A stretch of DNA of 64,000 nucleotides from a virus. Taxonomy: Duplodnaviria > Heunggongvirae > Uroviricota > Caudoviricetes. This document shows positions 1 to 64,000 of this stretch, piece after piece. Location of the stretch: IMG/VR virus record IMGVR_UViG_3300027156_000002, one strand, 5' to 3'. How positions within the stretch are numbered: position 1 is the stretch's first letter; the number at the start of each line of letters is the position of its first letter. Below the pieces are notes generated by a model, which searched no databases, had not been told where the DNA came from, and worked only from the letters and a program-made list of their open reading frames with translations. Position numbers and translations under genes: made by a program.

Positions 1-328
1 CTTTAATTGCAAGAATCAATTTAGATTCGAATGGATGCAATCCTTCAAGGAGTTGAATGAACAATGATTCTCTGCGCACTTTATTTAAGTCTGCACGACA
101 GAATACATACAACTTCTTAGCTTCCATATGCAAGTTTGCTGGACTCATGCCGATGGGTGCAGCGTCTTCTTTGAAAGGAGGATCTCCCTCAGGTAGAAAG
201 AACTTCTTGTTGGGGTCAAACGCATGCTCAAAAATCAAACGCAGTGCACCATTATCTTTATATTTTGTAATATTAACTGGATTATCATTGATCTCAGTCA
301 ACATCTCAGTAACTAATTTTGTAGCCAT
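1..328 (-). CDS. hypothetical protein, N-terminal part only (gene continues past window start)
   Basis: Minus-strand ORF starting with ATG at 326-328 (MATKLVTEMLTEINDNP...). A GGAGGA SD lies upstream and the start overlaps the rnh stop as TAATG. Not in the supplied ORF track because it is truncated. Confidence 0.45.
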   Translation of the reverse strand, partial: MATKLVTEMLTEINDNPVNITKYKDNGALRLIFEHAFDPNKKFFLPEGDPPFKEDAAPIGMSPANLHMEAKKLYVFCRADLNKVRRESLFIQLLEGLHPFESKLILAIK

Positions 329-1218
329 TAAAAATCCTCCAATTCATCTAATAGTAAACGACATTTATTGGCGATTAAATAATTCATTATCGTCATCTTG
401 TCGGATGTCGTTTTATAATCCGCATAGGTATCTATAATTTGCTTTGACACATCGTCAGGAATAAATTCAAAATCAACCAGTGTTTGATTGCGATGCCAGT
501 TGCGACGTTCCTCATCTGTATTACATGCAACAAATCCATTTTCAATAAATTCCTGCAGACGTTTTGCAGAAACAGGTTTCTGTCTTTCGCCTTTGAGGAA
601 TACATCATCGTTGCTCAGAATGTTTGGAATACCATCGTCACCTGCTTTAACGATATGCGTAATGGTTTTCTCGTGCAACTCTTTCTTAGTTGCTTTAACA
701 TATTTCTTTTGGATAGGTGACCACTGAGTTACATTATCATATTTTTGCAGCTGGATAAAGTCACCATCTGAAGATACAATCAAAATTTTCTGTGGTTCTT
801 CCACTAATCCTTGCTGAACCAGTGCGTTAGTTTGACACCACTTAGCCATTACTGCGATAATGTCGTCAGCTTCTGCACGTTCCAGATGTAAAACTTTGTA
901 TGGGAAGTTTTGTGCGATCTCATCACGAATTTGCGACAGCGTATCAAAGATTAAAGTCCAATCCAGATCGCTATTGTCACGTGCTTTCTTACGATTACAC
1001 TTGTAGTTGGGAAAGAACTCCCTACGCCAATACTTGCGACCATCACAACAGATAACCAACTCACCATACTCTTTGCCATATTTCTTTTTGTATGACTTGA
1101 GTGTTGAGAGTGTTACGTGGCGAATCAGATTTTTAATCTCAGACTCGCTACCTTTCAACTCACGTTGGAATGATAAAATGTTACTCAGAGCTACCTGAGA
1201 ATAATCAACTAAAATCAT
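328..1218 (-). CDS. rnh: RNase H / 5'-3' exonuclease (flap endonuclease), T4 rnh homolog
   Basis: 296 aa. Recalled strong similarity to T4 RNase H throughout, e.g. CDG..YWRR.F..YK.NR and ILIVSSDGDF.QL..Y.NV.QWSP. Confidence 0.9.
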   Translation of the reverse strand: MILVDYSQVALSNILSFQRELKGSESEIKNLIRHVTLSTLKSYKKKYGKEYGELVICCDGRKYWRREFFPNYKCNRKKARDNSDLDWTLIFDTLSQIRDEIAQNFPYKVLHLERAEADDIIAVMAKWCQTNALVQQGLVEEPQKILIVSSDGDFIQLQKYDNVTQWSPIQKKYVKATKKELHEKTITHIVKAGDDGIPNILSNDDVFLKGERQKPVSAKRLQEFIENGFVACNTDEERRNWHRNQTLVDFEFIPDDVSKQIIDTYADYKTTSDKMTIMNYLIANKCRLLLDELEDF

Positions 1219-2318
1219 TAAAATGCTCCAAGTAAAATGCAGTCTTCATTGAATCGACCATTCGGTACTGCTGGTTTGGTCTTTAGTGTTTTGATTGCAC
1301 TGTTCAATGCACGTTTACCCAACGACAACCCTTTGAAGAATTCTTCGGGTTTGCGTAGAGTCATACGCTTTGATTCTTTAATATCGAAACCGATGATGGT
1401 AGTTCCCTTAACTGATAGAGTTCCACCATTCTCACCTTTGTATACACCAACATGTTTGTATTTGGTGTTGTAGTACCAGACTTCGGTTGAGCCGATGATA
1501 CTTGCTGGGTTCACAGACTTTAGATTAAGTTCTGCAAAATCTTTGAGATACTTCATCTTCGCTACCTGCTTACCTGCAGGTACTTCCTTACGTTTACGTG
1601 GAGCACGATTAGCCTTAGCAGTCTGAACCATCTGGTTACAGTCAGCAATAATATTATCAACAAACTCCAAGAACTTCTTGAGTTCACGCTTGGTAAAGTT
1701 TGAGTATCCTTCAACAAGTTGCTCGTCATCACCTGCGATTGCTTCACGCAATTCATCTGCTGTTGGCACGAACAACTCCCCGATACGTTTAGCAATCGGT
1801 GCTGCTACCTGTTGTGCAAGTAGATAGTTTTTAGCTGAGAAGTCAGACTTACAACCACCCAACACGAAGTCATCGATGGCACCTTCGATCTCACCAGCGA
1901 GATCGTGTGCTTTCTCATCCATTCTTTCCTGAATAGAAATTACATTGGTAGGGGTTTCTTCTTTTTTAACGATAACTTCTTTCTTGACTTCTTTCATCGC
2001 AGTCAGTTCTTTGATGCGATTCTCAAGAAATAGTAGATGATTTTCTGCTAGTTGACCACCACGATCGCTGATGCGTGCAAGGATGCCAGCATAACGAAAA
2101 TGTTTCTCGTCAATCTTCAGAAGTTGTGCTGCGAGTTTCTTGTTTGATTTTGCAACATGACTGATAAGCCACTTCTTCTTATCTTTGTCGTCGTTGTTGT
2201 AGTTGTAGTAGTTGAGTATCTCAAGAAAACTGCTGTTATACCTAGCAGAGTTTAACTCAGGTTCACTACCATTAACTTTTGCAATAAGTTCTTTACGTTT
2301 CGCTGTATTCATAGCCAT
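1218..2318 (-). CDS. hypothetical protein (366 aa, Lys-rich)
   Basis: Long ORF with SD GAGGAA upstream. Its stop overlaps the rnh start as TAATG. Driven by PeSL-1 promoter. Confidence 0.6.
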   Translation of the reverse strand: MAMNTAKRKELIAKVNGSEPELNSARYNSSFLEILNYYNYNNDDKDKKKWLISHVAKSNKKLAAQLLKIDEKHFRYAGILARISDRGGQLAENHLLFLENRIKELTAMKEVKKEVIVKKEETPTNVISIQERMDEKAHDLAGEIEGAIDDFVLGGCKSDFSAKNYLLAQQVAAPIAKRIGELFVPTADELREAIAGDDEQLVEGYSNFTKRELKKFLEFVDNIIADCNQMVQTAKANRAPRKRKEVPAGKQVAKMKYLKDFAELNLKSVNPASIIGSTEVWYYNTKYKHVGVYKGENGGTLSVKGTTIIGFDIKESKRMTLRKPEEFFKGLSLGKRALNSAIKTLKTKPAVPNGRFNEDCILLGAF

Positions 2319-2340
2319 AGGAATAATTCCTCACTTTCTA

Positions 2341-2412
2341 ATAACAATTATACCCTACTTTTGAATTATTGTAAAGCATTATTTTTAATAACCCTGCAAA
2401 GTGTAGGGTTAT
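2341..2412 (-). promoter_or_regulatory. PeSL-like cassette 1: sigma70 early promoter (-35 TTTACA rc at 2370-2375, 17-nt spacer, -10 TATAAT rc at 2347-2352) plus upstream stem-loop (2389-2410, AACCCTGCA/TGTAGGGTT)
   Basis: Consensus hexamers are read directly on the minus strand with exact 17-nt spacing. The hairpin overlaps the stop of the upstream gene. The same architecture repeats 6 times in the window. Confidence 0.7.
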
Positions 2413-3206
2413 TTCAAGACCCATTGGATCATTTCCAAGCGAGTTAGAGCCGATGAATTCTCCCACATAGAGAAATGGGTAGACTGAGGGATAATTACTT
2501 CCTTGGAGTCTGGAAACAGTCCCTTAAAGGTATCATATCCACCTGTGGTAGACTCATAGTCATACTCACCGATAATACTTAGGATCGGTGGAACCTTTGC
2601 AGGATCGAACCCAAGTTGACCAGTATCAACCCAATAATTGTTGATATCATAAACAGGTTGCGATGGAACTTTCCATGTTGTAGAGCCAACAACATCAAGA
2701 ATCTTTTGTTCCCATCCGTCAATTCTATTTGGTTTGCCAATCAACTTGTCACTAATCTTTTCGAGTCTTTCTTTTTTAAGTTTCTCGATGCCAGTTTCAA
2801 AATATTCTGTGTCAAACTCAACATAATATCTTTTATCCATGCGAACAGATGGACTGTGAATGATAATCTTATCGAATAAACCTCTTTCTCCAGCAATCAA
2901 CGCAGGAGCAGTTGATGTTGAGAAACCAAATATAGTTTTGGAAACGTATTCTTTCTTAAGTTCTTTAATAGCAGATTCAATCTGATCTGCATATCCAACT
3001 CTGTCATACTGATAATAGTCAGTACTCTCACCATAACCACATGGATCAAATAAGATTACATCGATACCAGCACCAAGAAAATAGTCTATGTGCGTGTGAC
3101 CATCTGAAAGTTTAAAGTCCCAGAAAGCACGTGGCGATAAACTCTGTCCAGGTAAAAGGAATAGTAGATGTTTATTTTGTTCTAAACTAATTTCTGTTGT
3201 AACCAT
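2409..3206 (-). CDS. alpha/beta-hydrolase fold protein
   Basis: 265 aa. GFSTS nucleophile-elbow (GxSxG) motif with a hydrolase-like length. Confidence 0.55.
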   Translation of the reverse strand: MVTTEISLEQNKHLLFLLPGQSLSPRAFWDFKLSDGHTHIDYFLGAGIDVILFDPCGYGESTDYYQYDRVGYADQIESAIKELKKEYVSKTIFGFSTSTAPALIAGERGLFDKIIIHSPSVRMDKRYYVEFDTEYFETGIEKLKKERLEKISDKLIGKPNRIDGWEQKILDVVGSTTWKVPSQPVYDINNYWVDTGQLGFDPAKVPPILSIIGEYDYESTTGGYDTFKGLFPDSKEVIIPQSTHFSMWENSSALTRLEMIQWVLK

Positions 3207-3207
3207 A

Positions 3208-3807
3208 TCAATTGTCGTTTTGGATTTTACTAAAGTCTAAATTTTCATAACCACGTAGAACTGAGAATGGGTTCATTGCACCAATCCCAGCTGTGATTGC
3301 ACTTCTCTTTCCTGTTATACCAACAACATCATGTATAACTAGAGCATTAAGAATCCACCATCTGTGAGTATCAACATGAACAGATTTCACTAAATCAAGT
3401 TTATCTTTATTTTCTGGTTTAGTTAGATGTGGACGAATTAGAGGGTTTGATTTTTCTCTATAAAAATTAGTTGAAGGATTTTCTCCTCCCCTCTCATAAA
3501 CATAATTTAAAACCCATTTCCTTGGGAATGAATCTGTATGGGCTAGATGTGTATTAGAGCCACCAATATAATGTGATATCTGAATACTAGGTAAAAATAA
3601 CTTATCAGAGATGTTATTAACAATCCAGTCGTTTAATTCTTTACTAGCATTATTTCTAGTGTAAAGAATGTTTGGTATATCTCCAGAAGAAGATTTCATT
3701 GTTCTCATCTCTGCAGTATAGTTACGCTTGTCATTAATATCAACTTCTGTTGGTATTAAATGCTCTGGAACTTTAGGTAAATTATCTAAATATTTAAACA
3801 ATAGCAT
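3208..3807 (-). CDS. hypothetical protein (possible PhyH-like Fe(II)/2OG dioxygenase)
   Basis: 199 aa. HTD (HxD) followed later by HVDTH. This is a weak motif-level call only. Confidence 0.35.
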   Translation of the reverse strand: MLLFKYLDNLPKVPEHLIPTEVDINDKRNYTAEMRTMKSSSGDIPNILYTRNNASKELNDWIVNNISDKLFLPSIQISHYIGGSNTHLAHTDSFPRKWVLNYVYERGGENPSTNFYREKSNPLIRPHLTKPENKDKLDLVKSVHVDTHRWWILNALVIHDVVGITGKRSAITAGIGAMNPFSVLRGYENLDFSKIQNDN

Positions 3808-3810
3808 AAA

Positions 3811-4629
3811 TTATGTAATCCTCTGTTGTAGATATTGTAAGGTATCATTATCATTAAAATACTTACCCTCAAAACACTTCACTGTAATTATATTTCCAGC
3901 TGTTGATGTCAGAAACATTGCATCAGATGTTTCAGCAAACCATGGTAGGATATTACCATACTCAAACCAAATACCATTTCTATCGCATAAGGATTTAACT
4001 AATTCCATCACAGTACCCTTAAGACAGTTCGTGGCAGGTGCGTACACCTTTCCACCTCGAATAAACCCAACATTAAATCCTGGACCCTCAGTAATAAGTC
4101 CACCATGGTCTAATAACACAGCAGTATCATATCCACGATCGATTGCTTCCCACTGTGCAAGGTTTAAATCATTCCAAGCAAAGTTCTTCATCGTTTGATC
4201 AATAGATGTATTTCTTTTTTGCTTCGCTAAGCAAACTGTAGCTGTATTTTCTTTATTGAACCCATAGTAGGGTTTGGTATAGATGAAGAGATTCGGTTTA
4301 CAGTTGGCTAAATCTCTTGGGTTACCAGAAGTAGGTATACCTCTAGTCAAACCGATCCAAACTAATAGATCGTCAGTCGGTGCCATAGCTACCAATGTTT
4401 GAATAACTATCTCGATGTCGTTATCAGAGTACTCAACAGGGATTCTCCATCCCTGAGAACTGCGGATGAATCTACTCAGGTGTGCATTTAGGTTTTCAAT
4501 TTCACCATTCCTCACTGCAAGCACATCATAAGTTGCATCACAATGAATTAAGCCAAGATCTAAAACAGAAACTGTTAGGTCTTTGACTTTACAATACTTA
4601 CCATTTTTCCAAGCAGGATAATCAAGCAC
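3811..4629 (-). CDS. class IV PLP-dependent aminotransferase (branched-chain/D-amino acid aminotransferase or ADC lyase family)
   Basis: 272 aa. ITEGPGFNVGF-type motif (E-G-x-x-x-N-x-F) and an overall BCAT-like pattern. Confidence 0.65.
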   Translation of the reverse strand: MLDYPAWKNGKYCKVKDLTVSVLDLGLIHCDATYDVLAVRNGEIENLNAHLSRFIRSSQGWRIPVEYSDNDIEIVIQTLVAMAPTDDLLVWIGLTRGIPTSGNPRDLANCKPNLFIYTKPYYGFNKENTATVCLAKQKRNTSIDQTMKNFAWNDLNLAQWEAIDRGYDTAVLLDHGGLITEGPGFNVGFIRGGKVYAPATNCLKGTVMELVKSLCDRNGIWFEYGNILPWFAETSDAMFLTSTAGNIITVKCFEGKYFNDNDTLQYLQQRIT

Positions 4630-5251
4630 GAATAAACTCCATTATTTCTTTGGCTAGAATATATCTAGCTGGTTCTAACATTACGTAATGTGAAGAATTC
4701 TTTATAACAACCTTTTTCTTCTCACCCAAAAATTTTAAATACATTCCATTTGTGCATAGAGAATTATTAGAATTACCCCACTCACTAAACAACAATAATG
4801 TTTTAGTTTTGTTTGGTGAAATAATCAATCTATCGACCACTCCAATATTTTTATTTTTAGTGGATAAATCCCTCTCAAAAAACCTATTGGCAGTTTCTAT
4901 ATCCTCAATATACTTCTTCTGATTATGATTTATTTCTGCATTAGGATCAAGTAAAATTATCCCTTTGGTATTTTCTGTTGATGATGCTATAGCAAGAAAA
5001 CACCCAAAACTATAACCCATTATATAATCTACATCAGTAGCGAGTTCTTTCAAATCTTCCACTAAACTCTCATATGTATCGCTGGGTTCATAATCTACTG
5101 CGATAGTTTCAACTCCAGCATCATACAACAAATCTTGTAGGTTTTGTTCTGTGAATGTGGAGTTGAACATGGTGTCATATTTCCATGTGACACCCATGAG
5201 ATATAAAAGACTGTGCTTATGGTTGGGTGGTGTTTTTCTGTGTACCAGCAC
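4622..5251 (-). CDS. alpha/beta-hydrolase fold protein
   Basis: 209 aa. GYSFG (GxSxG) nucleophile elbow. Confidence 0.5.
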   Translation of the reverse strand: MLVHRKTPPNHKHSLLYLMGVTWKYDTMFNSTFTEQNLQDLLYDAGVETIAVDYEPSDTYESLVEDLKELATDVDYIMGYSFGCFLAIASSTENTKGIILLDPNAEINHNQKKYIEDIETANRFFERDLSTKNKNIGVVDRLIISPNKTKTLLLFSEWGNSNNSLCTNGMYLKFLGEKKKVVIKNSSHYVMLEPARYILAKEIMEFIRA

Positions 5252-5501
5252 TGGTCACTTTCTCATACAATTCAACGAAGTCTTCATGGTCTGCAACTTC
5301 TTGGTGCAAACTCTGCTTATGAAAAGTTTTAGCAATCTTGTTGATAATTTTCTTTGGGATTTGCAACTGGTCAGATTGTTCTTTGACAATTTCTTTAATC
5401 AAATCACGTTCTGCTTCAGTTCGAATCATAGAGTTGCTGATTTCACGAATGGCTTTTTGTAGATCAGTTTTCTGTTCAGGTGTCAATACGTAATTCATCA
5501 T
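5217..5501 (-). CDS. hypothetical protein
   Basis: 94 aa ORF in the co-directional gene string. Confidence 0.4.
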   Translation of the reverse strand: MMNYVLTPEQKTDLQKAIREISNSMIRTEAERDLIKEIVKEQSDQLQIPKKIINKIAKTFHKQSLHQEVADHEDFVELYEKVTSAGTQKNTTQP

Positions 5502-5704
5502 TTATCCTTTTTAATTTCAATTGATTTTGAGAAGAAGATGTGCAACAAAACTGCTGCAGACCAAGTCTCTAATGTATAGGGGATTGCGAGCATAGGGAAT
5601 AAAGTGTTTAGTGCCCAGAGATATAAAATTGGCAGAAGAACTGCCAAACCAATAATAATGATGACACCAACAGTGACACCAAACATAGCAATAATTGTTT
5701 TCAC
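5498..5704 (-). CDS. small membrane protein (2 predicted TM)
   Basis: 68 aa, hydrophobic. Start overlaps the neighbouring gene. Confidence 0.4.
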   Translation of the reverse strand: MKTIIAMFGVTVGVIIIIGLAVLLPILYLWALNTLFPMLAIPYTLETWSAAVLLHIFFSKSIEIKKDK

Positions 5705-6009
5705 AGCGAGAACTCCACTTTAATTACGGAGTCCCAACGGAAGGATCTCCACTCTTGTTTTTCTGTATCGAAGACTCGTACTGCGGATCCAGAAGTCTGG
5801 CTACTCGCAGTTTCTTCCTTGGGCATCTTGTCTGCAGGTATTCTTCCCTCGCAGAGAGTACATAACATTTTTCTTTCTGTACCATCTTTTTTGGTAAAAG
5901 TAATGCACAGATCTTTTGTGTTTGCGTCTCGTAGTAGTCCATGTGTCCACTCTTTGAAAGTTTCGAACTCTTTATCATTCTTGAATACTGTTTGCATCGT
6001 CATTATCAA
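5701..6009 (-). CDS. hypothetical protein
   Basis: 102 aa ORF. Its 4-nt overlap with neighbours suggests translational coupling. Confidence 0.4.
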   Translation of the reverse strand: MIMTMQTVFKNDKEFETFKEWTHGLLRDANTKDLCITFTKKDGTERKMLCTLCEGRIPADKMPKEETASSQTSGSAVRVFDTEKQEWRSFRWDSVIKVEFSL

Positions 6010-6220
6010 ATCTCACTTTTAATTCATTAACTAATGGTTGGAAAAAATCTTTAAATTCTTTTGTGTTGTAAAAGGTAGTATGATAACTATTCGTCAGTTC
6101 CTTACCATCTTTATCGAAGGACACTTGTTTAACTGTAAATTCTACAAGGTCATATGCGTGCGACTTAACAATAACTGACTTATGTAAGTCTGGTTTGTTA
6201 AGTTCAATATTGATATTCAT
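5975..6220 (-). CDS. hypothetical protein
   Basis: 81 aa. AGGT SD lies 6 nt upstream of the ATG. Confidence 0.4.
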   Translation of the reverse strand: MNINIELNKPDLHKSVIVKSHAYDLVEFTVKQVSFDKDGKELTNSYHTTFYNTKEFKDFFQPLVNELKVRFDNDDANSIQE

Positions 6221-6328
6221 AGCTACCTTTCTTGTGCTTGGGTTGACGTGTGTACTGAACCTTAGACTCCACCTTTCTCATACGATACTTGGGAGTGCGC
6301 AAATCCTTTGCTATAGGATTTCTAGGTT

Positions 6329-6365
6329 TAATTGAATTATACACTACTTTCATTTTAATGTCAAC
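6329..6365 (-). promoter_or_regulatory. consensus sigma70 promoter (TTGACA-17-TATAAT with TG-extended -10) on minus strand
   Basis: rc of 6359-6364 = TTGACA and rc of 6336-6341 = TATAAT, separated by a 17-nt spacer and preceded by TG. It lies about 108 nt upstream of the ORF starting at 6220, and the leader contains an AAATCC..GGATTT hairpin. Confidence 0.5.
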
Positions 6366-6373
6366 TTATTTTA

Positions 6374-6589
6374 TTATTGCAGTCTGTAGATAACTCCAAA
6401 GATGTATACAGCCAACAACCCAGCATTGACTACAATAAGACTTTTCTCTTTCATCCTTATTGCAGCAGCAAGCCAAGTAATTGCACCAGCATTAAACAGA
6501 TACACGTTCAATGGATCCATAGCCAATGAAGTTGCAACTGCGCCAGCAATAGTCAACGCAGTTCCTAACCACTTCAAAAATTCTGTCAT
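6374..6589 (-). CDS. small membrane protein
   Basis: 71 aa, hydrophobic. Confidence 0.4.
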   Translation of the reverse strand: MTEFLKWLGTALTIAGAVATSLAMDPLNVYLFNAGAITWLAAAIRMKEKSLIVVNAGLLAVYIFGVIYRLQ

Positions 6590-6792
6590 TTAACTTCCTC
6601 TACTGTCACACGATACGCTTTACCATTTCTATCAATCACAGACATAGTCTTGCGAGTAGATAAAAACTTTCCTTGTGGATCTAAATCCCATTGCGTCTTT
6701 CCAACATTATCAATGTAAGAACTATACTTATCCGCATCTTTCTTCATTGCTTCGCTAATAACTTTAGCGATATAGTCACAATATGCTAACAT
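6586..6792 (-). CDS. hypothetical protein
   Basis: 68 aa. GGAG SD upstream. Confidence 0.4.
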   Translation of the reverse strand: MLAYCDYIAKVISEAMKKDADKYSSYIDNVGKTQWDLDPQGKFLSTRKTMSVIDRNGKAYRVTVEEVK

Positions 6793-6983
6793 AACAACTC
6801 CTTTTCAAAATTAGTACTACTTTCTTTGGCATAGTTGATAGTAGTAAACACTCAGATGCTGTTTTGGCTGTTTAAAGTCTACCAAGGATATTCCTCCACA
6901 AAGACTTTTCTTAAAAGAAACCTGAAACAAACACAACAATGGCGAAGATAATAATCGCAGGTTGTATAATGTAAAAAACCAAA

Positions 6984-7217
6984 TCACGCATAATCTTTTT
7001 TGCCACCAAACTGTTCATTATATTCATAACCCATAAAATAAGCACGCATCTCAGCAATACTCATGTCTTTAGGTTCAACTCGATCGCCACGATAGGATCC
7101 CTCAGGATACCAGTGCGGGTCTTGCGGACGACTATACCAGCTATCAGCAGCACCACGATCAAATGGGCTACCATGACTACGATCAAAAGTTTGACCACGA
7201 TATTCAATTGTATTCAT
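6984..7217 (-). CDS. hypothetical protein (start re-assigned to internal ATG)
   Basis: The track ORF 6984..7283 has a Met-rich N-extension. GGAGA SD supports ATG at 7215-7217 (MNTIEYRGQ...), which abuts the stop of a 44-aa upstream ORF (7219..7353). Confidence 0.4.
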   Translation of the reverse strand: MNTIEYRGQTFDRSHGSPFDRGAADSWYSRPQDPHWYPEGSYRGDRVEPKDMSIAEMRAYFMGYEYNEQFGGKKDYA

Positions 7218-7506
7218 ATTAATGTTCTCCATAATATTGCGCATCATCATTTGCACATTCATCTGCATAAGACATAAACTCATATTGCTTTTGCAGTTCC
7301 AAATTTTCCAGTTCTTCGATTTCTTCTGGGGTGAGTTTATTTAGATCAATCATTTTTTCGCTCCATTGATTGAGAACCGATAATCATCAGCAAAAATCCA
7401 CCAGCACAAGCCAGAAGTAGGTAAGGTAAATCAGCATCACTAGCATTGTCAAGACCACCAGAAACACCGAAAATAATTAAGAGACCAATAAAAAACCTAA
7501 TCATAA

Positions 7507-7778
7507 TTAAATCCTCGACAAGTTGATCACACGACCAGCATATTCCATGAAAGAAACTTCATGGGGTACGAAAACAATTTTGCCAACACGAGAGTGCTTA
7601 CCTTTCTTTTGAATCTCGCCACCGAACACATCTTTGGTAGCAGTAATTTTGTAAGCAAAGTAACCTTGCTCAGTGTTCTTAACTTGTTCAACAACACCTT
7701 CAACGAAACAGTCTTCACGACCAACCATCGGTTTGAAGTCATAAGCACGGATCACATCACCAACATTCACATTCAACA
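7507..7778 (-). CDS. hypothetical protein (start re-assigned)
   Basis: The track ORF extends into the PeSL-2 promoter. AGGAA SD lies 8 nt upstream of ATG at 7776-7778 (MLNVNVGD...). Confidence 0.45.
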
Positions 7779-7805
7779 TTTTGTTTCCTTTTTCAATCAT
7801 CATAA

Positions 7806-7918
7806 GACTATTATACAGCCATTTTGAATTATTGTAAACCCCCAGTTTTGCAAATTTACAACGCAAAAACCCCTCTACTAGAGAGGGGTTGGGAAGACCC
7901 TACAGTTTGTAGGGTTAT
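7806..7918 (-). promoter_or_regulatory. PeSL-like cassette 2: promoter (-35 rc 7833-7838 GTTTACA, -10 rc 7810-7815 TATAAT) plus two tandem stem-loops (7866-7886 CCCCTCT/AGAGGGG and 7898-7916 CCCTACA/TGTAGGG)
   Basis: Read directly from the sequence. Same architecture as the other 5 cassettes. Confidence 0.7.
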
Positions 7919-8017
7919 TTTGAAGTTAAATTTGAGGGTTTGCAGGCTGTATCAACGCTACCACCTGCTAGACGATATGGAAGAAACCATATTTGTAGAA
8001 AATACCAAACCCAAAGA

Positions 8018-8248
8018 TCAATTGGATTTATCATTGTCTTTTCTTGCGAATTTTTCAGAAGCTGTGAATCCCAGTCCTGCTATCACAAGATAAATCATTG
8101 AATCGAATAAAGCTGGCGTTACCTTATACCCTTGGATGTCAGCAACGAACCCATAAGCACATAACAAAAACGCTAATAGTGTTACAACTCGTTTGCTGCT
8201 GACAGTTCCATTATGGCCATCAGATACCATGCTTCTTAACCAATTCAT
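8018..8248 (-). CDS. small membrane protein
   Basis: 76 aa, two hydrophobic segments. Confidence 0.4.
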   Translation of the reverse strand: MNWLRSMVSDGHNGTVSSKRVVTLLAFLLCAYGFVADIQGYKVTPALFDSMIYLVIAGLGFTASEKFARKDNDKSN

Positions 8249-8252
8249 GATA

Positions 8253-8693
8253 TTAGTCGTTTCTTGTATTTCTTGCTACAGGATCTCCTGGCTCAAGATT
8301 ATATGATTGTGTAGACATTGGCATTGGTGGCATACCCATTGGTCTTGGTGGCATACCCATCGGTGAACTCATTGGAGTTGGTGCTGGAGTTGTTGGTTTA
8401 TTCCAGCCAGAAGTTGCTGCTTCGAGTGCTTTCTTCTGTGCATCTTTATCTCCACCTGCCAACATAATTCCTGATAGAGTACCAGTCAAGAATGTTGCGA
8501 TAGGAATAATTAACTCAAAGAACTTCTGGTCGATAGGACTAATAGCGTTCAATGGTTGAGTAACAAAGATAATTGAATAAAGAACAACGAAAACAATTCC
8601 AACAAGGGTAAATGATAAACAGATACCGATGAAGAACTTCAGACGAGCCATTAACTGCTCTTCTGTATACATAACTGGTTCGCTCATTTGCAT
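8253..8693 (-). CDS. membrane protein with Pro/Met-rich C-terminal tail (PMGMPPRPMGMPPMPM)
   Basis: 146 aa. N-terminal TM segments followed by a low-complexity tail. Confidence 0.45.
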   Translation of the reverse strand: MQMSEPVMYTEEQLMARLKFFIGICLSFTLVGIVFVVLYSIIFVTQPLNAISPIDQKFFELIIPIATFLTGTLSGIMLAGGDKDAQKKALEAATSGWNKPTTPAPTPMSSPMGMPPRPMGMPPMPMSTQSYNLEPGDPVARNTRND

Positions 8694-8953
8694 GCTCCTG
8701 TAGTTGTTGATGCAGCTGCTGGTCTAGCAACTTCACCATCTTTTGGTGGACCGAGTCTTGGATCTCTCTGCCCTTTAAAAATGTGTTCTGGACAAGTTCT
8801 GTTAACGTCGCATAGTGGCAACTTACAGATTTCCTTATCCCAATTAGATGGGTCTTGACATGGGTAACGGAATGATTCTTTACTTACTATTGCAAACGCA
8901 ATAGGGATCAGTAACAAAACTCCTATTAGCCACAGTAGATGTTTATCATTCAT
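8684..8953 (-). CDS. secreted/membrane-anchored Cys-rich small protein
   Basis: 89 aa. N-terminal hydrophobic signal-like segment and 6 Cys. Confidence 0.4.
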   Translation of the reverse strand: MNDKHLLWLIGVLLLIPIAFAIVSKESFRYPCQDPSNWDKEICKLPLCDVNRTCPEHIFKGQRDPRLGPPKDGEVARPAAASTTTGACK

Positions 8954-8974
8954 ACCATTACTCTCTTGTAGTTA

Positions 8975-9451
8975 TTATTTTCCAGCCAATGGGTTGTCCA
9001 ATGCTTTCTGTATCTTACTATCTATTTCTTTACGAATTTGGCGCATGTCTTGATCGACTTCACGATTAAGTTGCTTACCATCACGCTCGACAGTTTCAAC
9101 AACCTTTTCAAGTCTACGAATATCTTGCTTTAGGTCGTTCTTAATATCTTGAGTATATTGAACAGCTTTCTCACTATTTTGCATAGTGAGTTCCATCTTC
9201 TTATTCAATTCAGATAGATCAGGGGAAACATATTCCGCAATCTTTTTCTTCATGCCTTGATAATCTTTATAGACTTCAAATGCTCCATAAAGACCACCTA
9301 GTGTAGATGATACAATCGTAAACGCTACCATCAGTTTGGCTGGCGTAAACTCATATCCGCCGATAGAAATTACTGTATCTTTGCTGGCAAACTTTTTAGC
9401 TGCAGCTTCTAGGTCGTCTACTTTCTTATTTAGGTCCACTTTCTCTGTCAT
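8975..9451 (-). CDS. coiled-coil membrane protein, paralog A
   Basis: 158 aa. Shares the VISIGGYEFTPAKLMVAFT.VSS.LGGLYG.FEVYKDY..MKKKIAEYV.PDL.EL.KKME block with the adjacent gene. Confidence 0.5.
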   Translation of the reverse strand: MTEKVDLNKKVDDLEAAAKKFASKDTVISIGGYEFTPAKLMVAFTIVSSTLGGLYGAFEVYKDYQGMKKKIAEYVSPDLSELNKKMELTMQNSEKAVQYTQDIKNDLKQDIRRLEKVVETVERDGKQLNREVDQDMRQIRKEIDSKIQKALDNPLAGK

Positions 9452-9462
9452 TTCCTTTTCCC

Positions 9463-10059
9463 TTATTGAGACAGAGGATTATCCAATGCTTTCTTAATCT
9501 TCATGTCCACTTCGTTTCTCAACGCACGGATTTCCGCTGTTGTTTCTTTTTGATTTTTTACTAATTCTTGTGTCACTTCTTTTACGCTCTGGTCACTATA
9601 TCTACGAACTTCTTTCAATGTAGAATCAGAGTCTTTTTTAATTTCTTTAATAGCAATATCAGTATCTCTTAGACTAGCCTTTGTAGATCTCTCTAAGTTT
9701 TCAACAACACCCTCAACTCTACGAACATCGTTCTTTAAGTCGTTTTTAATGTTGTTTGTGTATTCAGTCATCTTGCTAGTATTTGCATCTAACACTTCCA
9801 TCTTTTTATAGAGTTCAGTTAAGTCAGGTGTTACGTACTCAGCAATTTTCTTTTTCATACTCATGTAGTCTTTATAGACTTCAAACGTACCATAAAGACC
9901 ACCAAGCAATGAAGACACTAATGTAAATGCAACCATCAGTTTGGCTGGTGTAAATTCATATCCACCAATACTGATAACCGTATCTTTACTAGCATACTTC
10001 TTTACTGCTGCTTCTGCTTCGTCAATCTTTTTATTGACATCTTTAATTTCTTCTGACAT
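9463..10059 (-). CDS. coiled-coil membrane protein, paralog B
   Basis: 198 aa. Tandem duplicate of 8975..9451 with a longer C-terminal coiled coil. Confidence 0.5.
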   Translation of the reverse strand: MSEEIKDVNKKIDEAEAAVKKYASKDTVISIGGYEFTPAKLMVAFTLVSSLLGGLYGTFEVYKDYMSMKKKIAEYVTPDLTELYKKMEVLDANTSKMTEYTNNIKNDLKNDVRRVEGVVENLERSTKASLRDTDIAIKEIKKDSDSTLKEVRRYSDQSVKEVTQELVKNQKETTAEIRALRNEVDMKIKKALDNPLSQ

Positions 10060-10102
10060 TTTAATATCCTTTAAATTTCCGTAGGTTCCGAGTTGATATT
10101 AA

Positions 10103-11899
10103 TTATTTTGCGTATTGACTCTCCACCATTTCATTGTGGACTCTATCTGATCCACCAAACATTCTTAAAGCACTACGATTATCCACAGTTCGTTGGTTCC
10201 CATAAACTGTATATGGTCTATAACCAACTCCATCTGGGATCATTGCTTTGCTATAAGAATCAAATCCAGGAGTAAATCCCATTGCTTGAATCACAACATT
10301 CTGAATCTGCTTTTGAGATTCCATGTCTGCTACTTTACCCATTTCATTTGCGAGGTTCTTACCTTTTTCTACAGCTTCTGCTCTTGCTGCTGCTTGTCTT
10401 CTTTCTTGTAATGCTTGTCTAGCATTTGGTGCTGCTGGTTTTTCATTACCACCTTGTGCTTGTTGAGTCTGTGGAGCAGCTGTCTTTTCTCCAGCTTCGG
10501 GTTTGTTTTCTGGTTTTCTTTCTTGCTGTGCTTGTTGTTGTGGAGCAGCTGGCGCAGGTGGAGGTGGTGCTAATTGTACTGGAGCACTCGGTGCAGCTGC
10601 AGAGTTTGTTGTTGGTGCGGGTGCAGCAATAACTCTATCCACGTTACTATCACCTGTTCTTGAAACACCAACTGCAACCGATCCATCTGAACTTACTGTA
10701 GCAGAAGCAGTTGTAGTTGATGGTTGTGTATTTGAAGGATCGTTTCTTGCTATAACACCAGCAGTAGCTACTGTTGATGCCATGTTTTGTTGTTCAAGTA
10801 ACATTTTTGTAGCATATGCAGTTGCGTAATTTGGACATTGCTGACTGTATAATCCATTCAATGAACATTGTTGATTAAAGTATGCTTGCTCATATCCAGG
10901 ACAAGTTGTAGAATACAGAGAGTTTATTGAACACTGATAGTTAAGATACGCTGATGCATAACCTGGACAGTTAACATCAAATAGTGGATTAGCAGTACAT
11001 TGTTGAGTAAAATATGCAGCTGCATAACCTGGACATGATGGATCGTACAAAGCACTTATTGAACACTGTTGAGTTAAATACGCAGCTGCATAACCTGGAC
11101 ATGATGGAGAAGATAGTGGGTTCGTTAAACACATATCAACAGCACCAGTGCCACTTAATGCTTGCCAACTAAAAATACCTGAACTCCCAGGAGTAATGTT
11201 TATACCTTGTCCATGATATGCTTGAAAATACTCACCCTTTGATAAATCGCCAGCCATACCAGATGTAACTCTGTTCCAACTCACCATAGCACCAGCAATT
11301 CTAGTGTCTATTAAACCAGATGAGTTAATTTTAATTTCAAAACTATTTCCACCAGCAGAAGAACAGCATTGACTTGAGTTATACCACCCATAAGTCATTT
11401 CGTTTGTGCCACGAAGATAATATTGATTATTAGTCCACGAATATAAATCAGTATGCAAACCATAGATGGTATAGTTGTATCTTGAATCTCTTGTGGTTCG
11501 TAAATCAACACCTTCGCAGCATGCGCCATAGAGACCAGATGTTGCTGGGTTTTGGAATGTAACTAAACCATTGGTCATCGCCCAAGAGTTGTTGAAGTTT
11601 TGTCCGTAGAATGGAAATGTGAATCCAAGTGGAACTTCATTATACCAGTCATCCCATGTTGAGATATTTACAGCATTGGGATTGTTTTTAATATCTTGTA
11701 ATGGAAGTGCTGCTGACCCAGTTCCAACTGTAACTGACAAACCAGCACCACCTGGAATTGGTACTGATACTAAACCACCTGTTCCACCATTAACTGGTGT
11801 TAAGGTAAAATCTGTTCCAGGGATTTGAACTTGTGCTTTAGCTCTTGGCGCAAATAGAGCCAAGCAAAAAACTAAAATCACTAAACCCCAAAATCTCAT
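10103..11899 (-). CDS. secreted repeat protein (5 tandem CPGYxxAYxxQQCSxNxLY repeats, Pro/Ala/Gln linker, C-terminal domain)
   Basis: 598 aa. The N-terminal signal peptide is MRFWGLVILVFCLALFAPRAKAQ. Five roughly 22-aa Cys-containing repeats are read directly, followed by a low-complexity APAPT...PPPPAPAAPQQQ linker. Confidence 0.55.
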   Translation of the reverse strand: MRFWGLVILVFCLALFAPRAKAQVQIPGTDFTLTPVNGGTGGLVSVPIPGGAGLSVTVGTGSAALPLQDIKNNPNAVNISTWDDWYNEVPLGFTFPFYGQNFNNSWAMTNGLVTFQNPATSGLYGACCEGVDLRTTRDSRYNYTIYGLHTDLYSWTNNQYYLRGTNEMTYGWYNSSQCCSSAGGNSFEIKINSSGLIDTRIAGAMVSWNRVTSGMAGDLSKGEYFQAYHGQGINITPGSSGIFSWQALSGTGAVDMCLTNPLSSPSCPGYAAAYLTQQCSISALYDPSCPGYAAAYFTQQCTANPLFDVNCPGYASAYLNYQCSINSLYSTTCPGYEQAYFNQQCSLNGLYSQQCPNYATAYATKMLLEQQNMASTVATAGVIARNDPSNTQPSTTTASATVSSDGSVAVGVSRTGDSNVDRVIAAPAPTTNSAAAPSAPVQLAPPPPAPAAPQQQAQQERKPENKPEAGEKTAAPQTQQAQGGNEKPAAPNARQALQERRQAAARAEAVEKGKNLANEMGKVADMESQKQIQNVVIQAMGFTPGFDSYSKAMIPDGVGYRPYTVYGNQRTVDNRSALRMFGGSDRVHNEMVESQYAK

Positions 11900-12372
11900 T
11901 AGTCTTTACTCTTGACTTTTTGTGGAACTCTGTCTGGATTATCTTCCCAGATTTTCTTAGCTTGCTCGCCAATTTTCCCATCAACAGGACATGGAGTTCC
12001 TGCATTCATCATTGCTGTAAATACTCGCTCATCTTGGCATAGTGTAGAAACTGCTGCTACCTTCATACCCATATCATACATGGAACGAGCTAATTTTAAT
12101 CTTTCGCAATTCTTGTCAACCATAGTTGCTCCAAAGGAGATACCAAGAATTTGTGTTTGTGCTGCGCCAGATACACCTACTGCGCAAACGTCTGAATTGA
12201 TAACTGTGACTGCTGGAGCCACCGCTGTTGGAGGTGGTGATTTTACTGTTGTGGTGCTATTTGAAGTTGAATCTGTGGTAGATCTACTTGTCGAATCAGT
12301 GACGATGGGATCAGCCATCGCTGGGGACAAAACCATGACAAAAAGCACCGCTGTAGCGATCTTTTTAGTCAT
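11899..12372 (-). CDS. secreted Ser/Thr-rich protein
   Basis: 157 aa. Signal peptide followed by TDSTSRSTTDSTSNSTTT low complexity. Confidence 0.45.
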   Translation of the reverse strand: MTKKIATAVLFVMVLSPAMADPIVTDSTSRSTTDSTSNSTTTVKSPPPTAVAPAVTVINSDVCAVGVSGAAQTQILGISFGATMVDKNCERLKLARSMYDMGMKVAAVSTLCQDERVFTAMMNAGTPCPVDGKIGEQAKKIWEDNPDRVPQKVKSKD

Positions 12373-12464
12373 TTTAAACCTTTATTTTAATTGTTTTATG
12401 ATCTCAACAACTACTCATGGTAACCTATTATTTAGGCATTTGAGGGGTTTTCGCAATAAGAAAT

Positions 12465-13604
12465 TTATCTTAATGGCATTCTCGGTGGTTTTTCTGGTGG
12501 AAGTTGTATAGAAATATTATCAGTTGTCTCAACATTAGATTCTAATGTTATACGTTTTTCACGTTGTCCAAAAGTTCCATACTCTTCTACTTTTGGAGTA
12601 GTTTCTGGAATAATAACATCTACTTCTTTATTCATCTCAGCCATTTGTTCTGGCTCTAGTTCTTCAGGTTTCTTTTTACCAAAGAAATCTTCGATAATCT
12701 TCTTAGATTCCATTGGCAATGGACTCTTTTTAAAGAACATATCTGACCACTTAGGTTTATCTGGTTCGGGTTCTAATTCATCATTATCTTTAAGAACTAT
12801 AGACTGAATTACATCATTACCTTCTGAATCAGTTTTAATTACTACTGACTTTACACTCTCATCTTTTCGCATTTGCCAGTTGGCAGCAACTAGCATTAGA
12901 ACTGCAAGTGGATCAAATACAATAACAATCATGATAATAACCCAGCGGACTGCTTTCTCAAGCAAATCCGTTTCTGGATTATCACCGTAAAGTAATGCTG
13001 CTATGTATTTTATTGGACCGACTTCGGCTTCGACTTTACGGACTTCGCTGGCGATTGGCGCACGCTCTTCGTTGAGTTTTGCGATCTTGGTTTGCGAGGT
13101 GCCGATTTCTTGGAGGATTCTGGCTCTGTCTTTTTGCTGGTTTCTACGGATGGAGATGGCTCGCTCTGCTCCGCTGGCTTCTGTGGTTCTGGCGATGGTT
13201 TGATCAACTTGAGAATCGAGTTGAGAAAGTTCTTTACGATTTGCATTTATGTTTTCCTTTTCTGTTTTAATTTTTTCATCTATTAGTGCAAGTTTTGCTT
13301 GCACATCACCTGATGGGATTGCTTGGTCCAAGTGTGCTTTACTTAGGTAACCAAAAATTCCCATAGAAGTTAATAGCATCAATACAACCAAAGCGAATGT
13401 AAAGTATGTCTTCATCAACACTGGAATTTCTTTCCAAGTTCGATAAAGCCATGATGCTACTACAAGTTTCGATGCTTCTAGCAACGAACCCATAATTAAA
13501 ATAGGAATAACAGCTGCTGCGAAAATTGCCACCAGACCCATAATTGAGTAGTAAGCTGCGCAAGCTGATAATGCCAATGCTGTTATGAATAATAGGTATT
13601 TCAT
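12465..13604 (-). CDS. membrane protein with coiled-coil region
   Basis: 379 aa. Multiple N-terminal TM helices, a central coiled coil and a C-terminal Pro-rich tail. Confidence 0.5.
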   Translation of the reverse strand: MKYLLFITALALSACAAYYSIMGLVAIFAAAVIPILIMGSLLEASKLVVASWLYRTWKEIPVLMKTYFTFALVVLMLLTSMGIFGYLSKAHLDQAIPSGDVQAKLALIDEKIKTEKENINANRKELSQLDSQVDQTIARTTEASGAERAISIRRNQQKDRARILQEIGTSQTKIAKLNEERAPIASEVRKVEAEVGPIKYIAALLYGDNPETDLLEKAVRWVIIMIVIVFDPLAVLMLVAANWQMRKDESVKSVVIKTDSEGNDVIQSIVLKDNDELEPEPDKPKWSDMFFKKSPLPMESKKIIEDFFGKKKPEELEPEQMAEMNKEVDVIIPETTPKVEEYGTFGQREKRITLESNVETTDNISIQLPPEKPPRMPLR

Positions 13605-14026
13605 AGTTTGTGTAGTATGTGTGATTTGTGGACTCTAACAGAGATTTGTCCGTTGTAATATTCTTCTGTTTCTAATACTTTCCTTAAAAACTGCTCTCGT
13701 GCTTCGATGTATGAACACTCTGCTTTTGATTTGCAGTAGTACAAAATTTCTCGTGTGAATGACTCCTCACCCAATCTCTCAACGTCTTTATTTAATTCAA
13801 TGCTAGAACCATAGTAAGTTAGCCAATCAGATTCAATCTTACCTCGAATCTTCTTTTTCTTTTTTGTTCCATTTTTCAACTTAACTGTTTTGTAAGTTGT
13901 CTTGGAAAATTTTGCTAACTTCTTACCTATGTATTTTCTATCGTTGGTTTTATTTGTGATCAAATAAACGAACCCAACACAATCCTCAGGTAATGATTCT
14001 ACTGTTTTGTTTTGATAATGCCACAT
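13601..14026 (-). CDS. GIY-YIG homing endonuclease (Seg-like), short form
   Basis: 141 aa. GFVYLITNKTNDRKYIGKK matches the GIY-YIG motif. Its start overlaps the upstream stop as TAATG. Confidence 0.65.
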   Translation of the reverse strand: MWHYQNKTVESLPEDCVGFVYLITNKTNDRKYIGKKLAKFSKTTYKTVKLKNGTKKKKKIRGKIESDWLTYYGSSIELNKDVERLGEESFTREILYYCKSKAECSYIEAREQFLRKVLETEEYYNGQISVRVHKSHILHKL

Positions 14027-14175
14027 TATTCTTCATCGTCTAGATCCTCTTCTTCGTAGATGTCAGCAGAACAAACTGGGCAATATACCACATCTTCTGT
14101 TGAATGGTCATCTCCTTTGAGAACGATCTTTCCTCGTGCTCCACATGATTCACATTCAAAATATTTAGTCGACAT
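14027..14175 (-). CDS. small zinc-ribbon protein (49 aa; CxxC...CxxC), not in ORF track
   Basis: Hand-translated MSTKYFECESCGARGKIVLKGDDHSTEDVVYCPVCSADIYEEEDLDDEE. Exact ends are within 3 nt. Confidence 0.35.
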
Positions 14176-14890
14176 TTTTTACCCTTGCTAATCCTAATGT
14201 ATTAAAAATCCTATACCACATCCAACCGATATCAAACTCCAATGATTTTCTACTTAATTTTGGGTTTGCTGGCTCGCCATGGTGATTGTTATGCAGTTCT
14301 TCACCACCAATAATAATCCCCCATGGAACTATATTAGTTGATTTATCCTTACTATCATAGTTTCTATAACCATAATAGTGCCCCAAACCATTTATAACAC
14401 CTGCAGCCCAGAATGGAATCCAGATCATCTGAACACCCCAAACCCAGAGACCCCACCAGCCAAAGAATAAACAATCAAGAATTAACATTACCACAATTCC
14501 AGCATATGGAAATTTAGAGTAGACATTTTTCTCGACCCAATCGTCTGGCGTACCGACACCATATTTAGCAATCATTTCTTTGTCTTTGGAGGATTCAACA
14601 TAACAGAAAACACCAGCGAATAAAATATACCAAATACCGAAAATATGTGGGGTATGTGGGTCACCTTCTTTGTCAGAGTTCTGATGGTGTTTGCGATGTA
14701 TGGCAACCCATTCTTTAGTTACCATACCAGTTGTCAACCACAACCAGAATCTCATAAAGTGGGAAAGACCTGGATGAAAGTCAATACCTCTGTGAGTTTG
14801 CCCTCGATGTAAAAACAAAGTAACACAAATGATGGTGATGTGGGTCATCACCAATAGGTACAAGAATGCCATCAAGCAGCCTTGCCCCAA
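14165..14890 (-). CDS. membrane fatty-acid (acyl-lipid) desaturase
   Basis: 241 aa. Histidine boxes HRGQTH, HRKHH and HNNHH within TM segments. Confidence 0.75.
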   Translation of the reverse strand: MGQGCLMAFLYLLVMTHITIICVTLFLHRGQTHRGIDFHPGLSHFMRFWLWLTTGMVTKEWVAIHRKHHQNSDKEGDPHTPHIFGIWYILFAGVFCYVESSKDKEMIAKYGVGTPDDWVEKNVYSKFPYAGIVVMLILDCLFFGWWGLWVWGVQMIWIPFWAAGVINGLGHYYGYRNYDSKDKSTNIVPWGIIIGGEELHNNHHGEPANPKLSRKSLEFDIGWMWYRIFNTLGLARVKNVD

Positions 14891-15864
14891 ACATCATCCC
14901 AGCTGCCAGACAATGCACCTTTGGCATAGTCAGTAACACGATTCTCAAAGAAGTTTCCGTGCACTGGTGCGTTAATCATTTCTTCTACCCATGGCAAAGG
15001 ATTCTTCTTAACTTTGAAAATACCTTTCATACCTAGCGAGATAAGGCGACGATCTGCGATGTAACGGATGTACTGTTTAACATCTTCAGCTTTTAGATCA
15101 CGCATCTCGCCATTCTGGTAGCAGAGATCGATAAACTTATCTTCCAATGCAACCATCTTTTCAGCGATAGTATAAATCTTAGATTTAAGTTCATCATTCC
15201 AGATCTCTGGGTTCTCCTTGATAAACTCTTTAAATAATTTGATCATATTCTCAGCATGCATCGTTTCATCAACAATACTCCAAGTAACGATCTGACCCAT
15301 ACCCTTCATCAAACCATGGCGAGGGAAGTTCAACAACATAATGAATGAAGAGAACAACTGCATCCCTTCAGTGAATGCAGAGAACACCGCAATGTGTGTT
15401 GCTGTTGATGCCAATGTACCATTCTTCGAAGATAACTCAAGAACATAATCGTGCTTGTCACGCATCTCTTGATACTCAAGGAACTCATTGTAAGTTGATT
15501 CTGGCATACCCAGTGTTTCAATCAAGTGCGAGTACGCAGCAATATGCAGTGCTTCACGTGCAGCGAAACCAGAAAGCATCATGCGAATCTCTGGTTGTGG
15601 GAAGTATGGTAGATAGTTCTTAACGTAACCACCTGCCACATCGATGTCACCTTGTGTGAAAAAACGAAAGATGTTTGTCAAGAATGTTTTTTCTTCTTGC
15701 GTTAAACTTTTCTTCCATTGCTTAACGTCTTCTGCCATTGGAACTTCAGTGTGTAACCAATGTGCTTGTTCATGTTTTAGCCACGCTTCATATGCCCATG
15801 GATAATTGAAAGGTTTGAAATAATTCCTTTCATCAGTCATTTTACTCGTTTTATTCTTTACCAT
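14872..15864 (-). CDS. nrdB: ribonucleotide reductase small subunit (class Ia R2)
   Basis: 330 aa. The di-iron/tyrosyl-radical ferritin-like pattern is recognisable, and nrdA lies adjacent. Confidence 0.9.
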   Translation of the reverse strand: MVKNKTSKMTDERNYFKPFNYPWAYEAWLKHEQAHWLHTEVPMAEDVKQWKKSLTQEEKTFLTNIFRFFTQGDIDVAGGYVKNYLPYFPQPEIRMMLSGFAAREALHIAAYSHLIETLGMPESTYNEFLEYQEMRDKHDYVLELSSKNGTLASTATHIAVFSAFTEGMQLFSSFIMLLNFPRHGLMKGMGQIVTWSIVDETMHAENMIKLFKEFIKENPEIWNDELKSKIYTIAEKMVALEDKFIDLCYQNGEMRDLKAEDVKQYIRYIADRRLISLGMKGIFKVKKNPLPWVEEMINAPVHGNFFENRVTDYAKGALSGSWDDVWGKAA

Positions 15865-15865
15865 C

Positions 15866-16060
15866 TTATTCCTCGTCTGTAATTAGTTCTATTGCTTTTA
15901 TTTCTGAATTCCATTTAGCTCCAATCACCTCACGATAACCATCTCTAGTCATTATCATCGTCGCCATATGTTGTGTATGTTTTGGTCCTGATCCGCTCTG
16001 TTTATCCGTATTATCCATCCAAATAGTTTTTATTTTCCAGAATAATTCGTATGCGTCCAT
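15866..16060 (-). CDS. hypothetical small protein between nrdA and nrdB
   Basis: 64 aa ORF abutting both nrd genes. Confidence 0.35.
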   Translation of the reverse strand: MDAYELFWKIKTIWMDNTDKQSGSGPKHTQHMATMIMTRDGYREVIGAKWNSEIKAIELITDEE

Positions 16061-16061
16061 G

Positions 16062-17864
16062 TTATCCCTCGCAGGCTAAGCAAGCACCATCGTCAGCTGA
16101 TGCCAGTGCTGTTAAATCGATCTCTTTAATAACTTCTCTCTCAATTCGCTTAGCAACTTTATCTGCTTTAGCAATCTTATCTGAGCGACAATAATACATT
16201 GTTTTCAATCCTTGTTTCCATGCTTGAAAGTGAACAGCATGAATATATTTGATATGAGAATCTGGTCTAAAGAAAACATTCAGAGATTGTGCTTGGTCGA
16301 TATACTCTTGACGATCTGCTGCATGTTGAATAACCCAACGCTGATCAATCTCCATCGAAGTTTTAAATACTTCTTTAGTCCAGTCGTCCATCCACTCTAA
16401 GTGCTGCACAGAACCATCGTTGGCGATAATACTTGACCACACCTCATCCGCCCAACCTTCTTTATGATTCTCGGATTCTTTCTGAATGATTTTATCCAGA
16501 TAACGATTTTTATTTAGGTGAGAACCCGATAGAGTGTCTTGGCGATAAGCATTGGCACGATAAGGTTCAATAGAAGGACTAGTGTTGCCCATAAGAATGG
16601 AAGAAGAAGCATTGGGAGCAATAGCCATAAGATGACTAAAGCGATTCCCAGTGCCCACTGCGTCAGGTGCTTCACCTCGCTCAGTCCCCAACTTCTGATT
16701 CGCTTCATCTAACTTCTCTCTAACGTGTTTGAATATTTTTTTGTTTCTTCCAACTGCCATTGGGTTTTCCCATGGGAGATTATTTTTTTGCAGGTAGGCA
16801 TGCCAACCCAACGCACCGATGCCGATACTTCTCTCTCGCATGGCGGAATATTTCGCTCGTTTGATTGCGGAAGGTGCATGATCAATAAAATACTGAAGAA
16901 CATTATCAAGCATTTCTGCAATATCAGCAAGGAAAAGAGGATCGTCTTTCCACTCATCATAGTACTCCAAGTTTAATGAAGATAAACAACAGACAGCTGT
17001 TCGCTTCTCGTTAGTTGGTAAAATAATTTCTGAACAAAGATTTGATTGATTAACTTTTAAACCTTTATCTTTTAACCATTGTGGTAGCTTACGATTAGAT
17101 TCATCAATAAAATGTAAGTATGGTTCACCTGTCGTCATACGTAATTCTAAAATCTTCTGCCACAATTCTTTTGCTGAAACAGTTTCACGAACTTCTCCGC
17201 TATGCGGGTCTTTCAATTCCCAAGAATCATCAAAGTTTGGATCGAGCATTGACTGTTCGATAATATGCATAAATGCATCAGGGATGTTTACACCATGATG
17301 CATGTTTAGGGTTCTCAAATTCTGATCCCCTGTTGGTTTACGCATCTCTAAAAATGGGATAAGGTCTGGATGATCAATAGACAGGTAAGCAGCATAGCTA
17401 CCCCTGCGAGTACGACCCTGCCTGTATGCCAAAGAACTGGAGTCATAGATCTTGAGGTGAGGCATGACACCAGTAGATTTATCGTCTGCTGAACGAATAC
17501 CAAAGCCAATACCAACACCACCCCCGAGCATAGAAAGCCAATTAGTTTCTGATAGGTTATCAACTAGTCCCTCCGCTGTATCTTCAATATAGTTAAGAAA
17601 ACATGATATAGGCAACCCACGCTTACTGCGACCAAAAGAAAGAATGGGAGTAGAATAAGAAAGCCAATGCTTGCTGCTGTACTCGTATAACCTCTGCGCA
17701 TGTTCTTCATTAGAGCCGAATTGTTTTGATACATAAGCGAACCTTTCTTGTGGAGATTGTTCATCATCTTTCATGTAGGATTCTTTTAATCTCATTAATC
17801 CCAATGCATCGAATAAATTATCTCGGCTGTAGTCAACCTTAATGCCATGCACGACACTTTCCAT
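16062..17864 (-). CDS. nrdA: ribonucleotide reductase large subunit, cone-less (start re-assigned to ATG 17862-17864)
   Basis: RNR R1 catalytic-core motifs with the C-terminal redox Cys pair CLACEG. The track ORF overlaps the thyX 3' end by 58 nt. TGGAG SD lies 8 nt upstream of MESVVHG..., which removes the overlap. Confidence 0.85.
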   Translation of the reverse strand: MESVVHGIKVDYSRDNLFDALGLMRLKESYMKDDEQSPQERFAYVSKQFGSNEEHAQRLYEYSSKHWLSYSTPILSFGRSKRGLPISCFLNYIEDTAEGLVDNLSETNWLSMLGGGVGIGFGIRSADDKSTGVMPHLKIYDSSSLAYRQGRTRRGSYAAYLSIDHPDLIPFLEMRKPTGDQNLRTLNMHHGVNIPDAFMHIIEQSMLDPNFDDSWELKDPHSGEVRETVSAKELWQKILELRMTTGEPYLHFIDESNRKLPQWLKDKGLKVNQSNLCSEIILPTNEKRTAVCCLSSLNLEYYDEWKDDPLFLADIAEMLDNVLQYFIDHAPSAIKRAKYSAMRERSIGIGALGWHAYLQKNNLPWENPMAVGRNKKIFKHVREKLDEANQKLGTERGEAPDAVGTGNRFSHLMAIAPNASSSILMGNTSPSIEPYRANAYRQDTLSGSHLNKNRYLDKIIQKESENHKEGWADEVWSSIIANDGSVQHLEWMDDWTKEVFKTSMEIDQRWVIQHAADRQEYIDQAQSLNVFFRPDSHIKYIHAVHFQAWKQGLKTMYYCRSDKIAKADKVAKRIEREVIKEIDLTALASADDGACLACEG

Positions 17865-17884
17865 ATATTGCTCCAATTTTATTA

Positions 17885-18580
17885 TTATTTGTTTACGAAT
17901 TCTTCCACCATTGGGAAGATACTTGCTATTACTTTCGCACACTCACGTGCAACTAACATGTGTTCTTTCTGTGTACCATTTGCGCTACGCAGTTCAATAA
18001 AATGAACCCAACTACGCAAAGTGCCATTCATGTATAAACGTGAGACAGTTAAACCTTCTGGTAAAACTGCTCTTGCTTGCTCTTTGGCGATCCCATTTTT
18101 GATAGCCCAATCATATGCATGGTTCGCAGCAGAAATAACTTCTTCTTGCTTCCATCTCCACTGATCTATTAGATTTTGTTCAGTTAGTGTTAGTCCTTTA
18201 ACTTCAACTGAGTTTTGTCTGTTCTTTGTATCTTGAAGTCGTGCTTCACGAAGTACAAAGTCAAGTTCTTTTGTGGGGTCAGCATATCGTTGACTAAACT
18301 CCTGGAAGGAAAAAGAGCGATGGCGTAAAATTTGTCTTGCGATATCACGTGTAGTTTCAATTTCTAAACATGCACTCACCATCTCTAGTGGTGACCAGTG
18401 TTTATTTTTAATTAGATATCGAATCAACTTTTCTGCTGTATCTGTGTTGTATTGATTACTGGGGTTTGAAACTCTGGCACAGTAAGCAATTAAATCTTGA
18501 ACATTATCTAGACCTTCTTCAATAACTTCAGGTGTTCCCTGCGAATAATTTATTAATTTAACTTTCAAATCTTTCTCCAT
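17885..18580 (-). CDS. thyX: flavin-dependent thymidylate synthase
   Basis: 231 aa. ThyX signature RHRSFSFQEFSQRY. Confidence 0.9.
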   Translation of the reverse strand: MEKDLKVKLINYSQGTPEVIEEGLDNVQDLIAYCARVSNPSNQYNTDTAEKLIRYLIKNKHWSPLEMVSACLEIETTRDIARQILRHRSFSFQEFSQRYADPTKELDFVLREARLQDTKNRQNSVEVKGLTLTEQNLIDQWRWKQEEVISAANHAYDWAIKNGIAKEQARAVLPEGLTVSRLYMNGTLRSWVHFIELRSANGTQKEHMLVARECAKVIASIFPMVEEFVNK

Positions 18581-19596
18581 GTACTAAATTTTAATTTTGC
18601 TTCAACACCTGAAAAGGTATTCGTATTTATCAATTGAACAATTTCGTCAGTAGTCATTTTACCATCTAAAATCATTTCATTGATATCTTTTTGCATTACG
18701 GTGTCGGGGAACATACAAACATTATAGCCTAAACTAATATATTTGTCAAGTTGTTTCACTATGTCTTTATTACGTGGCTCATTATCCATTACAATCGTTG
18801 CGTTAGTAAGTAGCTGCCGAATAGTAGGGGTATCAAAACTTGCTCCTGACACAGCGATTGCATTTGGTAAGAATAGCGAATCAATTGGTCCTTCAACAAC
18901 ATATATGCGTTTGCTATAATCCAAGCGATCGAGTCCATAAATTTTCTCCTGCGTTTCATCTACTTTAATTGTATAATACTTAGGCTCTTCTTTACCAAAT
19001 GCTCTGGCTTGATATGCAAAACATTTACCAGCAGCAGTGAAGTAAGGAATGATAAGTCTTGGGTGCTCATCTACTATTGGCTCTTGAAATTTTGGCGTAA
19101 CGGTATTGGTATATGCTTTAAATTTTGGAGCAAAGTAGAGTAAGTTCCGTTTATCCTTTGGTATCTGTCGGTTGTTTATATATTGAAGAACTGGATGACC
19201 ATCTGGTAATTTATCGATGCGTGTAAGACTCTCGAGGATATCATCCTCAAGTAAATCTTCTTGTGGAGTTTCTAAGACGACACTGGTATCAGCAATGTCT
19301 TTGTGGTCATTATATCTTGTAGCACCACCTTTGTAGCGTTCCAAGACATACTCATCATAAAGTTTTGTATCGACATACTTGATTAAGTTGCCGAGATTGG
19401 TTCCATATCCGCAGTTGTGACACTTACAGAATAAATCTGATTTTGCACGATAGATGTATCCACGTGCTTTAAGTTTGTTTGTGGTACTATCACCACAGAC
19501 TGGACAGGAATAATTCCAAAGGTAATCTTTTTTCTGTTTGAAATTTCTTAGACGTGATCCAAGAATACTTGCAAACTTAACATCAATGTATAACAT
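18565..19596 (-). CDS. 61: DNA primase (T4 gp61-like)
   Basis: 343 aa. N-terminal zinc finger CPVC...CHNC and a C-terminal toprim-like region. Positioned as in T4, where 41-61 are co-transcribed. Confidence 0.8.
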   Translation of the reverse strand: MLYIDVKFASILGSRLRNFKQKKDYLWNYSCPVCGDSTTNKLKARGYIYRAKSDLFCKCHNCGYGTNLGNLIKYVDTKLYDEYVLERYKGGATRYNDHKDIADTSVVLETPQEDLLEDDILESLTRIDKLPDGHPVLQYINNRQIPKDKRNLLYFAPKFKAYTNTVTPKFQEPIVDEHPRLIIPYFTAAGKCFAYQARAFGKEEPKYYTIKVDETQEKIYGLDRLDYSKRIYVVEGPIDSLFLPNAIAVSGASFDTPTIRQLLTNATIVMDNEPRNKDIVKQLDKYISLGYNVCMFPDTVMQKDINEMILDGKMTTDEIVQLINTNTFSGVEAKLKFSTWRKI

Positions 19597-19648
19597 AATA
19601 ACTCCACTAGAGTAACTATTTTACCCCAGTTCACAATTAAAAGCAAAT

Positions 19649-20002
19649 TTATTTTATAAACTTTTGTAAAACGTCAATATGACCCAATGCATATCCAAGA
19701 ACTATTGCACCGCCTACAATCATCCATCTCCAACGCTCGAGAATATCAACACGTTCTTTAACTTTATCCATTGAAGACTTCAGAGATAAGTGCTGTTCTG
19801 AATCGGATTTTGCAAGTGCATCGATTTTTTCATCGAGCTTATCCATAATCTCACGATTACCTGTGGTAATTCTAGAATGCAATTCTTTGATGTCATTCTT
19901 TACTTCGCCGACATCTTCTTTGATGGCTTCGACCTGTGTTTCCAATTTGGCTACTCTTTCTTGATCTAACATAGTAGGAAAATTTTCGTTATTAGTTATC
20001 AT
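19649..20002 (-). CDS. coiled-coil protein with C-terminal TM anchor
   Basis: 117 aa. C-terminal hydrophobic WRWMIVGGAIVLGYALG. Confidence 0.4.
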   Translation of the reverse strand: MITNNENFPTMLDQERVAKLETQVEAIKEDVGEVKNDIKELHSRITTGNREIMDKLDEKIDALAKSDSEQHLSLKSSMDKVKERVDILERWRWMIVGGAIVLGYALGHIDVLQKFIK

Positions 20003-20012
20003 TACACAAGAC

Positions 20013-20279
20013 TCATTTCACACTATCAAAAATGTCTTTTTGTGTCTTGTACCACTCTATCCAAGTTTCTACTGCAATGCGACATTCATGGTACATACCA
20101 TAATTGTCAGAGACAACTTTGATAACCTCAGAAAGTTTATCAGTTGTTTCTATCTGTTTTAAGTCAGGACATGATACCAAAAGTGCTTGTGGAACTTCTG
20201 GGAACTTACGCTTGACTGGTGTGGTTAAACAACCAGATAGCAAAAATACTATTGGTATAATAATGAGTAACTTTCTCAT
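20013..20279 (-). CDS. small lipoprotein (o-spanin-like candidate)
   Basis: 88 aa. Lipobox LLSGC. Overlaps the upstream membrane protein by 4 nt. Confidence 0.4.
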   Translation of the reverse strand: MRKLLIIIPIVFLLSGCLTTPVKRKFPEVPQALLVSCPDLKQIETTDKLSEVIKVVSDNYGMYHECRIAVETWIEWYKTQKDIFDSVK

Positions 20280-20737
20280 TTCTTGACCTCAGGTCTTTTC
20301 GCTGCTTCATTAAGAATGTCAATTGTTTCTGATGACACTTTACATTGAGAATCAATCTTAACTTCTACATTCTTAATCTTTTCTTGTATTACTATTTGTG
20401 TATCTTTAACAACTTTAACTTTGTCAATATAAACCTTTTCGATTTTAACATTGGCTGTTTTAGCTTGCTCTTCAGATAATGCAACTTTGGCTTCAAGTTC
20501 TCTAACTCTTGCTCTCCATTCTTGCTCGATTGCCAAACCACCTTTGAAGTAAACACCTGCCAGAAGTAACACTATACTTACTACCTGCAATAGAGTACGA
20601 TAAGGTATAATCCAAGGTATCCAACGAATAGCAAGTTTAAATAAAACTGAAACTGTTGTACCTACTATACCAGCTAGTAATACACCATTAATTATCCAAA
20701 CGAGTAATGCGTCTGGAAGGAAACTTAACAACCACAT
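20276..20737 (-). CDS. membrane protein with periplasmic coiled coil (i-spanin-like candidate, but has more than 1 TM)
   Basis: 153 aa. A hydrophobic N-terminal roughly 75 aa is followed by a coiled coil. The gene is paired and overlapping with the lipoprotein gene. Confidence 0.35.
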   Translation of the reverse strand: MWLLSFLPDALLVWIINGVLLAGIVGTTVSVLFKLAIRWIPWIIPYRTLLQVVSIVLLLAGVYFKGGLAIEQEWRARVRELEAKVALSEEQAKTANVKIEKVYIDKVKVVKDTQIVIQEKIKNVEVKIDSQCKVSSETIDILNEAAKRPEVKK

Positions 20738-21252
20738 TATGCTGCCTCAAGAGGTGGTTTACGTCTAGCCATTTGTTTATGTTTAGCAATATCTTTCTTT
20801 AATGGAGCAGGAGTATCGGTGGCTACACCAGCACCAGCAACATTGGCTACTGCATCTTCACTTAAAAACTTACTGACTAAAATCTCTTCTTCTACCAAAT
20901 AAACATTATCTTCTAACATCTCTAAGATCTGAATATATCTTTGTTCCATTAAAGATGTAGTTCTATCATTACTTTGATAATATTCTTTAACTAAAAACAA
21001 TGCAGCTACAAGACTTTTTAACTTACTTTCTCCACCTGGAAGTTTGTTAATAATCTTTTTCATATTGAAAACAAGACGATTTAAATAAGTATAAGCATCT
21101 TTTTCTGCAGAAGTTTTTAATGTGCTGGACTTCTTAAGGTTTTTACCTTTAGCGTCAATGATACCTAACTTATATGCTTGCGTATCATCAAATGGCTTGA
21201 TAAGCATAGTTAAAATTCTATATGCTATCAAGTTGTCTATTAGTCTGCTCAT
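20737..21252 (-). CDS. hypothetical protein
   Basis: 171 aa ORF. Confidence 0.45.
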   Translation of the reverse strand: MSRLIDNLIAYRILTMLIKPFDDTQAYKLGIIDAKGKNLKKSSTLKTSAEKDAYTYLNRLVFNMKKIINKLPGGESKLKSLVAALFLVKEYYQSNDRTTSLMEQRYIQILEMLEDNVYLVEEEILVSKFLSEDAVANVAGAGVATDTPAPLKKDIAKHKQMARRKPPLEAA

Positions 21253-21686
21253 ATCTTCCTTAATACTGCGATAATCGTTTCGTCCAATTTAATATCAGTA
21301 AGATTAATTCCATATTCTGGAATAGTCTCTGGCATCCTATTAAGATAAACTAAGAAAGTGATTAGTTGTGGCCACAAGTCTTCTTCAATTTTATGAAACA
21401 ACATCTTAGTTGTTGATTCACCAAAGATATTGTATAAAACAATAATGTGGTTTAATATTAATCGCTCTCTTAATTCACCTGAATTTTTATACCTGTATAT
21501 TAATTTTTTCAAGTATATAAATTTTTTCAGGTCATCTTCAAATTCAGCTATGCTATGACATTGCGGATTATCATAATGTCGCATGGCATAAACTAAAAAA
21601 TTAGCATCATTTAATTTTTCGAGCATCATCATTCTTTTCAGTTGCTGCCGAAACCATAAATTTTTCACACATTGCCATCGCACCAT
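21249..21686 (-). CDS. hypothetical protein
   Basis: 145 aa ORF. The true start may be an internal Met. Confidence 0.4.
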   Translation of the reverse strand: MVRWQCVKNLWFRQQLKRMMMLEKLNDANFLVYAMRHYDNPQCHSIAEFEDDLKKFIYLKKLIYRYKNSGELRERLILNHIIVLYNIFGESTTKMLFHKIEEDLWPQLITFLVYLNRMPETIPEYGINLTDIKLDETIIAVLRKI

Positions 21687-21859
21687 TAATCTGATGAATC
21701 TCTGCTTCAGTCTGCATCATTGTGTTGCGTAACTGCGTAAGAAAATCCATCTTTTCTTTGTGCGCTGCTCTCAGTGTTTCAAGTTCGCTTTTAATATTCT
21801 CTAACATACTAACCCATTCTAAAAGGAGGGGAGGAATCTCCCCTCAACCAATTTATTTA

Positions 21860-22129
21860 TTAGGCATCAGCACCGATAGTTGTATCATCAGTGTTGTCAT
21901 CACCAGTGATTGATGACATAGCAACTAGAACTTCAGTCTTGTTGCGTGTTACACCTTGTGCATCAGTGTATGTATTAGTTGTTACCCAGCCTGCATGAGC
22001 AACACCTTTAGCCTTGTTTGCTGCGACTGCTGCTTCTGCTGCAGAGATACCCTCAACAGCTGCTTTACCAGCAGTGTTTAGATATTGTGGCTTGCTGCCA
22101 GCTGCGTCTGTTTTTCCCCATAGTGCCAT
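21860..22129 (-). CDS. small Ala-rich protein
   Basis: 89 aa. GGAG SD upstream. Confidence 0.4.
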   Translation of the reverse strand: MALWGKTDAAGSKPQYLNTAGKAAVEGISAAEAAVAANKAKGVAHAGWVTTNTYTDAQGVTRNKTEVLVAMSSITGDDNTDDTTIGADA

Positions 22130-22139
22130 TTTATTCTCC

Positions 22140-24569
22140 TTATTTGAAATTAGGCAAGTGTACTGGATAGCCTGTCATTTCGACACCACTACCTTTTCTC
22201 TTAGCAATAGTTCCCTTCTGACGTGCGCCAGATGTAGAACCTGCTGGACGACCACGACCACGTTTCTCTGCAGCTGGTTTAGCTGGCTTGTCTTCATCGT
22301 CGTAACCTTTTTTGTCTGCTTCGGCTTCACCCTTATAATACTCAGTACCATAACCACGACCACTCACTTTACGTACTGGTAAGTCAGCCATTTTAACCTC
22401 ATCAAGAGATTCTACAAACTCTTTATATGTTTTCATGTTAGTTATTACCTCTCCGTTATCGTCAAATTGTTCCACTTCTTCTTTATGACTCTTCATACCC
22501 TTATTCTTCATATACCATGCAAGAGCAAAAGGATTATCAATTTCTTTATGCTTCTTCATTGCTTTAACAGTACCCTCAAATCCTGGAGGTGCTTTCTCGT
22601 CAACTTGTTCGACTTCTTCAGTTCTAGTTCTGCGACCTGCGAAATGATGAATACCTCTGTTCTTCAATTCAGAACGAGATGCTTCATATTCATATCGGTT
22701 TTTCACTTCACTAGGTCTTGTCTGACCAAGGGTTTTAACTTTTTTATCGAGAGTTGATGTTGCTTGTTTTTTGGCAATCTTATTGGTTGCCGTGTACAAC
22801 CCCGCATCTCTTTTATCACTAGTATCGCCAGACTTTAAATTCTTTCTAACATATGACTTTAAAGTTTTCTGATCTAATTCATCGATCTGTTCAACTTCTT
22901 CGCAGGACACCTTATTAGTTGGATGACCATTGATTGGTTTCTTAGTTGCTTTGTATGCTTTATTCTCAGGTGTTCCTTTGATATACTTCTTATCTGGAAC
23001 TGGAGCAACTGGAGCTTGTTCATCAACAACGTCTTCTTTGATTTTACTCTTTGCAGCAATAGCTTGTTTAGCAAGTTCACGTGCACGACTCATTGGTGAT
23101 TGAGTAGTGCCATCTGAGTTTTTAACAGGTTTAGTCTTTGTATATGGACCATCAAATGGAACACTATTCTTAGAAGAACCACCACCAATCTCGTCACCTT
23201 TACGACGATAAGCAGATGCTGGCTTTTGGTAGTAACCTTCTTCCATTTCAACTTCTTCTTTGTAGATAGTTCCAATATGTTTTGCTTTAATCTTTTGTAG
23301 AGAGTTGCGACCACTAGCGTTCATAGTGTGGTTAACATCAAAGCCACCACTATGAGCATAAATCTCAATACCATCAAGATTGTCACGATGGGTTTTAACT
23401 TTTTCTTTAGCATACTTCACAGCATCTTCTTTAGTTTTGAATGGTGCTGCTTCCACCACTTGTTCAACTGACTCATCAACATAAACTGCACGAGTTCTTT
23501 CTCCAGGATGATACGCTTTAGTGCGTTTACCAGTAATACTCTTTCCGTGATCGTCAGCTTCTTTAGAAGTTTTGAAACCTTTTTTATGCGCAGTCATATT
23601 ACCATAAACATCCATTGAAGATGAATGATATGTACCGTGAACTGTATTCTTTTTGACCTTAGCATGATTCCAAGTTTGACTAGCTTCTTCTATTTCAACT
23701 TCTTCGTTGGTTTCTTTCTTACCTGTCAAGAAGTTCTTAAAGTTTTTCAAATCTGATTTGATAGATGGTTTCTTACCCATATCTTTTAAATAACTCTTAT
23801 CGGCAATGTCAGTGTTCTTTGCTGGAACTGATTCATCAAAGTGTTTGTAATCAACAGTAGTTTTCTTACTGCCTGATGTTCTGTGAGAAACAAAATGAAC
23901 TTTGTCATCTTCACGTGTTACATGAACTTGATTACCAGTTTCATCTTTATACATAGCCTTCGAATGTTCACCACTTGGTCGTAAACCCTTAACAATCTTT
24001 TGGTGTTCTGGATGTAGAGGATAAGAAATATCTTTGCCGTGATGAACAGTCATCATCTTACCCCAAGAATAATCTTTCTTGCTTACTGTGGCTTCTTCTA
24101 ACTCAACTTCTTCTTTTAATTTCGCTGAGATTTTATGAACTTTATATCCTTTGTCAGAGAAATGTTTTCTTGCAGCACGCTCTGCATGCTTTGGAGTTGC
24201 TGCCAATATAGATAGTGCTTTCTTTATAACTTCACGCTTCTCACCATCAGCAGGAGTTCCAGTATTATCAGAAACATGAGCAACTACAGTATGACGTCTA
24301 GAGTAATCATCTTCTTCGTCAATAGTTTCTTCAGAAACTAAAATATACTTGTTATTTGATGGGTTCAACTTAGGTTTTTGTCCAGGTGCTGCAGCAGCTT
24401 TCGCATCTTGATAAGTTGCAAACACTCTAGCTTCGATAATATCGTCAGCTACTTCTGTTTCTTCAGGAACACAGTTAGGAACTTTTCTTCCATTCTTATC
24501 CTTTAAACCAACTGCTTTATAGCCTTTCCAGCAAGCACTGGCTAAATCTGCAAATTTCTTTTTTGCCAT
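22140..24569 (-). CDS. large basic Lys-rich protein with six EEVE(x)EE repeats and C-terminal AT-hook (GRGRPAG)
   Basis: 809 aa. The repeats NEEVEIEEA, KEEVEMEEG, CEEVEQIDE, TEEVEQVDE, KEEVEQFDD and KEEVELEEA are read directly. RGRP is an AT-hook core. Confidence 0.55.
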   Translation of the reverse strand: MAKKKFADLASACWKGYKAVGLKDKNGRKVPNCVPEETEVADDIIEARVFATYQDAKAAAAPGQKPKLNPSNNKYILVSEETIDEEDDYSRRHTVVAHVSDNTGTPADGEKREVIKKALSILAATPKHAERAARKHFSDKGYKVHKISAKLKEEVELEEATVSKKDYSWGKMMTVHHGKDISYPLHPEHQKIVKGLRPSGEHSKAMYKDETGNQVHVTREDDKVHFVSHRTSGSKKTTVDYKHFDESVPAKNTDIADKSYLKDMGKKPSIKSDLKNFKNFLTGKKETNEEVEIEEASQTWNHAKVKKNTVHGTYHSSSMDVYGNMTAHKKGFKTSKEADDHGKSITGKRTKAYHPGERTRAVYVDESVEQVVEAAPFKTKEDAVKYAKEKVKTHRDNLDGIEIYAHSGGFDVNHTMNASGRNSLQKIKAKHIGTIYKEEVEMEEGYYQKPASAYRRKGDEIGGGSSKNSVPFDGPYTKTKPVKNSDGTTQSPMSRARELAKQAIAAKSKIKEDVVDEQAPVAPVPDKKYIKGTPENKAYKATKKPINGHPTNKVSCEEVEQIDELDQKTLKSYVRKNLKSGDTSDKRDAGLYTATNKIAKKQATSTLDKKVKTLGQTRPSEVKNRYEYEASRSELKNRGIHHFAGRRTRTEEVEQVDEKAPPGFEGTVKAMKKHKEIDNPFALAWYMKNKGMKSHKEEVEQFDDNGEVITNMKTYKEFVESLDEVKMADLPVRKVSGRGYGTEYYKGEAEADKKGYDDEDKPAKPAAEKRGRGRPAGSTSGARQKGTIAKRKGSGVEMTGYPVHLPNFK

Positions 24570-24572
24570 TTA

Positions 24573-25019
24573 TTATTCTCCAATTTTCTTTAAGCTGGAA
24601 CGTATCATCCAACCATGTTTCTTGTGAGCATCCAATCTTCCAGCAATAAAATCAGCAAAACCCTGCTCTTTGTCTTTCGATAATAGATCGAACAGTTTAT
24701 TTAGGCTCTCGATGGTTTTATTGTTGGCTTCTTGTAAATCTTGCAGCATTTCAGTTACATTACTAGCGTTATTATCATTATCGATAGTTGTAACTTTATA
24801 CATTTCTTCTATATTCTTTGGAGCATACTCATCAAGCGCACGCATCTCTTCTGCCATTGGATCAACTGCTCCATAAATTTCTTCATAAAGATTGCCAAAA
24901 AATTCATGATACTGTGGAAAGAACATCCCTTCCAAGTTCCAATGATAAGATTGTGCCTTAAAATACATTAAGAATGTATTTGCTAAGCAAATTTTCGCAG
25001 TAACTAAAGTTTCATTCAT
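24573..25019 (-). CDS. Dps/ferritin-like four-helix-bundle protein
   Basis: 148 aa. The pattern resembles Dps (YHWN...F..H.........E..D..AER). Confidence 0.5.
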   Translation of the reverse strand: MNETLVTAKICLANTFLMYFKAQSYHWNLEGMFFPQYHEFFGNLYEEIYGAVDPMAEEMRALDEYAPKNIEEMYKVTTIDNDNNASNVTEMLQDLQEANNKTIESLNKLFDLLSKDKEQGFADFIAGRLDAHKKHGWMIRSSLKKIGE

Positions 25020-25020
25020 A

Positions 25021-25518
25021 TTAACAATTCCATTTTCTTAATGCCAATGCTTTACGAGTTGGCTCGCCATTTGGCTTCTTCATTGGTCCTTCTACGCCAG
25101 ACATTCTGGCACAGAAAGACTTGCGACGATTGGCAGCTTTGCTACCAGCTTTTAATTTTGATGGTGGTGTTGTTACAGGTGCTTTAAGATTGCCACCCTC
25201 TGTTCTGTTATAATGATCTCGACCCTTTTGTGTCAAGCCACCAGTTGAAGATTTAAATCCTTTTGCATCAACAGCTGCTTCTTTAACAGTTAAAGATTTT
25301 TCATGGTGTTCATCTGCCTTTTCAGCATGCTTGTCTGCTGATGCCGAACGACCCTTCGACTCATGCCACTCGGACATAGCATCATGATGATCCGCCATGT
25401 GTGCATGAAATGACTTCATATCACCTTTAGATTCAGCGTCATTGGCTTTTGATAAATGCTCTTCTGCCTCATCATGTTTGGCATTATCTTCTGTAAGGTA
25501 ATCTTTAAAACGCAACAT
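25021..25518 (-). CDS. His-rich acidic internal-head-protein candidate with capsid-targeting-sequence-like N-terminus (MLRFKDYLTE)
   Basis: Start re-assigned to ATG 25516-25518, overlapping the upstream stop by 11 nt. The N-terminus matches the paralog family and the T4 capsid-targeting sequence MKTYQEFIAE, and ends in a L-T-E gp21-type cleavage site. His-rich (HAHMADHHDAMSEWHE, KHAEKADEHHEK). Confidence 0.5.
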   Translation of the reverse strand: MLRFKDYLTEDNAKHDEAEEHLSKANDAESKGDMKSFHAHMADHHDAMSEWHESKGRSASADKHAEKADEHHEKSLTVKEAAVDAKGFKSSTGGLTQKGRDHYNRTEGGNLKAPVTTPPSKLKAGSKAANRRKSFCARMSGVEGPMKKPNGEPTRKALALRKWNC

Positions 25519-27385
25519 TTCCAGATCCTTTAGTATATTTTGTATGTGATAATCTTGCTTTCTCAACAGCACGAATACGTGGAACAAGTTTCATTGCTAC
25601 ACGACCGATAACTTGTTTGCGTCTTTGAATAACTCTTTCTACACGCTCTTTCTCTCCAACTGAAAGTTTGTTATAGTCACGACCACGGAGTAGACGTTTC
25701 TTCATTAACTTAATTGCAAGACGACGTGCACGTTTGTTTGTAGTCTTAGTGGTGGCACGAGTTCTTAATGCGATGGATGCTTTACGTTCACGCTTAGCCT
25801 TAGATTTTGCAAAACGAACTCTTGCACGCATACGTTCTGTTCTTGAAAGAACTTCCAGAATTGCTTGCTCTTGCATTGTGCAAGCACATTCTTCATCGTC
25901 ATATTCTTCGCCAGTATCTGGATCGATAATACCAAACTCATCATCTTCATACTCATCGATGAATTCATCATCTGGTGTAGTATTAATAATGTGATCGATT
26001 TCTTCATCAGTAAGATCTAATTCTTTTTCTAACACATCTCTAGTGTGTTCACATCCTTCTTCGCCATGCTTTACGTTGTGTACTGGACAAATACCAGTAT
26101 CTTCCCATTCTTCATCATGTGGTTCATCGCCAGCATGATTAACTTTGCTCACATCAACTGGAGCTACTTCACCCAATTGTTGTTTAATTTTTTGTTTGCG
26201 TAAAGTTTCAGATGCTCCTGGTTCAACTAAACTATGTCCAGGTTTGCAGTGATTCTCTTTTACATCTTTCTTCTGTTCTTTTTCTTTTTTCTCACGTTCC
26301 TGTCTTTCTTGTTTCGCCATGCGAGACATTCTCTTGATGAAAGAAGGTTTATTATAATATGGAGTTGCTTCATCCAAAGAAGTTTCTTCTTGAGTAAGTT
26401 TCTGTGGAATTAAATTTGTGTCATATTGAATACCAACTTGGTTAGCCAGTTGTAACATCTTATTAACAATGTTCAATGCTTCTGGATTCAAAGTCTTGGA
26501 TTTGATTCTGCGTAGTGCAGTATTAACAAGCAACTCAGCGTTTGCAGTTGCCTCAACTTTATCCACACCAAGCATAGTTGCGATTACTCGAGCAACTTTA
26601 ATCTTATCGTTGGTTTTTAAAGTCTTATCTGTTAAGTCTTCGTTCATTTCTTTTTCTTCCGTTGGTATTACGTCTTGTATCCATTTAGAAACTAATTTGC
26701 CACTAGCTTCTTTAAGTAGTAAATGGTTTGAGCCACGTTTAACTACTGCTAATTTTTCTCCACTACATTCAACGATATCTCCGACATTAAAAATTTCACC
26801 ACGGAAATATTGTTCACGTACAGTATCTTTGACCAAATTAAGCTGCTCTTTAATTGGTTCTAAACCCATCGTAATACGGACATCGTTCATCAAACGACGA
26901 CCATCTAACTCACGAACAGAACTTGGCAACTTTTTCTTAAACTCTTCAAAAATTCCTTTAGTAGCAAAAGATTTCATCTTTGAAGAATTTACATCTGGGT
27001 CTTTATCTAAAGTAGAAATAATCTGAATGGAACTTGATTCTTTAACAATTTTTTTCAAGCTGGCTGATTGTTCGCTGCCGACAACCAATACAACATGTTT
27101 ATACTTCTGCGACAAATCTTTAATCGTTTCCGATAAAGATGTGATACTTTTAAAAGAAGTATTTGGGAACATTAAATTTAGATAATGTTCTTTCTTATCT
27201 TCTTGGATAATACTGTTCTTAGATGGGGATGTATAGATTACGTGGTCAGAATTTTTTTGTTCTGCCAGTTTTTTGACTGTCTTGACTAGTAGTTCGTGAC
27301 CGATTGTAGGAGGGTTAAACTCGCTAACTGCACAAACAATAGTACTGGACGGTAGTTCTTTGATTAGTTGTCTGTAATCTTTCAT
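25505..27385 (-). CDS. capsid-targeting-sequence-bearing protein with N-terminal HxGH nucleotidyltransferase-like domain and charged C-terminal region
   Basis: 626 aa. N-terminus MKDYRQLIKE followed by LPS. VCAVSEFNPPTIGHELL is a (H/T)xGH Rossmann nucleotidyltransferase motif. The C-terminus is Arg/Lys-rich. Confidence 0.55.
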   Translation of the reverse strand: MKDYRQLIKELPSSTIVCAVSEFNPPTIGHELLVKTVKKLAEQKNSDHVIYTSPSKNSIIQEDKKEHYLNLMFPNTSFKSITSLSETIKDLSQKYKHVVLVVGSEQSASLKKIVKESSSIQIISTLDKDPDVNSSKMKSFATKGIFEEFKKKLPSSVRELDGRRLMNDVRITMGLEPIKEQLNLVKDTVREQYFRGEIFNVGDIVECSGEKLAVVKRGSNHLLLKEASGKLVSKWIQDVIPTEEKEMNEDLTDKTLKTNDKIKVARVIATMLGVDKVEATANAELLVNTALRRIKSKTLNPEALNIVNKMLQLANQVGIQYDTNLIPQKLTQEETSLDEATPYYNKPSFIKRMSRMAKQERQEREKKEKEQKKDVKENHCKPGHSLVEPGASETLRKQKIKQQLGEVAPVDVSKVNHAGDEPHDEEWEDTGICPVHNVKHGEEGCEHTRDVLEKELDLTDEEIDHIINTTPDDEFIDEYEDDEFGIIDPDTGEEYDDEECACTMQEQAILEVLSRTERMRARVRFAKSKAKRERKASIALRTRATTKTTNKRARRLAIKLMKKRLLRGRDYNKLSVGEKERVERVIQRRKQVIGRVAMKLVPRIRAVEKARLSHTKYTKGSGNVAF

Positions 27386-27428
27386 TTAATCCATCTATAA
27401 AGTAATTTCTATTCATTTATTTAGGCAA

Positions 27429-27659
27429 TTATGCCACGCTAATTAACGCTTTTGCTGCTGCAACGATCCAACGACAGGCTACCTCGTCTGTGGCTAACTC
27501 CTGTTGGGCACGAATTTCAGCGATTTCATTGACCAAATACTCATATTCTTCTTTGGATAGCTGTCCCTGTTCATAATTTTCACGAATAACCAATAACTCG
27601 TTCGCCAATGCTGCTGCTGGACCACCCATTCCTGCTGCTTCTCTTAATTGTTCTAGCAT
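27429..27659 (-). CDS. hypothetical small protein
   Basis: 76 aa. Confidence 0.35.
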   Translation of the reverse strand: MLEQLREAAGMGGPAAALANELLVIRENYEQGQLSKEEYEYLVNEIAEIRAQQELATDEVACRWIVAAAKALISVA

Positions 27660-27856
27660 CTTGGACCCCTTAAAAATTCAACAATACCTTTGGCAGTTTT
27701 CATATGTCGTGCTTTATATGCACGATATTCATTTACCTCATCCATAATTGGATTCTTAATTTCTTCTAATCCTATAGATTCATATCCTGGATGATAAGGT
27801 GCTTCTGCTACTAATCTATCTTCAGTTGTAAATGTAGTCATTATCTTCCTTTCCAA
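27653..27856 (-). CDS. hypothetical small protein
   Basis: 67 aa. Confidence 0.35.
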   Translation of the reverse strand: MERKIMTTFTTEDRLVAEAPYHPGYESIGLEEIKNPIMDEVNEYRAYKARHMKTAKGIVEFLRGPRC

Positions 27857-28188
27857 GCATCTACTATTACATCGATTCTAACTTTATTTGTTTTAACAAC
27901 AGATTCGCAGAATACTTTGTTCTTGGATTCTCCTGCTTTCTTGATAGCTTCTTGCAATTTTCCAATAGCTTCTGCTTGTGGGTCAGATCTTAAAACAGCA
28001 TAAACTTTTAATCTCTCGATATACTCGTCTGCGTTTTGGAACATTAACTGATTACCACATTCTAATTTATCAACTGCTATTTTGGTATCAACTAAACGAC
28101 CAAACATTTCTGGGTCGTGTGGTCTTGGTAGGATAACAGAACATGCAGATAAAGAAACTACGGCAAGAATCAGTATTAACTTTTTCAT
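27841..28188 (-). CDS. lipoprotein
   Basis: 115 aa. Signal peptide plus lipobox LSAC. Confidence 0.45.
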   Translation of the reverse strand: MKKLILILAVVSLSACSVILPRPHDPEMFGRLVDTKIAVDKLECGNQLMFQNADEYIERLKVYAVLRSDPQAEAIGKLQEAIKKAGESKNKVFCESVVKTNKVRIDVIVDAWKGR

Positions 28189-29231
28189 ACAGCTTTACCT
28201 GCACTCTTTAATGAACTTAATGGATCAGATTGAGAGTCGAACTTATGGGCTTGAGAAGCAAACTTCTTACCATTGTGATAGAAGTGAACAGAGCCACCAC
28301 TGGATTTAACTGTAATATTCTTATGGTCTTTAAGGATATGTTCGTGGTCTTCGCTTGGCTTACTTGTATGGTGTTGAACACCCTTAGCAGTTTGATATGT
28401 TGTATGCTTAATAAAACTGTGCCCCTTTTCTTCTGCAGGAGTCTTATGTGCATGTAGAACTTCACGAATATGTTTAACTACATGGTCGTGGTTATTGTTG
28501 TCTAAGTGGTGCTGCAACTCAGCAGCATGATCGTGAGCAACTTTATGTAAAAGTTCTTTGTTGCGTTTCTTAATATCATCATGCAACTTAGGATCTGCTT
28601 TTGCAATTTCTTTACGCTGGTCTTTATTCTTACCTTTTAATTTAGGATGAGCAGCAAGTATTGCGTCTTGATGATCTTTATAATGCTGTCTGGCTTTTGA
28701 ACCACCAGATTCCATACCAAGACTTGAAGACGGAATGTTTTTACTGGACTTATCGCTGACTTTTAAACTTACGCCATGATGATGTTCTTTACCTGTCTTT
28801 GGATGCTTGGTAGTTACATAAACGTCAGAAGAATCTTCTTTCTGTGTTGCTTTGTGACCAGTTACCTTTTCTGTATCTCCAGGTTTTGAAGTCCAATGCA
28901 CTGCTGAAATCTTATGCCCTTTGTGAGTAGAATCGATATGTGCCTTAATATGATTGGCAGCACTCTCTGCATTTTTAGCGATCTTATCATAATCTTTAGG
29001 GTGAATTTGTTTCTTTAATCTCTCGTGTGCTTGCTCAGGTGTTTCATCGTTTTCATTCTTGTGTTTCTCTAGATGCTTACCACCATTTAAATGTTTGCCG
29101 ACTAATAGTTCGTGCAACACACCTTTAGTGTTATTGGAAACACCACCCTCTTTGGAAGCATCATCAGCTGCTTCGATAAGCAATTCTTCGTAGTATTGTT
29201 CTTCTGCTAAGAACGATTTAAAATTTTTCAT
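28185..29231 (-). CDS. His/Lys-rich capsid-targeting-sequence-bearing internal-head-protein candidate
   Basis: 348 aa. N-terminus MKNFKSFLAE followed by EQ. Extreme His and Lys content (HHHG, HDHAAELQHHLDNNNHDH). Confidence 0.5.
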   Translation of the reverse strand: MKNFKSFLAEEQYYEELLIEAADDASKEGGVSNNTKGVLHELLVGKHLNGGKHLEKHKNENDETPEQAHERLKKQIHPKDYDKIAKNAESAANHIKAHIDSTHKGHKISAVHWTSKPGDTEKVTGHKATQKEDSSDVYVTTKHPKTGKEHHHGVSLKVSDKSSKNIPSSSLGMESGGSKARQHYKDHQDAILAAHPKLKGKNKDQRKEIAKADPKLHDDIKKRNKELLHKVAHDHAAELQHHLDNNNHDHVVKHIREVLHAHKTPAEEKGHSFIKHTTYQTAKGVQHHTSKPSEDHEHILKDHKNITVKSSGGSVHFYHNGKKFASQAHKFDSQSDPLSSLKSAGKAV

Positions 29232-29845
29232 TACTTTACACCCATATGTTTACGTAAGTCGTGATACAATTCTGTTTTATGTTCTGGTTTCATCTGTGAC
29301 GATAGATGAGATTCAAACTTTTTCTGTTCACCAGCTGCAGCGTGACCACGAAGTTTAGTTCCAGAAATACCTTCAGTTCCTTTTGCATTTGGATCACGTT
29401 TACCTGCATTGTGGAACTTTATACTCTTGAAATTGTAATGTCCATGTGGACCTTCTTTTCCATTATACTTTTTAATCAATTCATGCATTGGTTTACGATC
29501 ATCGCCACCAGCAAAGTGTAAATGAGTAACACCTTTTTTGTGCAACTCAGCAGCATGATGAAGAACAGTAGGATGTTCTTTATCAGCTACCTTAACATTG
29601 GTTCCAGGAAATGCTCTCTCTGCATGTTTCTTTTTAACATCAGGTGGTAATGGATTAGATCCGTCTTTAGTTGCATGCGAACCTGATAATACCAATGTAT
29701 GTTCTGCATTATGTTTCTTGGCAGTATCATGCATATGGGTTACGAGTTTCTCATGACCAGCAGTTGGAGGATTCATTCGACCAAAAGCAAGAACATGATG
29801 AACGTCTTTTTCTGATTCTACAATATAAGATTTAAATGTCTTCAT
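29231..29845 (-). CDS. capsid-targeting-sequence-bearing HxGH nucleotidyltransferase-like protein (paralog of 25505..27385 N-domain)
   Basis: 204 aa. N-terminus MKTFKSYIVE followed by SE. AFGRMNPPTAGHEKLV motif. His-rich. Confidence 0.5.
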   Translation of the reverse strand: MKTFKSYIVESEKDVHHVLAFGRMNPPTAGHEKLVTHMHDTAKKHNAEHTLVLSGSHATKDGSNPLPPDVKKKHAERAFPGTNVKVADKEHPTVLHHAAELHKKGVTHLHFAGGDDRKPMHELIKKYNGKEGPHGHYNFKSIKFHNAGKRDPNAKGTEGISGTKLRGHAAAGEQKKFESHLSSQMKPEHKTELYHDLRKHMGVK

Positions 29846-31035
29846 TTTCTTGGCTTTAATAAGTTGGCTTTACTGAATTCTGCACGATTAACAATTTTAG
29901 ATGGTTCTTGTTTACCTTTGTGCGTATAATTTATAACATATCCCTCAGGATCTGTTTTCTTATCTCCAATATGATGCTCAAGACCGCCAGTATGCTGGTT
30001 TAAATTCTTAACTAAAAGGTTTTTACCTTGCTGTAAATGCTGATGCATTTTAAATAGATTCTCATAATGCTCTTTATTTTTCTCAACATGCGCAGCGTGA
30101 CCAGAACCAAGATTACGCTGAGCAGTTTGTCCCTTCTCAGACTTTAGTTTAGACGCTTTCTTTTCATAAACATCCTGAATATGTTTAATGAATCCTTTTG
30201 CGTTTGGTTTTGTATCTTTGCGAACTGTTTGATTGATGTAAGTTCCCAAATGTCCAGCATCACCTTTGTGTTCTGGATGGATCGCACCATACATCTTATC
30301 GCCGTGTTTATCATGAATATCTTTTGCAGCATTCATGTGGCTTTGGAATCTTTTCTGATCTGCTTGAGTATATTTAACTTTGCTAGTATCATGCTCGGCA
30401 CCAGCAAGATGCACATCTTTGTGTTGACCAAAACTTTTCATATCAGGATGAGGAGTTGCTTTCATCGAAGCAAAATCTTTACCCTCATATTTTTGGTGAA
30501 CAACTAACCCAAATTTAGATTGGGCTGTTTTCTTGGCTTCATCGCCATGCGCAGTATACTTAATTGTATTTGGTGTATAAGAAGCAGTTCCCTTCTTCTC
30601 ATCATATTTAACATCACCCTCAGAGTGCATAACGTCACCCTGATATACACCTTGCTTAGGTGCAACCTTTGGTAGATGTTTTAGAGCATGCTTTAATTTT
30701 TCTGCGAGACCTGGAGCATGACCATGGTTCTTGTCAATGTCCTTAGCAGTATAGTTGATTTTTGGGTTTTTATTGAACGCTGACTTGGAAGCAACAAAGA
30801 ATTTTCCAGTTTCTGGATGCTTTCCAAAAACCAATGATGGCGATCCGTCATATTTCATGGTCAGATCGCTGGATTGTTTCCCAGCTTTAATGTGTTCATG
30901 TCCATGGTTTAGTGCACCAAGAGCATGTTCGAACCCTGAAGAACCATGGAATAGAGGGCGATCCTCTACATGATGGATGTGCTTCAGTTTCTCTTCTTCG
31001 GTTTCTTCTTTAAGGAATGTTTGGAACGACTTCAT
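29842..31035 (-). CDS. capsid-targeting-sequence-bearing protein with KxDG nucleotidyltransferase (ligase/capping-type) motif
   Basis: Start re-assigned to the 2nd ATG (MKSFQTFLKE followed by ETEE), which aligns residue-by-residue with T4 MKTYQEFIAE. TMKYDGSPSLVF resembles ligase motif I. Confidence 0.5.
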   Translation of the reverse strand: MKSFQTFLKEETEEEKLKHIHHVEDRPLFHGSSGFEHALGALNHGHEHIKAGKQSSDLTMKYDGSPSLVFGKHPETGKFFVASKSAFNKNPKINYTAKDIDKNHGHAPGLAEKLKHALKHLPKVAPKQGVYQGDVMHSEGDVKYDEKKGTASYTPNTIKYTAHGDEAKKTAQSKFGLVVHQKYEGKDFASMKATPHPDMKSFGQHKDVHLAGAEHDTSKVKYTQADQKRFQSHMNAAKDIHDKHGDKMYGAIHPEHKGDAGHLGTYINQTVRKDTKPNAKGFIKHIQDVYEKKASKLKSEKGQTAQRNLGSGHAAHVEKNKEHYENLFKMHQHLQQGKNLLVKNLNQHTGGLEHHIGDKKTDPEGYVINYTHKGKQEPSKIVNRAEFSKANLLKPRK

Positions 31036-31049
31036 TTTACCCATCTATA

Positions 31050-31120
31050 CAGTTATTATACCCTACTTTTACAATAAAGTAAAGCATTATTTTAGTAACC
31101 CTACGTTCTGAAGGGTTATT
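31050..31120 (-). promoter_or_regulatory. PeSL-like cassette 3: promoter (-35 rc 31078-31083 TTTACT, -10 rc 31055-31060 TATAAT) plus stem-loop 31098-31118
   Basis: Read directly. Sits immediately upstream of the capsid-targeting-sequence gene cluster. Confidence 0.65.
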
Positions 31121-31152
31121 TTAATCCATTGAAAACAATGACTTACAGAGGT

Positions 31153-31160
31153 ATTTATAA
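31153..31160 (-). promoter_or_regulatory. T4-type late promoter core TATAAATA (minus strand)
   Basis: Plus-strand TATTTATA at 31153-31160 is the only exact occurrence found in the window. It lies upstream of PeSL-3 and the internal-protein block. Confidence 0.4.
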
Positions 31161-31164
31161 AAGT

Positions 31165-31983
31165 CTATGAAGCGAATGCTTTAAGTAGAGACTGATTGTC
31201 AGTTAAGCTGTAAGCTGTTCTATTAATAGTGACGTTATTTTGGGATGTAATGGGTGCTAGGTTATAGAGAGATTTTCTTAGGTTTGAAAATTCTAAAGTC
31301 ATAACGAACTGGTAATCGCCACCACCCTTTGGCTGGCATCTAGTTCTGATTCTAGCTGATGTGCAGTTTGAGAAATCTTCGATCTTCTTGGTTAGCTTGG
31401 CATTCAATTTTAACGGATCGAATTTATTCATTAAATAGAACCCATGAGTACCTACATTGATGTAGTAGGTTTTCTTCTTATTGTAGTAGTCACAGATAGC
31501 CTTAGCTGGGACTGTTATGTGGACCTCGTTCTCACCCTTATAACTTTGTATATCAATTTCATACGCTTTGCGTTTGTCTTTAATACCACCAGTAAGTATT
31601 TTTCTACCAGCTTGGTCATTCTGTAGAATAGGAACTTTACTTCTCCACTTCTCACCAGCAGTACCCGATACATTCATTTCTTGGAGAAGGTTGTATTGAG
31701 TTGCGATATCTCGCATCATGATTTTCTCAGGATCGCCTTTAAGGTCTTCAGCGAATGCCCACTTACCGTTGTAGTATTTTAATACTAGAGATCCTGCTGC
31801 AGTTGGGGATATCTTTAACTCACATCCTGTTGATGTTGATATACTTTTAGTGACGATAGAAAGATCTGGTTTATCGTGCGATGCGCCAGCTGGATCACCT
31901 ACAGTGATTTTGTATTCTTTCAATACGTTATGTGCGTTTCTCTCGTAATCGAAACCTTTTTGTGCCATGGGAACCCCGTACAA
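31165..31983 (-). CDS. hypothetical protein (possible PD-(D/E)xK-like fold)
   Basis: 272 aa. Weak D...EIDIQSYK motif only. Confidence 0.4.
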   Translation of the reverse strand: MYGVPMAQKGFDYERNAHNVLKEYKITVGDPAGASHDKPDLSIVTKSISTSTGCELKISPTAAGSLVLKYYNGKWAFAEDLKGDPEKIMMRDIATQYNLLQEMNVSGTAGEKWRSKVPILQNDQAGRKILTGGIKDKRKAYEIDIQSYKGENEVHITVPAKAICDYYNKKKTYYINVGTHGFYLMNKFDPLKLNAKLTKKIEDFSNCTSARIRTRCQPKGGGDYQFVMTLEFSNLRKSLYNLAPITSQNNVTINRTAYSLTDNQSLLKAFAS

Positions 31984-31994
31984 TAATTATTGTA

Positions 31995-32762
31995 CTATTT
32001 AGGTCTGCGCTGTCTACGAATAACTTTCTCGTATTTGCGATCCCACTTACCGATCTGGTCAATGATCTTTCTTGGAGATTCATTGTTTCGGAAGTCGTAG
32101 TCGAATGTCTTGAGGAAATAGTGGAGGGTTTTTGAATCGCGAGATTTCTTGCAGCGATTTAGTAGCGTATTAATATCTACGTTTGGTCTTAGTACTTTGA
32201 AGTCTAGGTATACACAATGAGCATATGCTTGTATCTCATCGAACTCAGAAAGGTACTTTCTTTCTGCGTCTTTTTTGGCTATACCAACTTTCTTATAAGG
32301 AACAACATAATTGCTCCATGTATCATCACGTCTATCATATTGCATGAAGTGAATTATCTCATGCATCAAAGTTTGCAATAAACGAAACTTAAACTTTTCC
32401 CAAACTTGGTCATTGAAATTAAATGTATCAAATTTGGTTGTATGTATTATTAAAAGTGACTGTCTATTTTCTGGATCATACTCACCACCAATACAAACAT
32501 ACTTCTCAGTCCAACTAGCCTTAGACTTCTCTTCTCTCCATACAACTTTAGTTCGCCACTTTTTAAGATAGTTGGCTAAACCTTTTGAATCGTTTCTATA
32601 CTTGTCTAGATCCTTGAGGACTTTTGCTGGAACAAGTTTAGCCCTAAATGGACGCTCATAAAAATTGAGCATGTCCATCCAGTCGGAGTTATAATTTTCC
32701 AGGAACTTCATATTCAGCCCTATTTGATAAAAGGAACTGGCTCCTGCATACCCCTTTCCCAA
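31995..32762 (-). CDS. HExxH zinc-metallopeptidase-like protein
   Basis: 255 aa. HEIIHFMQYD motif. Confidence 0.45.
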   Translation of the reverse strand: MGKGYAGASSFYQIGLNMKFLENYNSDWMDMLNFYERPFRAKLVPAKVLKDLDKYRNDSKGLANYLKKWRTKVVWREEKSKASWTEKYVCIGGEYDPENRQSLLIIHTTKFDTFNFNDQVWEKFKFRLLQTLMHEIIHFMQYDRRDDTWSNYVVPYKKVGIAKKDAERKYLSEFDEIQAYAHCVYLDFKVLRPNVDINTLLNRCKKSRDSKTLHYFLKTFDYDFRNNESPRKIIDQIGKWDRKYEKVIRRQRRPK

Positions 32763-33172
32763 AAATACAACTCAACAGTTTGGGGTAACAGTTTGCGCAT
32801 CCCTCTCAGTACTTTTTTGTTGTCTTCATAATGTCGTTGTATACCCAATTCAAGCACCCTTTCGGACTTAAATCGGACTACATTTTCAACAGTTCTGGTA
32901 TTATCTAGAAGATGGAAGGAAATTACTCTTCCACCATAATATTTATTCAGCCAGTCTTTTGTGATTGTATGTATTCTTGGCTCTCGTTTTCTTGCAGAAA
33001 TGGCGTAAAATTGGGTCTCAACTGGCTCTATAAGTTTCTCGGCATTCTCGTACCAATCGTACAAAAAGTCCTTCCTAGCCTTTCTTTGAACCCCATTCAT
33101 TTTACCCCACTTCATTTCGGATGGCGGTGGCTGAGCAGCCAGAACCCCATCGATGTCATAAGAAACTATCAT
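32720..33172 (-). CDS. HAD-superfamily 5'(3')-deoxyribonucleotidase-like protein
   Basis: 150 aa. N-terminal DIDGVL motif (DxDG[TV]) of HAD phosphatases. Confidence 0.5.
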   Translation of the reverse strand: MIVSYDIDGVLAAQPPPSEMKWGKMNGVQRKARKDFLYDWYENAEKLIEPVETQFYAISARKREPRIHTITKDWLNKYYGGRVISFHLLDNTRTVENVVRFKSERVLELGIQRHYEDNKKVLRGMRKLLPQTVELYFWERGMQEPVPFIK

Positions 33173-34176
33173 AGGATTAATGGATCAACCTTTCCAGTCT
33201 TTTCTACAACAGCTTTCTGCTTTTCCCAGATATTTCTACGGACTTCCTCTGGGAATGACGCAAACTTATCCAACTCCATTTTGGTATCTGTAGGGAAACA
33301 CCAATTCAAACCATTGTTACCTTTCGGTGCGCAGACAGGAATACCTGCATAAAGAGCATGATATGCACGACCAGTTCTCCAACCAGACTTCTTATGTTTA
33401 TCGTCATAGACAGCTAGACAGCCATAGAACTGTTGATAGAACTTTCTACGATCTCTTTGCTGTGGGTTTGGTAGAATCTCAAGTGCTTCAAAATCATCCC
33501 ATTCAGCTTCTTTACCTGCAACTTGAAGACAACGTGAAGAAGTAAACTCTTTGAAGTATTTGGTTCTGCCATTTGGTCTACCAATGTAAACCACCTTCTC
33601 AATATTACCTGGATGAAATTCAGCAAACTCCATACCAGATGCCATGGGTAAATCAACAGTTGTAGTTCCGATAGGACACTTCAGGATAGTTGCAACTTCA
33701 TTACACTCAGTCGCATTGGCTGCAATAGTCCAACGTGACCAATCTTCATCAGGTAACAACTCCCAAAGGAATGGAAGATCTGGATCGTCATTCAAAAAGA
33801 TGATGCGACCCTTATGTGCTTTAATCATCTCAACAGTTTTATCCCAGTACTTCTGATAGAACTGCAAATTAGTTCCACCAAACTCAAGCATGAGAACATC
33901 ACAATCTTGATATGTGTCAAATGTTTCAAACCCATCATCTTTGGTTGCATCAGTTGCTTCTGATAGTGGAATGATTCGATGACCAAAATCAAGCATGTTC
34001 TTGAACAGAGCAACACGTTTCTCTACCCATGCTCCACGAACACCATTCTCTTTGTTGGTCAAACCAATCTTACCAGAAACTCTGCGATAACCAATTTTAG
34101 TTCCAGTATTGCTAGAGTTCTTTGAATAGAACCACTCTAACAACCTTTCTTCACCTAGAAACTCATGTAGTGACAT
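33169..34176 (-). CDS. glycosyltransferase-like protein with recalled similarity to T4 DNA beta-glucosyltransferase C-terminal half
   Basis: 335 aa. The VVYIGRPNGRTKYFKEF...YGCLAVYDDKHKKSGWRTGRAYHALYAGIPV blocks resemble BGT DVIYGGSFRSGQRE...IGDKNY..TLRVWETMASD. This is recall-based and not computed. Confidence 0.4.
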   Translation of the reverse strand: MSLHEFLGEERLLEWFYSKNSSNTGTKIGYRRVSGKIGLTNKENGVRGAWVEKRVALFKNMLDFGHRIIPLSEATDATKDDGFETFDTYQDCDVLMLEFGGTNLQFYQKYWDKTVEMIKAHKGRIIFLNDDPDLPFLWELLPDEDWSRWTIAANATECNEVATILKCPIGTTTVDLPMASGMEFAEFHPGNIEKVVYIGRPNGRTKYFKEFTSSRCLQVAGKEAEWDDFEALEILPNPQQRDRRKFYQQFYGCLAVYDDKHKKSGWRTGRAYHALYAGIPVCAPKGNNGLNWCFPTDTKMELDKFASFPEEVRRNIWEKQKAVVEKTGKVDPLIL

Positions 34177-34184
34177 AATAAACC

Positions 34185-35486
34185 TTACGCAAAAAATTCA
34201 TCAAGTGATCCAGACTTCATTGATTCTGGATGATATTTAATTAGGATTTCATCTCCAAGTTTTTCACGACAATAGTCGTACCACTCGTCAGAAGTCCACA
34301 TACCTTCGGAAACACCATTCCAAAGTTTACGTTGCATCGGATGTTCAGGATTCTTGCGACGTTGTTCAACGAAGTCATAACGACAGTTCTCATATTCCCA
34401 AGAACCCAACTCAAGCATCTTCTCACGGAAGTAGCAAACCAAACTGATACGCTCAGAACCTTCTTCACAAACGATAGGAGTGTTGCCATGCATAACATCA
34501 TGGTTGTTAATCAATAGCAAGTCGCCTGGACGTGGATTAACAGCAACACGATACTCAGGTGCAATCAAATAACCACCACTGTAACGTCCATCATTTGACA
34601 AAGTTAGTAGATTTGAAAGACCACTATTTAAATCGCCAACGTCATAGTGAGCAGCAGTTCTGAATGTTTTATTCACAGTAACAGTTGTGAATGGAGTTCC
34701 AGGAACTAGGAAACGAGGATCAACTTGTCTCGCTGCTTTCATCTGTGCTTCATAACGCTGTGGTAGTAGATCCCTAAAACCATTTGACAATGTTTGTAGG
34801 AATGGGTAAGCAAGTGCAAACTTCTCAGGATTCTTGGCAGTGTAAGATGTTGCACGACCATAAGGAATGCGAGGATAACGATCGAACCAACCTGCGATGC
34901 CAGAATAAACTGAGTTAGCGTAAGTGGTTGCACAAATCAATTCATCAGCAACAAAGTTTGCTTCTTTAATTTGTTCTTGTCGTGGAAGTGTACGCACTTT
35001 CTCAACCCACTGATCGAAATTAAAATTGGTTGACTTAGTTCTTTCAATCGACCAAACATTATTGCGATTAGATGGAGTAGGTGGTTTACCCTTATAGCGT
35101 TTGATAATATCTTCTACAGGATCTCCTGCAAGACCAGAGTATGGGTCAAGGAAGTATTCAACCATCTCAGATTCATACTCAGTAACCCATTCACGATTAC
35201 CCAACTTCTCACCACGTGGACCTGCTGCTGCGCCACGATTCTGTGTTTCAGTTGCAGCTTCACGAAGACCTGCATACGCTTGGTCTTGTTGTTCTTTGGT
35301 GAAGAAGTTCTTACGGAACTTCAATACAATCCTGTCTTCATTGATAGGATCTTCACCATAAGGTGCTGGCATATAAACATCAGTATCTTCTTCGATAAGA
35401 TGGTCGTAATGATTCTCGTCAACGAATTGACCAATCAAATGTTTACAATCAATCTTTTTATCAGCGACAATAACTTTAACTGTCAT
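34185..35486 (-). CDS. Fe(II)/2-oxoglutarate dioxygenase (P4H/AlkB-type 2OG-FeII_Oxy C-terminal domain) with large N-terminal domain
   Basis: 433 aa. HYDVGD (HxD)...LTLSNDG..GGYL...PRPGDLLLINNHDVMHGNTP (distal His)...ERISLVCYF (RxS) read directly. Confidence 0.65.
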   Translation of the reverse strand: MTVKVIVADKKIDCKHLIGQFVDENHYDHLIEEDTDVYMPAPYGEDPINEDRIVLKFRKNFFTKEQQDQAYAGLREAATETQNRGAAAGPRGEKLGNREWVTEYESEMVEYFLDPYSGLAGDPVEDIIKRYKGKPPTPSNRNNVWSIERTKSTNFNFDQWVEKVRTLPRQEQIKEANFVADELICATTYANSVYSGIAGWFDRYPRIPYGRATSYTAKNPEKFALAYPFLQTLSNGFRDLLPQRYEAQMKAARQVDPRFLVPGTPFTTVTVNKTFRTAAHYDVGDLNSGLSNLLTLSNDGRYSGGYLIAPEYRVAVNPRPGDLLLINNHDVMHGNTPIVCEEGSERISLVCYFREKMLELGSWEYENCRYDFVEQRRKNPEHPMQRKLWNGVSEGMWTSDEWYDYCREKLGDEILIKYHPESMKSGSLDEFFA

Positions 35487-35495
35487 TTCTCTCTC

Positions 35496-36902
35496 CTAAA
35501 ACTTAAATCCACTAAACTCGTTCTCACTATGTAGTCGTTTACCAAAATCTGATTTATCAAACAATGGTTCGTCTTTTTCTTTAGTTCCAACATCTGATAG
35601 CCCTGCTTGCGCAGAAACTTCAACATCATATAACTTCATTTTAGATCTATCGATACCAACGACAAACCTCTTGTAGAAATTTGGGTCGTTGTAACGATTC
35701 TTCAACTGCTTAACGATAATCTGATTCAACTGCTCAAGTTCTTCATTACTCACAAGTGCGAACATGAAATCAGCTGTCGCAGGGAGTCCAAAAGATTCTG
35801 AAGTGTCCTCAAGTCCTGGGTCTGAGTTTGTAAATCCAGATCGAGTTGTTTGAGTTGCACTAACAATAGGTACGTTGTATTCAACTGCCAGTCCCCTTAG
35901 TTCTTCAGCGATAGCCTTAATATATGTATAAGAGTTTACACCATGGGTTTGTTTCATTCTAGATGAAGCACAGATATTCAGATAGTCAATAAAGATAATA
36001 TCTGGAGCAAACTCTCTCTTAAGTTTTAACTCTTCCAACAAAGCACGGAAGTGACCAGCATGAGCACCTGCAGTTGGATACTCTTTGACAATCAGTGTTC
36101 CCTGTGTTTTTGTAGCAATCTTCTGTAGACGTGAATCAAAGATATCCCGATCAACAACTTTCAATTCATCCATGGTTAGGTTAAGTAAGTTTGCATCGAT
36201 ACGTTCAGCGATACGTTCTTCAGCCATCTCCATTGTTATGTATAAAACATTTTTACCCTGCATAAGAACACTGGCTCCAACGTGACACATAAACAACGAT
36301 TTACCAACACCTGTTCCTGCCAAAGCAATGTTCAAAGTTTTCTTACTGAGTCCACCTTTGGTGATTTTGTTGAACATCTCAAGATCGAAAGCAATTTTCT
36401 CTTCCACCCTGTGATAAAAATCATACCTATCATTAGCATCCTGAATGTAATCATGACCAACATGATTATCAAAGCAAACACCAAGTGCTTCACTAAGAAT
36501 AGTAGGTATCGCATCTTGTTGATGCACTTTGTCCCTACCATCGATAATTTGAATTGATTTAAGAATCGCATTATAAACTGCCCTGTCTTTACAAAACTTT
36601 TCAGTCTGACCAATCAACCATTCTTCATTAGGTTCTTTATTAGTCAACTGTTTGGCATATTCTTGGAACTCAGGAACTTCTTTGTCAGTTAGCCCTTTGA
36701 TATTGCCAATCTCAATAGCCAGAATCTCAGGTGATGCTGGCTTATTATACTGCTCAAAAAACTCAACTAAGATTTTAGCGATAGCACTTTCTTTACGATC
36801 TGCAAAATACTCAGTCTTTAAATGAGGAACTGCCTTACGACAGAACTCCTCATTGTGAATCAGGTTCGATAGGATCGCCTGTTCTATTCTCATCAACACC
36901 AC
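35496..36902 (-). CDS. 41: replicative DNA helicase (DnaB family, T4 gp41)
   Basis: 468 aa. Walker A GTGVGKS and collinear similarity to T4 gp41 recalled. Confidence 0.9.
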   Translation of the reverse strand: MVLMRIEQAILSNLIHNEEFCRKAVPHLKTEYFADRKESAIAKILVEFFEQYNKPASPEILAIEIGNIKGLTDKEVPEFQEYAKQLTNKEPNEEWLIGQTEKFCKDRAVYNAILKSIQIIDGRDKVHQQDAIPTILSEALGVCFDNHVGHDYIQDANDRYDFYHRVEEKIAFDLEMFNKITKGGLSKKTLNIALAGTGVGKSLFMCHVGASVLMQGKNVLYITMEMAEERIAERIDANLLNLTMDELKVVDRDIFDSRLQKIATKTQGTLIVKEYPTAGAHAGHFRALLEELKLKREFAPDIIFIDYLNICASSRMKQTHGVNSYTYIKAIAEELRGLAVEYNVPIVSATQTTRSGFTNSDPGLEDTSESFGLPATADFMFALVSNEELEQLNQIIVKQLKNRYNDPNFYKRFVVGIDRSKMKLYDVEVSAQAGLSDVGTKEKDEPLFDKSDFGKRLHSENEFSGFKF

Positions 36903-37191
36903 CTGTGTACGTTAAATTATTATTCGCAATACCTTCATGAATAAGATCTTGAAGGATATCACCTATGTATTTCTCAAAGGGTTTCATGTCAGTGATAACC
37001 TTATCGTTGTAGTCAAGAATCTCATATTCAAAACTAATCTTCAAGGAATCGTTGGCTTCATCTTCTTCGAAACCAACTTTACCATAAGAATAAATTATAC
37101 CTTCATATGCACCATCTGTCAACTTTATCGCATCATGTCCATTACTGCGATTTTGCACAGTAACATAATTGCGCATATTATTCTTCATCAT
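36850..37191 (-). CDS. hypothetical protein at the T4 gene-40 position (between uvsX and 41)
   Basis: About 112-124 aa. Start ambiguous (several Met). Overlaps the 41 start by about 50 nt. Confidence 0.35.
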   Translation of the reverse strand: MMKNNMRNYVTVQNRSNGHDAIKLTDGAYEGIIYSYGKVGFEEDEANDSLKISFEYEILDYNDKVITDMKPFEKYIGDILQDLIHEGIANNNLTYTGGVDENRTGDPIEPDSQ

Positions 37192-38245
37192 CAATCGCAG
37201 CAAGTTCTGCATCGATATCTTCATCTTTAAGGATATCTGTTGAACCTACCTGATATTTGTTTTTAACAAACTCAATGAAAGACTTTTGCATAAGTACTGG
37301 CATCCAGAAGTCTTTAGTATCTGTATCTTTCAGGCGATACTTCTTATCTTCAATAACACCATCTGCATCTACTTTACTATACCAACCATTACTTGGCTTG
37401 ACAACATGCCCAGACTCGAGTGCGATATCAAGTAAGCCAGACCAACGGCTAATACCCCCATCATGATATACAGTAACAGGAATCTTAGATTTTTCACGCA
37501 CATAACGAGATTTCTCCACATTGATAATAAAATTATATCCAACAACTTCAGTCCCTTCTTTTTCTTGTTGACGACCAAGAATGTATACATTATCGGCAGA
37601 GTACATGGCACCAGTTCCACCACCGACAATAGGTTTGGGGAACATACCGATCTCCATATATGTATGATTAACAACAACCAATGGAATATCTTTAAGGTTC
37701 AGGTGTGGTGTAATCATACGGAACAATGACTTCATCTGTTTGGCACGACTCATATCAGCAACAGATTTGCCATCAAGTGCATCTTCTACTTCCTTCTTAG
37801 ACGCAAGATTACCAATAGAATCAATAACAATAATAAGATGGTCGCCACGTTCAACTCCTTGTAGCTGTTGCATGATGTCAAACTTCAACTGCTCTACGTC
37901 AGTAAGTGGTGTATGGATAACACGCTCGGTATCAATACCGAAAGAATCAAAGTATGCTTGAGGTGTGCCGAACTCTGAGTCGTAGAAAAGCAACGCAGCA
38001 TCGGGGTACTTGTCCATATAAGACTTAGCCATTAGCAAACTGAATGCTGTCTTGAAGTGTTTACTTGGTCCAGCCCACATTGTGATACCTGGAGTCAAAC
38101 CACCATCAAGACGACCAGACAATGCAATATTGATTGCTGGGACAGTGGTAGGAATCATATCCTTCTTTGTGAAGAACTTTGATTGTGATAGAATAGCAGA
38201 ATCTTTAATCGTACTATTCTTGCGAATTTTATCTAGTATACTCAT
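37178..38245 (-). CDS. uvsX: RecA-like recombinase UvsX
   Basis: 355 aa. RecA core with Walker A GPSKHFKT and synteny with 41. Confidence 0.9.
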   Translation of the reverse strand: MSILDKIRKNSTIKDSAILSQSKFFTKKDMIPTTVPAINIALSGRLDGGLTPGITMWAGPSKHFKTAFSLLMAKSYMDKYPDAALLFYDSEFGTPQAYFDSFGIDTERVIHTPLTDVEQLKFDIMQQLQGVERGDHLIIVIDSIGNLASKKEVEDALDGKSVADMSRAKQMKSLFRMITPHLNLKDIPLVVVNHTYMEIGMFPKPIVGGGTGAMYSADNVYILGRQQEKEGTEVVGYNFIINVEKSRYVREKSKIPVTVYHDGGISRWSGLLDIALESGHVVKPSNGWYSKVDADGVIEDKKYRLKDTDTKDFWMPVLMQKSFIEFVKNKYQVGSTDILKDEDIDAELAAIDDEE

Positions 38246-38297
38246 TTTTCAACTCCTAAAATTTTATTATACACGAAGTATGGTTATTTGTAAAGTT

Positions 38298-38894
38298 TTA
38301 TTTTGGGTTAGATTTGTGATGTGGCACATCGAATACAAAGGTTACACGAACTTCATTGCCAACATTTTCAGTTCCATGTTGCAATTTATTATTGAACCAC
38401 AACAAAGTTCCTGGCTCTACTATGTATTCCTCATCTCCAACCATATATTTGTATCTACCTGCGATGGAGAGATGGTAACGATCTCTGGTCTGATAATAAC
38501 TACCGATGTCTATATGTTTGCCGACAGAACCACCAACTGGCAATGACAAGAATCCACAACGTGAATGGTCGTGGAAGTTTCGTTTCATAAATCTAACAAT
38601 TTCTGTGTGTCTGTTATACGCAGGTGTTTTAATGCAATACTCAGTGTCACCAACATATTGCGTTTCATTCTCAACACCACCAATAACTAATTGCAAAACA
38701 CCTGCATTAATTTGTGGGAAGTCAAATTCTTTCTGGACTGTTGAAGCACCTTTCATCTGACCTTCAGAGTTCCAATCATCTTTGTAAAGTTTTAATTGAG
38801 CAAGAATCTTTGATACGTTGATTCCTGTTTTAATCACTTTAATATTATCCAAAGAAATCCTCCAATGATGACTTGGCTTCAACATTCCAACCAA
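38298..38894 (-). CDS. cupin-fold Asp/Asn beta-hydroxylase-like oxygenase
   Basis: 198 aa. HIDIG...H motifs of a double-stranded beta-helix. Confidence 0.4.
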   Translation of the reverse strand: MVGMLKPSHHWRISLDNIKVIKTGINVSKILAQLKLYKDDWNSEGQMKGASTVQKEFDFPQINAGVLQLVIGGVENETQYVGDTEYCIKTPAYNRHTEIVRFMKRNFHDHSRCGFLSLPVGGSVGKHIDIGSYYQTRDRYHLSIAGRYKYMVGDEEYIVEPGTLLWFNNKLQHGTENVGNEVRVTFVFDVPHHKSNPK

Positions 38895-41334
38895 TCGGCT
38901 GGATTACAGTTTGCATTGCATCGAGGAATGTCTTTTCAAACTGTGTTTCATAATCAATAAAGTCATGCAAACCAAACTCTTTCGGTAGATTTTGCGGGAA
39001 TGCGATAACGTCTTCCTGGAATGGATTTGGTTTTCTCACATATACAAACTTAACCTTCTCACCCTCTTTAATCAACTGATACTTCTTTTCAAGTCCAAGT
39101 TTCTTGACATAATGATTGTAAAGTAGTGAACCCCTTACATGGATAGGTGTTCCCTTGGTATAGATCGGAGAACCAGCATATGTTCTCAAACCATTTACGC
39201 CACGTGGGAAAGCAATATCCTCTACTGGCATTTGGTTGAATTCTTCACGGAACTTTTCGATATACGAGTGTAAGTCCGCTTGACTGCCCTTGAGAATAAC
39301 TTCGATCGAATCTTTAAGTTTGTCACGAATAACAGCAGGTGTACTTGACTTGACCATTTCAAGCCCCATAACTTTGAGTTTCGGTTTAGCATACTGCACT
39401 CCTTCAGAATTGTGTACGTTCAATATGTATCTTTTCTTGGCAGTCCAGATACCCTTATCGGCAAGAACCTCACGTTTCATAATCATCTTCTGAGAGTATG
39501 CGTTCATATACTCACCCAACTTTTGATACGTTTGGTCAATGAATGGTTGGAAGATCTCTTCGCAAACCTTATCCATATATTTAATTTTCTGGTCGTCAGT
39601 TTTACCTTCGCAAACTTTCTCGATCAGTTCTTCCAATGTTAGATAGATTGAATCTGTGTCAATGGCGATAACAAAGTCTTTACCTTCTGTCTTCATGACC
39701 TTGTTGAGATAACGATTAAACTCATTTGCCATCCAACGAATCGATAGTTGACCACTGGTAGTAATACCTTCTGCCATGCGAATATCAAAGTAACGGAAAT
39801 ACTGATTACCCATCGCACCATAAGCAGAGTTGAGAGCAATCTTCATTGCCATCTGCAGGTTGTTCAGTCGACTAATCTCTTTCAGTAGTTCTTTCTTGGA
39901 CTTGTCGTTCTGATATTCCTGTTCAACTTTCAGCATCTGCTTCTTGAACTTACTGCGGTCTGAATACATCTTCTCCATCAACTCAGGCATGAACCCTTTG
40001 ATATCTCTGCGGTAAGTCCAGCCATTGGCAGTCAACGCAAGATCCCTACGCTTACAATATTCAGTATCAACTTCTTGATTGAGCAGACGTTCAACGTTGC
40101 ATGAGATCTTCTCACCACTCAATGTTTCTGGTGAGATGTTATACTGCATAATCAAGTGAGGATATAGACTGTTCAAGTCAAAAGAAGCAACCCACTTATG
40201 CATACCCAGCAATGGGTCTTTAACGAAAGCACCTTCAAATGCTTCATTCTTACTGGAACCAACCTTGGTAGGAATGGCGATATGTTTCTTACGCAGGTGA
40301 TTATAGATGATGGCGTCCCACATTCTTACCTGAGAGAATACATCTTCATAGTTAATCTTTGCATTGTATGCCATGGTAAGACACAACTCAATCAGTCGCA
40401 TCTTATCTTCAAGTTTGTCAACCAACTCTACGTCGTGAATGTTATACTCAACGAAGTCTTGCCAGTAATTTGTATAGAAGTCTTTAAATGTATCTCCAGG
40501 GTTTTCTTTCTTGGCATCACCAAGTTCTTCACCTGCGATATAATCTAGACGATAGGACTCTTGCTTTTGATAAGTGAACTTCTTATACAAGTCAAGATAG
40601 TCAAGTTGGCTTACACCATGGATGTCAAATGAAATTTCTTCGTTACCTTTAACAAAGATCTTTCGTTCATTGATATATCCCCATGGTGAAAGTTTGGCTG
40701 CGATTGCTTCGCCAAGTTCACGCTGAATACGTTTAGTCAAATATGGTACGTCAAAGAATCCAATGTTCCATCCAGTTAGAACATCAGGATAATTCTGTTG
40801 CCAGAAAATCATAAACTCTTTGAGAAGTTGTTGCTCGTCTTTGCAACGGAAGTAAGTAACATCCTTGCGAGTATTTTCAAACTCACGTGTGCCGAAAGTG
40901 ATAATACTCTTAGATTGAAAGTCTTTGATTGTGATTAGTAAGATCTCTTCATTCGCCTGTTTGACATCAGGGAATCCATCTTCAACTGCAGTTTCAATGT
41001 CGATGGTGAACACTTTAATTTGTTCCATATCCCAACGAACATCACTCTCATAAGTGTCGCTGATATATTGGTGAACATAGTTAGTGTTTCCGTAGACGTT
41101 GAAACCCTGCACTTCTTTGTAACGATCAAAGAACTCACGTGTTTCTTTTACAGTTCCAGGTTTAACTTCATCGATAACTTGACCATCGAGTGTGCGCCAC
41201 TGGCTCTCTGCTTTATTTGATGTTACATAAAGTGTTGGGTAAAAGTCGATCTTACGTTGAAACGCTCTGCCGTTTTCATAACCTCTGACACACATTTTGT
41301 TACCAAAGGGAAATACGTGCGTATAAAAAATCAT
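38845..41334 (-). CDS. 43: family B DNA polymerase (T4 gp43)
   Basis: 829 aa. DTDS (IAIDTDSIY) and KIALNSAYGAMG motifs. The N-terminus YISDTY resembles T4 gp43. Confidence 0.9.
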   Translation of the reverse strand: MIFYTHVFPFGNKMCVRGYENGRAFQRKIDFYPTLYVTSNKAESQWRTLDGQVIDEVKPGTVKETREFFDRYKEVQGFNVYGNTNYVHQYISDTYESDVRWDMEQIKVFTIDIETAVEDGFPDVKQANEEILLITIKDFQSKSIITFGTREFENTRKDVTYFRCKDEQQLLKEFMIFWQQNYPDVLTGWNIGFFDVPYLTKRIQRELGEAIAAKLSPWGYINERKIFVKGNEEISFDIHGVSQLDYLDLYKKFTYQKQESYRLDYIAGEELGDAKKENPGDTFKDFYTNYWQDFVEYNIHDVELVDKLEDKMRLIELCLTMAYNAKINYEDVFSQVRMWDAIIYNHLRKKHIAIPTKVGSSKNEAFEGAFVKDPLLGMHKWVASFDLNSLYPHLIMQYNISPETLSGEKISCNVERLLNQEVDTEYCKRRDLALTANGWTYRRDIKGFMPELMEKMYSDRSKFKKQMLKVEQEYQNDKSKKELLKEISRLNNLQMAMKIALNSAYGAMGNQYFRYFDIRMAEGITTSGQLSIRWMANEFNRYLNKVMKTEGKDFVIAIDTDSIYLTLEELIEKVCEGKTDDQKIKYMDKVCEEIFQPFIDQTYQKLGEYMNAYSQKMIMKREVLADKGIWTAKKRYILNVHNSEGVQYAKPKLKVMGLEMVKSSTPAVIRDKLKDSIEVILKGSQADLHSYIEKFREEFNQMPVEDIAFPRGVNGLRTYAGSPIYTKGTPIHVRGSLLYNHYVKKLGLEKKYQLIKEGEKVKFVYVRKPNPFQEDVIAFPQNLPKEFGLHDFIDYETQFEKTFLDAMQTVIQPIGWNVEAKSSLEDFFG

Positions 41335-41645
41335 ATTTTGTTTGCTAATCTTAAAATTTTAACTTGATCATTGGGTGCAAGATATGCTCTTACAGTTAAG
41401 CATCGTCTCATTGTAATTGGATCATCGTAGTAAGTAAACTCAACCAGTCTATTCTCGAGCATATGTTTTATCATATCTCGAGTTAGTTTTTCTTTCACCT
41501 GCATGATTGCTGTTTCATCACCATCTTGTAATAGAGTTGAAAACGATTCATCCATCTCTGCTTTACCCACTACCATCTTACCACCGATGGCATAGTCGTG
41601 CGAATGAAATATTGGTACGTTTAATATTTTGATTTTATTTACCAT
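41331..41645 (-). CDS. hypothetical protein
   Basis: The track ORF overlaps the exonuclease gene. A shorter start at MVNKIK is likely. Confidence 0.35.
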   Translation of the reverse strand: MVNKIKILNVPIFHSHDYAIGGKMVVGKAEMDESFSTLLQDGDETAIMQVKEKLTRDMIKHMLENRLVEFTYYDDPITMRRCLTVRAYLAPNDQVKILRLANKI

Positions 41646-42201
41646 ACATAAGTTGCATAGCATCCAATGCACAATCATGTACTGGATGATGTTTGATTAC
41701 ACTGTGTCGTTTAAATGTTGGGTGATTGACTTCACAATAACCATTCGTGGAACCAGTAAAACAATCAACAGCAGTTCTCACGTCCCTCCACATATTATAC
41801 GTGGTAATCGGATTAATGTCAAGTTTAACGCACAAACTATCTATTGCAACTTGGTCAAGAGAACCACGTGCCCACATAGTTTGCTTACTTGCGTTAGGAT
41901 ACTTCGCCATATAATCTTTTAGAATTTTAATCGCATCTTCTGCAATTAAATCATCTGGACTTGCATCAAAAGAAACCTTGCGAACATATTCGTGTTGATT
42001 CTTCCACCAATCAATTGTGTCTTTTGAAATGGTGCGACCAAGTCTTTCAACTTGGTCTTTTGATTTTAACTTAACGAAACATGCATCGTCAAGAAGTTTC
42101 TGATAGTCAGGTTGTTCCTCTGGATCGAAATAAATTAAACCTGCAGATAAAATCACGCAGGTTGATTCGATACCCAAAGTTTCTACATCAAATACAAACA
42201 T
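41635..42201 (-). CDS. DnaQ-like 3'-5' exonuclease (DEDDh; dexA-like)
   Basis: 188 aa. FDVETLG (Exo I) and HHPVHDCALDA (Exo III with His). Confidence 0.65.
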   Translation of the reverse strand: MFVFDVETLGIESTCVILSAGLIYFDPEEQPDYQKLLDDACFVKLKSKDQVERLGRTISKDTIDWWKNQHEYVRKVSFDASPDDLIAEDAIKILKDYMAKYPNASKQTMWARGSLDQVAIDSLCVKLDINPITTYNMWRDVRTAVDCFTGSTNGYCEVNHPTFKRHSVIKHHPVHDCALDAMQLMYGK

Positions 42202-42512
42202 TACCAGTCTCTCTTATATCCAATTGGTGTGACGAATGCATTCATCTTTTGTTCATCTGTCCAGTCTTTAGTGTAGTCATTATCTTTATCAGCCAATGGA
42301 ATAATTTCTTCTTTGGCAATCTCTCGAGTGCTTAGAATTGTTTCTCCTACCCACAACTGCGAGAACTCATTCATCTCTTCAGATGTAACTGTATCAGCTG
42401 CCCATTGTTCAGCTGTGCAAGGATATTCACCATCATTGTGGTTATCAGGAACTTCAATAACATAACGCATACGATATTGAGAAATAGTTTCAACCAAAAC
42501 AAACTTACTCAT
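42201..42512 (-). CDS. hypothetical protein
   Basis: 103 aa. Confidence 0.4.
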   Translation of the reverse strand: MSKFVLVETISQYRMRYVIEVPDNHNDGEYPCTAEQWAADTVTSEEMNEFSQLWVGETILSTREIAKEEIIPLADKDNDYTKDWTDEQKMNAFVTPIGYKRDW

Positions 42513-42873
42513 CGATCATCTCCTTAGTAATAGCAAGTGACTTCTCCAATGCTTTTCCTGCGACACGCAGACCATATTCCATCTCACGCTTTTGCCTTCT
42601 CGCAAGCAACAACTCACGATTAAGTTTCAGATTTTCCTCATACAACTTTGTAGTATTTTTCTGAAGCACATCAACATATGTAGTTAGTTTATGAATAGTC
42701 ACCCACGATCCATCAGCGAGTTTAGTGTGACCATCACGAATACGAAATTCGTCAGTCCATCTCTCACCTTCTTTGTACTTGGGCATCGGCTCAAATAAAA
42801 ACAATTCTTGTTCTTGAAATTTCTTCACAAGTGGAGCGAATTGACGTTCAACATCGTCTTTACCATAAAACAT
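42505..42873 (-). CDS. hypothetical protein
   Basis: 122 aa. Confidence 0.4.
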   Translation of the reverse strand: MFYGKDDVERQFAPLVKKFQEQELFLFEPMPKYKEGERWTDEFRIRDGHTKLADGSWVTIHKLTTYVDVLQKNTTKLYEENLKLNRELLLARRQKREMEYGLRVAGKALEKSLAITKEMIDE

Positions 42874-43400
42874 TATTCATTCTCCTCATACTCATATTCT
42901 TCAGTACGACCTTCCATTGCTGCGTGGATATCACACATAGTACGATGCCAACCATCGGTATAAGTTTTACCTGGAGCACCACACTCTTCACATGTACGAT
43001 AACTCATACTCTCAGCAAAAGAGATGTAGTTATAGTGTTTATCAGTTGCAGCCTGAACATAGAAACGAAGACCACCGAACTTTTCTTTGACTTGAACAGC
43101 AACTGGAACCCTTAGAGTTTCTTCATCCAGTTTTGCTTTGGCTTCATCAATTGCTTCTTGCGTTACTGTTTTTGTTCCATAAAGAACATTACCAACACCT
43201 GTTTCCATAAGATAATCATATCGACTTTTTGCGCTACGATATTCCGAAGTCAACAAACCACAAAGAATATCGATGATGTTATACCAACCATCACCACATT
43301 CGAAACCCCAGCACATGGCTGTGTGTCGCATATCCGCATTACGATCTTTAAAGATAAGCGGATACTTTGCACATAGTGCTTCGTCTAATTCTTTTCTCAT
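42873..43400 (-). CDS. hypothetical Cys-rich protein
   Basis: 175 aa. Several CxxC-like pairs (CWGFECGDG, CEEC). Confidence 0.4.
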   Translation of the reverse strand: MRKELDEALCAKYPLIFKDRNADMRHTAMCWGFECGDGWYNIIDILCGLLTSEYRSAKSRYDYLMETGVGNVLYGTKTVTQEAIDEAKAKLDEETLRVPVAVQVKEKFGGLRFYVQAATDKHYNYISFAESMSYRTCEECGAPGKTYTDGWHRTMCDIHAAMEGRTEEYEYEENE

Positions 43401-43553
43401 GATAATTCTCTACTCATTTGATATTGCCAAAACCTATACAACTCTTCATACGCTCTAAGAACTTCATCAGGAAGTTTATTACCTTTACGTATTTCTTCTT
43501 CAATCACTCTTCCGAGTGTACGAGCTAATCTAATTTCTTCTAAATCCACCATA

Positions 43554-43922
43554 TCAACTCCATGTTCTGTGGTTTTCTGCCACATGCTCAATACCATCAT
43601 ACTCATGAATGTGCCACTCAACACCATCGGGAATATCTACAATAGCAATCTCTGCTGCGAAACCATTGGCAGCACTACCCATCTCTTCAATCACAGCAAT
43701 CAAGTCTGGGTCTGAACGATCTTCACAGAACTCATAGTAACTGAGATAACCATCATCTTTGCCACACATACCGTCTTTCCAATATGTAACACCAAAGATT
43801 TTTCCTTTGGTTGGATCTTCTTCCTTCTCAAATGCAATACCTTTACGTTCAAGCAACTTCTCGAACGCTGTATCACTCAAACCAAACCCACCGAAGCAAC
43901 GATTAATAGCTACTCTTGTCAT
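43554..43922 (-). CDS. hypothetical protein
   Basis: 122 aa. Confidence 0.4.
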   Translation of the reverse strand: MTRVAINRCFGGFGLSDTAFEKLLERKGIAFEKEEDPTKGKIFGVTYWKDGMCGKDDGYLSYYEFCEDRSDPDLIAVIEEMGSAANGFAAEIAIVDIPDGVEWHIHEYDGIEHVAENHRTWS

Positions 43923-44118
43923 TTTTAACTCCTAATACTCTATGTATAATTTTATCCTGAATCATATGTGGGATTGTCATATATGGAAACACAAGAAAGA
44001 AAGGACAACCACTAGAACCCCAACCACCAGTTTTCAAAAACTTTCTATATGAGTCAAGATCTTGTTTACTCTTTGGGTTGAAAAATCTTTTCTGCCCTAG
44101 TTTACTTTCTAGTATCAT
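43903..44118 (-). CDS. hypothetical small protein
   Basis: 71 aa. Confidence 0.35.
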   Translation of the reverse strand: MILESKLGQKRFFNPKSKQDLDSYRKFLKTGGWGSSGCPFFLVFPYMTIPHMIQDKIIHRVLGVKNDKSSY

Positions 44119-45410
44119 TTAATCACCTTGCTGGTATCTGCAACAGTTTTATCATCACGAAGTTCAATAAACACTGGAAGGAACAAACTATCCTCACCTT
44201 GTTTATTCTTTATTCTCATATTATACTTGATAGCTACAATTTTGTCAACTAAATTTTCTTTCCAATAATTCTTGCGATGTTCCTCAGTAAAGCCAGAGCC
44301 AACATTAACTTTTACAACACCATCGGCAGATTCGCAAACAATCGCACCAAGCATTCCTGCAGCTTTACCCTTACCCTCTTCCACTGCAACAATCTTCAAG
44401 TCGCACTCGAGTTCGCCTTTGAATTTAATCTGAGTCTTGCTACGTTTATCTTCCCAGATACCTTTGCGACATTTCAGGATGATACCTTCTTGGCCATCAG
44501 CAAGCAATTTCTCGAACAACGTATTTGCTTCTTCGATAGCATCAACTTCCCAGCTATCAACAAGACCAACTTTCTTTGGCTGATATGTATCCAGCATTAC
44601 ACAAAGAGAATCAAATCGTTGTCCGTAAGGAACAAGACATTCACCTTTAGTAAACGCATCATACGGAATCAAATCCCATACTGTGGCATGAACCTTGCGT
44701 GCTTCATCAGTTTTGATAGTACCCTTGTTGGCTTTATTCAAAATACCATTACCAGTCTGACGATCTAGGATGATACCTTTATCTTTGACGAGCAACTCGC
44801 CATCAAACACGCAATCTTGTCCGTTAGCCATGACAATGAAATCTTCTTCGAGATTACCCAACAAGTCAATCTCTTTACCATTGCGTGAACGAAACTCACA
44901 CTTACCAGAACGAACGATAGCATTGAATCGCATACCATCCATTTTAGTTTGCACGAAAGCAGGGAATTTAATTTTATCAACCAGCTTCTGTTCGAATGGT
45001 GAACAGAGCATAACAGGATATTCAAAAATCAAATTCTTCCATACCTTGTTTGCTGTTGACACATCAACACCACACTTCAAGTCTTTAGCGATGATACGCT
45101 CAAGTACTTTAGCATCGTCTGCGTTTAGTGCTTCAAGATTCGCACGCAGATGGTCGATACCAGCATTACCAGTGACCAATCGTTTAGTCAAATCACCGAT
45201 TGAATCCATGGCAAACTTGAGAGAGATTCCATCACCAGTATTTGGTGTATACTCAGGAATCTTACGGATGTAAAACTGAGTGAACGGGTCGAGAGTCTTG
45301 CGAACAACCTCACGTAGCACTTCGTTATCGCTATGTGCGTTTAGTTGCTCGATCTTGAAGTTGCGTGAGTTATTACTCGCAAGACTCTCGAAAAACTTAT
45401 TCAGATTCAT
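44115..45410 (-). CDS. 30: ATP-dependent DNA ligase (T4 gp30-like)
   Basis: 431 aa. Motif I KMDGMR, DGELL and an OB domain. Confidence 0.85.
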   Translation of the reverse strand: MNLNKFFESLASNNSRNFKIEQLNAHSDNEVLREVVRKTLDPFTQFYIRKIPEYTPNTGDGISLKFAMDSIGDLTKRLVTGNAGIDHLRANLEALNADDAKVLERIIAKDLKCGVDVSTANKVWKNLIFEYPVMLCSPFEQKLVDKIKFPAFVQTKMDGMRFNAIVRSGKCEFRSRNGKEIDLLGNLEEDFIVMANGQDCVFDGELLVKDKGIILDRQTGNGILNKANKGTIKTDEARKVHATVWDLIPYDAFTKGECLVPYGQRFDSLCVMLDTYQPKKVGLVDSWEVDAIEEANTLFEKLLADGQEGIILKCRKGIWEDKRSKTQIKFKGELECDLKIVAVEEGKGKAAGMLGAIVCESADGVVKVNVGSGFTEEHRKNYWKENLVDKIVAIKYNMRIKNKQGEDSLFLPVFIELRDDKTVADTSKVIK

Positions 45411-45743
45411 TTATGCTGCCACCTTAATGTTTGACCACTTAGCAAGTTTCTCTTTCTTTTTAATTCCTGCTTGAGCCACTGCATTACCATCAATAATTTG
45501 TTCTTCAATCATCATCTCGATCATACAAAGCAAATCACCGATCTCTTCTTCAAGACGTTCACGATTAGTTGCACCATTGTGTTCGCCATCAATCCCGAAA
45601 CGAAACACCTTACTGATTGCTTGTGTAACTTCTGCACATTCCTCTTGGCAGATAAGCATAATTTCTTTTTGCTTCTCCGAAGTAATTTTATTCATTGCAA
45701 ATTTATTCACTTTTAATTCCTTCAATATGTTTACATTTTCCAT
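45411..45743 (-). CDS. MazG-like all-alpha NTP pyrophosphohydrolase
   Basis: 110 aa. EEcaEvtqA...rERLeEEigDLL pattern. Confidence 0.55.
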   Translation of the reverse strand: MENVNILKELKVNKFAMNKITSEKQKEIMLICQEECAEVTQAISKVFRFGIDGEHNGATNRERLEEEIGDLLCMIEMMIEEQIIDGNAVAQAGIKKKEKLAKWSNIKVAA

Positions 45744-46047
45744 GATATTTGTAACCGATGCAAGTACAAGACATACCAGACTCAGTTTCTTCTACATAAT
45801 ACACATGGTCTTTACTACCAAGAATTTTCCATCGTTTATTAGATGTCTTCTCTTCATAGCGTTTAATTATTTGAAACTTCCGATACCGAGTATCGAATCC
45901 CAAAGGTTTCTTGAACTTCATAAAATCTTTTGGATTGTTCCACTTAAAGTACCCAATGATTTTATCCATTGAATTATTCATGAGGTATGTATGGTTTGGT
46001 TGACGATACTCAACATCCCATACGGTAATCTCTTTAGCGAGAATCAT
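45703..46047 (-). CDS. SWIM zinc-finger protein
   Basis: 114 aa. CTCIGYKYHGKCKH (CxC...CxH). Confidence 0.4.
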   Translation of the reverse strand: MILAKEITVWDVEYRQPNHTYLMNNSMDKIIGYFKWNNPKDFMKFKKPLGFDTRYRKFQIIKRYEEKTSNKRWKILGSKDHVYYVEETESGMSCTCIGYKYHGKCKHIEGIKSE

Positions 46048-46367
46048 GCTGCCACCAATTCATTGTAATCAATGCGTGGCTCAGGACAAGCAACTTTACC
46101 ATCATACTCCAACTGCGACTTCTCGAACCATGACATATAGTCATCACTCTCCAAAGACCAGTCGAGGATATACTCACGACAATACTCGTTATTCTTTTCC
46201 ACATCTGCAGCAGCAACAACTTCTGCGTAGTCGATGTTTAGTGGCACACCTTCAATCATATACTCAGAGCCACCTTTCATCTTCCAATACTGGGGACACT
46301 CACCCTCGCCATCCCAATCGTGGGCACCATAATTTTCCATATACTGAGTGCGAATAACAAGTTTCAT
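46044..46367 (-). CDS. hypothetical acidic protein
   Basis: 107 aa. Confidence 0.4.
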   Translation of the reverse strand: MKLVIRTQYMENYGAHDWDGEGECPQYWKMKGGSEYMIEGVPLNIDYAEVVAAADVEKNNEYCREYILDWSLESDDYMSWFEKSQLEYDGKVACPEPRIDYNELVAA

Positions 46368-46386
46368 AATATAGATCTCCTAAAAA

Positions 46387-46641
46387 TTAAACCAAACTAA
46401 AAGTTGTCTTACGTGGCATTCCCGAAGCAAACCCACTGGTACCACCACAAAAGCCACGTGAATTTTTGCCAGTCATCTTGGCTTTGGGTTCACGACGTTT
46501 ACGTGAGTCAACTTGAATCACGCCACCAGAGCGAAGGAATGCTGCAATCGCTTTTTCAGATTCAGCACGAGATTCAGCTTTGGTACGAACAGGGACATTG
46601 TAGATAGTAGCAACGATTTGCTTTTTGACAGACTTTTTCAT
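46387..46641 (-). CDS. small basic protein (start re-assigned to MKKSVKK)
   Basis: AGGAAA SD lies 9 nt upstream of ATG 46639-46641. Driven by PeSL-4. Confidence 0.4.
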   Translation of the reverse strand: MKKSVKKQIVATIYNVPVRTKAESRAESEKAIAAFLRSGGVIQVDSRKRREPKAKMTGKNSRGFCGGTSGFASGMPRKTTFSLV

Positions 46642-46669
46642 AATCAGGTTTCCTTTTTCATTCATCATA

Positions 46670-46840
46670 AGACTATTATACACCAAACCTGAATTATTGT
46701 AAAGTATTTTTTTTGGATAACCCTTTGGGTTGTAGGGGATTGTAACTCCTTGATTTTACTGGAGTTTTTATGTGTGTCGACCCTCTATCAGAGAGGGTCT
46801 TGGGCTGTAAATACCCCTACAGAACGTAGGGTTTTATTTG
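46670..46840 (-). promoter_or_regulatory. PeSL-like cassette 4: promoter (-35 rc 46698-46703 TTTACA, -10 rc 46675-46680 TATAAT) plus three stem-loops (46719-46731, 46778-46799, 46814-46833)
   Basis: Read directly. The last hairpin, CCCTACAGAACGTAGGG, is identical to the PeSL-6 hairpin. Confidence 0.7.
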
Positions 46841-47118
46841 AAGGAAGATGCGATCTGAATACCAGAGCCGAAGATTCGGTTGTATTCATTCTCCATAGCT
46901 ACTGTTGGAGAACCTTCTGTTCCTATTGACGATGAGTATAGGGTGATATCACCATTAGCATATGGCATATAAGGAGCAAGAGCAACACCAACTCCTTGTG
47001 CTGTTTGTTGTATAACAATTGCTGCTGGATCTTTCATAGAATATCCAACACCAGACGCTTCTACTTTTGCAATTATTTCTTCGCCATTCAATAACTTAAA
47101 CACTTTAATCATTTTCAC
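46834..47118 (-). CDS. hypothetical protein
   Basis: 94 aa. Confidence 0.4.
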   Translation of the reverse strand: MKMIKVFKLLNGEEIIAKVEASGVGYSMKDPAAIVIQQTAQGVGVALAPYMPYANGDITLYSSSIGTEGSPTVAMENEYNRIFGSGIQIASSFK

Positions 47119-47317
47119 TCTCCGCTAAAAAATCAATAAACGATGCTGCTTGGTCATGATCTGGAAATTCTTGAATAATAAATCTTTCCTTATCATAATA
47201 ATGTTGTGCAACTAATAACACATATCTGGTTTTATACACAGATATTTTCATAACCCAATTGCCACGACGGATCGTGACGAAGGATATTAGATTTGGTGAG
47301 ATTTTTGCTTTCATCAT
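47105..47317 (-). CDS. hypothetical small protein
   Basis: 70 aa. Its start codon lies inside the long hairpin at 47313-47360. Confidence 0.35.
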   Translation of the reverse strand: MMKAKISPNLISFVTIRRGNWVMKISVYKTRYVLLVAQHYYDKERFIIQEFPDHDQAASFIDFLAESEND

Positions 47318-47562
47318 AGAAATTATTTAGGGAATCCGAAGATTCCCTAGTTTCTATGATTTAACTGGTTGTGGCGTTTTACCGTTTACCCAATCCCAAT
47401 CTTCATCGGTCATGGGAATCCAATTGTTTACTTGCATTTCCCATACTCCTGCATCAACTTAGTTGCTCGCTCACGATTACCATTGCGAGCAGCATCTGCA
47501 GCAGCACGAGCATAGCCAATTCCCTTTAAAACAACATAGACATGTCGGAAAAATGATTTCAT

Positions 47563-48039
47563 TTATTTCTCCTCATTCAATAATTGTTTCTCACCTTTAG
47601 ACTTAATAGCAACTTTCTTTGGTTTACTTTCTTCAGGTGTTAGACGCTCTAAAGCAATCTTCAACATACCATTAAAAAGTTCTGCGTCTTTAACTTCTAC
47701 ATTATCTTCAAGAGCAAACCAACGAGTGAACGCACGATTAGCAATACCCTTAAATACAAAGTTTTCATCATCAGATACGCTATTAACATTACCTTTGATT
47801 ACTAACTTGCCACCATCAATCTCGATATCGATGTCTTGCTTAGAGAAACCAGCTACAGCCAATTCGATTGTATATGAGTTCTCACTGTTCTTACGAATGT
47901 TGTATGGAGGATAGTTAGGAATATTTTTGGTGATCTGATCATGCATCTCTTTATATTGAGAAAGAGTCTTATCAAATCCAATAAAGAATTTTTCTAGTTC
48001 TTTATCATTCCACAAGTTTGGGATAAATTGACGATTCAT
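47563..48039 (-). CDS. small heat-shock protein (Hsp20/alpha-crystallin)
   Basis: Start re-assigned to MNRQF. AGGAG SD lies 7 nt upstream. Alpha-crystallin-domain pattern present. Confidence 0.6.
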   Translation of the reverse strand: MNRQFIPNLWNDKELEKFFIGFDKTLSQYKEMHDQITKNIPNYPPYNIRKNSENSYTIELAVAGFSKQDIDIEIDGGKLVIKGNVNSVSDDENFVFKGIANRAFTRWFALEDNVEVKDAELFNGMLKIALERLTPEESKPKKVAIKSKGEKQLLNEEK

Positions 48040-48049
48040 AATGTTCTCC

Positions 48050-48274
48050 TTACTTAGTTCCGAATACTTTCTTAGCATCAAATGAAGTTGCTGCTGTACC
48101 TACTGTAGTGAAAAAATCTACAGTTGATTTAGCGACAGTCTTAGCAAATGATTGCTGAGCATCGATGTAAGTTTGGAGGGATTTTGCTACTTCTTCGTTT
48201 TGAACGAAAGTCTTAACGAATTGAGTTTTGATACCTGATACAGTATCGATAGATGTGTTTAATGCTGATAACAT
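48050..48274 (-). CDS. hypothetical small protein
   Basis: 74 aa. AAGGAG SD. Confidence 0.4.
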   Translation of the reverse strand: MLSALNTSIDTVSGIKTQFVKTFVQNEEVAKSLQTYIDAQQSFAKTVAKSTVDFFTTVGTAATSFDAKKVFGTK

Positions 48275-48662
48275 ATTGTTCTCCTTTTCAGCGAGTTTAA
48301 AATTGCTACCCCGAAGGCATAGCGTTAATGCTGGTTACTGGTTCCAGCGACAGCTTAACGTACTGACAGCTTTACCAACGATTCGTAACTTAGCGGTCCT
48401 AAGGTGAATTCTTGGTAGTGTTTTACATGGTTACTACCACCATGTCCCATCCCGAGGGATGCGTACTTGCATGGGTAAATCTATTTAGGCAGCAGGAAGT
48501 TCTGTAGCAGCAGCTTCTTGTTGCTTAATAATTTCTTCTACCTGTGGTTCACCCTGTTGCTTGATTTTGCTGATTAGGGTTACAACTTCCTCAAATGGAT
48601 GTTTACCAAGTACACGCAGAATCAAATTGCATTCGTCAACTGTTAGTTCAAGTTTAATCATG

Positions 48663-49082
48663 TTATTTTACCTTCTTACCAATGTTATATTTAGGGACTA
48701 ATTCCCATTCATCTTTCTCTTTATAAGAGACCACTTTAATTTGAGATAGAGATGCTTTAGGGTCAGCACGTTTAGAATCAAGAATCTTCAACAGTTCCCA
48801 GTCTTCCAACAATGTTGCAATAGCATTTCTTCTCTCAATATCACCAGAAGTGATATTCGATTCTTTACCATCCAAAGCAAATAGTTCTTTGAAGTGAACG
48901 ATAAAGTATCTACCCTGCTTATGTAAAATATGGCAGGATTGATATAATTTCTTTTCTTTTCTGGATGCGATCCCGATGCGGGTAAGTGTCTCACGAACCT
49001 TCAGAAAGTTGTCAGGTTCAGGTAAAGTCACTTCAAGCATGGACTCTGGCGTCCAGTCGTAGTAAATCATTTCAACAGTCAT
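48663..49082 (-). CDS. regA: translational repressor RegA
   Basis: 139 aa. Recalled near-collinear similarity to T4 RegA (FLKV.ETLTR.GIA...K.LYQSCHIL.K.G.Y.IVHFKE.....G..LVPKY.IG). Confidence 0.85.
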   Translation of the reverse strand: MTVEMIYYDWTPESMLEVTLPEPDNFLKVRETLTRIGIASRKEKKLYQSCHILHKQGRYFIVHFKELFALDGKESNITSGDIERRNAIATLLEDWELLKILDSKRADPKASLSQIKVVSYKEKDEWELVPKYNIGKKVK

Positions 49083-49084
49083 GA

Positions 49085-49462
49085 TTATTTTCCACCTTTA
49101 TATAATTTTTGTTCTATCATAGCCAACTGCTCATCAGACAATACACTCAATGCCTGTTTAGCCTTTTCGTTAGAATACCCATAGTATTCTTTCACTAAAC
49201 GTAAAGACTCAGAAATGGCATCCTTCTTAGACCATTTACTGAATCTTTTCTTTTTAGTAATACTATTTAGCAAAAACGAAAATTGCCAGTTCTTTGGAAT
49301 CCCATAATGGCGATTCATCTCGTTGGCGTACAATAGGGTATCTGGAAAATAAGACAACCCTTTATTCACGATCCAAGCATTATAATCCTTATGTGCTTGG
49401 GGATCTTCGAATAGGTTTTGTTTGGTGAAATTTATTGCATTAATATAATCAAATGGACTCAT
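49085..49462 (-). CDS. 62: clamp-loader small subunit (T4 gp62-like)
   Basis: 125 aa. Synteny regA-62-44 as in T4. Confidence 0.6.
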   Translation of the reverse strand: MSPFDYINAINFTKQNLFEDPQAHKDYNAWIVNKGLSYFPDTLLYANEMNRHYGIPKNWQFSFLLNSITKKKRFSKWSKKDAISESLRLVKEYYGYSNEKAKQALSVLSDEQLAMIEQKLYKGGK

Positions 49463-49794
49463 GAATCAAACCCGACTTCTTTCAAATTATCAGGAGTCGC
49501 TGCGAACTTTTTACCTGGATATCTTTTATCCAAGTTTTCTTCTAGTTCTTTGCGATTAGTTCCCTGAGCCATAAATGTATTATCGGGAAGTGAATATACA
49601 AAATATCCATGATCTACCTTCTCAATTTTAATTGGCAGGTATTTCTTTTTTATTTCATCAATGTGTTCTTGTAATACCTCAAGAGTTTCTTCTTGCTGCA
49701 TTTTTCTAACTTCAGCAATCGCTTTAAATTCTCTGAGATACCAACCAAGACGAACAAGCATAAAGGCGACCAAAATGTATATGAGTAGTTCCAT
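49459..49794 (-). CDS. hypothetical protein with N-terminal TM, inserted between 44 and 62
   Basis: 111 aa. Confidence 0.4.
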   Translation of the reverse strand: MELLIYILVAFMLVRLGWYLREFKAIAEVRKMQQEETLEVLQEHIDEIKKKYLPIKIEKVDHGYFVYSLPDNTFMAQGTNRKELEENLDKRYPGKKFAATPDNLKEVGFDS

Positions 49795-49803
49795 ATCATA
49801 TCC

Positions 49804-50757
49804 TTATTTGAATTTACACTGAGCCATAACTTCAGTCAGTGCTGCCATAATATTTATCTCTTGGTCTGCTACGAATGCTGCTTTATATTGATAGTCTGCA
49901 AGAATAAGAATCAACTGAGGAATGCTCACTTCTTGCATGTTGCCAACTGCATTATCATACAACTCACGAAACAATGGAGCAGTACCCAACTCGCTATTCT
50001 TTCCAACCCACTTGCGAACTTCACCGAAGTTCTTTTCCTTCATATCTTTGACAAGTTGTTTGTAAGATTCTGCACTGGCATTGATAAGGATACCAGAATC
50101 AATCTTACCAGAAACAGAGTAACGCTGAAGTTCGTTCAGGATACGACGATAGTCAGGGAAGTGTTTAATGATGAGTTCAGAAACCACCTTTGGATCAAAC
50201 TCAATATTCTCTTGTTTGAGAATCTGCGCTGCACGCTTGAAGAATGTTGCAGCAATTTCCTGCTTGTCTTTAGATTCAATCTTGAATTCAATCACAGCAC
50301 AACGACTATGCAATGGTTCAATGATTCGGTTCTTAAAGTTACAGGTGAAGATAAAAGAACAGTTGCCAGAGAACTGCTCAATAAAGTTACGAAGAGCAGG
50401 TTGCACTGACTCTGCATTCATATAGTCTGCTTCGTCAACGATAACTACTTTCTTGGCGTCAGTCAGGGATACAGTAGAAGCAAAGTTCTTGATTGTAGTT
50501 CGCAGAGTGTCAATTGAACGACCTTCATCAGATCCGTTAATCATAATAAAGTCTGCTCCGACTTCATTGCAAAGTGCTTTGGCAATAGTAGTCTTACCAA
50601 CACCAGCTGTTCCGCAGAACAAAAATGTTGGTAGCTGTCCTTTAGATACATATTCCCTGAATGTCTGTTTCAACGATTCAGGGAGAACACAATCATCAAT
50701 TTTCTGTGGGCGATATTTCTCTACCCAAAGAAACAAATCATCACGTGATTCAATCAT
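49804..50757 (-). CDS. 44: clamp-loader AAA+ ATPase (T4 gp44-like)
   Basis: 317 aa. Walker A GTAGVGKTT and an RFC-like layout. Confidence 0.85.
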   Translation of the reverse strand: MIESRDDLFLWVEKYRPQKIDDCVLPESLKQTFREYVSKGQLPTFLFCGTAGVGKTTIAKALCNEVGADFIMINGSDEGRSIDTLRTTIKNFASTVSLTDAKKVVIVDEADYMNAESVQPALRNFIEQFSGNCSFIFTCNFKNRIIEPLHSRCAVIEFKIESKDKQEIAATFFKRAAQILKQENIEFDPKVVSELIIKHFPDYRRILNELQRYSVSGKIDSGILINASAESYKQLVKDMKEKNFGEVRKWVGKNSELGTAPLFRELYDNAVGNMQEVSIPQLILILADYQYKAAFVADQEINIMAALTEVMAQCKFK

Positions 50758-50784
50758 AACAAATTCCTTATAACAAATTAAATA

Positions 50785-51438
50785 TCAAAAATACCTATCA
50801 TTGGGTGTATAGGTATCTACATCAACAACCCCAAAATTAAACGAAAAAGAAATCCTATCACCTTCAGATTTATTTTCTCTTACGGCATGCATAATATTTG
50901 CAGGTGCTAAAACTAACGCACCTTCAACTGGTGTAACGTAATGTTTAACTGCAGTTATATTATTTCTGTTATGGAAATATTTGGCTGCATAATTAAAATA
51001 TGTACTAATATCTGGATGCAAATAAACCAGATCGCCAGATTCTAAAGGTACTTTAGGGTAGTATGATCCAGCTAATACATTCCCTGGATGTGGATGGCTT
51101 TCTAGATTAGATCCTGGAGGATATATATTGAACCAACAAGAATCCAAAACCAAATTAACTGTTGGTCTTGGATTTAACTCATTAAAACAAGTCTTTGCAT
51201 TTTCAAAAATTAAACCAATTAACTTTTTAGTTTCTGGGAATGCTAAAAAGTCTTTTTTAGTTAAATTATAACTCTTCCACTTTAAAGAATATTTACTATG
51301 TCCCTCTGGGTTTCTATGCTCAGGATCTTTACTTCTTAGTGTATAAGCATGGCTAGATATTTTTTCATTATCTATTGGCAGATCTTTCCACTGCCAAATA
51401 GGATAGGTGAATATATCTGTTCGAGTCATTGATCTCAC
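50785..51438 (-). CDS. hypothetical protein (possible 2OG-Fe(II) oxygenase-like) between 44 and 45
   Basis: 217 aa. SHPHPG...IMHAV motif-level hint only. Confidence 0.35.
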   Translation of the reverse strand: MRSMTRTDIFTYPIWQWKDLPIDNEKISSHAYTLRSKDPEHRNPEGHSKYSLKWKSYNLTKKDFLAFPETKKLIGLIFENAKTCFNELNPRPTVNLVLDSCWFNIYPPGSNLESHPHPGNVLAGSYYPKVPLESGDLVYLHPDISTYFNYAAKYFHNRNNITAVKHYVTPVEGALVLAPANIMHAVRENKSEGDRISFSFNFGVVDVDTYTPNDRYF

Positions 51439-52088
51439 TCAAATGTAGAGTCAGCTTCAACGGCTACATAATAAACCAAATCACCAGCACCTTTGAAGCG
51501 AGAGATCTTCTTGGAAGAAATGCTAACATCATAATCTCCAGGAAGCATCTTTAGGTTCTCAACCTTCAAGTTTGCTTTGAAAGTTTTGTTTGTGGTACCA
51601 ACAGTTTCATTGAAACTATTTGCGGTAGCATTCTTCTTATCGCCAACGACAGCAATGATAGTTGAACCATCACCGATGATTGATAGGTCTTCACTGCGAA
51701 GAACACCTGCAGTCTTACGAAGCATATCCAACTGAGTAGCAGTTAGTTTGAAGTTAATCTCTGCTTCAGGGAATGTGATTGCTTTCTGCGGAGCAGTCAA
51801 TACTTCAGGTGATGCAGCGAAGTATTTAATCGTACTCTTACCTTGTTTGATTGTAACGAACTTCTCACCGAACTCAAGTTCAGGATCTTCGAACAAAGAC
51901 ATGGCACCCAAGAACTCATTGAGATCGTAGATGCCAAAGTCGGGAAATGTTTCTGCCACTGTAGTGTCAGCCATCACATTTTTCTGTGATGAGATGGTTG
52001 CAAGTTTATTACCTTGCTTCAACAACAGATTGCTATTAATACCAGCAAAGTTTTTAATTACTGCAACTGTTTCTTTAGATAACTTCAT
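51435..52088 (-). CDS. 45: sliding clamp (T4 gp45)
   Basis: 217 aa. N-terminus MKLSKETVAVIKNFAGINS resembles T4 gp45 MKLSKDTTALLKNFATINS. Confidence 0.85.
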   Translation of the reverse strand: MKLSKETVAVIKNFAGINSNLLLKQGNKLATISSQKNVMADTTVAETFPDFGIYDLNEFLGAMSLFEDPELEFGEKFVTIKQGKSTIKYFAASPEVLTAPQKAITFPEAEINFKLTATQLDMLRKTAGVLRSEDLSIIGDGSTIIAVVGDKKNATANSFNETVGTTNKTFKANLKVENLKMLPGDYDVSISSKKISRFKGAGDLVYYVAVEADSTFE

Positions 52089-52159
52089 TTACTTCTCCTA
52101 TTCATATGTAACATAACTATGTATTCTCATTTTACCTTCAAACTGATTAAAAGTAAAAT

Positions 52160-52951
52160 TTATTTTCCAATCATCAAACCAGTCATATTGCTTGGAACAA
52201 CAATAGTCTGAACCTTGCCATTCTTAATACCTTCAGAGATATTCAATGCAGCTTGAGCATTCATAAACGCAATGGAACTCGCAGAGTTATTTGCAAGAGC
52301 AGCCATCCGCTCAGCTTCTTTACGAGCAGTCTGTACTTCTACTTCTTTCTGTTTGAATTCATTCTTTGCACGAACCAATTCATTGGCAGATGCTACAACC
52401 GAATCAGCAGGAACGATGTTACGAATAAGAACCTGTCCGATAATTAGACTTCCATCAAGTTTCTCATCAGCAAGACTCTTTTGAATCTGCTCTCTGATTG
52501 CTTGTTCCATTGCTTGACGATTGTCCGCCATATCCAGTGCTTCGTACTTACGTGCTTCTTTGTAAATAGCATTACGTGCAGTTTGAACAATGTAATTATA
52601 CATCAGGTAAATATCGCCATTGTGTTTAGCGTGGAATGCTTGACTCTTTTGACTATAGAGTTCAGCAACTTGTGCTTGATTAATGTTATAGATAACCACA
52701 GCATCAAAGTCTTTCATAGTGCTGTTGTCTTTGGCAACAGGGGTCATGTCGTCAAGTTTAACATTAACATCTTTGATAGGGAATGTAAGAACATCACCGA
52801 TCAACACTTGATTAAAAGATCCAGGAAGCAACTCTCCTTGCTGGACTTGCTTGTCAAATCCAACACGAACACCGACTTCACCTGTTTCAATACGAGTGCA
52901 ACCAGTGGCAAAAACAGCCAGCATGGCAATAGCAAGAACACTTTTCTTCAT
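52160..52951 (-). CDS. SPFH/band-7 (prohibitin/stomatin-like) lipoprotein
   Basis: Start re-assigned to MKKSV (AGGAA SD). Lipobox ATGC followed by SPFH-domain and coiled-coil features. Confidence 0.6.
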   Translation of the reverse strand: MKKSVLAIAMLAVFATGCTRIETGEVGVRVGFDKQVQQGELLPGSFNQVLIGDVLTFPIKDVNVKLDDMTPVAKDNSTMKDFDAVVIYNINQAQVAELYSQKSQAFHAKHNGDIYLMYNYIVQTARNAIYKEARKYEALDMADNRQAMEQAIREQIQKSLADEKLDGSLIIGQVLIRNIVPADSVVASANELVRAKNEFKQKEVEVQTARKEAERMAALANNSASSIAFMNAQAALNISEGIKNGKVQTIVVPSNMTGLMIGK

Positions 52952-52962
52952 AATAATTTCCT

Positions 52963-53138
52963 TAAAATAAAACAACGATACCGACCAAAAATAAACCAGT
53001 CAGAACTGCACACACTAAACTGTATGATAAAAGTTTAGAAACATGCCACTTCTGTTTACCAGTCAACGCACAAAATGCTTGAATGCCAAAATAAAAGATA
53101 GCAAAAATAATAGCGAATGATGTAACGATCTTCATCAT
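52963..53138 (-). CDS. small 2-TM membrane protein (58 aa), not in ORF track
   Basis: Hand-translated MMKIVTSFAIIFAIFYFGIQAFCALTGKQKWHVSKLLSYSLVCAVLTGLFLVGIVVLF. The ATGA overlap with the upstream stop means it is translationally coupled and sits immediately 5' of the SPFH gene. Confidence 0.35.
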
Positions 53139-53473
53139 TTCTCATCCTTTGAATATTTCACATCGTGTTCGTACAAGAACATTAGACAGCACATTGCGTG
53201 TGCCAAATGATTCTTGCTGGTTTCAGGATCGTTTTGTTCTCCCTCTTTCCATGCCCACAGATGTCTTTGCATTGCATCAAAGTATCTACGCTTTGAATCT
53301 GGAACATGTTTCCAATTATCTGGTTCGTATTTCTCCGCACCAAATGTTAGAATTTCTACAGTTGCTTTCAATGCAAGTGGAGGTAACAAACCATATTGTA
53401 GTTTGTTACCATCAAATTTACGACCACCTGTAGTGGCGTTTTGGGATTTTTTAATTTCTTCTTTAGTTGCCAT
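53135..53473 (-). CDS. hypothetical protein (conserved phage family; LLPP.AL..V..VLTFGA.KY..NW pattern)
   Basis: 112 aa. GGAGA SD. Confidence 0.4.
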   Translation of the reverse strand: MATKEEIKKSQNATTGGRKFDGNKLQYGLLPPLALKATVEILTFGAEKYEPDNWKHVPDSKRRYFDAMQRHLWAWKEGEQNDPETSKNHLAHAMCCLMFLYEHDVKYSKDEK

Positions 53474-53614
53474 TATTTCTCCACTACAAAAATTAGTACT
53501 GGTTTTTCTTTATAGTCTGTAACCAGCAAAAATAGACTGCATCTGTTTATCGCTCTTTAGTTTAAAGTCTGCTCAGCGAAAGGACGCAGTTGTCCTGTAG
53601 AGATACGACTCAAA

Positions 53615-53866
53615 TTATGCAAACAGACGTGAACCTGCGATCTTGGCTGCAAGACCAACGATACGACGTGATGGTTGACCCATACGATACTTAACAACTT
53701 CAGTACCATTTACTACTGCTGGGTTTGAATAAACACAGTAGCCTTGCTCACGCAAGTTACGAATGGTAGAAGCTGGGTGGGCGATACCGAAAGATGCAGA
53801 GATCTGCTTGGCAGTAAACTGCTTACCTGCTTGTAGGTGCTTCAATAAAAGATTTTGCTTGGACAT
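53615..53866 (-). CDS. small winged-helix-like DNA-binding protein
   Basis: 83 aa. HTH-like KQISASFGIAHPASTIRNLREQGY. Confidence 0.35.
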   Translation of the reverse strand: MSKQNLLLKHLQAGKQFTAKQISASFGIAHPASTIRNLREQGYCVYSNPAVVNGTEVVKYRMGQPSRRIVGLAAKIAGSRLFA

Positions 53867-53952
53867 TATATAATATCTCCATAATAAACAGCCATCAAAA
53901 AAAAGATCGGGAGAAGTGATGGCATTCCCTCTCCCGACTAGAAAATAGAAGA

Positions 53953-54408
53953 TTAAACTTCGATGCCATTCTCACGAAGGATTGCGTTGAAATCTTCAAC
54001 ATCAGCATCGTGAACATTAGACTCATCAACAATTTTCTCAAGACGAGTTTTCTTGGGAGCAACTGCTTTAGGAGTCTTAACCTTAATGGCTTTGGGTTGT
54101 TTCACTTTAACTGCTTTGGGAGCAGACTTGGCAGCGACGAAGTCAGAAAGTTCTTTCTCCGATGGCCATGGCATTTGATAAGTACCACGACCTACGATGT
54201 TAGTTTTCTGGAGCCACATGGGGAAACCAAGTTTCTCACCAGTAGAGCCACGCTGTTCTTTCAGAAGAAAGTAACCAGCAAGCAACTCTTTCCAAGTAAG
54301 ATCTTTCTTAGTCTTATACTGTGGACATACGTCAAGAATACGCACGCAAAATGCTTTTTGTGCTTTAGACAGATCAGCAAAGTTTTTCATAATATATACA
54401 CCTTTCAA
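53953..54408 (-). CDS. hypothetical protein with Lys/Pro/Ala repeat (PKAVKVKQPKAIKVKTPKAVAPKK)
   Basis: 151 aa. Histone H1-like basic repeat. Confidence 0.4.
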   Translation of the reverse strand: MKGVYIMKNFADLSKAQKAFCVRILDVCPQYKTKKDLTWKELLAGYFLLKEQRGSTGEKLGFPMWLQKTNIVGRGTYQMPWPSEKELSDFVAAKSAPKAVKVKQPKAIKVKTPKAVAPKKTRLEKIVDESNVHDADVEDFNAILRENGIEV

Positions 54409-54463
54409 AGTTAATAATCAACTACAATAACAATTCTACCTTAAACCTGATTATTTGTCAAGT

Positions 54464-55636
54464 TTAAAATGGGATTTCCTGAGCAGGTTCTTGCACAACA
54501 GGTGCTTCCACTGCTACAGGTTCTGGTTGCGGGTTTGCAACTTTATCATACAGGTCAATAAATGCAGCTTTCGTTGCAGCATCAAAACGATTGCAACAAA
54601 GTTGGACTGCTTTCTCCCTGTTCTTGAAGATTGCAAATGCACGAACGATATGGATCATACGACGAGTCGTAATTGTTTCATCCACACCACCATCCTCGAA
54701 AGTGCGACGGATAGCATCAGCCCACTTTACAAGGGTCTCTGCAAACTCTTCGTCAATACACGAATAAGTTTCCATGAGATTCTTGATAATCTTAATCTCA
54801 ACTTTTGCAGCTGGGTATTCCTGTTCAAACGTAACAGCGAATCGCTCCAAGAATGCTTCGTTCAATACGTTGGTACCGATATAACGACCATCGTCACTAC
54901 CCTTACCCTTAGTGTTCGCAGTTGCAATAACATTGAATCCAGGAGCAGGAACAATCATCTCATTCTTGAGTTTGAAATAGTAAGGTTTACCCTCGAGAAT
55001 CGGTTGCAAGCACAACAGAGTGTTGGCAGAGCCAGCATCAATTTCGTCAAGCAACAGAGTAGTACCAGTACGCATAGCGATTAGAACTGGTCCTTCAACA
55101 ATTTCTACGTTACCATTCTCCAATGTTTTGGAGCCGATAAGTTGTTCTTCGTCAGTCATCATGTTTAGGTTAACACGAATGAGTGGCTTTTTGTATTTCG
55201 CACAGATCTGCTCAACCATGGTAGACTTACCGTTACCAGTTGGACCAGAAATATATGCAGGGTAGAAAATACCAGACTTGATAATAACTTCCAAGTCGGA
55301 GTAGCTACCGAAAGGGACGAAGTTTGAATCCTTCTTAGGAATCAATGATGCAGTGTTTGTGTAATCAACCACGAAAGACTCTACAGGTTCAGATTTAGTT
55401 TTTACCACAGTATTTCCAACTACAACAGTAGAAGGTTTACCACCATTAATTGAATATAAACCACGACCAACAACATCTTGCATTAGCCACAATGGGTGGT
55501 AGTCGATTTTGTTTTTGGCACGAACTTCCAGCAATTGCTTGCGTGTAACTGTACCAGTAGTTTTTGTATCAGGGAACATCTCAAAGAGTTTATCTTCGAA
55601 GAATGCTTTTTGTTGCTCAGTAATTTTTGCCATCAC
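54464..55636 (-). CDS. MoxR/CbbQ-type AAA+ ATPase (CobS-like)
   Basis: 390 aa. Walker A GPTGNGKST and Walker B LLLDEIDAG. Paired with the vWA protein upstream. Confidence 0.7.
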   Translation of the reverse strand: MMAKITEQQKAFFEDKLFEMFPDTKTTGTVTRKQLLEVRAKNKIDYHPLWLMQDVVGRGLYSINGGKPSTVVVGNTVVKTKSEPVESFVVDYTNTASLIPKKDSNFVPFGSYSDLEVIIKSGIFYPAYISGPTGNGKSTMVEQICAKYKKPLIRVNLNMMTDEEQLIGSKTLENGNVEIVEGPVLIAMRTGTTLLLDEIDAGSANTLLCLQPILEGKPYYFKLKNEMIVPAPGFNVIATANTKGKGSDDGRYIGTNVLNEAFLERFAVTFEQEYPAAKVEIKIIKNLMETYSCIDEEFAETLVKWADAIRRTFEDGGVDETITTRRMIHIVRAFAIFKNREKAVQLCCNRFDAATKAAFIDLYDKVANPQPEPVAVEAPVVQEPAQEIPF

Positions 55637-55663
55637 TCACTCACTTTCATAATAAAAAATTCA

Positions 55664-55810
55664 AACACTAGACCAAATTTCAAGAACCCCACCATCAGGA
55701 TAATCAGCAGGTAACACAACAGACCGAAGGTAATCATAAGCCAGACCGAAATTAGCGAAACCTTCAGAAACAACAATTTTATTCACAGTATCAATAACAA
55801 AGAACTTCAT
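55664..55810 (-). CDS. small ORF (49 aa) immediately downstream of PeSL-5 promoter, not in track
   Basis: AAAGGA SD plus ATG at 55808-55810 (MKFFVIDTVNKIVVSEGF...). Confidence 0.3.
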
Positions 55811-55833
55811 AACAATCCTTTCACTCTATACAA

Positions 55834-55921
55834 TAATTATACGTCTTTTTTGAATTATTGTAAAGCAATATTTTCACCCTCTATTCCAGAGGGTTTGCAA
55901 TCCCCTACAATCCGTAGGGTT
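55834..55921 (-). promoter_or_regulatory. PeSL-like cassette 5: promoter (-35 rc 55859-55864 TTTACA, -10 rc 55836-55841 TATAAT) plus two stem-loops (55876-55894, 55903-55921)
   Basis: Read directly. Confidence 0.7.
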
Positions 55922-58145
55922 ATGCAACATAGCCAATAAAGTTATTCAGAAGGACTCGGCTAGTCTTCTTGACATTCAAAAACTTACCAAAGTTTCTTGC
56001 GATCGCCTTTGCATTCGCATCTGCTTTCACATCCAACTCACCCTCTTGAATTCTTGTAGAAGATTGGGGAATCAGGAACAAGTCATCACGACCAGTATTC
56101 TTGATTGATGCAAATCCTTTGACACGGAAATCTTTTCTCCATTCTTCGATTAACATAGCATCGCTACCTCTATACTCGGGTAGATTTGCTTGCATTGCAC
56201 CACGCAAGTCACGACGATGATTCTGACAGATATGAAAGCCCAGTACTGAAATGTTGTAACGATCTTTCATCATTTGCAGAATAGTTTTCGATTGATGGTT
56301 ACCATACTTATTAAACTCATAAGTCTTTTGAGTAATTTCATCACGGATATAATGTTTCTGTTTGATACGTTTGTATTCAGCACCAACAATTTCAGTTCGC
56401 ACATCATCCAAACCACGATGATATCCAACAGGAGCCAAAGAATGACCTTCGCCATCGGTAAGAGTAATGAACGTCATCTTCTCGATATTGTTGTTTTTAA
56501 CAAACGAACCAACGTTATTGTAGCACCATACCAATGCTTCGTTAAGTGGAGTGCCACTGGTTTCATATCCTTTGTTCCACTGAAATTTCCAATGCAACAA
56601 ACGACGTGCCATTGAATTGAATTCGCTGGTAGTCATTTTGTTACTGAACAATTCAAGAAGATTGAAACAATTATTGGCAGCACCGATTAATTTTTCGGTT
56701 TCAGCTTTAGCACGTTTCGCTGTTTCAAATTCACGCTCATATGTATATCGTTGTGAACGTGCTTCGTCAGAAGTACAAGCATTCTCACGAACGTAATCAT
56801 AGTACGCAGATGTAAAAGCATAAACACGATAAGGAATCTGAACACGATTGCAGAACATAGCCAAATTAACAACCTGCTTAATTGTATCTTGCAAAACTTC
56901 ATTCATAGAACCAGACCAGTCAACCAGCATAATCATACCATGGTTTTTACCCTCTGGTATAGTGGTCACACGTTTAAAGATATCGTCTTTGAGTTTGTAT
57001 GCATAAACTTTCTTCATATCCAATGAACCGATCTTGGATACTTGAGCACGTTTATACATAGTTGCACTCTTGCGCATCTCGAATTCTTTGACCAAATAGT
57101 TTACTGCACGACTGGAGTCAATCTTAAATTGTTCGAAGTCTTTCTTCTCGGCAAGTTCTTTCTTTGTCAAATAATCTGGCTCAGCATAACGTGTGTATCT
57201 TTCTGCACGACCATCTGTATCATCTAGCCACTGCTCTGGAGATTTTGTTTCAGAAAGAATCTTTTTAAATGGAACAACAACTTCATCCATATAATCAGTA
57301 TCAAACTTCCAGTAGTTATACTCAGTGGTATCGTCAGCGAGATCGCTTAGTTTACTGGAAAAAATACGTTCAGTTTTAGACTCAAGATCTTCATCATCAT
57401 TATTGTTTGCTTGTTCGTCAGTTTCTTTGGACTTTGTGCTCTTGACAGTTTTTTCAATCTCTTCCATATCGTCAAGTTCTTCTTCGTCAAAGTCTTCGTC
57501 ATAATCGATGTCAAAGTCAGATTCAATCGGATCTTCTTCGTCTTCATCGTTTGATTGCAAACCCAATTCCTGCATTTGTTTCTTGCGCTCTTCCAGTTGT
57601 TTTCTGGAGAATGCGTATACATCATTGGCTAGTGTGATAACATCGTCAATAGTTTCGGTGCGTTCAGCACGTTCAACAAAAATCTTTTCTTCAGATGTAA
57701 ATTTTACACCACAAAATACACCTGCTTTAAAGTAGAGATTAATTTTGTCGATAAGGTTCAATTCAGCGAATGATTGAATCTGACCAACACCAAAAAAGTC
57801 ACGATCGTTGAGTTGTTTGTAGCCATCACTCATACGCTTACGTAGACCTGGATATTTACGTTTGATTAGTTTCTCGATACGCACGTCTTCGATGACGTTT
57901 AGATAACTACGAATCTTTGGGTTATCTTCGATCGGTTTCATATATGCGTCAGTCGTGTATAGCGCATGACCAACTTCATGACCGATCAACATATCTTCAA
58001 TTTCGGGGGACATTTCTTTCCACATAGGAAGAGTCAATACACGACTCTTAATATCGAAAGATGCAGTGCGAGTTCTTGCACGAACAACAGAAAGATTTTC
58101 TGTAGCAAGAAGTCTTGCGGATAGATCAGATGCTTTCATTTCCAT
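55920..58145 (-). CDS. von Willebrand factor A (MIDAS) protein with N-terminal HExxH motif (CobT-like partner of the MoxR ATPase)
   Basis: 741 aa. HEVGH near the N-terminus. An acidic low-complexity middle region. vWA motif LVDWSGSM. Confidence 0.6.
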   Translation of the reverse strand: MEMKASDLSARLLATENLSVVRARTRTASFDIKSRVLTLPMWKEMSPEIEDMLIGHEVGHALYTTDAYMKPIEDNPKIRSYLNVIEDVRIEKLIKRKYPGLRKRMSDGYKQLNDRDFFGVGQIQSFAELNLIDKINLYFKAGVFCGVKFTSEEKIFVERAERTETIDDVITLANDVYAFSRKQLEERKKQMQELGLQSNDEDEEDPIESDFDIDYDEDFDEEELDDMEEIEKTVKSTKSKETDEQANNNDDEDLESKTERIFSSKLSDLADDTTEYNYWKFDTDYMDEVVVPFKKILSETKSPEQWLDDTDGRAERYTRYAEPDYLTKKELAEKKDFEQFKIDSSRAVNYLVKEFEMRKSATMYKRAQVSKIGSLDMKKVYAYKLKDDIFKRVTTIPEGKNHGMIMLVDWSGSMNEVLQDTIKQVVNLAMFCNRVQIPYRVYAFTSAYYDYVRENACTSDEARSQRYTYEREFETAKRAKAETEKLIGAANNCFNLLELFSNKMTTSEFNSMARRLLHWKFQWNKGYETSGTPLNEALVWCYNNVGSFVKNNNIEKMTFITLTDGEGHSLAPVGYHRGLDDVRTEIVGAEYKRIKQKHYIRDEITQKTYEFNKYGNHQSKTILQMMKDRYNISVLGFHICQNHRRDLRGAMQANLPEYRGSDAMLIEEWRKDFRVKGFASIKNTGRDDLFLIPQSSTRIQEGELDVKADANAKAIARNFGKFLNVKKTSRVLLNNFIGYVA

Positions 58146-58151
58146 AATATA

Positions 58152-58325
58152 TTATTCTCCAAATGCCATATCAAATTCAAACTCAGTCAATGCTTGCTCA
58201 ACCACATCACGATTTGCCAACTTTATCGGTAGGATGTGTTCAAACTCACACACATTACCAATATCATACTTGTGGCAAAGACTTGCCAATTCAAAGTCAT
58301 CAAAACTACTCCACTGGTTTTGCAT
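58152..58325 (-). CDS. hypothetical small protein
   Basis: GGAGA SD before the 2nd ATG (MQNQW...). Confidence 0.35.
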   Translation of the reverse strand: MQNQWSSFDDFELASLCHKYDIGNVCEFEHILPIKLANRDVVEQALTEFEFDMAFGE

Positions 58326-58346
58326 AATTTTCTCCATTCTATAGTA

Positions 58347-58435
58347 GAATTATGCCCGAGTTTTGATTATTTGTAAAGCACTATCGTAAGTCGTTGATTT
58401 TATTGGAAAAAATAACCCTACAGAACGTAGGGTTT
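58347..58435 (-). promoter_or_regulatory. PeSL-like cassette 6: promoter (-35 rc 58372-58377 TTTACA, -10 rc 58349-58354 CATAAT) plus stem-loop 58413-58433
   Basis: Read directly. One mismatch in the -10. Confidence 0.6.
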
Positions 58436-60147
58436 TAGGCTATAACGCTGAAGTCGTTACGTTTCTCAAACTTAATGACAGACCTAAACTTCTCAAAGAG
58501 CTGGTCTCCTTTGTGAGAGATAACAAAGATATTTGACTTTTCACCAAACTGGTTCATCAGGTTAAGGAAATAATCAGTTCCAGCTGTGTCTAATGAAGAA
58601 TCAAAAATCTCGTCAAGCAACAATAGGTTTGTATTGACTGAGTTCTTCATTTTTGCAATTTGTCGCCAAGTGAAAAGTATTGCAAGGTCAATCCTCATTT
58701 TTTCACCTTCCGAAAAACTTGCGTAAGTAAAGTCATCACGATAACGTGATTTAATAACTTCGTTAAATGCTTCGTCAAGTTCAAAGTGAATGTAAGTATC
58801 CATCGCATTTAGATACTTGTTGATCAACTTATTCATGGCAGGTAGATACTCACGAATAATCGCTGTCTTGATACCAGTGTCCTTCAATAAAGCAGAAGCA
58901 ACTTCTTCAATGTTACGCTGTTCTTGTAAAGATGTTTTAGTATTAATCTTAACAATGGCTTCAGTGGCAAGTTCTTTTAACTTGGCTTTCTCTTCATCGA
59001 TGTTAGTTGTGTCAGATTTAGACCCCTCAATCTCAGCTTGGAGTTCACCGATTTGTTTGTTGAGTAGGGTGATCGTACTGTTTCTTGTAGATAACTCAAT
59101 GTTCTTATCGGTAATCGCTTCTGCCACTTCATTAATCTTTTTGAGTTTTTCATTAAGTCCAGAGAGGATCGTGTCGAGTTCATCAATCTTTGAGTTGTTG
59201 TCCATGAGTTTCGCATTAAGATCTTTGACAATGGTCTCTTTGTATTCTTCAGCGATATCTTGGTTACACGACGGACATACATCATGTTCATTAAAAAACT
59301 CTGTATGGTGTTCGCAAGTTTCGACTTTCTGGAGCAACTTGGATTTAATTGATTTTGCTTTTTCAAACTCTTGGTTGATTGTTTCCTTCTCAGAGATCTT
59401 CCCTTTAAGTGTTGATATTTCTCCGAGAATGACATCAATCTCCGACTGGATTCTGCTAATTTCTCCAGAATGGGATTCGACTTTGGCTTGGAAATTTTTA
59501 ATCGTTTCTGTCTTCGCATCGCTAATAGTTTTAATAATACTCGTTTGGCTTTCAACTTTCGTCTTAGCGTTAGCAATCTCCGATTCAATCTTTGCGATCG
59601 CATCTTTAGTCTCCTGTGCTTTTTCTTTTAATAATGTATTCATGGTAGAGAAAATGCGAATGTCAAGAATGTCTTCGATAACTTCTCTACGTTGTCCCGA
59701 TGGTAGTTGCATGAATGGAACAAAAGAAGCACTACCAAGAATAACTACTTGTGTAAAAGTTTTATAATTTAATTTAAGGATTTGCTGTTCGAGACTTTTT
59801 TGATAATCACGTGAAGCAGCATCCTGATTAATCAAAGTTCCATTCTGCCAGATCTCAAAGATGTTTGGTTTGATACCACGAACAACTTTATATTCAGCTG
59901 GACCAATATTAAACTCGATAGTAACTAAACAGTTCTTACCATTGATGCTGTTAATCAACTGATTCTTATTGATGTTACGAAATGGTTTGCCAAACAACGA
60001 AAAGCACAATGCATCTAAGATTGTGCTTTTTCCTTCACCATTCTTACCAATGATTAAAGTAGTTGGTGATTTATTCAATAATACTTTGTTTGCTGCGTTA
60101 CCTGTTGAAAGAAAGTTCTTCCACTCTACACTTTTAAATACAATCAT
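58435..60147 (-). CDS. 46: recombination endonuclease subunit (SbcC/Rad50-like, T4 gp46)
   Basis: 570 aa. Walker A GKNGEGKST, a long coiled coil with a CPSC zinc hook, and a C-terminal signature/D-loop. Confidence 0.85.
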   Translation of the reverse strand: MIVFKSVEWKNFLSTGNAANKVLLNKSPTTLIIGKNGEGKSTILDALCFSLFGKPFRNINKNQLINSINGKNCLVTIEFNIGPAEYKVVRGIKPNIFEIWQNGTLINQDAASRDYQKSLEQQILKLNYKTFTQVVILGSASFVPFMQLPSGQRREVIEDILDIRIFSTMNTLLKEKAQETKDAIAKIESEIANAKTKVESQTSIIKTISDAKTETIKNFQAKVESHSGEISRIQSEIDVILGEISTLKGKISEKETINQEFEKAKSIKSKLLQKVETCEHHTEFFNEHDVCPSCNQDIAEEYKETIVKDLNAKLMDNNSKIDELDTILSGLNEKLKKINEVAEAITDKNIELSTRNSTITLLNKQIGELQAEIEGSKSDTTNIDEEKAKLKELATEAIVKINTKTSLQEQRNIEEVASALLKDTGIKTAIIREYLPAMNKLINKYLNAMDTYIHFELDEAFNEVIKSRYRDDFTYASFSEGEKMRIDLAILFTWRQIAKMKNSVNTNLLLLDEIFDSSLDTAGTDYFLNLMNQFGEKSNIFVISHKGDQLFEKFRSVIKFEKRNDFSVIA

Positions 60148-60452
60148 TCACTCTTCCATTTCATACCCATAGACTTATAAATGAATCTCATTATGAAGTT
60201 GGGTTTCTTTTTAGAAATAACAGTAATTGGCATAGCATCTACATTAATAGTAAAAGATGGCGAGCCAAGATTATTTGAGATAGTGGTCCAACCTACAGTA
60301 CCACCATTACCAATAGACAAACATAATCCAGAACCAGAAATAACGGATCCAACATTTTTGCTAGCAGCATATTCAACACATGGTGTAAAATCTAAATCAA
60401 GTGGAATCTGTTCTGTTAATGGAAAGAAATACTGGATCTCAAGTTGTTGCAT
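60144..60452 (-). CDS. hypothetical protein between 46 and 47
   Basis: 102 aa. Confidence 0.4.
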   Translation of the reverse strand: MQQLEIQYFFPLTEQIPLDLDFTPCVEYAASKNVGSVISGSGLCLSIGNGGTVGWTTISNNLGSPSFTINVDAMPITVISKKKPNFIMRFIYKSMGMKWKSE

Positions 60453-61507
60453 TAGACCACCTCTACGTTAATGGCTTCCGTATATAATGTTTTCATAAAT
60501 GTTTTAACATGCTCTTTATCAACGTCAGTTTCAACGCTGTCAATATAATTAGATAAAACACTTAGCGTATCTTCAAGATTGATATCTTCACCAACCTCTC
60601 CGTCTTCAAACTCAGACATGTCCTCAATAATTTTAATTTCATGACATCCTTTATTATACAGCTTTTGAATAAATTTGTCAAATTTATAAAAGTCAGTTTT
60701 ATTTACAACAACTAACTTAACAAACTTATCGGCTAGATCGAGAGAGTCGAGGTCGATGGGGTCGGATCCTTTGTCGGAATACTCAACTCTGGTGAACATT
60801 GTATAAGGATTTGGGATAAACTCGAGTTCTCGATTATCAAGGCAGAACAAATGGAACCCTCTTGGATCATTATAATCTTGCCAAGTAAGTTCATAGGGAT
60901 TACCGAGGTAATGAATGTGACCATTGCCACTGCGGTGATGATAATGCCCACTAAACACGAGGTCAAACTTATCAAACAAACTTGCTTCCAATCCTTCATG
61001 AGATTGCATACCTTTATACATAGCAAAGCCAGCAATTTCAAAATGCCCCATACAGAGGTCTGCTTGCGTTTGCTTTAATTGATCGAGTGACTCTTGATAG
61101 TTATCTGGACAAATCCATGGCATCATACATATCGGGATACCACCAACAAAGATTGTTTGCGGATCATCAATAACTTCGATGTTGGAGTATTCACGCAAAA
61201 GTAAATCTGGTGAATTGACTTCATTGGTATTTTTATAGTATGTGTCGTGATTACCTGCTAACATATAAACTCTTATACCACGTTCTTGTAATTTATCAAA
61301 GAACATTTCCTTTGCTCTTTGTAGAGCATAGAAGTTTACATATTTGCGTCTATCAAATGTATCACCAAGAATAAGAACAGTGTCAATACCAGATGAATCA
61401 ATAGTAGGAAAGAAAGTATTGTCATAGAATTTTTGAAAGAAGTCTAGGAAAGCAATACTGTCATTACGAGCACCAAAGTGTTGGTCAGTAATAATTGCTA
61501 CTCGCAT
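60452..61507 (-). CDS. 47: recombination nuclease subunit (SbcD/Mre11-like, T4 gp47)
   Basis: 351 aa. Calcineurin-like phosphoesterase motifs D.H, GDTFD, GNHD and GHYH. Confidence 0.85.
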   Translation of the reverse strand: MRVAIITDQHFGARNDSIAFLDFFQKFYDNTFFPTIDSSGIDTVLILGDTFDRRKYVNFYALQRAKEMFFDKLQERGIRVYMLAGNHDTYYKNTNEVNSPDLLLREYSNIEVIDDPQTIFVGGIPICMMPWICPDNYQESLDQLKQTQADLCMGHFEIAGFAMYKGMQSHEGLEASLFDKFDLVFSGHYHHRSGNGHIHYLGNPYELTWQDYNDPRGFHLFCLDNRELEFIPNPYTMFTRVEYSDKGSDPIDLDSLDLADKFVKLVVVNKTDFYKFDKFIQKLYNKGCHEIKIIEDMSEFEDGEVGEDINLEDTLSVLSNYIDSVETDVDKEHVKTFMKTLYTEAINVEVV

Positions 61508-61643
61508 TTTTCTCCATTCGCATTAATTTGCATAGTAGCAATATATTTTTCATGTTCAACCACAAAAGAAAGCATCTGTTCAAATGTTTCAAATGTGTTT
61601 TGAATTTCTTCACCACTATCTAAAGTTAATTTGACTTCATACA

Positions 61644-62849
61644 TCAGACAAACCCTACCTTTCTTTCAGGTGTTTTATGTTGTTGTTCATTAAATACTTC
61701 AGCGATAGAATACTTATTAGTTTCTTTACCACGTGGACGTGCAGGAAGGTTTACTCCAAGTCGTTTGGCAAGTTTGTTAGCATGCTCAACATTCAATTCA
61801 TCGAATGTAAGAATATCGAAGCAACGTCCTGGACGAATCAATGCAGAGTCGATATCACGGATGCTTGGTAGGTTAGTGGAGAAAATCATCTTCTTACCTT
61901 TAGTGGTTACGAGACCATCACCTACGTTAAGAAAACGATGCATCATTGTATTACCATCACTACGTGACTTTAGGAATGCGTCGCTATCTTCAAGTACCAT
62001 CACTTCAGTATCATCCTCAATAAAACGAGCAAAGAAACCATCTTTCTCGAGGATACCTGCATCATACGTTACGATTGCAGATGCGTTACGATAAGCCAAT
62101 AAGCCACGGATAAATGTAGTCTTACCAGTTCCTGGGGGACCAATCAACAATAAGATGTTCGCAGAAGATTCCATGTAACGATCATAGTAGTCACCAAGAG
62201 TTTCATCTCCAAGGAATGGATACATTTCTTCAACAGGAAGACGATCACGATTCAAAGGTACATTGACTGAGTTACCATCACTACCATAGATCCACTCAAC
62301 ATAAGATGTAACAACATCAAAATTTGTTGCTACCTCAGCAATGATACAATCTGCGAATTCAGCGTCACCGTATGCACGAACAGTAGTTGAGTTGGAGTTT
62401 ACATCAAACTTGATAAAGTTTTCAGTTTCTTCTGCGATAATAAACCCAGAAGAAGAATTGCTTTGAACATAAAGCATATCGCTATAATGTTCTTCTGCCC
62501 AATTAGCCCAGCGTTCACGATTACATAGAACAGTAGTCTCTCTTTGAACAGTCGTCTCACCAGCTTCGATGCGACGTTTCATAATTTCTGATACGATTAG
62601 GTCTTCAACATCTGAAACACCTAAGAAAATTTTGTTGTCACTATTACTCATAATTTCTTTCAAATTAAATTGATTATCTGTCGCATCCCAAATGTGACCA
62701 CGCAATAATCTATCTTTGCGTTTTCTTGCTCTAACTTTTGAACGACCTTTTCTGACTAGTGCTGGAGCTGGTCTAAACTCAACGTTACCATCACCCAACT
62801 GACGGATCAAATCTCTAATACTTCTGTGCGCTGTCATCTTCATTATCAC
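61644..62849 (-). CDS. classic-clade AAA ATPase with basic N-terminal region
   Basis: 401 aa. Walker A GPPGTGKTT, Walker B VLEDSD and SRH ...IRPGRCFD. N-terminus RKGRSKVRARKRKDR. Confidence 0.6.
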   Translation of the reverse strand: MIMKMTAHRSIRDLIRQLGDGNVEFRPAPALVRKGRSKVRARKRKDRLLRGHIWDATDNQFNLKEIMSNSDNKIFLGVSDVEDLIVSEIMKRRIEAGETTVQRETTVLCNRERWANWAEEHYSDMLYVQSNSSSGFIIAEETENFIKFDVNSNSTTVRAYGDAEFADCIIAEVATNFDVVTSYVEWIYGSDGNSVNVPLNRDRLPVEEMYPFLGDETLGDYYDRYMESSANILLLIGPPGTGKTTFIRGLLAYRNASAIVTYDAGILEKDGFFARFIEDDTEVMVLEDSDAFLKSRSDGNTMMHRFLNVGDGLVTTKGKKMIFSTNLPSIRDIDSALIRPGRCFDILTFDELNVEHANKLAKRLGVNLPARPRGKETNKYSIAEVFNEQQHKTPERKVGFV

Positions 62850-63369
62850 CTATAAAATCATCAAGTGTTTGTTTCTTCTTTTTATTTTTTTCTTTTTTCT
62901 TTGTTATAAACGAATCATCGAAGTTGCTATTACTTTGCATAAAATCAAGATATGCATTATGATAATGTCCGTCTTCATCTTGCTCTTGTAATTCAAATGC
63001 ATCAAAAGCCATATCTTGAATCAATTTATTTTTGATATACGAATGTTTCTTCTCCTTCCCTATGCGACGTAGGAAAGCGAAGTAAATAATTTGTGTGAAA
63101 TATGCGAACGGATTGCTCGACTTCTCTGGATCAAAATTATCAAAGTAATTGATACAATTCTCAATACCATCGAGAATCATATCATCTTTGTAAGTATAAT
63201 TAATAAAGTTTGGTTTATATGATAAATGCGTTGCAATTTTAAGAATGCACTCACCAAGATATTTTGGGATAATCGGTTTCGGTAAACCCTTCTCCTCAGC
63301 TTCCTTCACACTTTTCTTATATTCTTTGATTGCTGCTAAGAAGTCAGCATTGTTTATGTAGTTTGCCAC
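62815..63369 (-). CDS. 55: late-transcription sigma factor (T4 gp55)
   Basis: 184 aa. NPFAYFTQIIYFAFLRRIGKEKK resembles T4 gp55 [23 protein letters not shown]. Start codon is GTG. Confidence 0.8.
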   Translation of the reverse strand: MANYINNADFLAAIKEYKKSVKEAEEKGLPKPIIPKYLGECILKIATHLSYKPNFINYTYKDDMILDGIENCINYFDNFDPEKSSNPFAYFTQIIYFAFLRRIGKEKKHSYIKNKLIQDMAFDAFELQEQDEDGHYHNAYLDFMQSNSNFDDSFITKKKEKNKKKKQTLDDFIGDNEDDSAQKY

Positions 63370-63383
63370 AAGTCAAAATCTCC

Positions 63384-63490
63384 AGTTATTTTCATTCAAT
63401 AATATAAAGTATACTACAATTTGTCATAAATGTAAAGTTTTATTTCATTGCAATTTCTGCAATATAAAAATTATTTTACATTTATTTTGA
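63384..63490 (-). promoter_or_regulatory. two tandem sigma70-like promoters upstream of gene 55 (TTTACA-17-TATACT and TTTACA-17-TAAAAT)
   Basis: Read on the minus strand of the 63370-63530 intergenic region. Confidence 0.4.
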
Positions 63491-63529
63491 AAACATGTAA
63501 ACTTTCGGTGTGGGGTTTGAAAGAAAGGA

Positions 63530-63997
63530 TCAATGGATTGTATCGTTACCTTCAATAAAGGTTCTCGCTTCTTCCTCTTCCTTCTCAGCAATAGCTTCTA
63601 GTAGTTTGATTCTTTTCTGAATTTCTTCATTACTAAGCTGCTCTACTTCTTCGTCTTCCCAATGCAGTTTTCTTACACTTCCGTCTTGCTTTTGTTTGAT
63701 TGGAACGTGCTCTTCTGCTTCAGATGCTAATCTTATATAATGTGGAATTAACATACTGTGAAGATTTTTGACAAAAAGAATATTTCTTTTATTGAGAGTT
63801 AAATTTGAATCGTCTGCAAACTTGCACCATGGTGTTGCTGTTACGTGTTCAGAACCTTGCTCTGCTCCTAGTACTGGAAATAAACGTAGCAATAATGGTG
63901 TCGAGATTTGAATATTCTCATCAGTTTCTTTTTCGAGCACAGCCATAACTTGTTCACCAGAAACAAGTTTAATAATGATAAAATGCTCATTACCCAT
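63530..63997 (-). CDS. hypothetical protein
   Basis: 155 aa. Complete ORF ending near the window edge. Confidence 0.45.
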   Translation of the reverse strand: MGNEHFIIIKLVSGEQVMAVLEKETDENIQISTPLLLRLFPVLGAEQGSEHVTATPWCKFADDSNLTLNKRNILFVKNLHSMLIPHYIRLASEAEEHVPIKQKQDGSVRKLHWEDEEVEQLSNEEIQKRIKLLEAIAEKEEEEARTFIEGNDTIH

Positions 63998-64000
63998 TAG

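Follow-up and report, generated by a model that had tools for sequence, protein, structure and literature searches.

What accounts for the recurrence of a stem-loop followed by a strong early-type promoter at six minus-strand gene junctions in a 64-kb stretch of DNA (64,000 nucleotides; the window) from an uncultured T4-like phage? The arrangement matches the promoter-early stem-loops (PeSLs) already known from T4-type phages (Arbiol et al., 2010; Comeau et al., 2014), and the six junctions are most likely further cassettes of this kind, which had not previously been described for this uncultured clade. Its gp43 is at most 57% identical to those of cultured phages, the closest of which are cyanomyoviruses (55–57%). 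In the model that we favor, to which a probability of about 0.65 is assigned, each site is a composite PeSL-type regulatory junction, and occasional recombination between the copies moves gene modules.

Anatomy of the Junctions

The six sites of the original prediction were all found on the minus strand, and they share one layout, in which the upstream gene ends with its stop codon in an A/T-rich stretch, followed by a hairpin, a sigma70-like early promoter (TTTAC(A/T)-N17-(T/C)ATAAT), a Shine-Dalgarno sequence and an ATG. This arrangement fits the published definition of PeSLs, as had been proposed.

At site 1 (2341–2412), hairpin A1 (2390–2410; AACCCTAC-acttt-GCAGGGTT, with one A·C mismatch; 26.0 bits; ΔG, −8.8) overlaps the TAA stop codon (2411–2409) of a 265-aa alpha/beta-hydrolase gene, and the promoter (TTTACA-N17-TATAAT, 2347–2375) is followed by a leader, a GAGG Shine-Dalgarno sequence and the ATG (2318) of a conserved 366-aa gene (phrog_11903). 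At site 2 (7806–7918), the TAA stop codon (7917–7915) of a conserved 39-aa ORF (7915–8034), whose frame is maintained in the relative L360 even through an in-frame 3-nt indel, overlaps hairpin A2 (7916–7896). Hairpin B2 (7890–7868), the promoter (TTTACA-N17-TATAAT, 7838–7810), the leader AGTCTTATGATGATTGAAAAAGGAAAC and the start of ORF90 (ATG at 7779, ending at 7777) then follow. Site 3 (31050–31120) consists of hairpin A3 (31117–31097), which has one U·U mismatch and no U-tract, and a promoter (TTTACT-N17-TATAAT, 31083–31055) preceding a 400-aa DUF6267 gene (ATG at 31044). Just upstream of this cassette lie the sole T4-type late-promoter motif of the window (TATAAATA, 31152–31159) and a degenerate, reverse-orientation copy of an IHF-like box (GTAAGTCATTGTTTTCAATGG, 31126–31146).

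Site 4 (46670–46840) contains the TAA stop codon of a 92-aa gene (46836–46834), hairpins A4 (46833–46813) and B4 (46799–46779), an IHF-like box (TCCAGTAAAATCAAGGAGTTAC, 46742–46763), the promoter (46703–46675), the leader AGTCTTATGATGAATGAAAAAGGAAAC and the start of ORF84 (ATG at 46641, ending at 46639). At site 5 (55834–55921), the TAA stop codon of a 741-aa gene (phrog_459; from 55922), hairpins A5 (55921–55901) and B5 (55895–55875) and the promoter (55864–55836) are followed by a 49-aa ORFan (55810–55661), for which no homolog was found among 80 relatives and which is absent from the closest one, L001. Site 6 (58347–58435) begins with the TAA stop codon of the gp46 homolog and hairpin A6, which is followed by ATTTTTT (58437–58414), and continues with an IHF-like box (TCCAATAAAATCAACGACTTAC, 58386–58407), the promoter (TTTACA-N17-CATAAT, 58377–58349) and a 57-aa ORF (58325–58152) that is present, absent or relocated depending on the relative. 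Several sites had been predicted to carry a AAAGGAAAC Shine-Dalgarno sequence and a small ORF. This combination exists at sites 2 and 4, and the ORFs of 49 and 57 aa at sites 5 and 6 are preceded by different Shine-Dalgarno sequences, whereas the genes following sites 1 and 3 are large.

Promoter Similarity

The predicted spacer of exactly 17 nt is present in all six promoters, and the −10 sequence is TATAAT at every site but site 6. The description of these promoters as near-identical is accurate for four or five of them. In a search of the window, the promoter word TGCTTTACAATAATTCAAAA gave four matches against 0.02 expected by chance, two of them exact (2359–2378 and 55848–55867), one with two mismatches (7822–7841) and one with three (58361–58380). 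The site 4 promoter reads TTTACAATAATTCAGG, and that of site 3 has TTTACT and a spacer of different sequence. The cassette promoters are a subset of the near-consensus sigma70-type promoters of the window, of which approximately 17 lie on the minus strand and one on the plus strand. Because the spacer motif (A)ATAAT(T/C)CA and the G before the −10 sequence also occur in hairpin-less promoters at 54461, 38294 and 60681 and are part of the promoter consensus of the clade, much of the promoter likeness is a clade-wide extended consensus and need not mean common descent of the cassette.

This shared motif is in line with an explanation in which the 3′ hairpin of one gene and the early promoter of the next are ordinary signals, maintained independently and without a special role in shuffling. 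Their likeness would then come from a common functional consensus, and rearrangements would strike them as they strike any intergenic DNA. Additional consensus regions are likewise known in T4 early promoters. We consider this explanation rather unlikely; the relationship between sites 2 and 4 described below speaks against it.

Nature of the Hairpins

The hairpins constitute a family, (A)ACCCT-NN-loop5-NN-AGGGT(T), that is confined to the six sites and absent elsewhere in the 64 kb. The hairpin word gave seven matches against 0.02 expected, and when the nine hairpins were used to build a covariance model, a search of the entire window gave no hits above 25 bits other than these nine. Stem subtype A (ACCCTAC/GTAGGGT) is present at all six sites, and subtype B (ACCC(C)TCT/AGAGGG(G)T) at sites 2, 4 and 5. 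The identical hairpin pair of the original prediction corresponds to CCCTACAGAACGTAGGG, which occurs exactly on the plus strand at 46815–46831 and 58416–58432, and the inverted core reported for site 3 is a copy with one mismatch on the opposite strand (31099–31115).

In a set of 36 distinct hairpins, drawn from both the window and relatives, 92.7% of the cells are paired, and compensatory double changes are found in 19 cells, at four of the eight stem pairs. The observed covariation score was reached in none of 500 shuffles, and slid pairing registers reduce pairing to 22–54%. The ΔG of the hairpins is −8 to −14 kcal/mol, and G·U departures, counted in the alignment, are distributed 5:2 in favor of the sense strand. 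The compensatory changes and the sense-biased G·U pairs point to a hairpin that forms in RNA.

The palindrome CCCT..AGGG and the adjoining IHF-like box could instead be double-stranded DNA sites for host IHF or a phage factor, which would bend the DNA upstream of the promoter and thereby tune early transcription, or target recombination to the junctions. The box, which is orientation-independent and has the consensus CCCTkTAAAATCAAyrACTTAC, lies beside several cassettes and fits WATCAANNNNTTR, as does the AATCAAGGAGTTA contained in the site 4 copy; the third hairpin claimed for site 4 (ACTCC...GGAGT) is this other motif. Among 722 promoter-upstream windows 54 boxes were detected, as compared with 7 and 13 in shuffled and random windows, respectively, and their orientation is split 27:27, which would be unexpected for an RNA element. 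The stem core CCCT/AGGG is also constant while the 5-nt loop varies freely, and the authors of the PeSL studies speculated about a DNA-binding protein for their own stem-loops. However, the hits were chosen with a model built from that core, which makes its constancy partly circular, and other stems occur at unselected junctions of relatives. Only three of the six sites carry the box, and the stem changes described above favor RNA. A role as DNA sites is improbable.

Even less probable is the idea that the hairpins are selfish repeats resembling REPs, BIMEs or MITEs, spread within the phage genome or derived from the host, and this idea is largely refuted. As in REPs and BIMEs, the hairpins are short extragenic palindromes just 3′ of coding regions, probably act as RNA hairpins and include the tetranucleotide GTAG, and the adjoining IHF-like box recalls the reported link between some REPs and IHF recruitment (PMC3479197). 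However, GTAG is paired within the stem here, whereas in REPs it is an unpaired tag at one end, and the element is phage-borne and found at orthologous positions in relatives. Moreover, it is not abundant in any scanned bacterial genome; the scattered single matches, in unrelated phyla, are no more than chance would give for 16 specified bases in 596 Gb, and no transposase, RAYT or homing-endonuclease domain was found in the flanking and variable genes examined.

In their G/C-rich stems of 6–9 bp, short loops and location directly after a gene, the hairpins resemble intrinsic (Rho-independent) terminators, and A6 (ATTTTTT) and B2 (TTTGCGTT) have U-rich sense-strand tails and score as canonical terminators. 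Unlike such terminators, seven of the nine hairpins have no sense U-tract. Because only two carry one, although the window does contain a textbook terminator with T8 at another location (~53890–53931), efficient termination is doubtful at most sites. A strong terminator at A3, downstream of a probable late promoter, would be counter-productive. The tails of A6 and B2 contradict the claim that U-tracts fall on the plus strand only, and the suggested insulation against antisense transcription is unlikely: few promoters lie on the plus strand, and its T-runs are what the A-rich surroundings of the stop codons (AAATAA) give on the complementary strand.

Conservation and Rearrangement in Relatives

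Hairpin and promoter are retained in most relatives at the junctions of gp46 with the next gene, of the 741-aa gene with cobS, and before the 366-aa gene. Clade-wide, a CCCTnn..nnAGGG hairpin lies within 110 nt upstream of 119 of 722 strong promoters, as compared with 4 of 722 random windows. In close relatives, cassettes 2, 3, 4 and 6 are 91–95% identical, and the coding flanks 70–91%. When the elements part company in relatives, the hairpin follows the upstream gene and the promoter the downstream gene. Because such elements persist at the same junctions even where protein identity between the phages is only 50–80%, the six sites are largely orthologous regulatory signals rather than copies of one self-contained mobile cassette, as they had been portrayed. 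Both observations also agree with ordinary signals maintained by each gene.

Nevertheless, some natural rearrangements have breakpoints within the cassettes, the clearest being that of ORF90. This ORF is at site 2 in the window, and in seven independent contigs of relatives it is found immediately before ORF84, at the locus of site 4. Sites 2 and 4 are identical at 50 of 56 nt from the −35 to the Shine-Dalgarno sequence, including 27 nt of leader with one difference, although ORF90 and ORF84 are unrelated; this is far above what a functional consensus requires. The leader at site 4 seems to combine that of ORF90 with the Shine-Dalgarno region of ORF84. We infer that recombination, rather than selection alone, is the source of the similarity between copies.

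Several other breakpoints lie only a few nucleotides from sub-elements of a cassette, which also argues against ordinary signals alone. The homology of L360, L361, L362 and L368 ends at 2385, between the site 1 hairpin and the −35 sequence; in L364, a stretch of four genes reaching to the beginning of hairpin A1 is missing; and L001 lacks the 49-aa ORF of site 5, with a gap beginning 17 nt past the −10 sequence. In L030, a homolog of the 57-aa ORF is located between the 741-aa gene and cobS, flanked by two near-identical promoter copies. L363 is the most striking of the recombinants, but this lone contig could be chimeric through misassembly.

The expectation that relatives would show exchanges at these sites was thus borne out at the nucleotide level, but without any excess: DNA-level rearrangements were not enriched at cassette junctions (Fisher p = 0.60), as would be anticipated for ordinary signals. 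Adjacency is lost in 64–100% of relatives at cassette junctions, as compared with a median of 77% at other junctions, and the difference in gene order is not significant (Mann-Whitney p = 0.20). The predicted boundary between conserved and accessory genes exists descriptively at about five of the six sites, but does not set them apart from other junctions. Most indels between close relatives are at junctions without a cassette, and gene swaps inside cassettes are no more frequent than those at other junctions.

A Model for the Composite Junctions and Comparison with Known PeSLs

In the favored model of a composite PeSL-type junction, each site would separate two early or pre-replicative transcription units. 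The hairpin, which starts in or right at the upstream gene's stop codon, would most likely form in the mRNA and serve that gene as a 3′-end attenuator, terminator or stabilizer. About 15–110 nt farther downstream come an A-rich tract and a strong promoter of the sigma70 type, which has the clade-specific extended consensus. Unmodified host RNA polymerase would use this promoter immediately after infection, and transcription would restart through a short leader and Shine-Dalgarno sequence into the next gene. Promoter and terminator activity, as well as early timing, are predictions of this model. Because the copies share 20–56 nt of near-identical sequence, the phage recombination system (UvsX and gp46/47, encoded in the same window) may occasionally recombine non-allelic copies or similar leaders, which would delete, insert or relocate modules between copies without disturbing the expression of neighboring genes.

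The PeSLs of coliphages RB49 and phi1, which also occur in multiple similar copies per genome (Arbiol et al., 2010, PMC2839356), share with these cassettes the A/T-rich tract, near-consensus sigma70 promoter, 17-nt spacer, G/C-rich stem-loop, Shine-Dalgarno sequence, small flanking ORFs of unknown function and rearrangements that end either between stem-loop and −35 or in the interval from −10 to ATG. Their activities have been demonstrated experimentally (Arbiol et al., 2010, PMC2839356), whereas promoter activity, terminator activity and mini-circles are putative for the present cassettes, which have no statistical excess of breakpoints. The stems also differ (ACCCT-NN/NN-AGGGT here, polyG/polyC there), as does the density, which is lower here (6 in 64 kb, within the replication-gene region). 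The stem-loop, most commonly between −35 and −10 or overlapping −10 in RB49 and phi1, is here always upstream of −35, starting from the stop codon.

The PeSLs of T4/PST and KVP40/nt-1 (Comeau, Arbiol and Krisch, 2014, PMC4122927) come from phages outside this uncultured clade, and have neither the additional IHF-like box nor a counterpart of site 3, which lies behind a late-promoter motif. Like the present cassettes, however, they have the stem-loop just upstream of the promoter, a stem-loop consensus particular to each phage group and, in the T4/PST set, a TTTACW −35 sequence. They likewise lie close to indels and ORF exchanges that distinguish related phages, and their 'half' cassettes are paralleled here by the hairpin-less promoter of L360-type relatives.

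Anatomy of the six cassettes

All six junctions named in the original prediction (sites 1 to 6, at 2341-2412, 7806-7918, 31050-31120, 46670-46840, 55834-55921 and 58347-58435) are present on the minus strand, and their shared words recur far beyond expectation, with four matches to the promoter word and seven to the hairpin word against 0.02 expected for each. Along the minus strand, the order is an upstream stop codon, hairpin A, at some sites hairpin B, an A-rich stretch, the promoter, a leader and an ATG. Hairpin A (A1 to A6) has the form (A)ACCCTAC-N5-GTAGGG(TT), and hairpin B, ACCC(C)TCT-N5-AGAGGG(G)T, is a second hairpin at sites 2, 4 and 5 (B2, B4 and B5); the putative third hairpin of site 4 turned out to be a separate motif, a 22-nt IHF-like box. 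All six sites have the promoter, TTTAC(A/T)-N17-(T/C)ATAAT, and behind it a Shine-Dalgarno site in a short leader, then an ATG. At all sites but one, hairpin A begins at a stop codon; the five include site 2, where the stop codon that abuts hairpin A2 is that of an overlooked 39-aa ORF (8034-7915, minus strand). This unannotated ORF encodes a hydrophobic peptide (MINPIDLWVWYFLQIWFLPYRLAGGSVDTACKPSNLTSK), and its frame is kept in the related locus L360, including an in-frame 3-nt indel; an additional 141-aa gene lies directly upstream of it in L360, L362, L366 and L368.

The six copies lie within 64 kb, in a replication-gene region and amid accessory genes. All long ORFs of the window are on the minus strand, and profile searches identified a T4-type replication and recombination region with gp47, gp46, a 741-aa protein (phrog_459) with CobS-like ATPase, clamp, clamp loader, RegA, DNA ligase, gp43, UvsX, gp41, gp61 and NrdAB, among which accessory genes and small ORFs are scattered. 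No GenBank phage is close at the DNA level, megablast returning only short matches to regA and the clamp loader; the best cultured matches of gp43 are cyanomyoviruses and marine single-cell viruses (55-57% identity), and hundreds of uncultured relatives are present in IMG/VR, where contigs of the clade reach 160-175 kb (for example IMGVR_UViG_3300032224_000970, 3300016476_000468 and 3300047392_000113).

At sites 2 and 4, an in-frame AUGAUG (7799-7803 and 46664-46668, minus strand) lies at or near the predicted transcript start, 7 nt after the -10 element. It is conceivable that both small ORFs behind these promoters have a leaderless, N-terminally extended form beside the one that would start from the Shine-Dalgarno-led ATG.

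Hairpin structure

With a covariance model built from the nine A and B hairpins, only these nine score above 25 bits in the 64 kb, and their predicted folding energies range from -8 to -14 kcal/mol (n = 9). Because a model-derived alignment counted both strands of each palindromic site, it was dropped in favor of a sense-strand alignment of 39 hairpins (36 distinct), drawn from the window and gp46-anchored relatives. Of the cells of this alignment, 92.7% pair, and compensatory double changes are seen at four of eight stem pairs, such as AC/GT, CT/AG and GT/AC at the two loop-proximal pairs. The observed covariation score was reached by none of 500 shuffles, and pairing drops to 22-54% in shifted registers. 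The stem-loop is thus backed by covariation. That CCCT/AGGG is invariant is to some extent a circular result, the hits having been picked by the model, and junctions of relatives that were not picked in this way have other stems as well. A manual count of G.U-type departures in the alignment favors the sense strand by 5 to 2, a bias that leans towards a hairpin acting as RNA.

The original prediction placed the U-tracts on the plus strand; sense-strand U-tracts of the kind found in intrinsic terminators follow A6 and B2, and these two alone. Among the 9 nt behind the stem, the other seven hairpins have 1-3 T. Judged by sequence, the majority of the A and B hairpins do not qualify as canonical intrinsic terminators. 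Canonical terminators are nonetheless used in the phage genome, as indicated by a textbook example (CGGGAGA...TCTCCCG followed by T8) at ~53890-53931 on the minus strand, after a 145-aa gene.

Just after gene stops, relatives frequently have TAAGTAAGTAA-type strings that provide stops in all three frames (L002, L003, L005, L008, L021, L033 and L348). The G/C-rich hairpin is then preceded by an A/T-rich one, GTAAGT...ACTTAC, that these strings form.

Promoters in the window and in relatives

The six cassette promoters are a subset of the near-consensus sigma70 promoters of the window, of which ~17 are on the minus strand versus one on the plus strand. The spacer sequence (A)ATAAT(T/C)CA and the G before the -10 element are common also to promoters without a hairpin, at 54461, 38294 and 60681. 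Among 318 anchored loci of the relatives, 722 distinct strong promoters with a 17-nt spacer are in sense orientation versus 108 in antisense, and the extended consensus of the clade is an A-rich tract followed by TTGACt-Tt.At....G-TATAAT. The consensus of T4 early promoters likewise extends past the sigma70 elements. A CCCTnn..nnAGGG hairpin lies within 110 nt upstream of 119 of the 722 promoters, versus 4 of 722 random windows; therefore, the hairpin-promoter composite is a recurrent but minority arrangement of the clade's early promoters.

The TGCTT in TGCTTTACA was considered as a MotA box and rejected, because it stands at the -35 position, with 19 nt from the end of TGCTTTA to the -10 element; the MotA box of a middle promoter is expected at about -30. 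Perfect or near-perfect TTGACA-N17-TATAAT promoters also lie inside coding sequences on the minus strand (60653-60681, 44220-44248, 41794-41822, 37094-37122 and 18721-18749), among them those of the gp47 homolog and the 3′ end of the ligase gene, and presumably drive the next gene.

The order gp47-gp46-X-p741-Y-cobS, where p741 is the gene of the 741-aa protein, is kept in ~60 loci. Interval Y, between p741 and cobS, nearly always contains a hairpin and a sigma70-like promoter, and interval X, between gp46 and p741, usually does, its content ranging from ~60 nt to ~6 kb of extra genes. At the junction corresponding to site 1, at least five different genes are found upstream of the 366-aa gene, and ~20 loci are without any promoter there. 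The cassettes at sites 2, 3, 4 and 6 are 91-95% identical in close relatives, versus 70-91% for the flanking coding DNA. Because the hairpin and the promoter part company in relatives, each following its own gene, the cassette is better viewed as a pair of neighboring signals, each belonging to a gene end, than as a single mobile unit.

Comparison with PeSLs and with REP/BIME elements

The proposal that the cassettes are promoter-early stem-loop (PeSL) elements holds for their sequence-defined anatomy; as to an association with indels, the endpoints of specific events lie inside cassettes, with no enrichment over other junctions. As in PeSLs, an intergenic near-consensus sigma70 promoter with a spacer of ~17 nt (six of six sites) shares its intergenic cassette with a stable stem-loop, and a stop codon in an A/T-rich tract upstream of the -35 element is followed downstream by a Shine-Dalgarno site and a start codon. 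The cassettes resemble the PeSLs of T4 and PST in the -35 element TTTACW and in the stem-loop upstream of the promoter, and differ from those of RB49 and phi1 in stem sequence and in where the stem-loop lies. Promoter and terminator or attenuator activity of PeSLs was demonstrated by lacZ fusions for RB49 and phi1 only, and mini-circles were described as the product of recombination between neighboring PeSLs (PMC2839356). PeSLs have been documented in three groups of cultured T4-type phages only, infecting enterobacteria and vibrios, and in the cyanophage S-PM2 they were judged unlikely to explain gene acquisition. The present sites are confirmed, and the reading of them as a PeSL architecture in a large uncultured clade related to cyanomyoviruses is partly supported. 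In metagenomic T4-like genomes, early transcription units could be annotated with the help of the extended promoter consensus, the hairpin at the stop codon and the IHF-like box.

The GTAG within the stem recalls REP elements, which are defined by a GTAG (or CGTC) tetranucleotide at one end, outside the base pairing. Here, the GTAG is instead base-paired, with CTAC, and lies in the 3′ arm of the stem next to the loop. In bacterial genomes the hairpin gave only single scattered matches in unrelated phyla, at chance level, and no transposase domain or RAYT was found in the window genes scanned. On these three grounds, the cassettes are not REP/BIME elements. Such chance-level singletons likewise dismissed an origin of the hairpin from host REPs and its use as a clue to the host.

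The IHF-like box and the promoter of site 3

The 22-nt box CCCTkTAAAATCAAyrACTTAC lies beside hairpin A and early promoters in either orientation at many loci (for example L004, L013, L281, L391 and L414). The core of the box fits the IHF consensus from E. coli, WATCAANNNNTTR. The minus-strand copies of the box at site 6 (58386-58407) and site 4 (46742-46763) fit it exactly, and a degenerate reverse copy at site 3 (31126-31146, minus strand) has one mismatch; the match comes with an A/T-rich 5′ flank as in IHF sites. In 4.2 Mb of relatives, 107 copies of the box have at most two mismatches. The generic core of the box is 4-7-fold enriched upstream of promoters in relatives, and its orientations are split 27:27, which suggests a site that would be read on double-stranded DNA. 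At some loci, the box forms the loop of a CCCTGTAA/TTACAGGG stem.

A more ambitious reading is that the cassettes are three-part modules, in which a stop-codon hairpin with an ACCCT/AGGGT stem is combined with an orientation-independent 22-nt box, a perfect IHF-type site, and an extended early promoter, and in which host IHF or a phage protein binds the box and the palindrome, sets the architecture of the promoter and targets recombination. This is considered improbable; if true, it would amount to protein-assisted PeSL shuffling in an abundant uncultured T4-like clade, with a protein factor of the kind about which the authors of the PeSL study only speculated.

Site 3 is also the location of the sole copy in the window of the T4 late-promoter motif TATAAATA (31152-31159, minus strand), which lies between the upstream stop codon and the cassette. 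In most distant relatives (L206-L272), the 400-aa DUF6267 gene that follows site 3 is preceded by TATAAATA and a conserved 5′-UTR hairpin (GCAACCAAAGTGTGTTGC), not by a sigma70 promoter, and in some other relatives it has no promoter. Therefore, the promoter class of the DUF6267 gene varies between relatives, and the late motif at site 3, together with the arrangement in the distant relatives, gives the site the appearance of a late promoter with an early-promoter module added downstream.

Rearrangements with endpoints in the cassettes

The clearest exchange concerns ORF90, the small ORF behind site 2. In seven independent contigs, ORF90 is found instead at the site 4 locus, in the order hairpins and promoter, ORF90, 18 nt, ORF84 and, further on, ligase; in the window, ORF84 is still at site 4, and ORF90 is 39 kb away. 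The promoter and leader of sites 2 and 4 are identical at 50 of 56 nt although they precede unrelated proteins, and paralogy of ORF84 and ORF90 as the cause of the common leader was rejected because the two gave no alignment at E <= 100. The leader of site 4 looks like the ORF90 leader fused to the Shine-Dalgarno region of ORF84, a hybrid that would be expected from recombination between the two similar Shine-Dalgarno regions. Arbiol et al. (PMC2839356) mapped the crossovers of mini-circles to the zone of the Shine-Dalgarno region. A gene module that has moved between two cassettes 39 kb apart in natural variants extends the generality of the idea that such regulatory cassettes act as linkers in modular exchange.

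Other variants have endpoints inside cassettes. At site 1, the homology of four loci from different samples (L360, L361, L362 and L368) to the window ends at 2385, between the hairpin and the -35 element, and a different gene, without a hairpin, lies upstream of the promoter. L364 is without four accessory genes of the window (5254 to 2414), including the aminotransferase and two hydrolases, and has a homologous hairpin directly after the stop codon of a 94-aa gene. At site 5, the 49-aa ORFan is missing from L001, the closest relative in that region, and the gap has its left edge 17 nt after the -10 element. In L030, a homolog of the 57-aa ORF behind site 6 lies in interval Y, between two near-identical copies of the promoter. 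Finally, L363 (IMGVR_UViG_3300032305_000463) carries a fusion at ~600-720: on one side are the site 5 hairpins, preceded by the 3′ end of the 741-aa gene, and on the other is the promoter of site 1, followed by the 366-aa gene. This junction would correspond to a 54-kb rearrangement, or may be an assembly chimera at the common promoter sequence; a search for a second contig returned the same contig only from IMG/VR and no match from the metagenome collection, and L363 is therefore not used as key evidence. Homing endonucleases and transposases were rejected as drivers of the indels, because no such domains were found in the variable genes.

The accessory block upstream of site 1 (2409-5197, minus strand) consists of an alpha/beta-hydrolase-like gene, a class IV aminotransferase gene, an unknown 199-aa gene and an alpha/beta-hydrolase gene. 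Most relatives are without it and have a 94-aa or a 62-aa gene immediately before the 366-aa gene; L359, L365 and L366 have the block except for the 199-aa gene (3208-3807).

Frequency of rearrangement and proposed mechanism

Although specific insertions, deletions and replacements end inside cassettes, most indels between close relatives are at junctions without a cassette, and the predicted enrichment of the motif at synteny breakpoints was not found among the relatives. At the DNA level, four of six cassette junctions were broken versus 48 of 77 others (p = 0.60), in a test with much noise, since the blastn alignments of divergent relatives break up at most gene boundaries. A gene-order test was substituted; across 355 loci, adjacency was lost in a fraction of 0.64-1.00 of relatives at cassette junctions versus a median of 0.77 at 79 others (p = 0.20), and versus a median of 0.73 when the comparison was confined to the 15 others whose gap is 40 nt or more (p = 0.22). 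The whole region is mosaic. Because the cassettes are, among the relatives compared, rearranged no more often than other junctions, they may permit exchange rather than drive it.

In the mechanism proposed here, the sequence-level parts alone are observed; we infer the activities and the timing, and also that recombination plays a causal role. The hairpin at the 3′ end of the upstream message would act as an attenuator, terminator or stabilizer, probably efficiently only where a U-tract follows (A6 and B2), and host sigma70 polymerase would restart early transcription at the cassette promoter. The similarity of the copies would provide the phage recombination system with short homologies for occasional non-allelic exchange, by which promoter-plus-gene modules could be relocated.

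Other features of the window

No known RNA family was matched in the window at the Rfam gathering threshold, and ARAGORN found no tRNA gene there. A 210-nt intergenic gap of markedly higher G+C downstream of regA and a 58-aa ORF (48275-48484, minus strand), also without an Rfam match, contains several predicted hairpins (MFE -58.7 kcal/mol, z = -2.3 versus shuffles) and may be a structured RNA.

Two window-specific insertions on the minus strand, neither of which adjoins a hairpin A cassette, are a 115-aa ORF directly upstream of gp43 (41331-41678), absent in L279, L281, L284 and L285, and a 58-aa ORF with a 263-aa SPFH/Band-7 gene (52160-53138), absent in L001. At 47328-47349 (minus strand), a UUCG-tetraloop hairpin, TAGGGAATC-TTCG-GATTCCCTA, stands without a promoter behind it, and this junction is where two ORFs, 655 nt in all, are inserted in L285 (3564-4220) and L286.

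Follow-up and report, generated by a model that had tools for sequence, protein, structure and literature searches.

In the ocean, T4-like myoviruses rank with the most abundant viruses and, to our knowledge, very little has been established about their non-DNA cargo beyond the internal proteins of the T-even phages. The internal proteins of T4 are basic, are present at approximately 1000 per head and contact DNA through their lysines; they comprise diverse anti-defence proteins that have only the capsid-targeting sequence (CTS) in common (PMC3012670). The conserved positions of the T4 CTS, MKTYQEFIAE, are 4 and 7, which act in targeting, and 8 and 10, which act in processing. The T4 protease gp21 has an L/I-X-E specificity that includes the Glu-Ala bond (PMC9026906). 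The inner-body or ejection proteins of the giant phages phiKZ, 201phi2-1, and SPN3US are large, head-internal proteins that are cut at several x-x-E sites by a gp21-related protease, and their fragments associate with DNA (PMC9026906). Polyvalent proteins, in turn, combine many disparate domains with fast architectural turnover, and both their delivery with the DNA and their processing have been proposed (Iyer et al., 2017, PMC5512222).

The stretch of DNA analysed here (64,000 nucleotides; hereafter the window) is, as judged from its genes, from an uncultured marine T4-like myovirus: it encodes UvsX, gp41, gp61, RNR, and ligase of the T4-like replication core, its gp43 has 55-57% identity to cyanomyovirus polymerases, and its gene order agrees with that of P-HM1 and Melnitz. 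It also encodes an 809-residue protein, here termed p809, an identical copy of which is carried by an independent ENA contig (P0001). Like IPI, IPII, IPIII, and Alt of T4, p809 comes from a T4-like phage and is basic, Lys-rich, and hypervariable among relatives; the leader of the T4 internal proteins, M-K-x-aromatic-x-x-hydrophobic-L/I-x-E, is mirrored in its neighbours and orthologs, L/I-x-E↓A sites are common to both, and DNA association is plausible for p809. No sequence homology to IPI, IPII, IPIII, or Alt was found with PHROG or Pfam. Whereas the T4 internal proteins are small and cut once, p809 is a long chain with approximately 15 candidate sites and approximately 12 modules; unlike them, it has no CTS at its N-terminus, has a conserved AT-hook tail, and is coupled to a Dps protein. 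For p809, packaging and cleavage are candidate properties. The inner-body proteins belong to another group of phages, have an S/A-x-E motif, and show no homology to p809, which is a mosaic of small modules. Polyvalent proteins, with 2-15 disparate domains in variable architectures, agree with p809 and its shuffled modules in this respect, but they mostly carry recognisable enzymatic domains and often a zincin-like peptidase of their own, whereas p809 has no recognised domains, its modules measure 35-100 aa, and its processing would depend on the head protease.

The locus and its mini-ferritin

All genes at the locus are on the minus strand and the Dps gene therefore lies immediately upstream of the p809 gene in the direction of transcription, not downstream as an earlier first-pass annotation had it (Table 1). 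Both open reading frames were confirmed as real; 3 nt separate the Dps stop codon from the p809 ATG, and a GGAG lies within the 3' end of the Dps gene. The p809 gene sits among replication and nucleotide-metabolism genes, outside the head-gene cluster, and the locus is probably, from its sequence features, the distal part of a late transcription unit. The T4-type late-promoter motif of Table 1 occurs only once in the window, as a match to the consensus; the same motif stands at the same position before the DUF6267 gene in a related locus (L001), and it immediately precedes the mosaic gene in another (L024) and a p89 homolog in each of L033, L034, and L053. p89 itself has 36% identity (E 6e-14) to the N-terminus of PHM1_167 of cyanophage P-HM1, which is annotated as 'head protein', and a p89 homolog follows the mosaic gene at 10-31 nt in most related loci. 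The hairpin beyond p89 is a possible end of the transcription unit.

Table 1. Features of the p809 locus, with positions in the window (aa, residues of p809).
Feature	Position	Strand	Basis or remark
Terminator-like hairpin and T-run after p89	21831..21845	-	consensus scan; count not above chance, position intergenic
p89, 89 aa, immediately downstream of p809	21860..22129	-	phrog_613 (head protein), E 2.7e-13
p809, 809-aa basic mosaic protein, ~12 modules	22140..24569	-	ORF, composition, HSPs, AF2
Modules M1 to M4 (aa 1-40, 42-83, 85-153, 161-248)			
Modules M5 to M8 (aa 245-292, 296-369, 370-439, 445-509)			
Modules M9 to M12 (aa 519-553, 557-654, 656-700, 704-809)			
M12, conserved C-terminal module	22143..22460	-	CTS-like helix, acidic stretch, AT-hook, TGYxxHLPN tail
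AT-hook-like core K769-R-G-R-G-R-P-A-G777	22239..22265	-	homolog alignment, Pfam, HMGA1 likeness
Internal CTS-like MKTYKEFVESLDE, aa 712-724, then L-D-E	22398..22436	-	pattern scan
Linker 6 EEVEQFDD, aa 697-704	22458..22481	-	M11/M12 junction, without phi-x-E
Linker 5 EEVEQVDE, aa 651-658	22596..22619	-	M10/M11 junction, V-D-E↓K
Linker 4 EEVEQIDE, aa 557-564	22878..22901	-	M9/M10 junction, I-D-E↓L
Linker 3 EEVEMEE, aa 438-444	23238..23258	-	M7/M8 junction, M-E-E↓G
Linker 2 EEVEIEE, aa 289-295	23685..23705	-	M5/M6 junction, I-E-E↓A
M4, ~88-aa beta-rich domain (KDYSWGKMMTVHHG...)	23826..24089	-	best-folded p809 module, pLDDT 92-95
Linker 1 EEVELEE, aa 153-159	24093..24113	-	M3/M4 junction, L-E-E↓A
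Dps mini-ferritin, 148 aa, acidic	24573..25019	-	Pfam, PDB alignment, homolog conservation, AF2 and Foldseek
DUF6321 protein, leader MLRFKDYLTE	25021..25518	-	profile match, pattern scan
626-aa cytidylyltransferase-like paralog, leader MKDYRQLIKE	25505..27385	-	profile match, pattern scan
348-aa protein, leader MKNFKSFLAE	28185..29231	-	pattern scan
204-aa cytidylyltransferase, leader MKTFKSYIVE	29231..29845	-	cyanophage ortholog T4-GC190
DUF6267 protein, leader MKSFQTFLKE, first gene of block	29842..31035	-	pattern scan
TATAAATA, T4-type late-promoter consensus	31152..31159	-	gap before first block gene

The 148-residue protein had been taken for a Dps-like ferritin of a kind rare in phages, and both points hold. 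It matches the Pfam family Ferritin (PF00210) over profile positions 8-139 of 142, with E 8.3e-20 and a score of 71.6 bits where the cutoff is 24.5, as well as Dps entries of the PDB (down to E 1e-20), and tblastn matches occur in 31 of 50,697 phage records. The ferritin-like fold, set beforehand as a test of the assignment, was predicted by AF2 at a pLDDT of 95.1 as a four-helix bundle with a short BC helix (helices 3-28, 34-49/52-61, 70-76, 88-115, and 119-143). Foldseek superposes this model on P. aeruginosa Dps 8ff9 with a TM of 0.91 and an rmsd of 1.3 Å, the rmsd being 1.2-1.4 Å across 8ff9, 2chp, and 2c41. The ferroxidase set H26/W27/H38/D53/E57 (pattern His-x12-His ... Asp-x3-Glu plus Trp) aligns with residues of PDB Dps proteins; among 62 Dps homologs no variation occurs at H26, W27, H38, and D53, conservation of E57 is at least 90%, and across 121 sequences all of the site residues are at least 95% conserved. 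By alignment and model, the protein is a bona fide Dps with an intact ferroxidase site.

In fold, length, and ferroxidase ligands this protein resembles both bacterial Dps (P. aeruginosa PA0962, 8ff9; B. subtilis MrgA, 2chp) and the few known phage Dps genes (S-SRM01, Proteus, and Aeromonas phages), but it has only 20-30% identity to solved Dps proteins and scores under every cutoff of the NCBIfam Dps equivalogs. It has no Lys-rich DNA-binding tail of the kind that marks the E. coli-type subgroup of Dps (its N-terminal extension is approximately 11 aa with one Lys, and its pI is 4.9), occupies a fixed place before the mosaic gene, and belongs to a phage clade of its own that comprises at least 342 clusters with 59-91% identity to it. 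Homologs begin MIETSKQA... or MNETV..., and no capsid-targeting-like leader was found on the protein; its sequence, acidic and with neither tail nor leader, gives no indication that Dps is packaged or DNA-binding by itself. The Dps gene immediately precedes the mosaic gene in approximately 34 of 42 related loci, where -11 to +12 nt separate the two, and in 3 of 3 distinct long-contig loci; in several lineages the mosaic gene is present but Dps is not. Most likely, Dps would oxidise and sequester Fe(II) inside the infected cell, which would keep replicating and packaging DNA from harm and provide an iron buffer for the phage iron enzymes NrdB and TET/JBP.

Modular architecture of p809

By its sequence, p809 is a member of a large, hypervariable mosaic protein family. 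Its module limits were set from ungapped HSPs to homologs in which the modules are rearranged; in these homologs, which come from uncultured marine T4-like phages, the same modules recur in differing order and number. Modules of this type also occur in the cytidylyltransferase paralog gene of relatives (P0072, P0086). AF2 predicts beads on a string, with folded beads joined by linkers of pLDDT <50. M4 is found whole, at any position, in 305 cluster representatives, in proteins of 94-1299 aa, and has no match in Pfam or the PDB. None of the modules matched Pfam, NCBIfam, or a PDB fold, and searches of p809 against PHROG and Pfam gave nothing beyond phrog_9737 for aa 9-50. Among cultured phages the family was not found except for a partial relative; in the cultured phage BUCT-ZZ01, relatives of the mosaic protein come after the large terminase gene.

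The first-pass annotation had described p809 as strongly Lys-rich, with dispersed EEVE repeats and an AT-hook. Its basic character was confirmed (14.6% K, net charge +29, pI 9.31), although the Lys content is not exceptional, two other large proteins in the window reaching 15.2% K. All six EEVE copies are present (aa 153, 289, 438, 557, 651, and 697), against a mean of 0.04 and a maximum of 2 upon shuffling, none of 20,000 shuffles giving six; they are not a dispersed repeat, however, but the linker between the shuffling modules. The AT-hook assignment is upheld at the level of sequence by the G-R-P core, its invariance, and its likeness to HMGA1. Its Pfam AT_hook (PF02178) score, from a match to profile positions 1-10 of 13, is 15.6 bits and so falls just short of the cutoff, 17.4.

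This hook lies in M12, the module that is common to all orthologs and defines the family; short proteins of 112-178 aa consist of M12 and little else. GRGRPAG (aa 771-777) stands within EKRGRGRPAG, and KRGRGRPxG is the sole invariant block of the alignment: K769, G771, R772, G773, R774, P775, and G777 are unchanged in 100 aligned homologs, which bears out a point that had been set for checking, the presence of the hook in homologs. RGRP was found in 100 of 120 p809 homolog hits, the remainder being mostly cytidylyltransferase paralogs. AT-hook 1 of HMGA1 is KRGRGRPRK (PMC11526092); seven of its nine residues are identical in aa 769-777 of p809, whose EKRGRGRP is identical to the hook core. As in HMGA proteins, the hook of p809 lies beside an acidic stretch in a region predicted to be disordered (pLDDT <50 at 769-773). 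Unlike them, p809 is a phage protein with one hook, in which A-G replaces the R-K of the C-terminal basic flank, and its DNA binding is predicted from sequence; the affinity of a single AT-hook for DNA is only micromolar (PMC11526092).

Protease-type junctions and capsid-targeting-like leaders

Junction logos read phi-x-E-[AGS] regardless of the flanking modules, and [LIVM]xE occurs no more than 10 aa upstream of the module start at 231 of 277 distinct starts (83%), compared with 15% of random windows. In p809, 14 of the 15 [LIVM]xE sites, as a sequence pattern only, are at junctions; two junctions, M4/M5 (F-D-E) and M11/M12 (QFDD), are without the motif. At M4 junctions P3 is encoded by seven different Leu/Ile codons and P1' by all four Ala codons, and the constraint is therefore on the protein rather than the DNA. 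The spacing from EEVE to phi-x-E is variable, while phi-x-E stays adjacent to the module start. The junction motif, (L/I/V/M)-x-E-(A/G/S), equals that of the T4 prohead protease gp21, and cyanophage P-HM1 encodes gp21 and conserves the gp23 maturation site LTE↓A; in the present phage the gp21 gene is outside the window, its presence and specificity being presumed from knowledge of the T4-like core genome. Eleven of the 15 P1 Glu residues of p809 fall in AF2 segments of pLDDT <50 and none in segments of pLDDT >=70. Cut in silico, p809 yields five acidic peptides of 5-10 aa and 11 larger fragments, nine of which have a pI of 8.1-10.0. Across the family, [LIVM]xE is not depleted but enriched between acid-rich stretches (z +3.8); the controls E-x-[LIVM] and [LIVM]-x-K show enrichment there too.

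Five consecutive upstream genes start with M-[KL]-x-[FY]-x-x-[FYL]-[LI]-x-E and p809 contains an internal MKTYKEFVES; the pattern occurs nowhere else in a six-frame translation of the window. The internal stretch is similar to the T4 CTS and has a predicted helix at 715-723 (AF2). The T4 CTS is defined at the N-terminus, where no such pattern was found on p809 (which starts MAKKKFADLASACWKGY / MAKKKFADLASACW), though many members of the mosaic family begin MKxFKEhLxEA. CTS-like leaders also resemble the AT-rich, well-translated N-termini that are frequent among phage genes. Podoviruses have DUF6321 and a basic module with GRP as tiny separate genes, placed between those for scaffold and capsid; we know of no use of a gp21-type protease by the T7-like podoviruses with DUF6321. 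T4-GC190, the cyanophage ortholog of the 204-aa cytidylyltransferase, has been detected in purified S-SM1 virions (PMC3037559).

Candidate roles of the mosaic protein

Shuffled modules that are parted by gp21-like sites point, therefore, to what is probably a capsid-packaged polyprotein. From sequence and by analogy with T4, we give roughly even chances to the full form of this explanation, in which p809 is a late-expressed, head-packaged polyprotein that is cut into basic, DNA-associated internal proteins. It would be produced late in infection and taken up into the prohead via its CTS-like helices, in the manner of T4 internal proteins, where a gp21-type protease would cleave the linkers at (L/I/V/M)-x-E↓(A/G/S). 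The short acidic linker peptides would then be lost and approximately ten basic fragments of pI 8-10 would stay with the packaged DNA, the AT-hook holding the C-terminal fragment in the minor groove, and all fragments would enter the host together with the DNA. From the turnover of modules, some of the fragments, if not all, may be expected to work where phage and host meet, for instance in anti-defence or takeover, which is what T4 IPI* does. Against this explanation weigh the lack of a CTS at the N-terminus of p809, the position of gp21 beyond the window, the junctions that have no motif, the enrichment of [LIVM]xE between acid-rich stretches, the likeness of the leaders to ordinary phage N-termini, DUF6321 in T7-like podoviruses, the micromolar affinity of a single AT-hook, the consensus-level promoter and terminator matches, and the place of the gene among replication rather than head genes. 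The earlier idea of a packaged, DNA-associated pair gains contextual support for p809 from the CTS-like leaders, protease-type junctions, late promoter, and virion-tied neighbours, and is not supported for Dps. A more speculative and rather unlikely extension is a cassette array in abundant uncultured marine T4-like phages: a dozen mini-effectors, interchangeable and all encoded by one late gene, would be diced in the capsid by the head-maturation protease, tethered to the genome by the AT-hook, and delivered with the DNA, and the swapping of modules at the protease-site linkers would quickly give new anti-defence repertoires. In its boldest form, the C-terminal module may recruit a co-translated Dps dodecamer, and packaged or entering DNA may carry an iron-scavenging, anti-oxidant shield. 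If p809 is such a packaged polyprotein, the CTS/gp21 cargo of T4 would extend from single small proteins to a modular, fast-recombining array, hundreds of uncharacterised mini-domains would become candidate anti-defence or takeover factors, and phi-x-E↓A linkers together with the MKxFxEhLxE leader would provide a sequence rule for packaged proteins in metagenomic phage genomes. Given the coupling of Dps to the mosaic gene, a connection of phage DNA handling with oxidative stress or iron, in waters that are sunlit and poor in iron, becomes a testable proposition.

Other roles can be envisaged for p809. It is very unlikely to be an accessory of the prohead core or scaffold in the manner of T4 gp22, gp67, or gp68, one that would be targeted, cut, and mostly expelled before packaging, with no later role. 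Many phi-x-E sites are likewise present in gp22, which is cut into many fragments (PMC9026906). The gp22 of P-HM1 also has 12 [LI]xE sites, and CTS-like helices would fit an accessory of this kind. Scaffold proteins are acidic and helical, whereas p809 has a basic pI, beta-rich modules that are folded, and a motif of DNA-binding type that is invariant; its hypervariable modules are unlike a size-determining scaffold, and T4-like phages such as P-HM1 already have a dedicated gp22. We also regard as distinctly unlikely a non-packaged 'polyvalent' host-interaction protein, the EEVE linkers of which would serve only as flexible spacers and recombination joints for module swapping and the likeness of which to gp21 sites and the CTS would be coincidental. 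Multi-domain polyvalent proteins are an established phage theme (PMC5512222), the linkers share an 11-12 nt GAAGAAGTNGAR core that is a possible microhomology, modules are exchanged between the p809 gene and the cytidylyltransferase paralog, and phi-x-E is not depleted within segments between acid-rich stretches. The junction phi-x-E-A, however, varies in DNA and is kept in amino acids, it abuts the module start whatever its distance from EEVE, and the context is one of a late promoter and virion-linked genes.

It is unlikely, finally, that p809 (90 kDa) stays uncleaved in the cell as a DNA-architectural protein, using its AT-hook and lysines to coat or organise the DNA of phage or host and bringing the tail-less Dps dodecamer to DNA. 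The conserved, closely spaced Dps-mosaic pair, the invariant AT-hook, the acidic Dps without a Lys-rich N-tail, and the surrounding replication and nucleotide-metabolism genes are all in keeping with such an activity. It nevertheless leaves unexplained the retention of phi-x-E-A at junctions at the protein level, the fast turnover of modules next to a Dps clade of 59-91% identity, and the CTS-like leaders and virion-tied neighbours, and the mosaic gene occurs without Dps in several lineages. An architectural protein of this kind would supply in trans the DNA-binding tail that is missing from Dps, which comes close to the host-nucleoid/iron module that the first-pass annotation had considered.

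The phage, its gene layout and its Dps

The source of the window is a T4-like marine myovirus. Its family-B DNA polymerase is 55-57% identical to cyanomyovirus gp43, its gene order is that of Prochlorococcus phage P-HM1 and Methylophilales phage Melnitz, and its ORFs, nearly all on the minus strand, carry replication and nucleotide-metabolism functions (including UvsX, a DnaB-like helicase, primase, thymidylate synthase, RNR, ligase, and an SbcC-like protein). A tRNA scan and an Rfam scan of the whole window were both empty. The two ORFs named in the first-pass annotation, encoding an 809-aa protein (p809) and a 148-aa protein, both exist, but the gene for the latter, placed there downstream of p809, lies upstream of it, the direction of transcription being towards lower coordinates. 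Only 3 nt separate the stop codon of this gene from the p809 ATG, and a GGAG sits inside its last codons. Both genes belong to a minus-strand run at ~22-31 kb, here called the block.

Features of the window and of relative loci
Feature	Locus	Coordinates	Strand	Remark
p809	window	22140-24569	-	809 aa
N-terminal Cys-motif module of p809	window	24450-24569		aa 1-40
Dps	window	24573-25019	-	148 aa
Cytidylyltransferase-like paralog	window	25505-27385	-	T4-CTS-like leader
Cytidylyltransferase-like paralog	window	29231-29845	-	T4-CTS-like leader
TET/JBP-type 2OG-Fe(II) dioxygenase	window	34185-35486	-	Pfam E 3e-24
Candidate lysis or spanin cluster	window	19649-20737	-	three proteins
SegE-like GIY-YIG homing endonuclease	window	13601-14026	-	Pfam E 2e-32
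Long gap	window	7867-8252
Long gap	window	11900-12464
199-aa ORF	window	11912-12511	+	in the preceding gap
Long gap	window	45411-46043
Long gap	window	48275-48662
Tet_JBP gene	L001	1-1224
ADDT and P-loop nucleotide kinase	L003 and L004	1-1204
'Possible cytitidyltransferase'	L007 (P-HM1)	9763-11070		Cys motif at C-terminus
DUF6321 and GRP-peptide genes	L008 (HTVC022P)	1504-1995
DUF6321 and GRP-peptide genes	L009 (S-RIP1)	1342-1787
Region of the mosaic relative	L061 (BUCT-ZZ01)	4561-7551

The 148-aa protein is a true Dps, in agreement with its earlier description as ferritin-like. It matches Pfam Ferritin (E 8e-20), solved Dps proteins align with it over their full length (best 8ff9, E 1e-20), and its AF2 model (pLDDT 95) superposes on the Dps of Pseudomonas, Bacillus, and Thermosynechococcus with a TM of ~0.91 and an rmsd of 1.2-1.4 A. 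The ferroxidase ligands H26, H38, D53, and E57, together with W27, have canonical spacing and are invariant or nearly so among relatives. The protein scores under every cutoff of the NCBIfam Dps equivalog models, and its clade comprises 342 or more clusters of 144-149-aa proteins on phage-size contigs, all 59-91% identical to the window Dps. Phage Dps is already known and is, as had been stated, rare, with matches in 31 of 50,697 sequenced phage records. The window Dps is acidic (pI 4.9), a Lys-rich tail is absent, and nothing in it predicts DNA binding by Dps alone. Since the same phage encodes the iron-dependent TET/JBP dioxygenase and NrdB, iron buffering and protection from Fenton chemistry form a plausible stand-alone role.

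The pairing of Dps with p809-like mosaic genes was surveyed in 49 IMG/VR loci and three long-contig loci, counting only those with a complete mosaic ORF and enough upstream sequence. The Dps homolog ends between -11 and +12 nt from the mosaic start in ~34 of the 42 qualifying loci; it lies ~2.6 kb upstream in two further loci and was not detectable in six. The pairing is conserved, not obligatory, and the Dps clade stays steady while the mosaic gene gains or loses whole modules, even between close relatives.

Mosaic architecture of p809

The composition of p809 (K 14.6%, pI 9.3, net charge +29) bears out the first-pass view of a Lys-rich, basic protein, and the six EEVE copies reported there stand against 0.04 expected (0 of 20,000 shuffles reach six). 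Its detectable relatives number 422, all metagenomic, many of them on 160-167 kb contigs. Reading of these homologs and mapping of ungapped HSPs divide p809 into ~12 modules of 35-100 aa (M1-M12); gapped BLAST HSP ends were discarded as module borders, being uninformative where alignments crossed low-complexity linkers. Module order and number differ among relatives, and only the C-terminal ~105 aa (M12) are constant; short relatives of 112-178 aa hold little else, and a word-indexed search with this C-terminal module gave eight matches, all short proteins. Searched alone against 1.8 billion representatives, M4 (aa 161-248) was found end-to-end in 305 proteins, which are 94-1299 aa long and show no fixed place for it along the chain, and p809-type modules also occur inside relatives (P0072, P0086) of a 626-aa cytidylyltransferase-like paralog encoded two genes upstream of p809. 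With modules shuffled in this way, EEVE proves to be the form that the inter-module linker takes most often.

The AF2 model of whole p809 has the appearance of beads on a string, in which M4 (pLDDT 92-95) and M3 are folded, a few helices are found elsewhere, and the linkers and AT-hook are disordered. Pfam, NCBIfam, and PHROGs, searched with the whole protein and eight separate modules, returned nothing beyond sub-threshold AT_hook and phrog_9737 (aa 9-50); Foldseek with the whole model gave no PDB match at E <= 0.001, and BFVD gave two uncharacterised phage relatives and nothing else. The whole-protein model is of low confidence (pLDDT 56.6 overall), and folds may yet emerge from searches with single modules. 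The N-terminal module carries the Cys motif CW(K/T)GYKxxGxKxKxGKKVPNCV, also present in the P-HM1 'possible cytitidyltransferase' and inside many mosaic proteins, which may form a small disulfide or metal knuckle.

AT-hooks are known, and the C-terminus of p809, EKRGRGRPAG, contains EKRGRGRP, which has the same sequence as the HMGA1 AT-hook 1 core; the solved peptide of that hook, KRGRGRPRK, has micromolar affinity for AT-rich DNA (PMC11526092). The Pfam AT_hook score, 15.6 bits, falls short of the 17.4-bit cutoff because p809 lacks the basic flank on the C-terminal side. The first-pass annotation would have counted absence of the hook from homologs as a refutation; the hook is clearly present in them, and in an alignment of 100 the only invariant columns are K769, G771, R772, G773, R774, P775, and G777, the hook core, which may bind DNA.

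Junction motifs and capsid-targeting-like leaders

The sequence upstream of 11 module types was surveyed in 273 family members. The residues right before module starts are nearly always (L/I/V/M)-x-E-(A/G/S), whichever module precedes (e.g., with a slash at the junction, LKE/A, ITE/A, and LAE/A before M4, ISE/A before M7, VEE/G before M8, and LDE/K before M11), and an (L/I/V/M)-x-E (phi-x-E) lies <=10 residues upstream of 231 of 277 distinct junctions (83%) compared with 15% of random windows. At M4 junctions, P3 is encoded by seven Leu/Ile codons and P1' by all four Ala codons, and a DNA-level repeat behind EEVE was rejected, only an 11-12 nt GAAGAAGTNGAR core being common to the linkers, as codon bias predicts. 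The constraint is therefore on the protein, and the motif is kept at that level, not at the DNA level. As a sequence pattern, it is exactly the specificity of the T4 prohead protease gp21, which cleaves after Glu in L/I-X-E and was first seen to act at a Glu-Ala bond (PMC9026906). This specificity seems to be conserved in marine T4-like phages: a gp21 is encoded in P-HM1, where the end of the gp23 propeptide reads ...AVLTE/APTN. T4 gp23 is cut at the equivalent ...FLTE/AEIGG site.

Within p809, 14 of 15 phi-x-E sites are at module junctions, and the P1 Glu falls in AF2 segments of pLDDT<50 at 11 of 15 and in well-folded parts at none. In-silico cutting at all sites yields five acidic peptides of 5-10 aa and 11 larger fragments, nine with a pI of 8.1-10.0, a predicted outcome resembling the T4 head, from which acidic peptides leave while basic internal proteins stay. 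Whether phi-x-E is avoided within segments that lie between acid-rich stretches was tested with a crude linker definition, and the outcome gives no support: the motif was not depleted but enriched (z +3.8), and the controls E-x-phi and phi-x-K were likewise enriched.

In the T4 capsid-targeting sequence (CTS), MKTYQEFIAE, positions 4 and 7 serve targeting and positions 8 and 10 processing (PMC9026906), and these are the positions conserved in leaders of the block. A scan of all six frames of the window for the CTS pattern gave six matches, none of them outside 22.4-31.0 kb. Consecutive upstream genes account for five, each at its N-terminus (MKSFQTFLKE, MKTFKSYIVE, MKNFKSFLAE, MKDYRQLIKE, and MLRFKDYLTE), and the sixth, MKTYKEFVES, is internal to p809. 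Many mosaic family members start with MKxFKEhLxEA. The window holds one copy (4.5 expected) of TATAAATA, the T4-type late-promoter consensus and here a putative promoter, in the intergenic space that precedes the block. The motif occupies the same place in L001; in L024 the mosaic gene follows it directly, and in L033, L034, and L053 it precedes a homolog of p89, the 89-aa protein encoded immediately downstream of p809. By consensus scan, a terminator-like hairpin follows p89, which itself matches the N-terminus of a P-HM1 protein annotated 'head protein'. The 204-aa cytidylyltransferase of the block is an ortholog of cyanophage T4-GC190, a protein detected in purified S-SM1 virions (PMC3037559); given this and the CTS-like leaders of both paralogs, a nucleotidyltransferase may be packaged and injected, by analogy with T4 Alt.

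Among cultured phages, tblastn gave a single partial match to p809, in Synechococcus phage BUCT-ZZ01, and blastn matched the DUF6321 3' end and nothing else. In BUCT-ZZ01, which alone among cultured phages has a mosaic relative and would be a usable experimental entry point, the large terminase gene is followed directly by the genes for this relative, of 612 aa, and for a protein related to the 626-aa one; the 612-aa protein has CWKGY...PNCVP and KKGYRVH modules and no AT-hook. Two T7-like phages, HTVC022P and S-RIP1, encode DUF6321 and a basic peptide with GRP in separate genes of 40-93 aa, located in HTVC022P between the scaffold and capsid genes, and the peptide recurs as a module in mosaic protein P0215. 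The DUF6321 and 'LYANIHAKRKR...KGRP' proteins of this pelagiphage and cyanophage are extremely basic and are candidate DNA-condensing head proteins. A literature search on DUF6321, the motifs, and CTS in cyanophages found nothing.

Readings of p809 and the neighbouring genes

The reading we favour, to which we give an even chance, takes p809 for a polyprotein of the phage head. It would be made late in infection, targeted to the head, and packaged, and cleavage by the prohead protease would turn it into a set of basic internal proteins associated with DNA, the AT-hook fragment anchoring to DNA. The T4 internal-protein system would thus have an enlarged and modular counterpart in p809. Its T4 members are basic, are present at ~1000 copies per head, use lysines to contact DNA, and have diverse anti-defence functions, with only the CTS in common (PMC3012670); an anti-defence role for p809 fragments may be proposed by analogy. 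CTS/gp21 cargo as such is already known. No Pfam, PHROG, or literature description of the p809 family was found, and a multi-module polyprotein form of head cargo coupled to Dps would be new to the databases and literature searched.

Against the polyprotein reading stand the N-terminus of p809, which has no CTS-like pattern, the gp21 of the source phage, not seen in the 64-kb window, the lack of phi-x-E depletion, and two p809 junctions that carry no phi-x-E motif. Alternatively, p809 could be an uncleaved intracellular DNA-architectural partner of Dps, an unlikely reading that the conserved gene pairing favours and that leaves the gp21-like junctions unexplained. Somewhat less probable again is a non-packaged multi-domain protein with linkers that are only spacers or recombination joints, against which the protein-level conservation of the motif speaks. 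A scaffold accessory, against which the invariant hook speaks, is the least probable of these.

ORFs of the window are tightly packed except at four unusually long gaps (386-633 nt) between minus-strand ORFs. The SegE-like endonuclease gene lies ~850 bp downstream of nrdB with one ORF between, as in L001 and L003. Shortly downstream of the block, past DUF7207 and two small genes, the candidate lysis or spanin cluster encodes a protein of 153 aa that has TM helices at its N-terminus and a coiled coil, a lipoprotein of 88 aa (MRKLLIIIPIVFLLSGC), and a protein of 117 aa that ends in a C-terminal TM helix. On the near upstream side of the block, the TET/JBP gene is syntenic with the Tet_JBP gene of L001, and the same place in L003 and L004 is taken by ADDT and a P-loop nucleotide kinase; related phages therefore seem to carry different cassettes for DNA hypermodification.

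Follow-up and report, generated by a model that had tools for sequence, protein, structure and literature searches.

A block of five minus-strand genes (25021-31035), found in a 64-kb stretch of DNA (hereafter the window) from an uncultured T4-like phage, probably encodes cargo of the phage head, that is, tagged enzymes packaged in the capsid and injected with the DNA. We put the probability of this reading at roughly 0.7. Each of the five proteins starts with the T4 head-loading tag, and they are therefore probably packed in the virion and injected. Their packaging, cleavage, ejection, enzymatic activities and targets are predicted here from sequence. The cargo would constitute a nucleic-acid/nucleotide toolkit, comprising a putative ligase-fold enzyme, two HIGH-motif nucleotidyltransferases, a predicted endonuclease resembling monomeric restriction enzymes and a DUF6321 protein. 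The block and its downstream neighbours are arranged as follows, in the direction of transcription:

29842..31035, minus strand: p397, 397 aa, tag MKSFQTFLKE, followed by an acidic linker and DUF6267
29231..29845, minus strand: p204, 204 aa, tag MKTFKSYIVE, followed by a 7-aa linker and a HIGH-motif nucleotidyltransferase (cytidylyltransferase-like)
28185..29231, minus strand: p348, 348 aa, tag MKNFKSFLAE, followed by a predicted HinP1I/MspI-like PD-(D/E)XK endonuclease fold
27429..28188, minus strand: three untagged small ORFs of 115 aa (lipoprotein-like, 27841-28188), about 62-67 aa and 76 aa
25505..27385, minus strand: p626, 626 aa, tag MKDYRQLIKE; its nucleotidyltransferase domain is a paralogue of p204, and the protein also has an acidic stretch and a strongly basic C-terminal region
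25021..25518, minus strand: p165, 165 aa, tag MLRFKDYLTE, with a region rich in His, Asp and Glu and, at the C-terminus, DUF6321 (PF19846, E 1e-25)
24573..25019, minus strand: untagged Dps/ferritin-like gene (PF00210, E 8e-20), within the transcription unit of the tagged genes
22140..24569, minus strand: p809, basic and untagged, in which a linker of the form KEEVE-x-(L/I/M/V/F)-(E/D)-(E/D) occurs six times
21831..21845, minus strand: terminator-like hairpin and T-run downstream of p809, a consensus match only

A previous sequence-only reading described the five genes as consecutive and paralogous, and neither term stands: the three small ORFs, in which neither our strict nor our loose regular expression finds the tag, separate the 626-aa and 348-aa genes, and the tag is all that the five have in common, since they belong to four unrelated folds or families. 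The only detectable paralogues among them are p204 and p626 (22% identity, E 2e-9, blastp). The fusion of the signal to large, enzyme-like proteins (165-626 aa) does hold, as judged from their predicted families and folds. The lipoprotein-like protein starts with MKKLILILAVVSLSAC and has a weak Cor-like match. The block sits in a replication/nucleotide-metabolism module, adjoined by gp41, UvsX, gp43, NrdAB and ThyX; the gp43 is about 55% identical to cyanophage homologues, and the relationship of the phage to T4 is a distant one. The window does not extend to the genes for the prohead protease, the scaffold and gp23, so that the cognate head machinery is not seen, and a search with a cyanophage gp21 returned no contig in common with the related loci.

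The N-terminal tag

All five ORFs open with M-[K/L]-x-[F/Y]-[K/R/Q]-x-[F/Y/L]-[L/I]-x-E, and each of the N-termini originally quoted was found in the translation. In a six-frame translation of the whole window, the strict expression M[KL]x[FY][KRQ]x[FYL][ILV]xE matched only the five tag sites, and a looser N-terminal expression added a single match, at an internal Met (41555); the window's own amino-acid frequencies predict about 0.0006 strict and 0.04 loose matches per 100 N-termini. About 70 other long same-strand ORFs of the window lack the decapeptide. Pairwise identity between the 30-nt stretches that encode the tag is just 14-21/30, which rules out a DNA repeat.

We obtained the N-termini of the T4 internal proteins by translating NC_000866 directly: IPII and IPIII start with MKTYQEFIAE, and IPI with MKTFKEFTSTTTPVSTITE (beginning MKTFKEF). 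The five tags fit both, in agreement with the proposed match to the T4 capsid-targeting sequence (CTS). In T4, positions 4 and 7 of the CTS are summarised as controlling targeting, and 8 and 10 processing (Mullaney & Black 1996, via PMC9026906). Here, the conserved positions are 1, 4, 7, 8 and 10 (60-74 homologues per family), and the conservation of 8 and 10 also upholds the (L/I)-x-E prohead-protease site suggested at the tag end. Among 74 DUF6267 sequences with 60-70% identity, M1, F4 (73/74), F/Y7 (73/74), L/I8 (74/74) and E10 (74/74) are fixed, positions 2, 3, 5, 6 and 9 are variable (1.6-2.9 bits), as is the acidic linker that comes after the tag. The p348 family has the same conservation pattern.

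Across 83 related loci (906 kb) the loose motif occurred 219 times, 175 of them at ORF N-termini. Homologues of the tagged proteins or of p809 accounted for 160 of these, and other proteins for 15; the tag of these relatives also heads further unrelated small proteins. Homologous nucleotidyltransferases from jumbo phages that are not T4-like carry no tag, and start directly at the Rossmann strand. The tag region is disordered in the AF2 models of p397 (residues 1-15) and p348 (residues 1-19). All five tagged proteins are basic, with a pI of 8.8-9.7 for the mature enzymes, and gp23 of Kyanoviridae retains a T4-like L-T-E↓A site. Inside the untagged p809 lie two CTS-like peptides, LKNFKNFLTG at aa 274 and MKTYKEFVESLDE at aa 712; its KEEVE..(L/I)xE linker is seen again in neighbouring proteins at related loci, and its N-terminal CWKGY..VPNCV module is common to S-SZBM1_139, a protein detected in virions. 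It is possibly a polyprotein or a core-associated cargo.

Families and predicted folds

p397 matches PF19782 (DUF6267, E 2e-96), an uncharacterised family of which we found no mention in the literature searched. Its homologues align from the Met at 31035, not from an upstream MGK. From the AF2 model (pLDDT 89.9) and the residues invariant in homologues (K61-x-D63-G64, E364-G365, K380 and R384) we infer an RNA/DNA-ligase (covalent nucleotidyltransferase) fold, and predict an adenylyltransferase nearest to RNA ligases. It resembles the ATP-dependent RNA ligases (Naegleria NgrRnl, T. brucei REL1, T4 Rnl2/Rnl1, fungal Trl1) in the invariant KxDG of motif I, but identity to them is just 11-16% and a long helical insertion separates core strands. 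The DUF6267 homologues of marine cyanophages often lack the tag (Syn9 gp183, S-SZBM1_141, S-SM1 gp189), and thus packaging of this enzyme would be lineage-specific at best.

The p204 start overlaps the p397 stop (ATGA). The protein belongs to phrog_3041 “cytidyltransferase” (E 1e-48), its Pfam match (PF01467) being below threshold, and its family has invariant G22-R-M-N-P26, T28-x-G30-H31, G159, S161, K164 and R166. p626 matches phrog_3041 (E 8e-33) and phrog_395 (E 7e-26), and its homologues at related loci are still tagged (MKDYRQLIRE, MKNYRQLLKE). The ATG of p165 (25518) encodes a Met internal to a longer ORF that starts with TTG; an AAGGA Shine-Dalgarno sequence lies upstream of it, homologues begin there, and 25 tagged homologues were found at related loci.

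p348 had no match in Pfam, PHROG or NCBIfam. Its AF2 model (pLDDT 91.9) gave HinP1I (probability 0.99, E 1.4e-3) and MspI (probability 0.93) as best Foldseek matches in PDB, and the homologue alignment and the model place an invariant S135-D136-X18-S155-x-K157 on adjacent strands. A second site, L-x-E-A, is conserved at residues 18-21. We found 360 metagenomic homologues, and none among 50,697 phage records. HinP1I, MspI and HhaI are monomeric type II restriction endonucleases, and the SD...xK motif is comparable to the SD-X11-EAK of HhaI (PMC7026639). Unlike them, p348 is larger, has an extra helical domain and a Ser as middle catalytic residue, and is phage-encoded with a capsid tag, with no partner methyltransferase found in the window. 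An active endonuclease packed alongside the genome would require a mechanism of self-protection.

Promoters and transcript ends

Three features precede the first tagged gene:

31152..31159, minus strand: late promoter box TATAAATA, an exact T4-type match that lies 124 nt ahead of the gene
31097..31117, minus strand: stem-loop AACCCT-N9-AGGGTT (“PeSL” in the sequence-only reading), read from the sequence, just upstream of the early-type promoter
31055..31083, minus strand: sigma-70-type promoter-like site (TTTACT-N17-TATAAT, 10/12 matches), separated by 20 nt from the ATG at 31035

The late box is indeed the sole exact one in the window, against 4.5 expected in 64 kb. At 61 of 75 related loci, the 250 nt preceding the DUF6267 homologue contain an exact TATAAATA (background 0.025 per 250 nt); in 57 of the 61, its distance to the ATG is 50-56 nt. 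The sigma-70-type site amounts to no more than a consensus match, and across the region sites of this kind are not in excess over shuffled sequence; with both elements upstream, the sequence is consistent with the suggested early and late expression of the block. Shuffled sequence likewise contains terminator-like sites at least as often, and the hairpin at 21831..21845 is a possible end of the transcription unit.

Homologues in cyanophage virions

Relatives of p204 have been detected in virions. The T4-GC190 “cytidyltransferase” of S-SM1 was identified with 25 peptides (PMC3037559 Table S8), and this protein (gp190), a tagged homologue of the nucleotidyltransferase, has the N-terminus MKKFSAFLNE. 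The homologue S-SZBM1_140, found in a virion proteome (PMC9146016), starts with MRFRQFIIE, and similar proteins were detected in virions of S-CREM2, S-SCSM1 and S-CBWM1. The published accounts of T4-GC190-type proteins that we consulted propose no packaging signal, and view them as metabolic genes or possible contaminants.

These detections could be carry-over if the five proteins were ordinary intracellular enzymes with the auxiliary metabolic or nucleotide-metabolism roles that annotations usually give them, the tag serving in folding, oligomerisation, turnover or localisation. The authors of the cyanophage proteomes warn of abundant enzymes that may accompany virions through purification, the T4-GC190-type protein was not detected in the Syn9 and S-PM2 virion proteomes, and the location of the block in a replication/nucleotide-metabolism module with an early-type promoter would suit such a role. 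We nevertheless consider it unlikely, given that the motif reproduces the experimentally defined T4 CTS residue for residue, protease site included, that it heads four unrelated folds as well as unrelated small proteins of relatives, that homologues are untagged in phages that lack T4-type head assembly, that the late promoter upstream is conserved, and that homologues were found in five independent virion preparations.

Proposed route of the cargo

Under the packaging model, the detachable decapeptide before the folded domain would be the counterpart of the T4 internal-protein CTS. The block would be transcribed late in infection from the TATAAATA promoter, with some earlier expression possibly contributed by the sigma-70-type promoter. 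The aromatics at positions 4 and 7 would dock each protein on the prohead's scaffolding core during assembly, and a gp21-type prohead protease would cut after Glu10 of (L/I)-x-E, with a second cut in p348 probably after Glu20. The mature basic enzymes would remain beside the DNA in the head and pass into the host along with it, and could therefore act ahead of any phage gene expression.

The tag may instead direct the proteins to the prohead core as assembly or scaffold-associated components, which are degraded or retained and never delivered. Conserved folded catalytic domains with invariant KxDG, TxGH and SD..SxK are unexpected in a disposable scaffold, however, and nucleotidyltransferase peptides are present in mature virions. 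The T4 core proteins gp22, gp67 and gp68 are cut to fragments that exit the head (PMC5694885), and the many internal (L/I)xE linkers of p809 and its neighbours suggest extensive cleavage; passage through the tail tube would also require unfolding of folded 40-70 kDa enzymes, but T4 Alt (68 kDa) and CTS fusions to beta-galactosidase and GFP are packaged and delivered. We regard this alternative as slightly less probable than the previous one. A shared RNA or DNA element (for example a site for translation initiation or for a translational repressor, or the border of a mobile gene cassette), which tightly packed genes with overlapping stop and start codons (ATGA) and an upstream promoter/stem-loop cassette of the mobile kind known in T4-type phages (PMC2839356) might suggest, is very improbable, since the 30-nt stretches differ at synonymous sites, which largely refutes a reading at that level, conservation among homologues tracks amino-acid positions 1, 4, 7, 8 and 10 with F/Y and L/I exchanges, and the other long ORFs on the strand do not share the start.

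Comparison with known packaged-protein systems

The closest parallel to the proposed cargo is provided by T4 IPI, IPII and IPIII (the internal proteins and the CTS are reviewed in PMC9026906 and PMC3012670, Mullaney & Black 1996), whose N-terminal ten residues follow MK-x-[F/Y]-x-x-[F/Y]-[I/L]-x-E, with aromatics at 4 and 7 and the gp21 site at 8-10. Both systems have basic mature proteins, a variable cargo set with the tag alone in common, and a late promoter. The T4 proteins, in contrast, are small (about 8-21 kDa) and non-enzymatic, whereas the present putative cargoes have 165-626 aa and enzyme folds, and their genes form one block, headed by a late promoter, inside the replication module.

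The claim that no such enzyme set had been described was overstated. T4 Alt, a packaged 68-kDa enzyme, is a large ADP-ribosyltransferase built into the prohead core and trimmed by gp21, about 40 copies of which are packaged, injected and act ahead of phage gene expression (PMC5694885); it differs in having a 6-residue N-terminal propeptide (ITE-6) in place of the internal-protein decapeptide, in its additional C-terminal propeptide and in its enzyme class. Giant phages package a virion RNA polymerase (PMC5694885), and those of the phiKZ/SPN3US type have many head-internal proteins with propeptides that a gp21-related protease cleaves off after Glu (PMC5694885), but they are of an unrelated lineage, the motif is (S/A/G)-x-E, and the propeptides often exceed 100 residues and lack the T4 decapeptide.

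Finally, virion proteomes of cyanophages have listed a “cytidylyltransferase” since 2010 (PMC3037559 Table S8). This T4-GC190 protein is homologous to p204 and p626 (33-44% identity), bears the same tag (MKKFSAFLNE in S-SM1, MKKFSAFLSE in Syn9), and its gene shares the neighbourhood of p204, beside a DUF6267 gene and downstream of gp41/MazG. In contrast to the present block, the cyanophages with this gene usually have a DUF6267 neighbour that carries no tag, and they lack the HinP1I-like nuclease. This tagged-enzyme variation on the T4 internal-protein system is probably widespread in aquatic T4-like phages.

A shared N-terminal tag in five minus-strand proteins

When the 64 kb was translated in all six frames, M[KL]x[FY][KRQ]x[FYL][ILV]xE matched at five N-termini and nowhere else. 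All of them lie in a single series of minus-strand genes (31035-25021; hereafter the block), as a sequence-only reading had claimed. We name the proteins by their length.

Tagged proteins of the block
Start 31035, minus strand: p397, 397 aa, MKSFQTFLKE
Start 29845, minus strand: p204, 204 aa, MKTFKSYIVE
Start 29231, minus strand: p348, 348 aa, MKNFKSFLAE
Start 27385, minus strand: p626, 626 aa, MKDYRQLIKE
Start 25518 (ORF 25021-25518), minus strand: p165, 165 aa, MLRFKDYLTE

With the window's own amino-acid composition, 0.0006 matches to this pattern would be expected per 100 N-termini, and a much looser N-terminal pattern added nothing relevant across the window. The targeting positions are occupied in all five proteins, by F/Y at position 4 and F/Y/L at position 7, and positions 8-10 always read (L/I)-x-E (LTE, IKE, LAE, IVE and LKE). 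All five proteins are basic (pI 8.8-9.7). The DNA stretches encoding the tags are only 14-21/30 identical and differ at synonymous sites. The similarity is thus kept at the protein level, and we rejected the idea that the tag is a repeat in the DNA or a signal for translation.

Direct translation of the T4 genome (NC_000866) gave MKTYQEFIAE as the start of the internal proteins IPII and IPIII, and MKTFKEFTSTTTPVSTITE as that of IPI. The window tags align with the N-termini of IPI-IPIII without a gap, again as claimed. In T4, amber suppression assigned targeting to positions 4 and 7 and processing to positions 8 and 10 (Mullaney & Black 1996, as summarised in PMC9026906).

The same reading had described the five genes as consecutive and paralogous, and in this it was mistaken. 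Three small untagged ORFs (27429-28188) break the series:

27429-27856, minus strand: two tiny untagged ORFs
27841-28188, minus strand: 115-aa lipoprotein-like ORF (MKKLILILAVVSLSAC...), weak match to Cor (superinfection exclusion)

Kinship is limited to p204 and the N-terminal domain of p626 (22% identity, E 2e-9), and we rejected a common origin of all five by duplication.

Conservation of the tag and its spread over a changing set of proteins

The conservation of the tag was analyzed in 74 homologues of p397, members of the DUF6267 family that are 60-70% identical overall.

Tag conservation in the DUF6267 family
Position 1: M, 70/74
Position 4: F, 73/74
Position 7: F/Y, 73/74
Position 8: L/I, 74/74
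Position 10: E, 74/74
Positions 2, 3, 5, 6 and 9: variable, 1.6-2.9 bits

Behind the tag, residues 11-16 of this family make up an acidic linker of variable sequence, and L17 is the first residue of the conserved domain. In the p348 family the tag is conserved in the same way, and a second L-x-E-A is kept at residues 18-21, an arrangement like that of the two-step propeptides of T4 IPI and IPII. AlphaFold models have unstructured residues 1-15 (p397) and 1-19 (p348), followed by confident domains.

DUF6267 homologues are numerous (more than 4,000 at E <= 1e-5). We collected 83 related loci (906 kb), comprising 80 from IMG/VR together with Syn9, Melnitz and DLP_6. A loose form of the motif occurred 219 times in this set, in 175 cases N-terminally in ORFs of 80 aa or more. 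Homologues of the five block proteins or of p809, an untagged protein encoded downstream, accounted for 160 of these 175 ORFs; the other 15 encode unrelated, often small, proteins. In six long loci that we mapped, each phage had 2-5 motif-matching genes in the region, with a varying cargo set, and near-variants of the tag missed by the regular expression were also present.

Tagged N-termini in cultured related phages
Melnitz (Methylophilales): MQGFKTFLSE, xINFSKYITE and MKKFSEIIEA
DLP_6 (Stenotrophomonas): MMKFTQFLAE
Syn9 gp184 "cytidyltransferase" (L003, 5902-7050): MKKFSAFLSE
S-SM1 gp190 "cytidyltransferase" (L087, 4255-5418): MKKFSAFLNE
S-SZBM1_140 "cytidyltransferase" (L086, 8390-9478): MRFRQFIIE

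In Syn9, S-SM1 and S-SZBM1 the DUF6267 homologue adjoining the tagged "cytidyltransferase" has an untagged start (MCDSTL..., MAKNTHLEHLED...); the tag is therefore gained or lost on individual cargoes. The nucleotidyltransferase homologue of non-T4-like jumbo phages (G17, K64-1 and Callisto) also lacks it, and there the protein starts with the first Rossmann strand. Judged by these comparisons, the tag is a portable address.

Predicted identities of the tagged proteins

The fold predicted for p397 is the adenylyltransferase domain found in ATP-dependent RNA and DNA ligases. K61, D63 and G64 of its candidate motif I (KxDG) are invariant in 74 sequences, and the invariant E364-G365 and K380/R384 could be motifs IV and V. 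Our literature search found nothing on DUF6267.

PHROG "cytidyltransferase" families matched both p204 (E 1e-48) and p626 (E 8e-33). An N-terminal (H/T)xGH-type motif is present in the two proteins (FGRMNPPTAGH in p204, FNPPTIGH in p626), and a C-terminal ISxT-type motif (GTEGISGTKLR) in p204 only. Residues G22, R23, N25, P26, T28, G30, H31, G159, S161, K164 and R166 are invariant in the p204 family. The Pfam family PF01467 scored 13.9 and 15.9 bits for p204 and p626, below its curated cut-off of 21. Despite this, the strong PHROG matches make both proteins likely members of the HIGH-motif nucleotidylyltransferase superfamily (PF01467, cytidylyltransferase-like).

Searches of PDB sequences with p397, with p204 and with family profiles for p204 and p348 gave nothing meaningful: the p204-family profile matched PPAT only at E 0.3-0.8, and ankyrin-design matches of p204 were discarded as compositional (His/Ala-rich). 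No block protein had a match in NCBIfam.

For p348 we found no Pfam, PHROG or NCBIfam family. Its structural model (pLDDT 91.9) retrieved HinP1I in Foldseek with probability 0.99 (E 1.4e-3, TM 0.32/0.42) and again with 0.95, and MspI with 0.93; the scores are moderate. As modelled, p348 shares the fold of the HinP1I/MspI/HhaI-like monomeric PD-(D/E)XK endonucleases. The catalytic motif of HinP1I is SD-X18-QxK. In the p348 family S135-D136-X18-S155-x-K157 is invariant, with an unusual Ser at the middle position, and in the model a strand follows D136 and the next strand, adjacent to it, ends at K157. This arrangement is comparable to the SD-X11-EAK catalytic motif of HhaI (PMC7026639). The 360 homologues of p348 are metagenomic, and none was found in deposited phage genomes.

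The C-terminus of p165 is a DUF6321 domain. T7-like Pelagibacter, Synechococcus and Prochlorococcus podoviruses have this domain as well (hits H96-H98, H113 and H123), and one cyanomyovirus match (S-P4) is annotated as "structural protein".

Genome setting and expression signals

The window comes from an uncultured T4-like myovirus and holds its module for replication and nucleotide metabolism; the head genes lie outside the window. Besides a gp43 polymerase it encodes gp41, UvsX, gp44, gp45, gp46/47-like proteins, RNase H, NrdA/B, ThyX, DNA ligase, a CobS-like protein and Hsp20. Since the phage is uncultured, its identity rests on protein similarity; no DNA nearly identical to the block was found among 50,697 phage records. 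A tRNA scan of the whole window was negative.

Genes of the window around the block
38845-41334: gp43 polymerase, 55-57% identical to marine cyanomyovirus gp43
34185-35486, minus strand: Tet/JBP-family 2OG-Fe(II) dioxygenase, 433 aa (PF12851, E 3e-24), 3 kb upstream of the block
31165-31983, minus strand: 272-aa ORF adjoining the late promoter upstream; sole match phrog_26930 (E 1e-13), no Pfam family
24573-25019, minus strand: untagged Dps/ferritin-like gene (PF00210, E 8e-20), between p165 and p809
22140-24569, minus strand: p809, 809-aa basic protein, downstream of the block
21845-21831, minus strand: terminator-like hairpin downstream of p809

Host-like accessory genes are also found on the minus strand, encoding a fatty-acid desaturase (14165-14890), a class IV aminotransferase (3811-4629) and an SPFH/Band-7 protein (52160-52975). 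The block of one relative (L007) likewise contains a Dps/ferritin-like homologue. At the position of the 272-aa ORF, Melnitz has a tagged 361-aa protein (MQGFKTFLSE), and blastp detected no similarity between the two.

The dioxygenase gene suggests that the phage DNA has hydroxylated or hypermodified bases. Within the window we recognised no C5-methyltransferase. Relatives have large glycosyltransferase-like clusters at the equivalent position.

The block genes overlap, stop into start. The late box TATAAATA occurs in the window once, at 31152-31159 on the minus strand. In 75 related loci the sequence reached far enough upstream for a comparison. An exact TATAAATA precedes the DUF6267 gene in 61 of the 75, and in 57 of these 61 it lies 50-56 nt from the ATG, a nearly fixed spacing (L004-L083). 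The background is 0.025 boxes per 250 nt. That strand has 89 boxes in 873 kb, and these 61 sites are the majority of them. The distance is larger, about 124 nt, in the window and in its two closest relatives, because a stem-loop and a TTTACT-N17-TATAAT promoter-like cassette, of early-promoter type, are inserted between box and start. By sequence, the block has a predicted late promoter, as expression at prohead assembly would call for. A regional scan for sigma-70-like promoters was set aside as uninformative (33 sites against 33.6 in shuffles); the one such site cited here, directly upstream of the first block gene, is a consensus match alone.

A modular protein downstream of the block

The p809 protein contains six KEEVE-x-(L/I/M/V/F)-(E/D)-(E/D) linkers. 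They delimit seven segments that are 46-152 aa long (pI 6.9-9.8; all but one basic). Two internal peptides resemble the tag. One is LKNFKNFLTG at aa 274; the other, MKTYKEFVESLDE at aa 712, has GGAGAGG before it and an AT-hook, KRGRGRP, after it. The protein has the look of a polyprotein that the prohead protease would cut; alternatively, an internal start may yield a 98-aa tagged DNA-binding protein. The KEEVE linker also occurs in neighbouring proteins of related loci, and p809 shares a CWKGY module with S-SZBM1_139.

Virion evidence and a packaging proposal

Published proteomes include tagged homologues of these enzymes. S-SM1 virions yielded 25 peptides of a "cytidyltransferase", T4-GC190 (Sullivan et al. 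2010, PMC3037559 Table S8), which is the protein starting with MKKFSAFLNE. S-SZBM1_140 and its neighbour S-SZBM1_139 were found in virions (PMC9146016), and similar enzymes were detected in S-CREM2, S-SCSM1 and S-CBWM1 (PMC10665884, PMC9602691). The authors of the latter reports note the "frequent detection" of such enzymes, caution about contamination and give no mechanism (PMC10665884, PMC9602691). In the literature searched we found no link between the capsid-targeting sequence (CTS) and these cyanophage proteins, and in the CTS review PMC9026906 cyanophages appear in the reference list only. The published proteomes provided no N-terminal peptides for the tagged homologues of p204 and p626.

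The relative S-SZBM1 encodes gp21 (the prohead protease), gp22 (the scaffolding core) and gp23 with an LTE|A site, and gp23 of Kyanoviridae keeps L-T-E|A. A search with cyanophage gp21 for a prohead protease of the same clade gave no contig shared with the related loci among its best 80 loci.

We consider it probable (roughly 0.7) that the block proteins are capsid-targeted cargo. The block would be transcribed late, and the tag would dock its products on the prohead core. A gp21-type protease would then cleave after Glu10, and the mature basic enzymes would be kept with the DNA and co-injected with it. We infer the steps after docking from T4; for ejection, the models are its internal proteins, Alt (a packaged T4 enzyme) and CTS fusions.

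A broader proposal, which we regard as unlikely, is that in a large clade of aquatic T4-like phages the CTS serves as a general loading address for a ready-made enzyme kit injected with the genome, whose nuclease would cut unmodified host DNA and spare modified phage DNA. Such a kit may comprise a restriction-enzyme-like endonuclease, a ligase-fold enzyme, which may repair RNA or nicks, and cytidylyl/adenylyl-transferases. Since the Tet/JBP dioxygenase suggests modified phage DNA, a packaged endonuclease could, speculatively, spare the genome. The only "packaged nuclease" we know of so far is artificial, a T4 CTS fused to staphylococcal nuclease; under this proposal p348 would be a natural one.

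Implications and comparison with known systems

To our knowledge, T-even coliphages, where the cargo is small and non-enzymatic, are the only phages in which the CTS system has been characterised. If the block proteins are packaged, the reach of the system would come to include a very large group of uncultured T4-like phages from aquatic habitats, and the recurrent cytidylyltransferase/NMNAT-like enzymes of purified cyanophage virions would be explained. A gene usually called an auxiliary metabolic gene would become an injected effector. Two of the candidate activities, those of the ligase-fold enzyme and the restriction-like nuclease, would come into play ahead of any phage transcription, which bears on counter-defence, host takeover and the engineering of protein-delivering phages. 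The tagged N-terminus is a simple rule that could predict packaged proteins from metagenomes.

The earlier suggestion that a packaged set with enzyme-like domains is unprecedented was overstated, since there are precedents in Alt, in the virion RNA polymerases of giant phages and in the cyanophage proteomes. In its sequence-level features the block matches the T4 internal-protein/Alt system, and it would work in a like manner. It differs from that system in the class of its cargo (ligase, nucleotidyltransferase and nuclease folds), and also in genomic organisation and phylogenetic reach.
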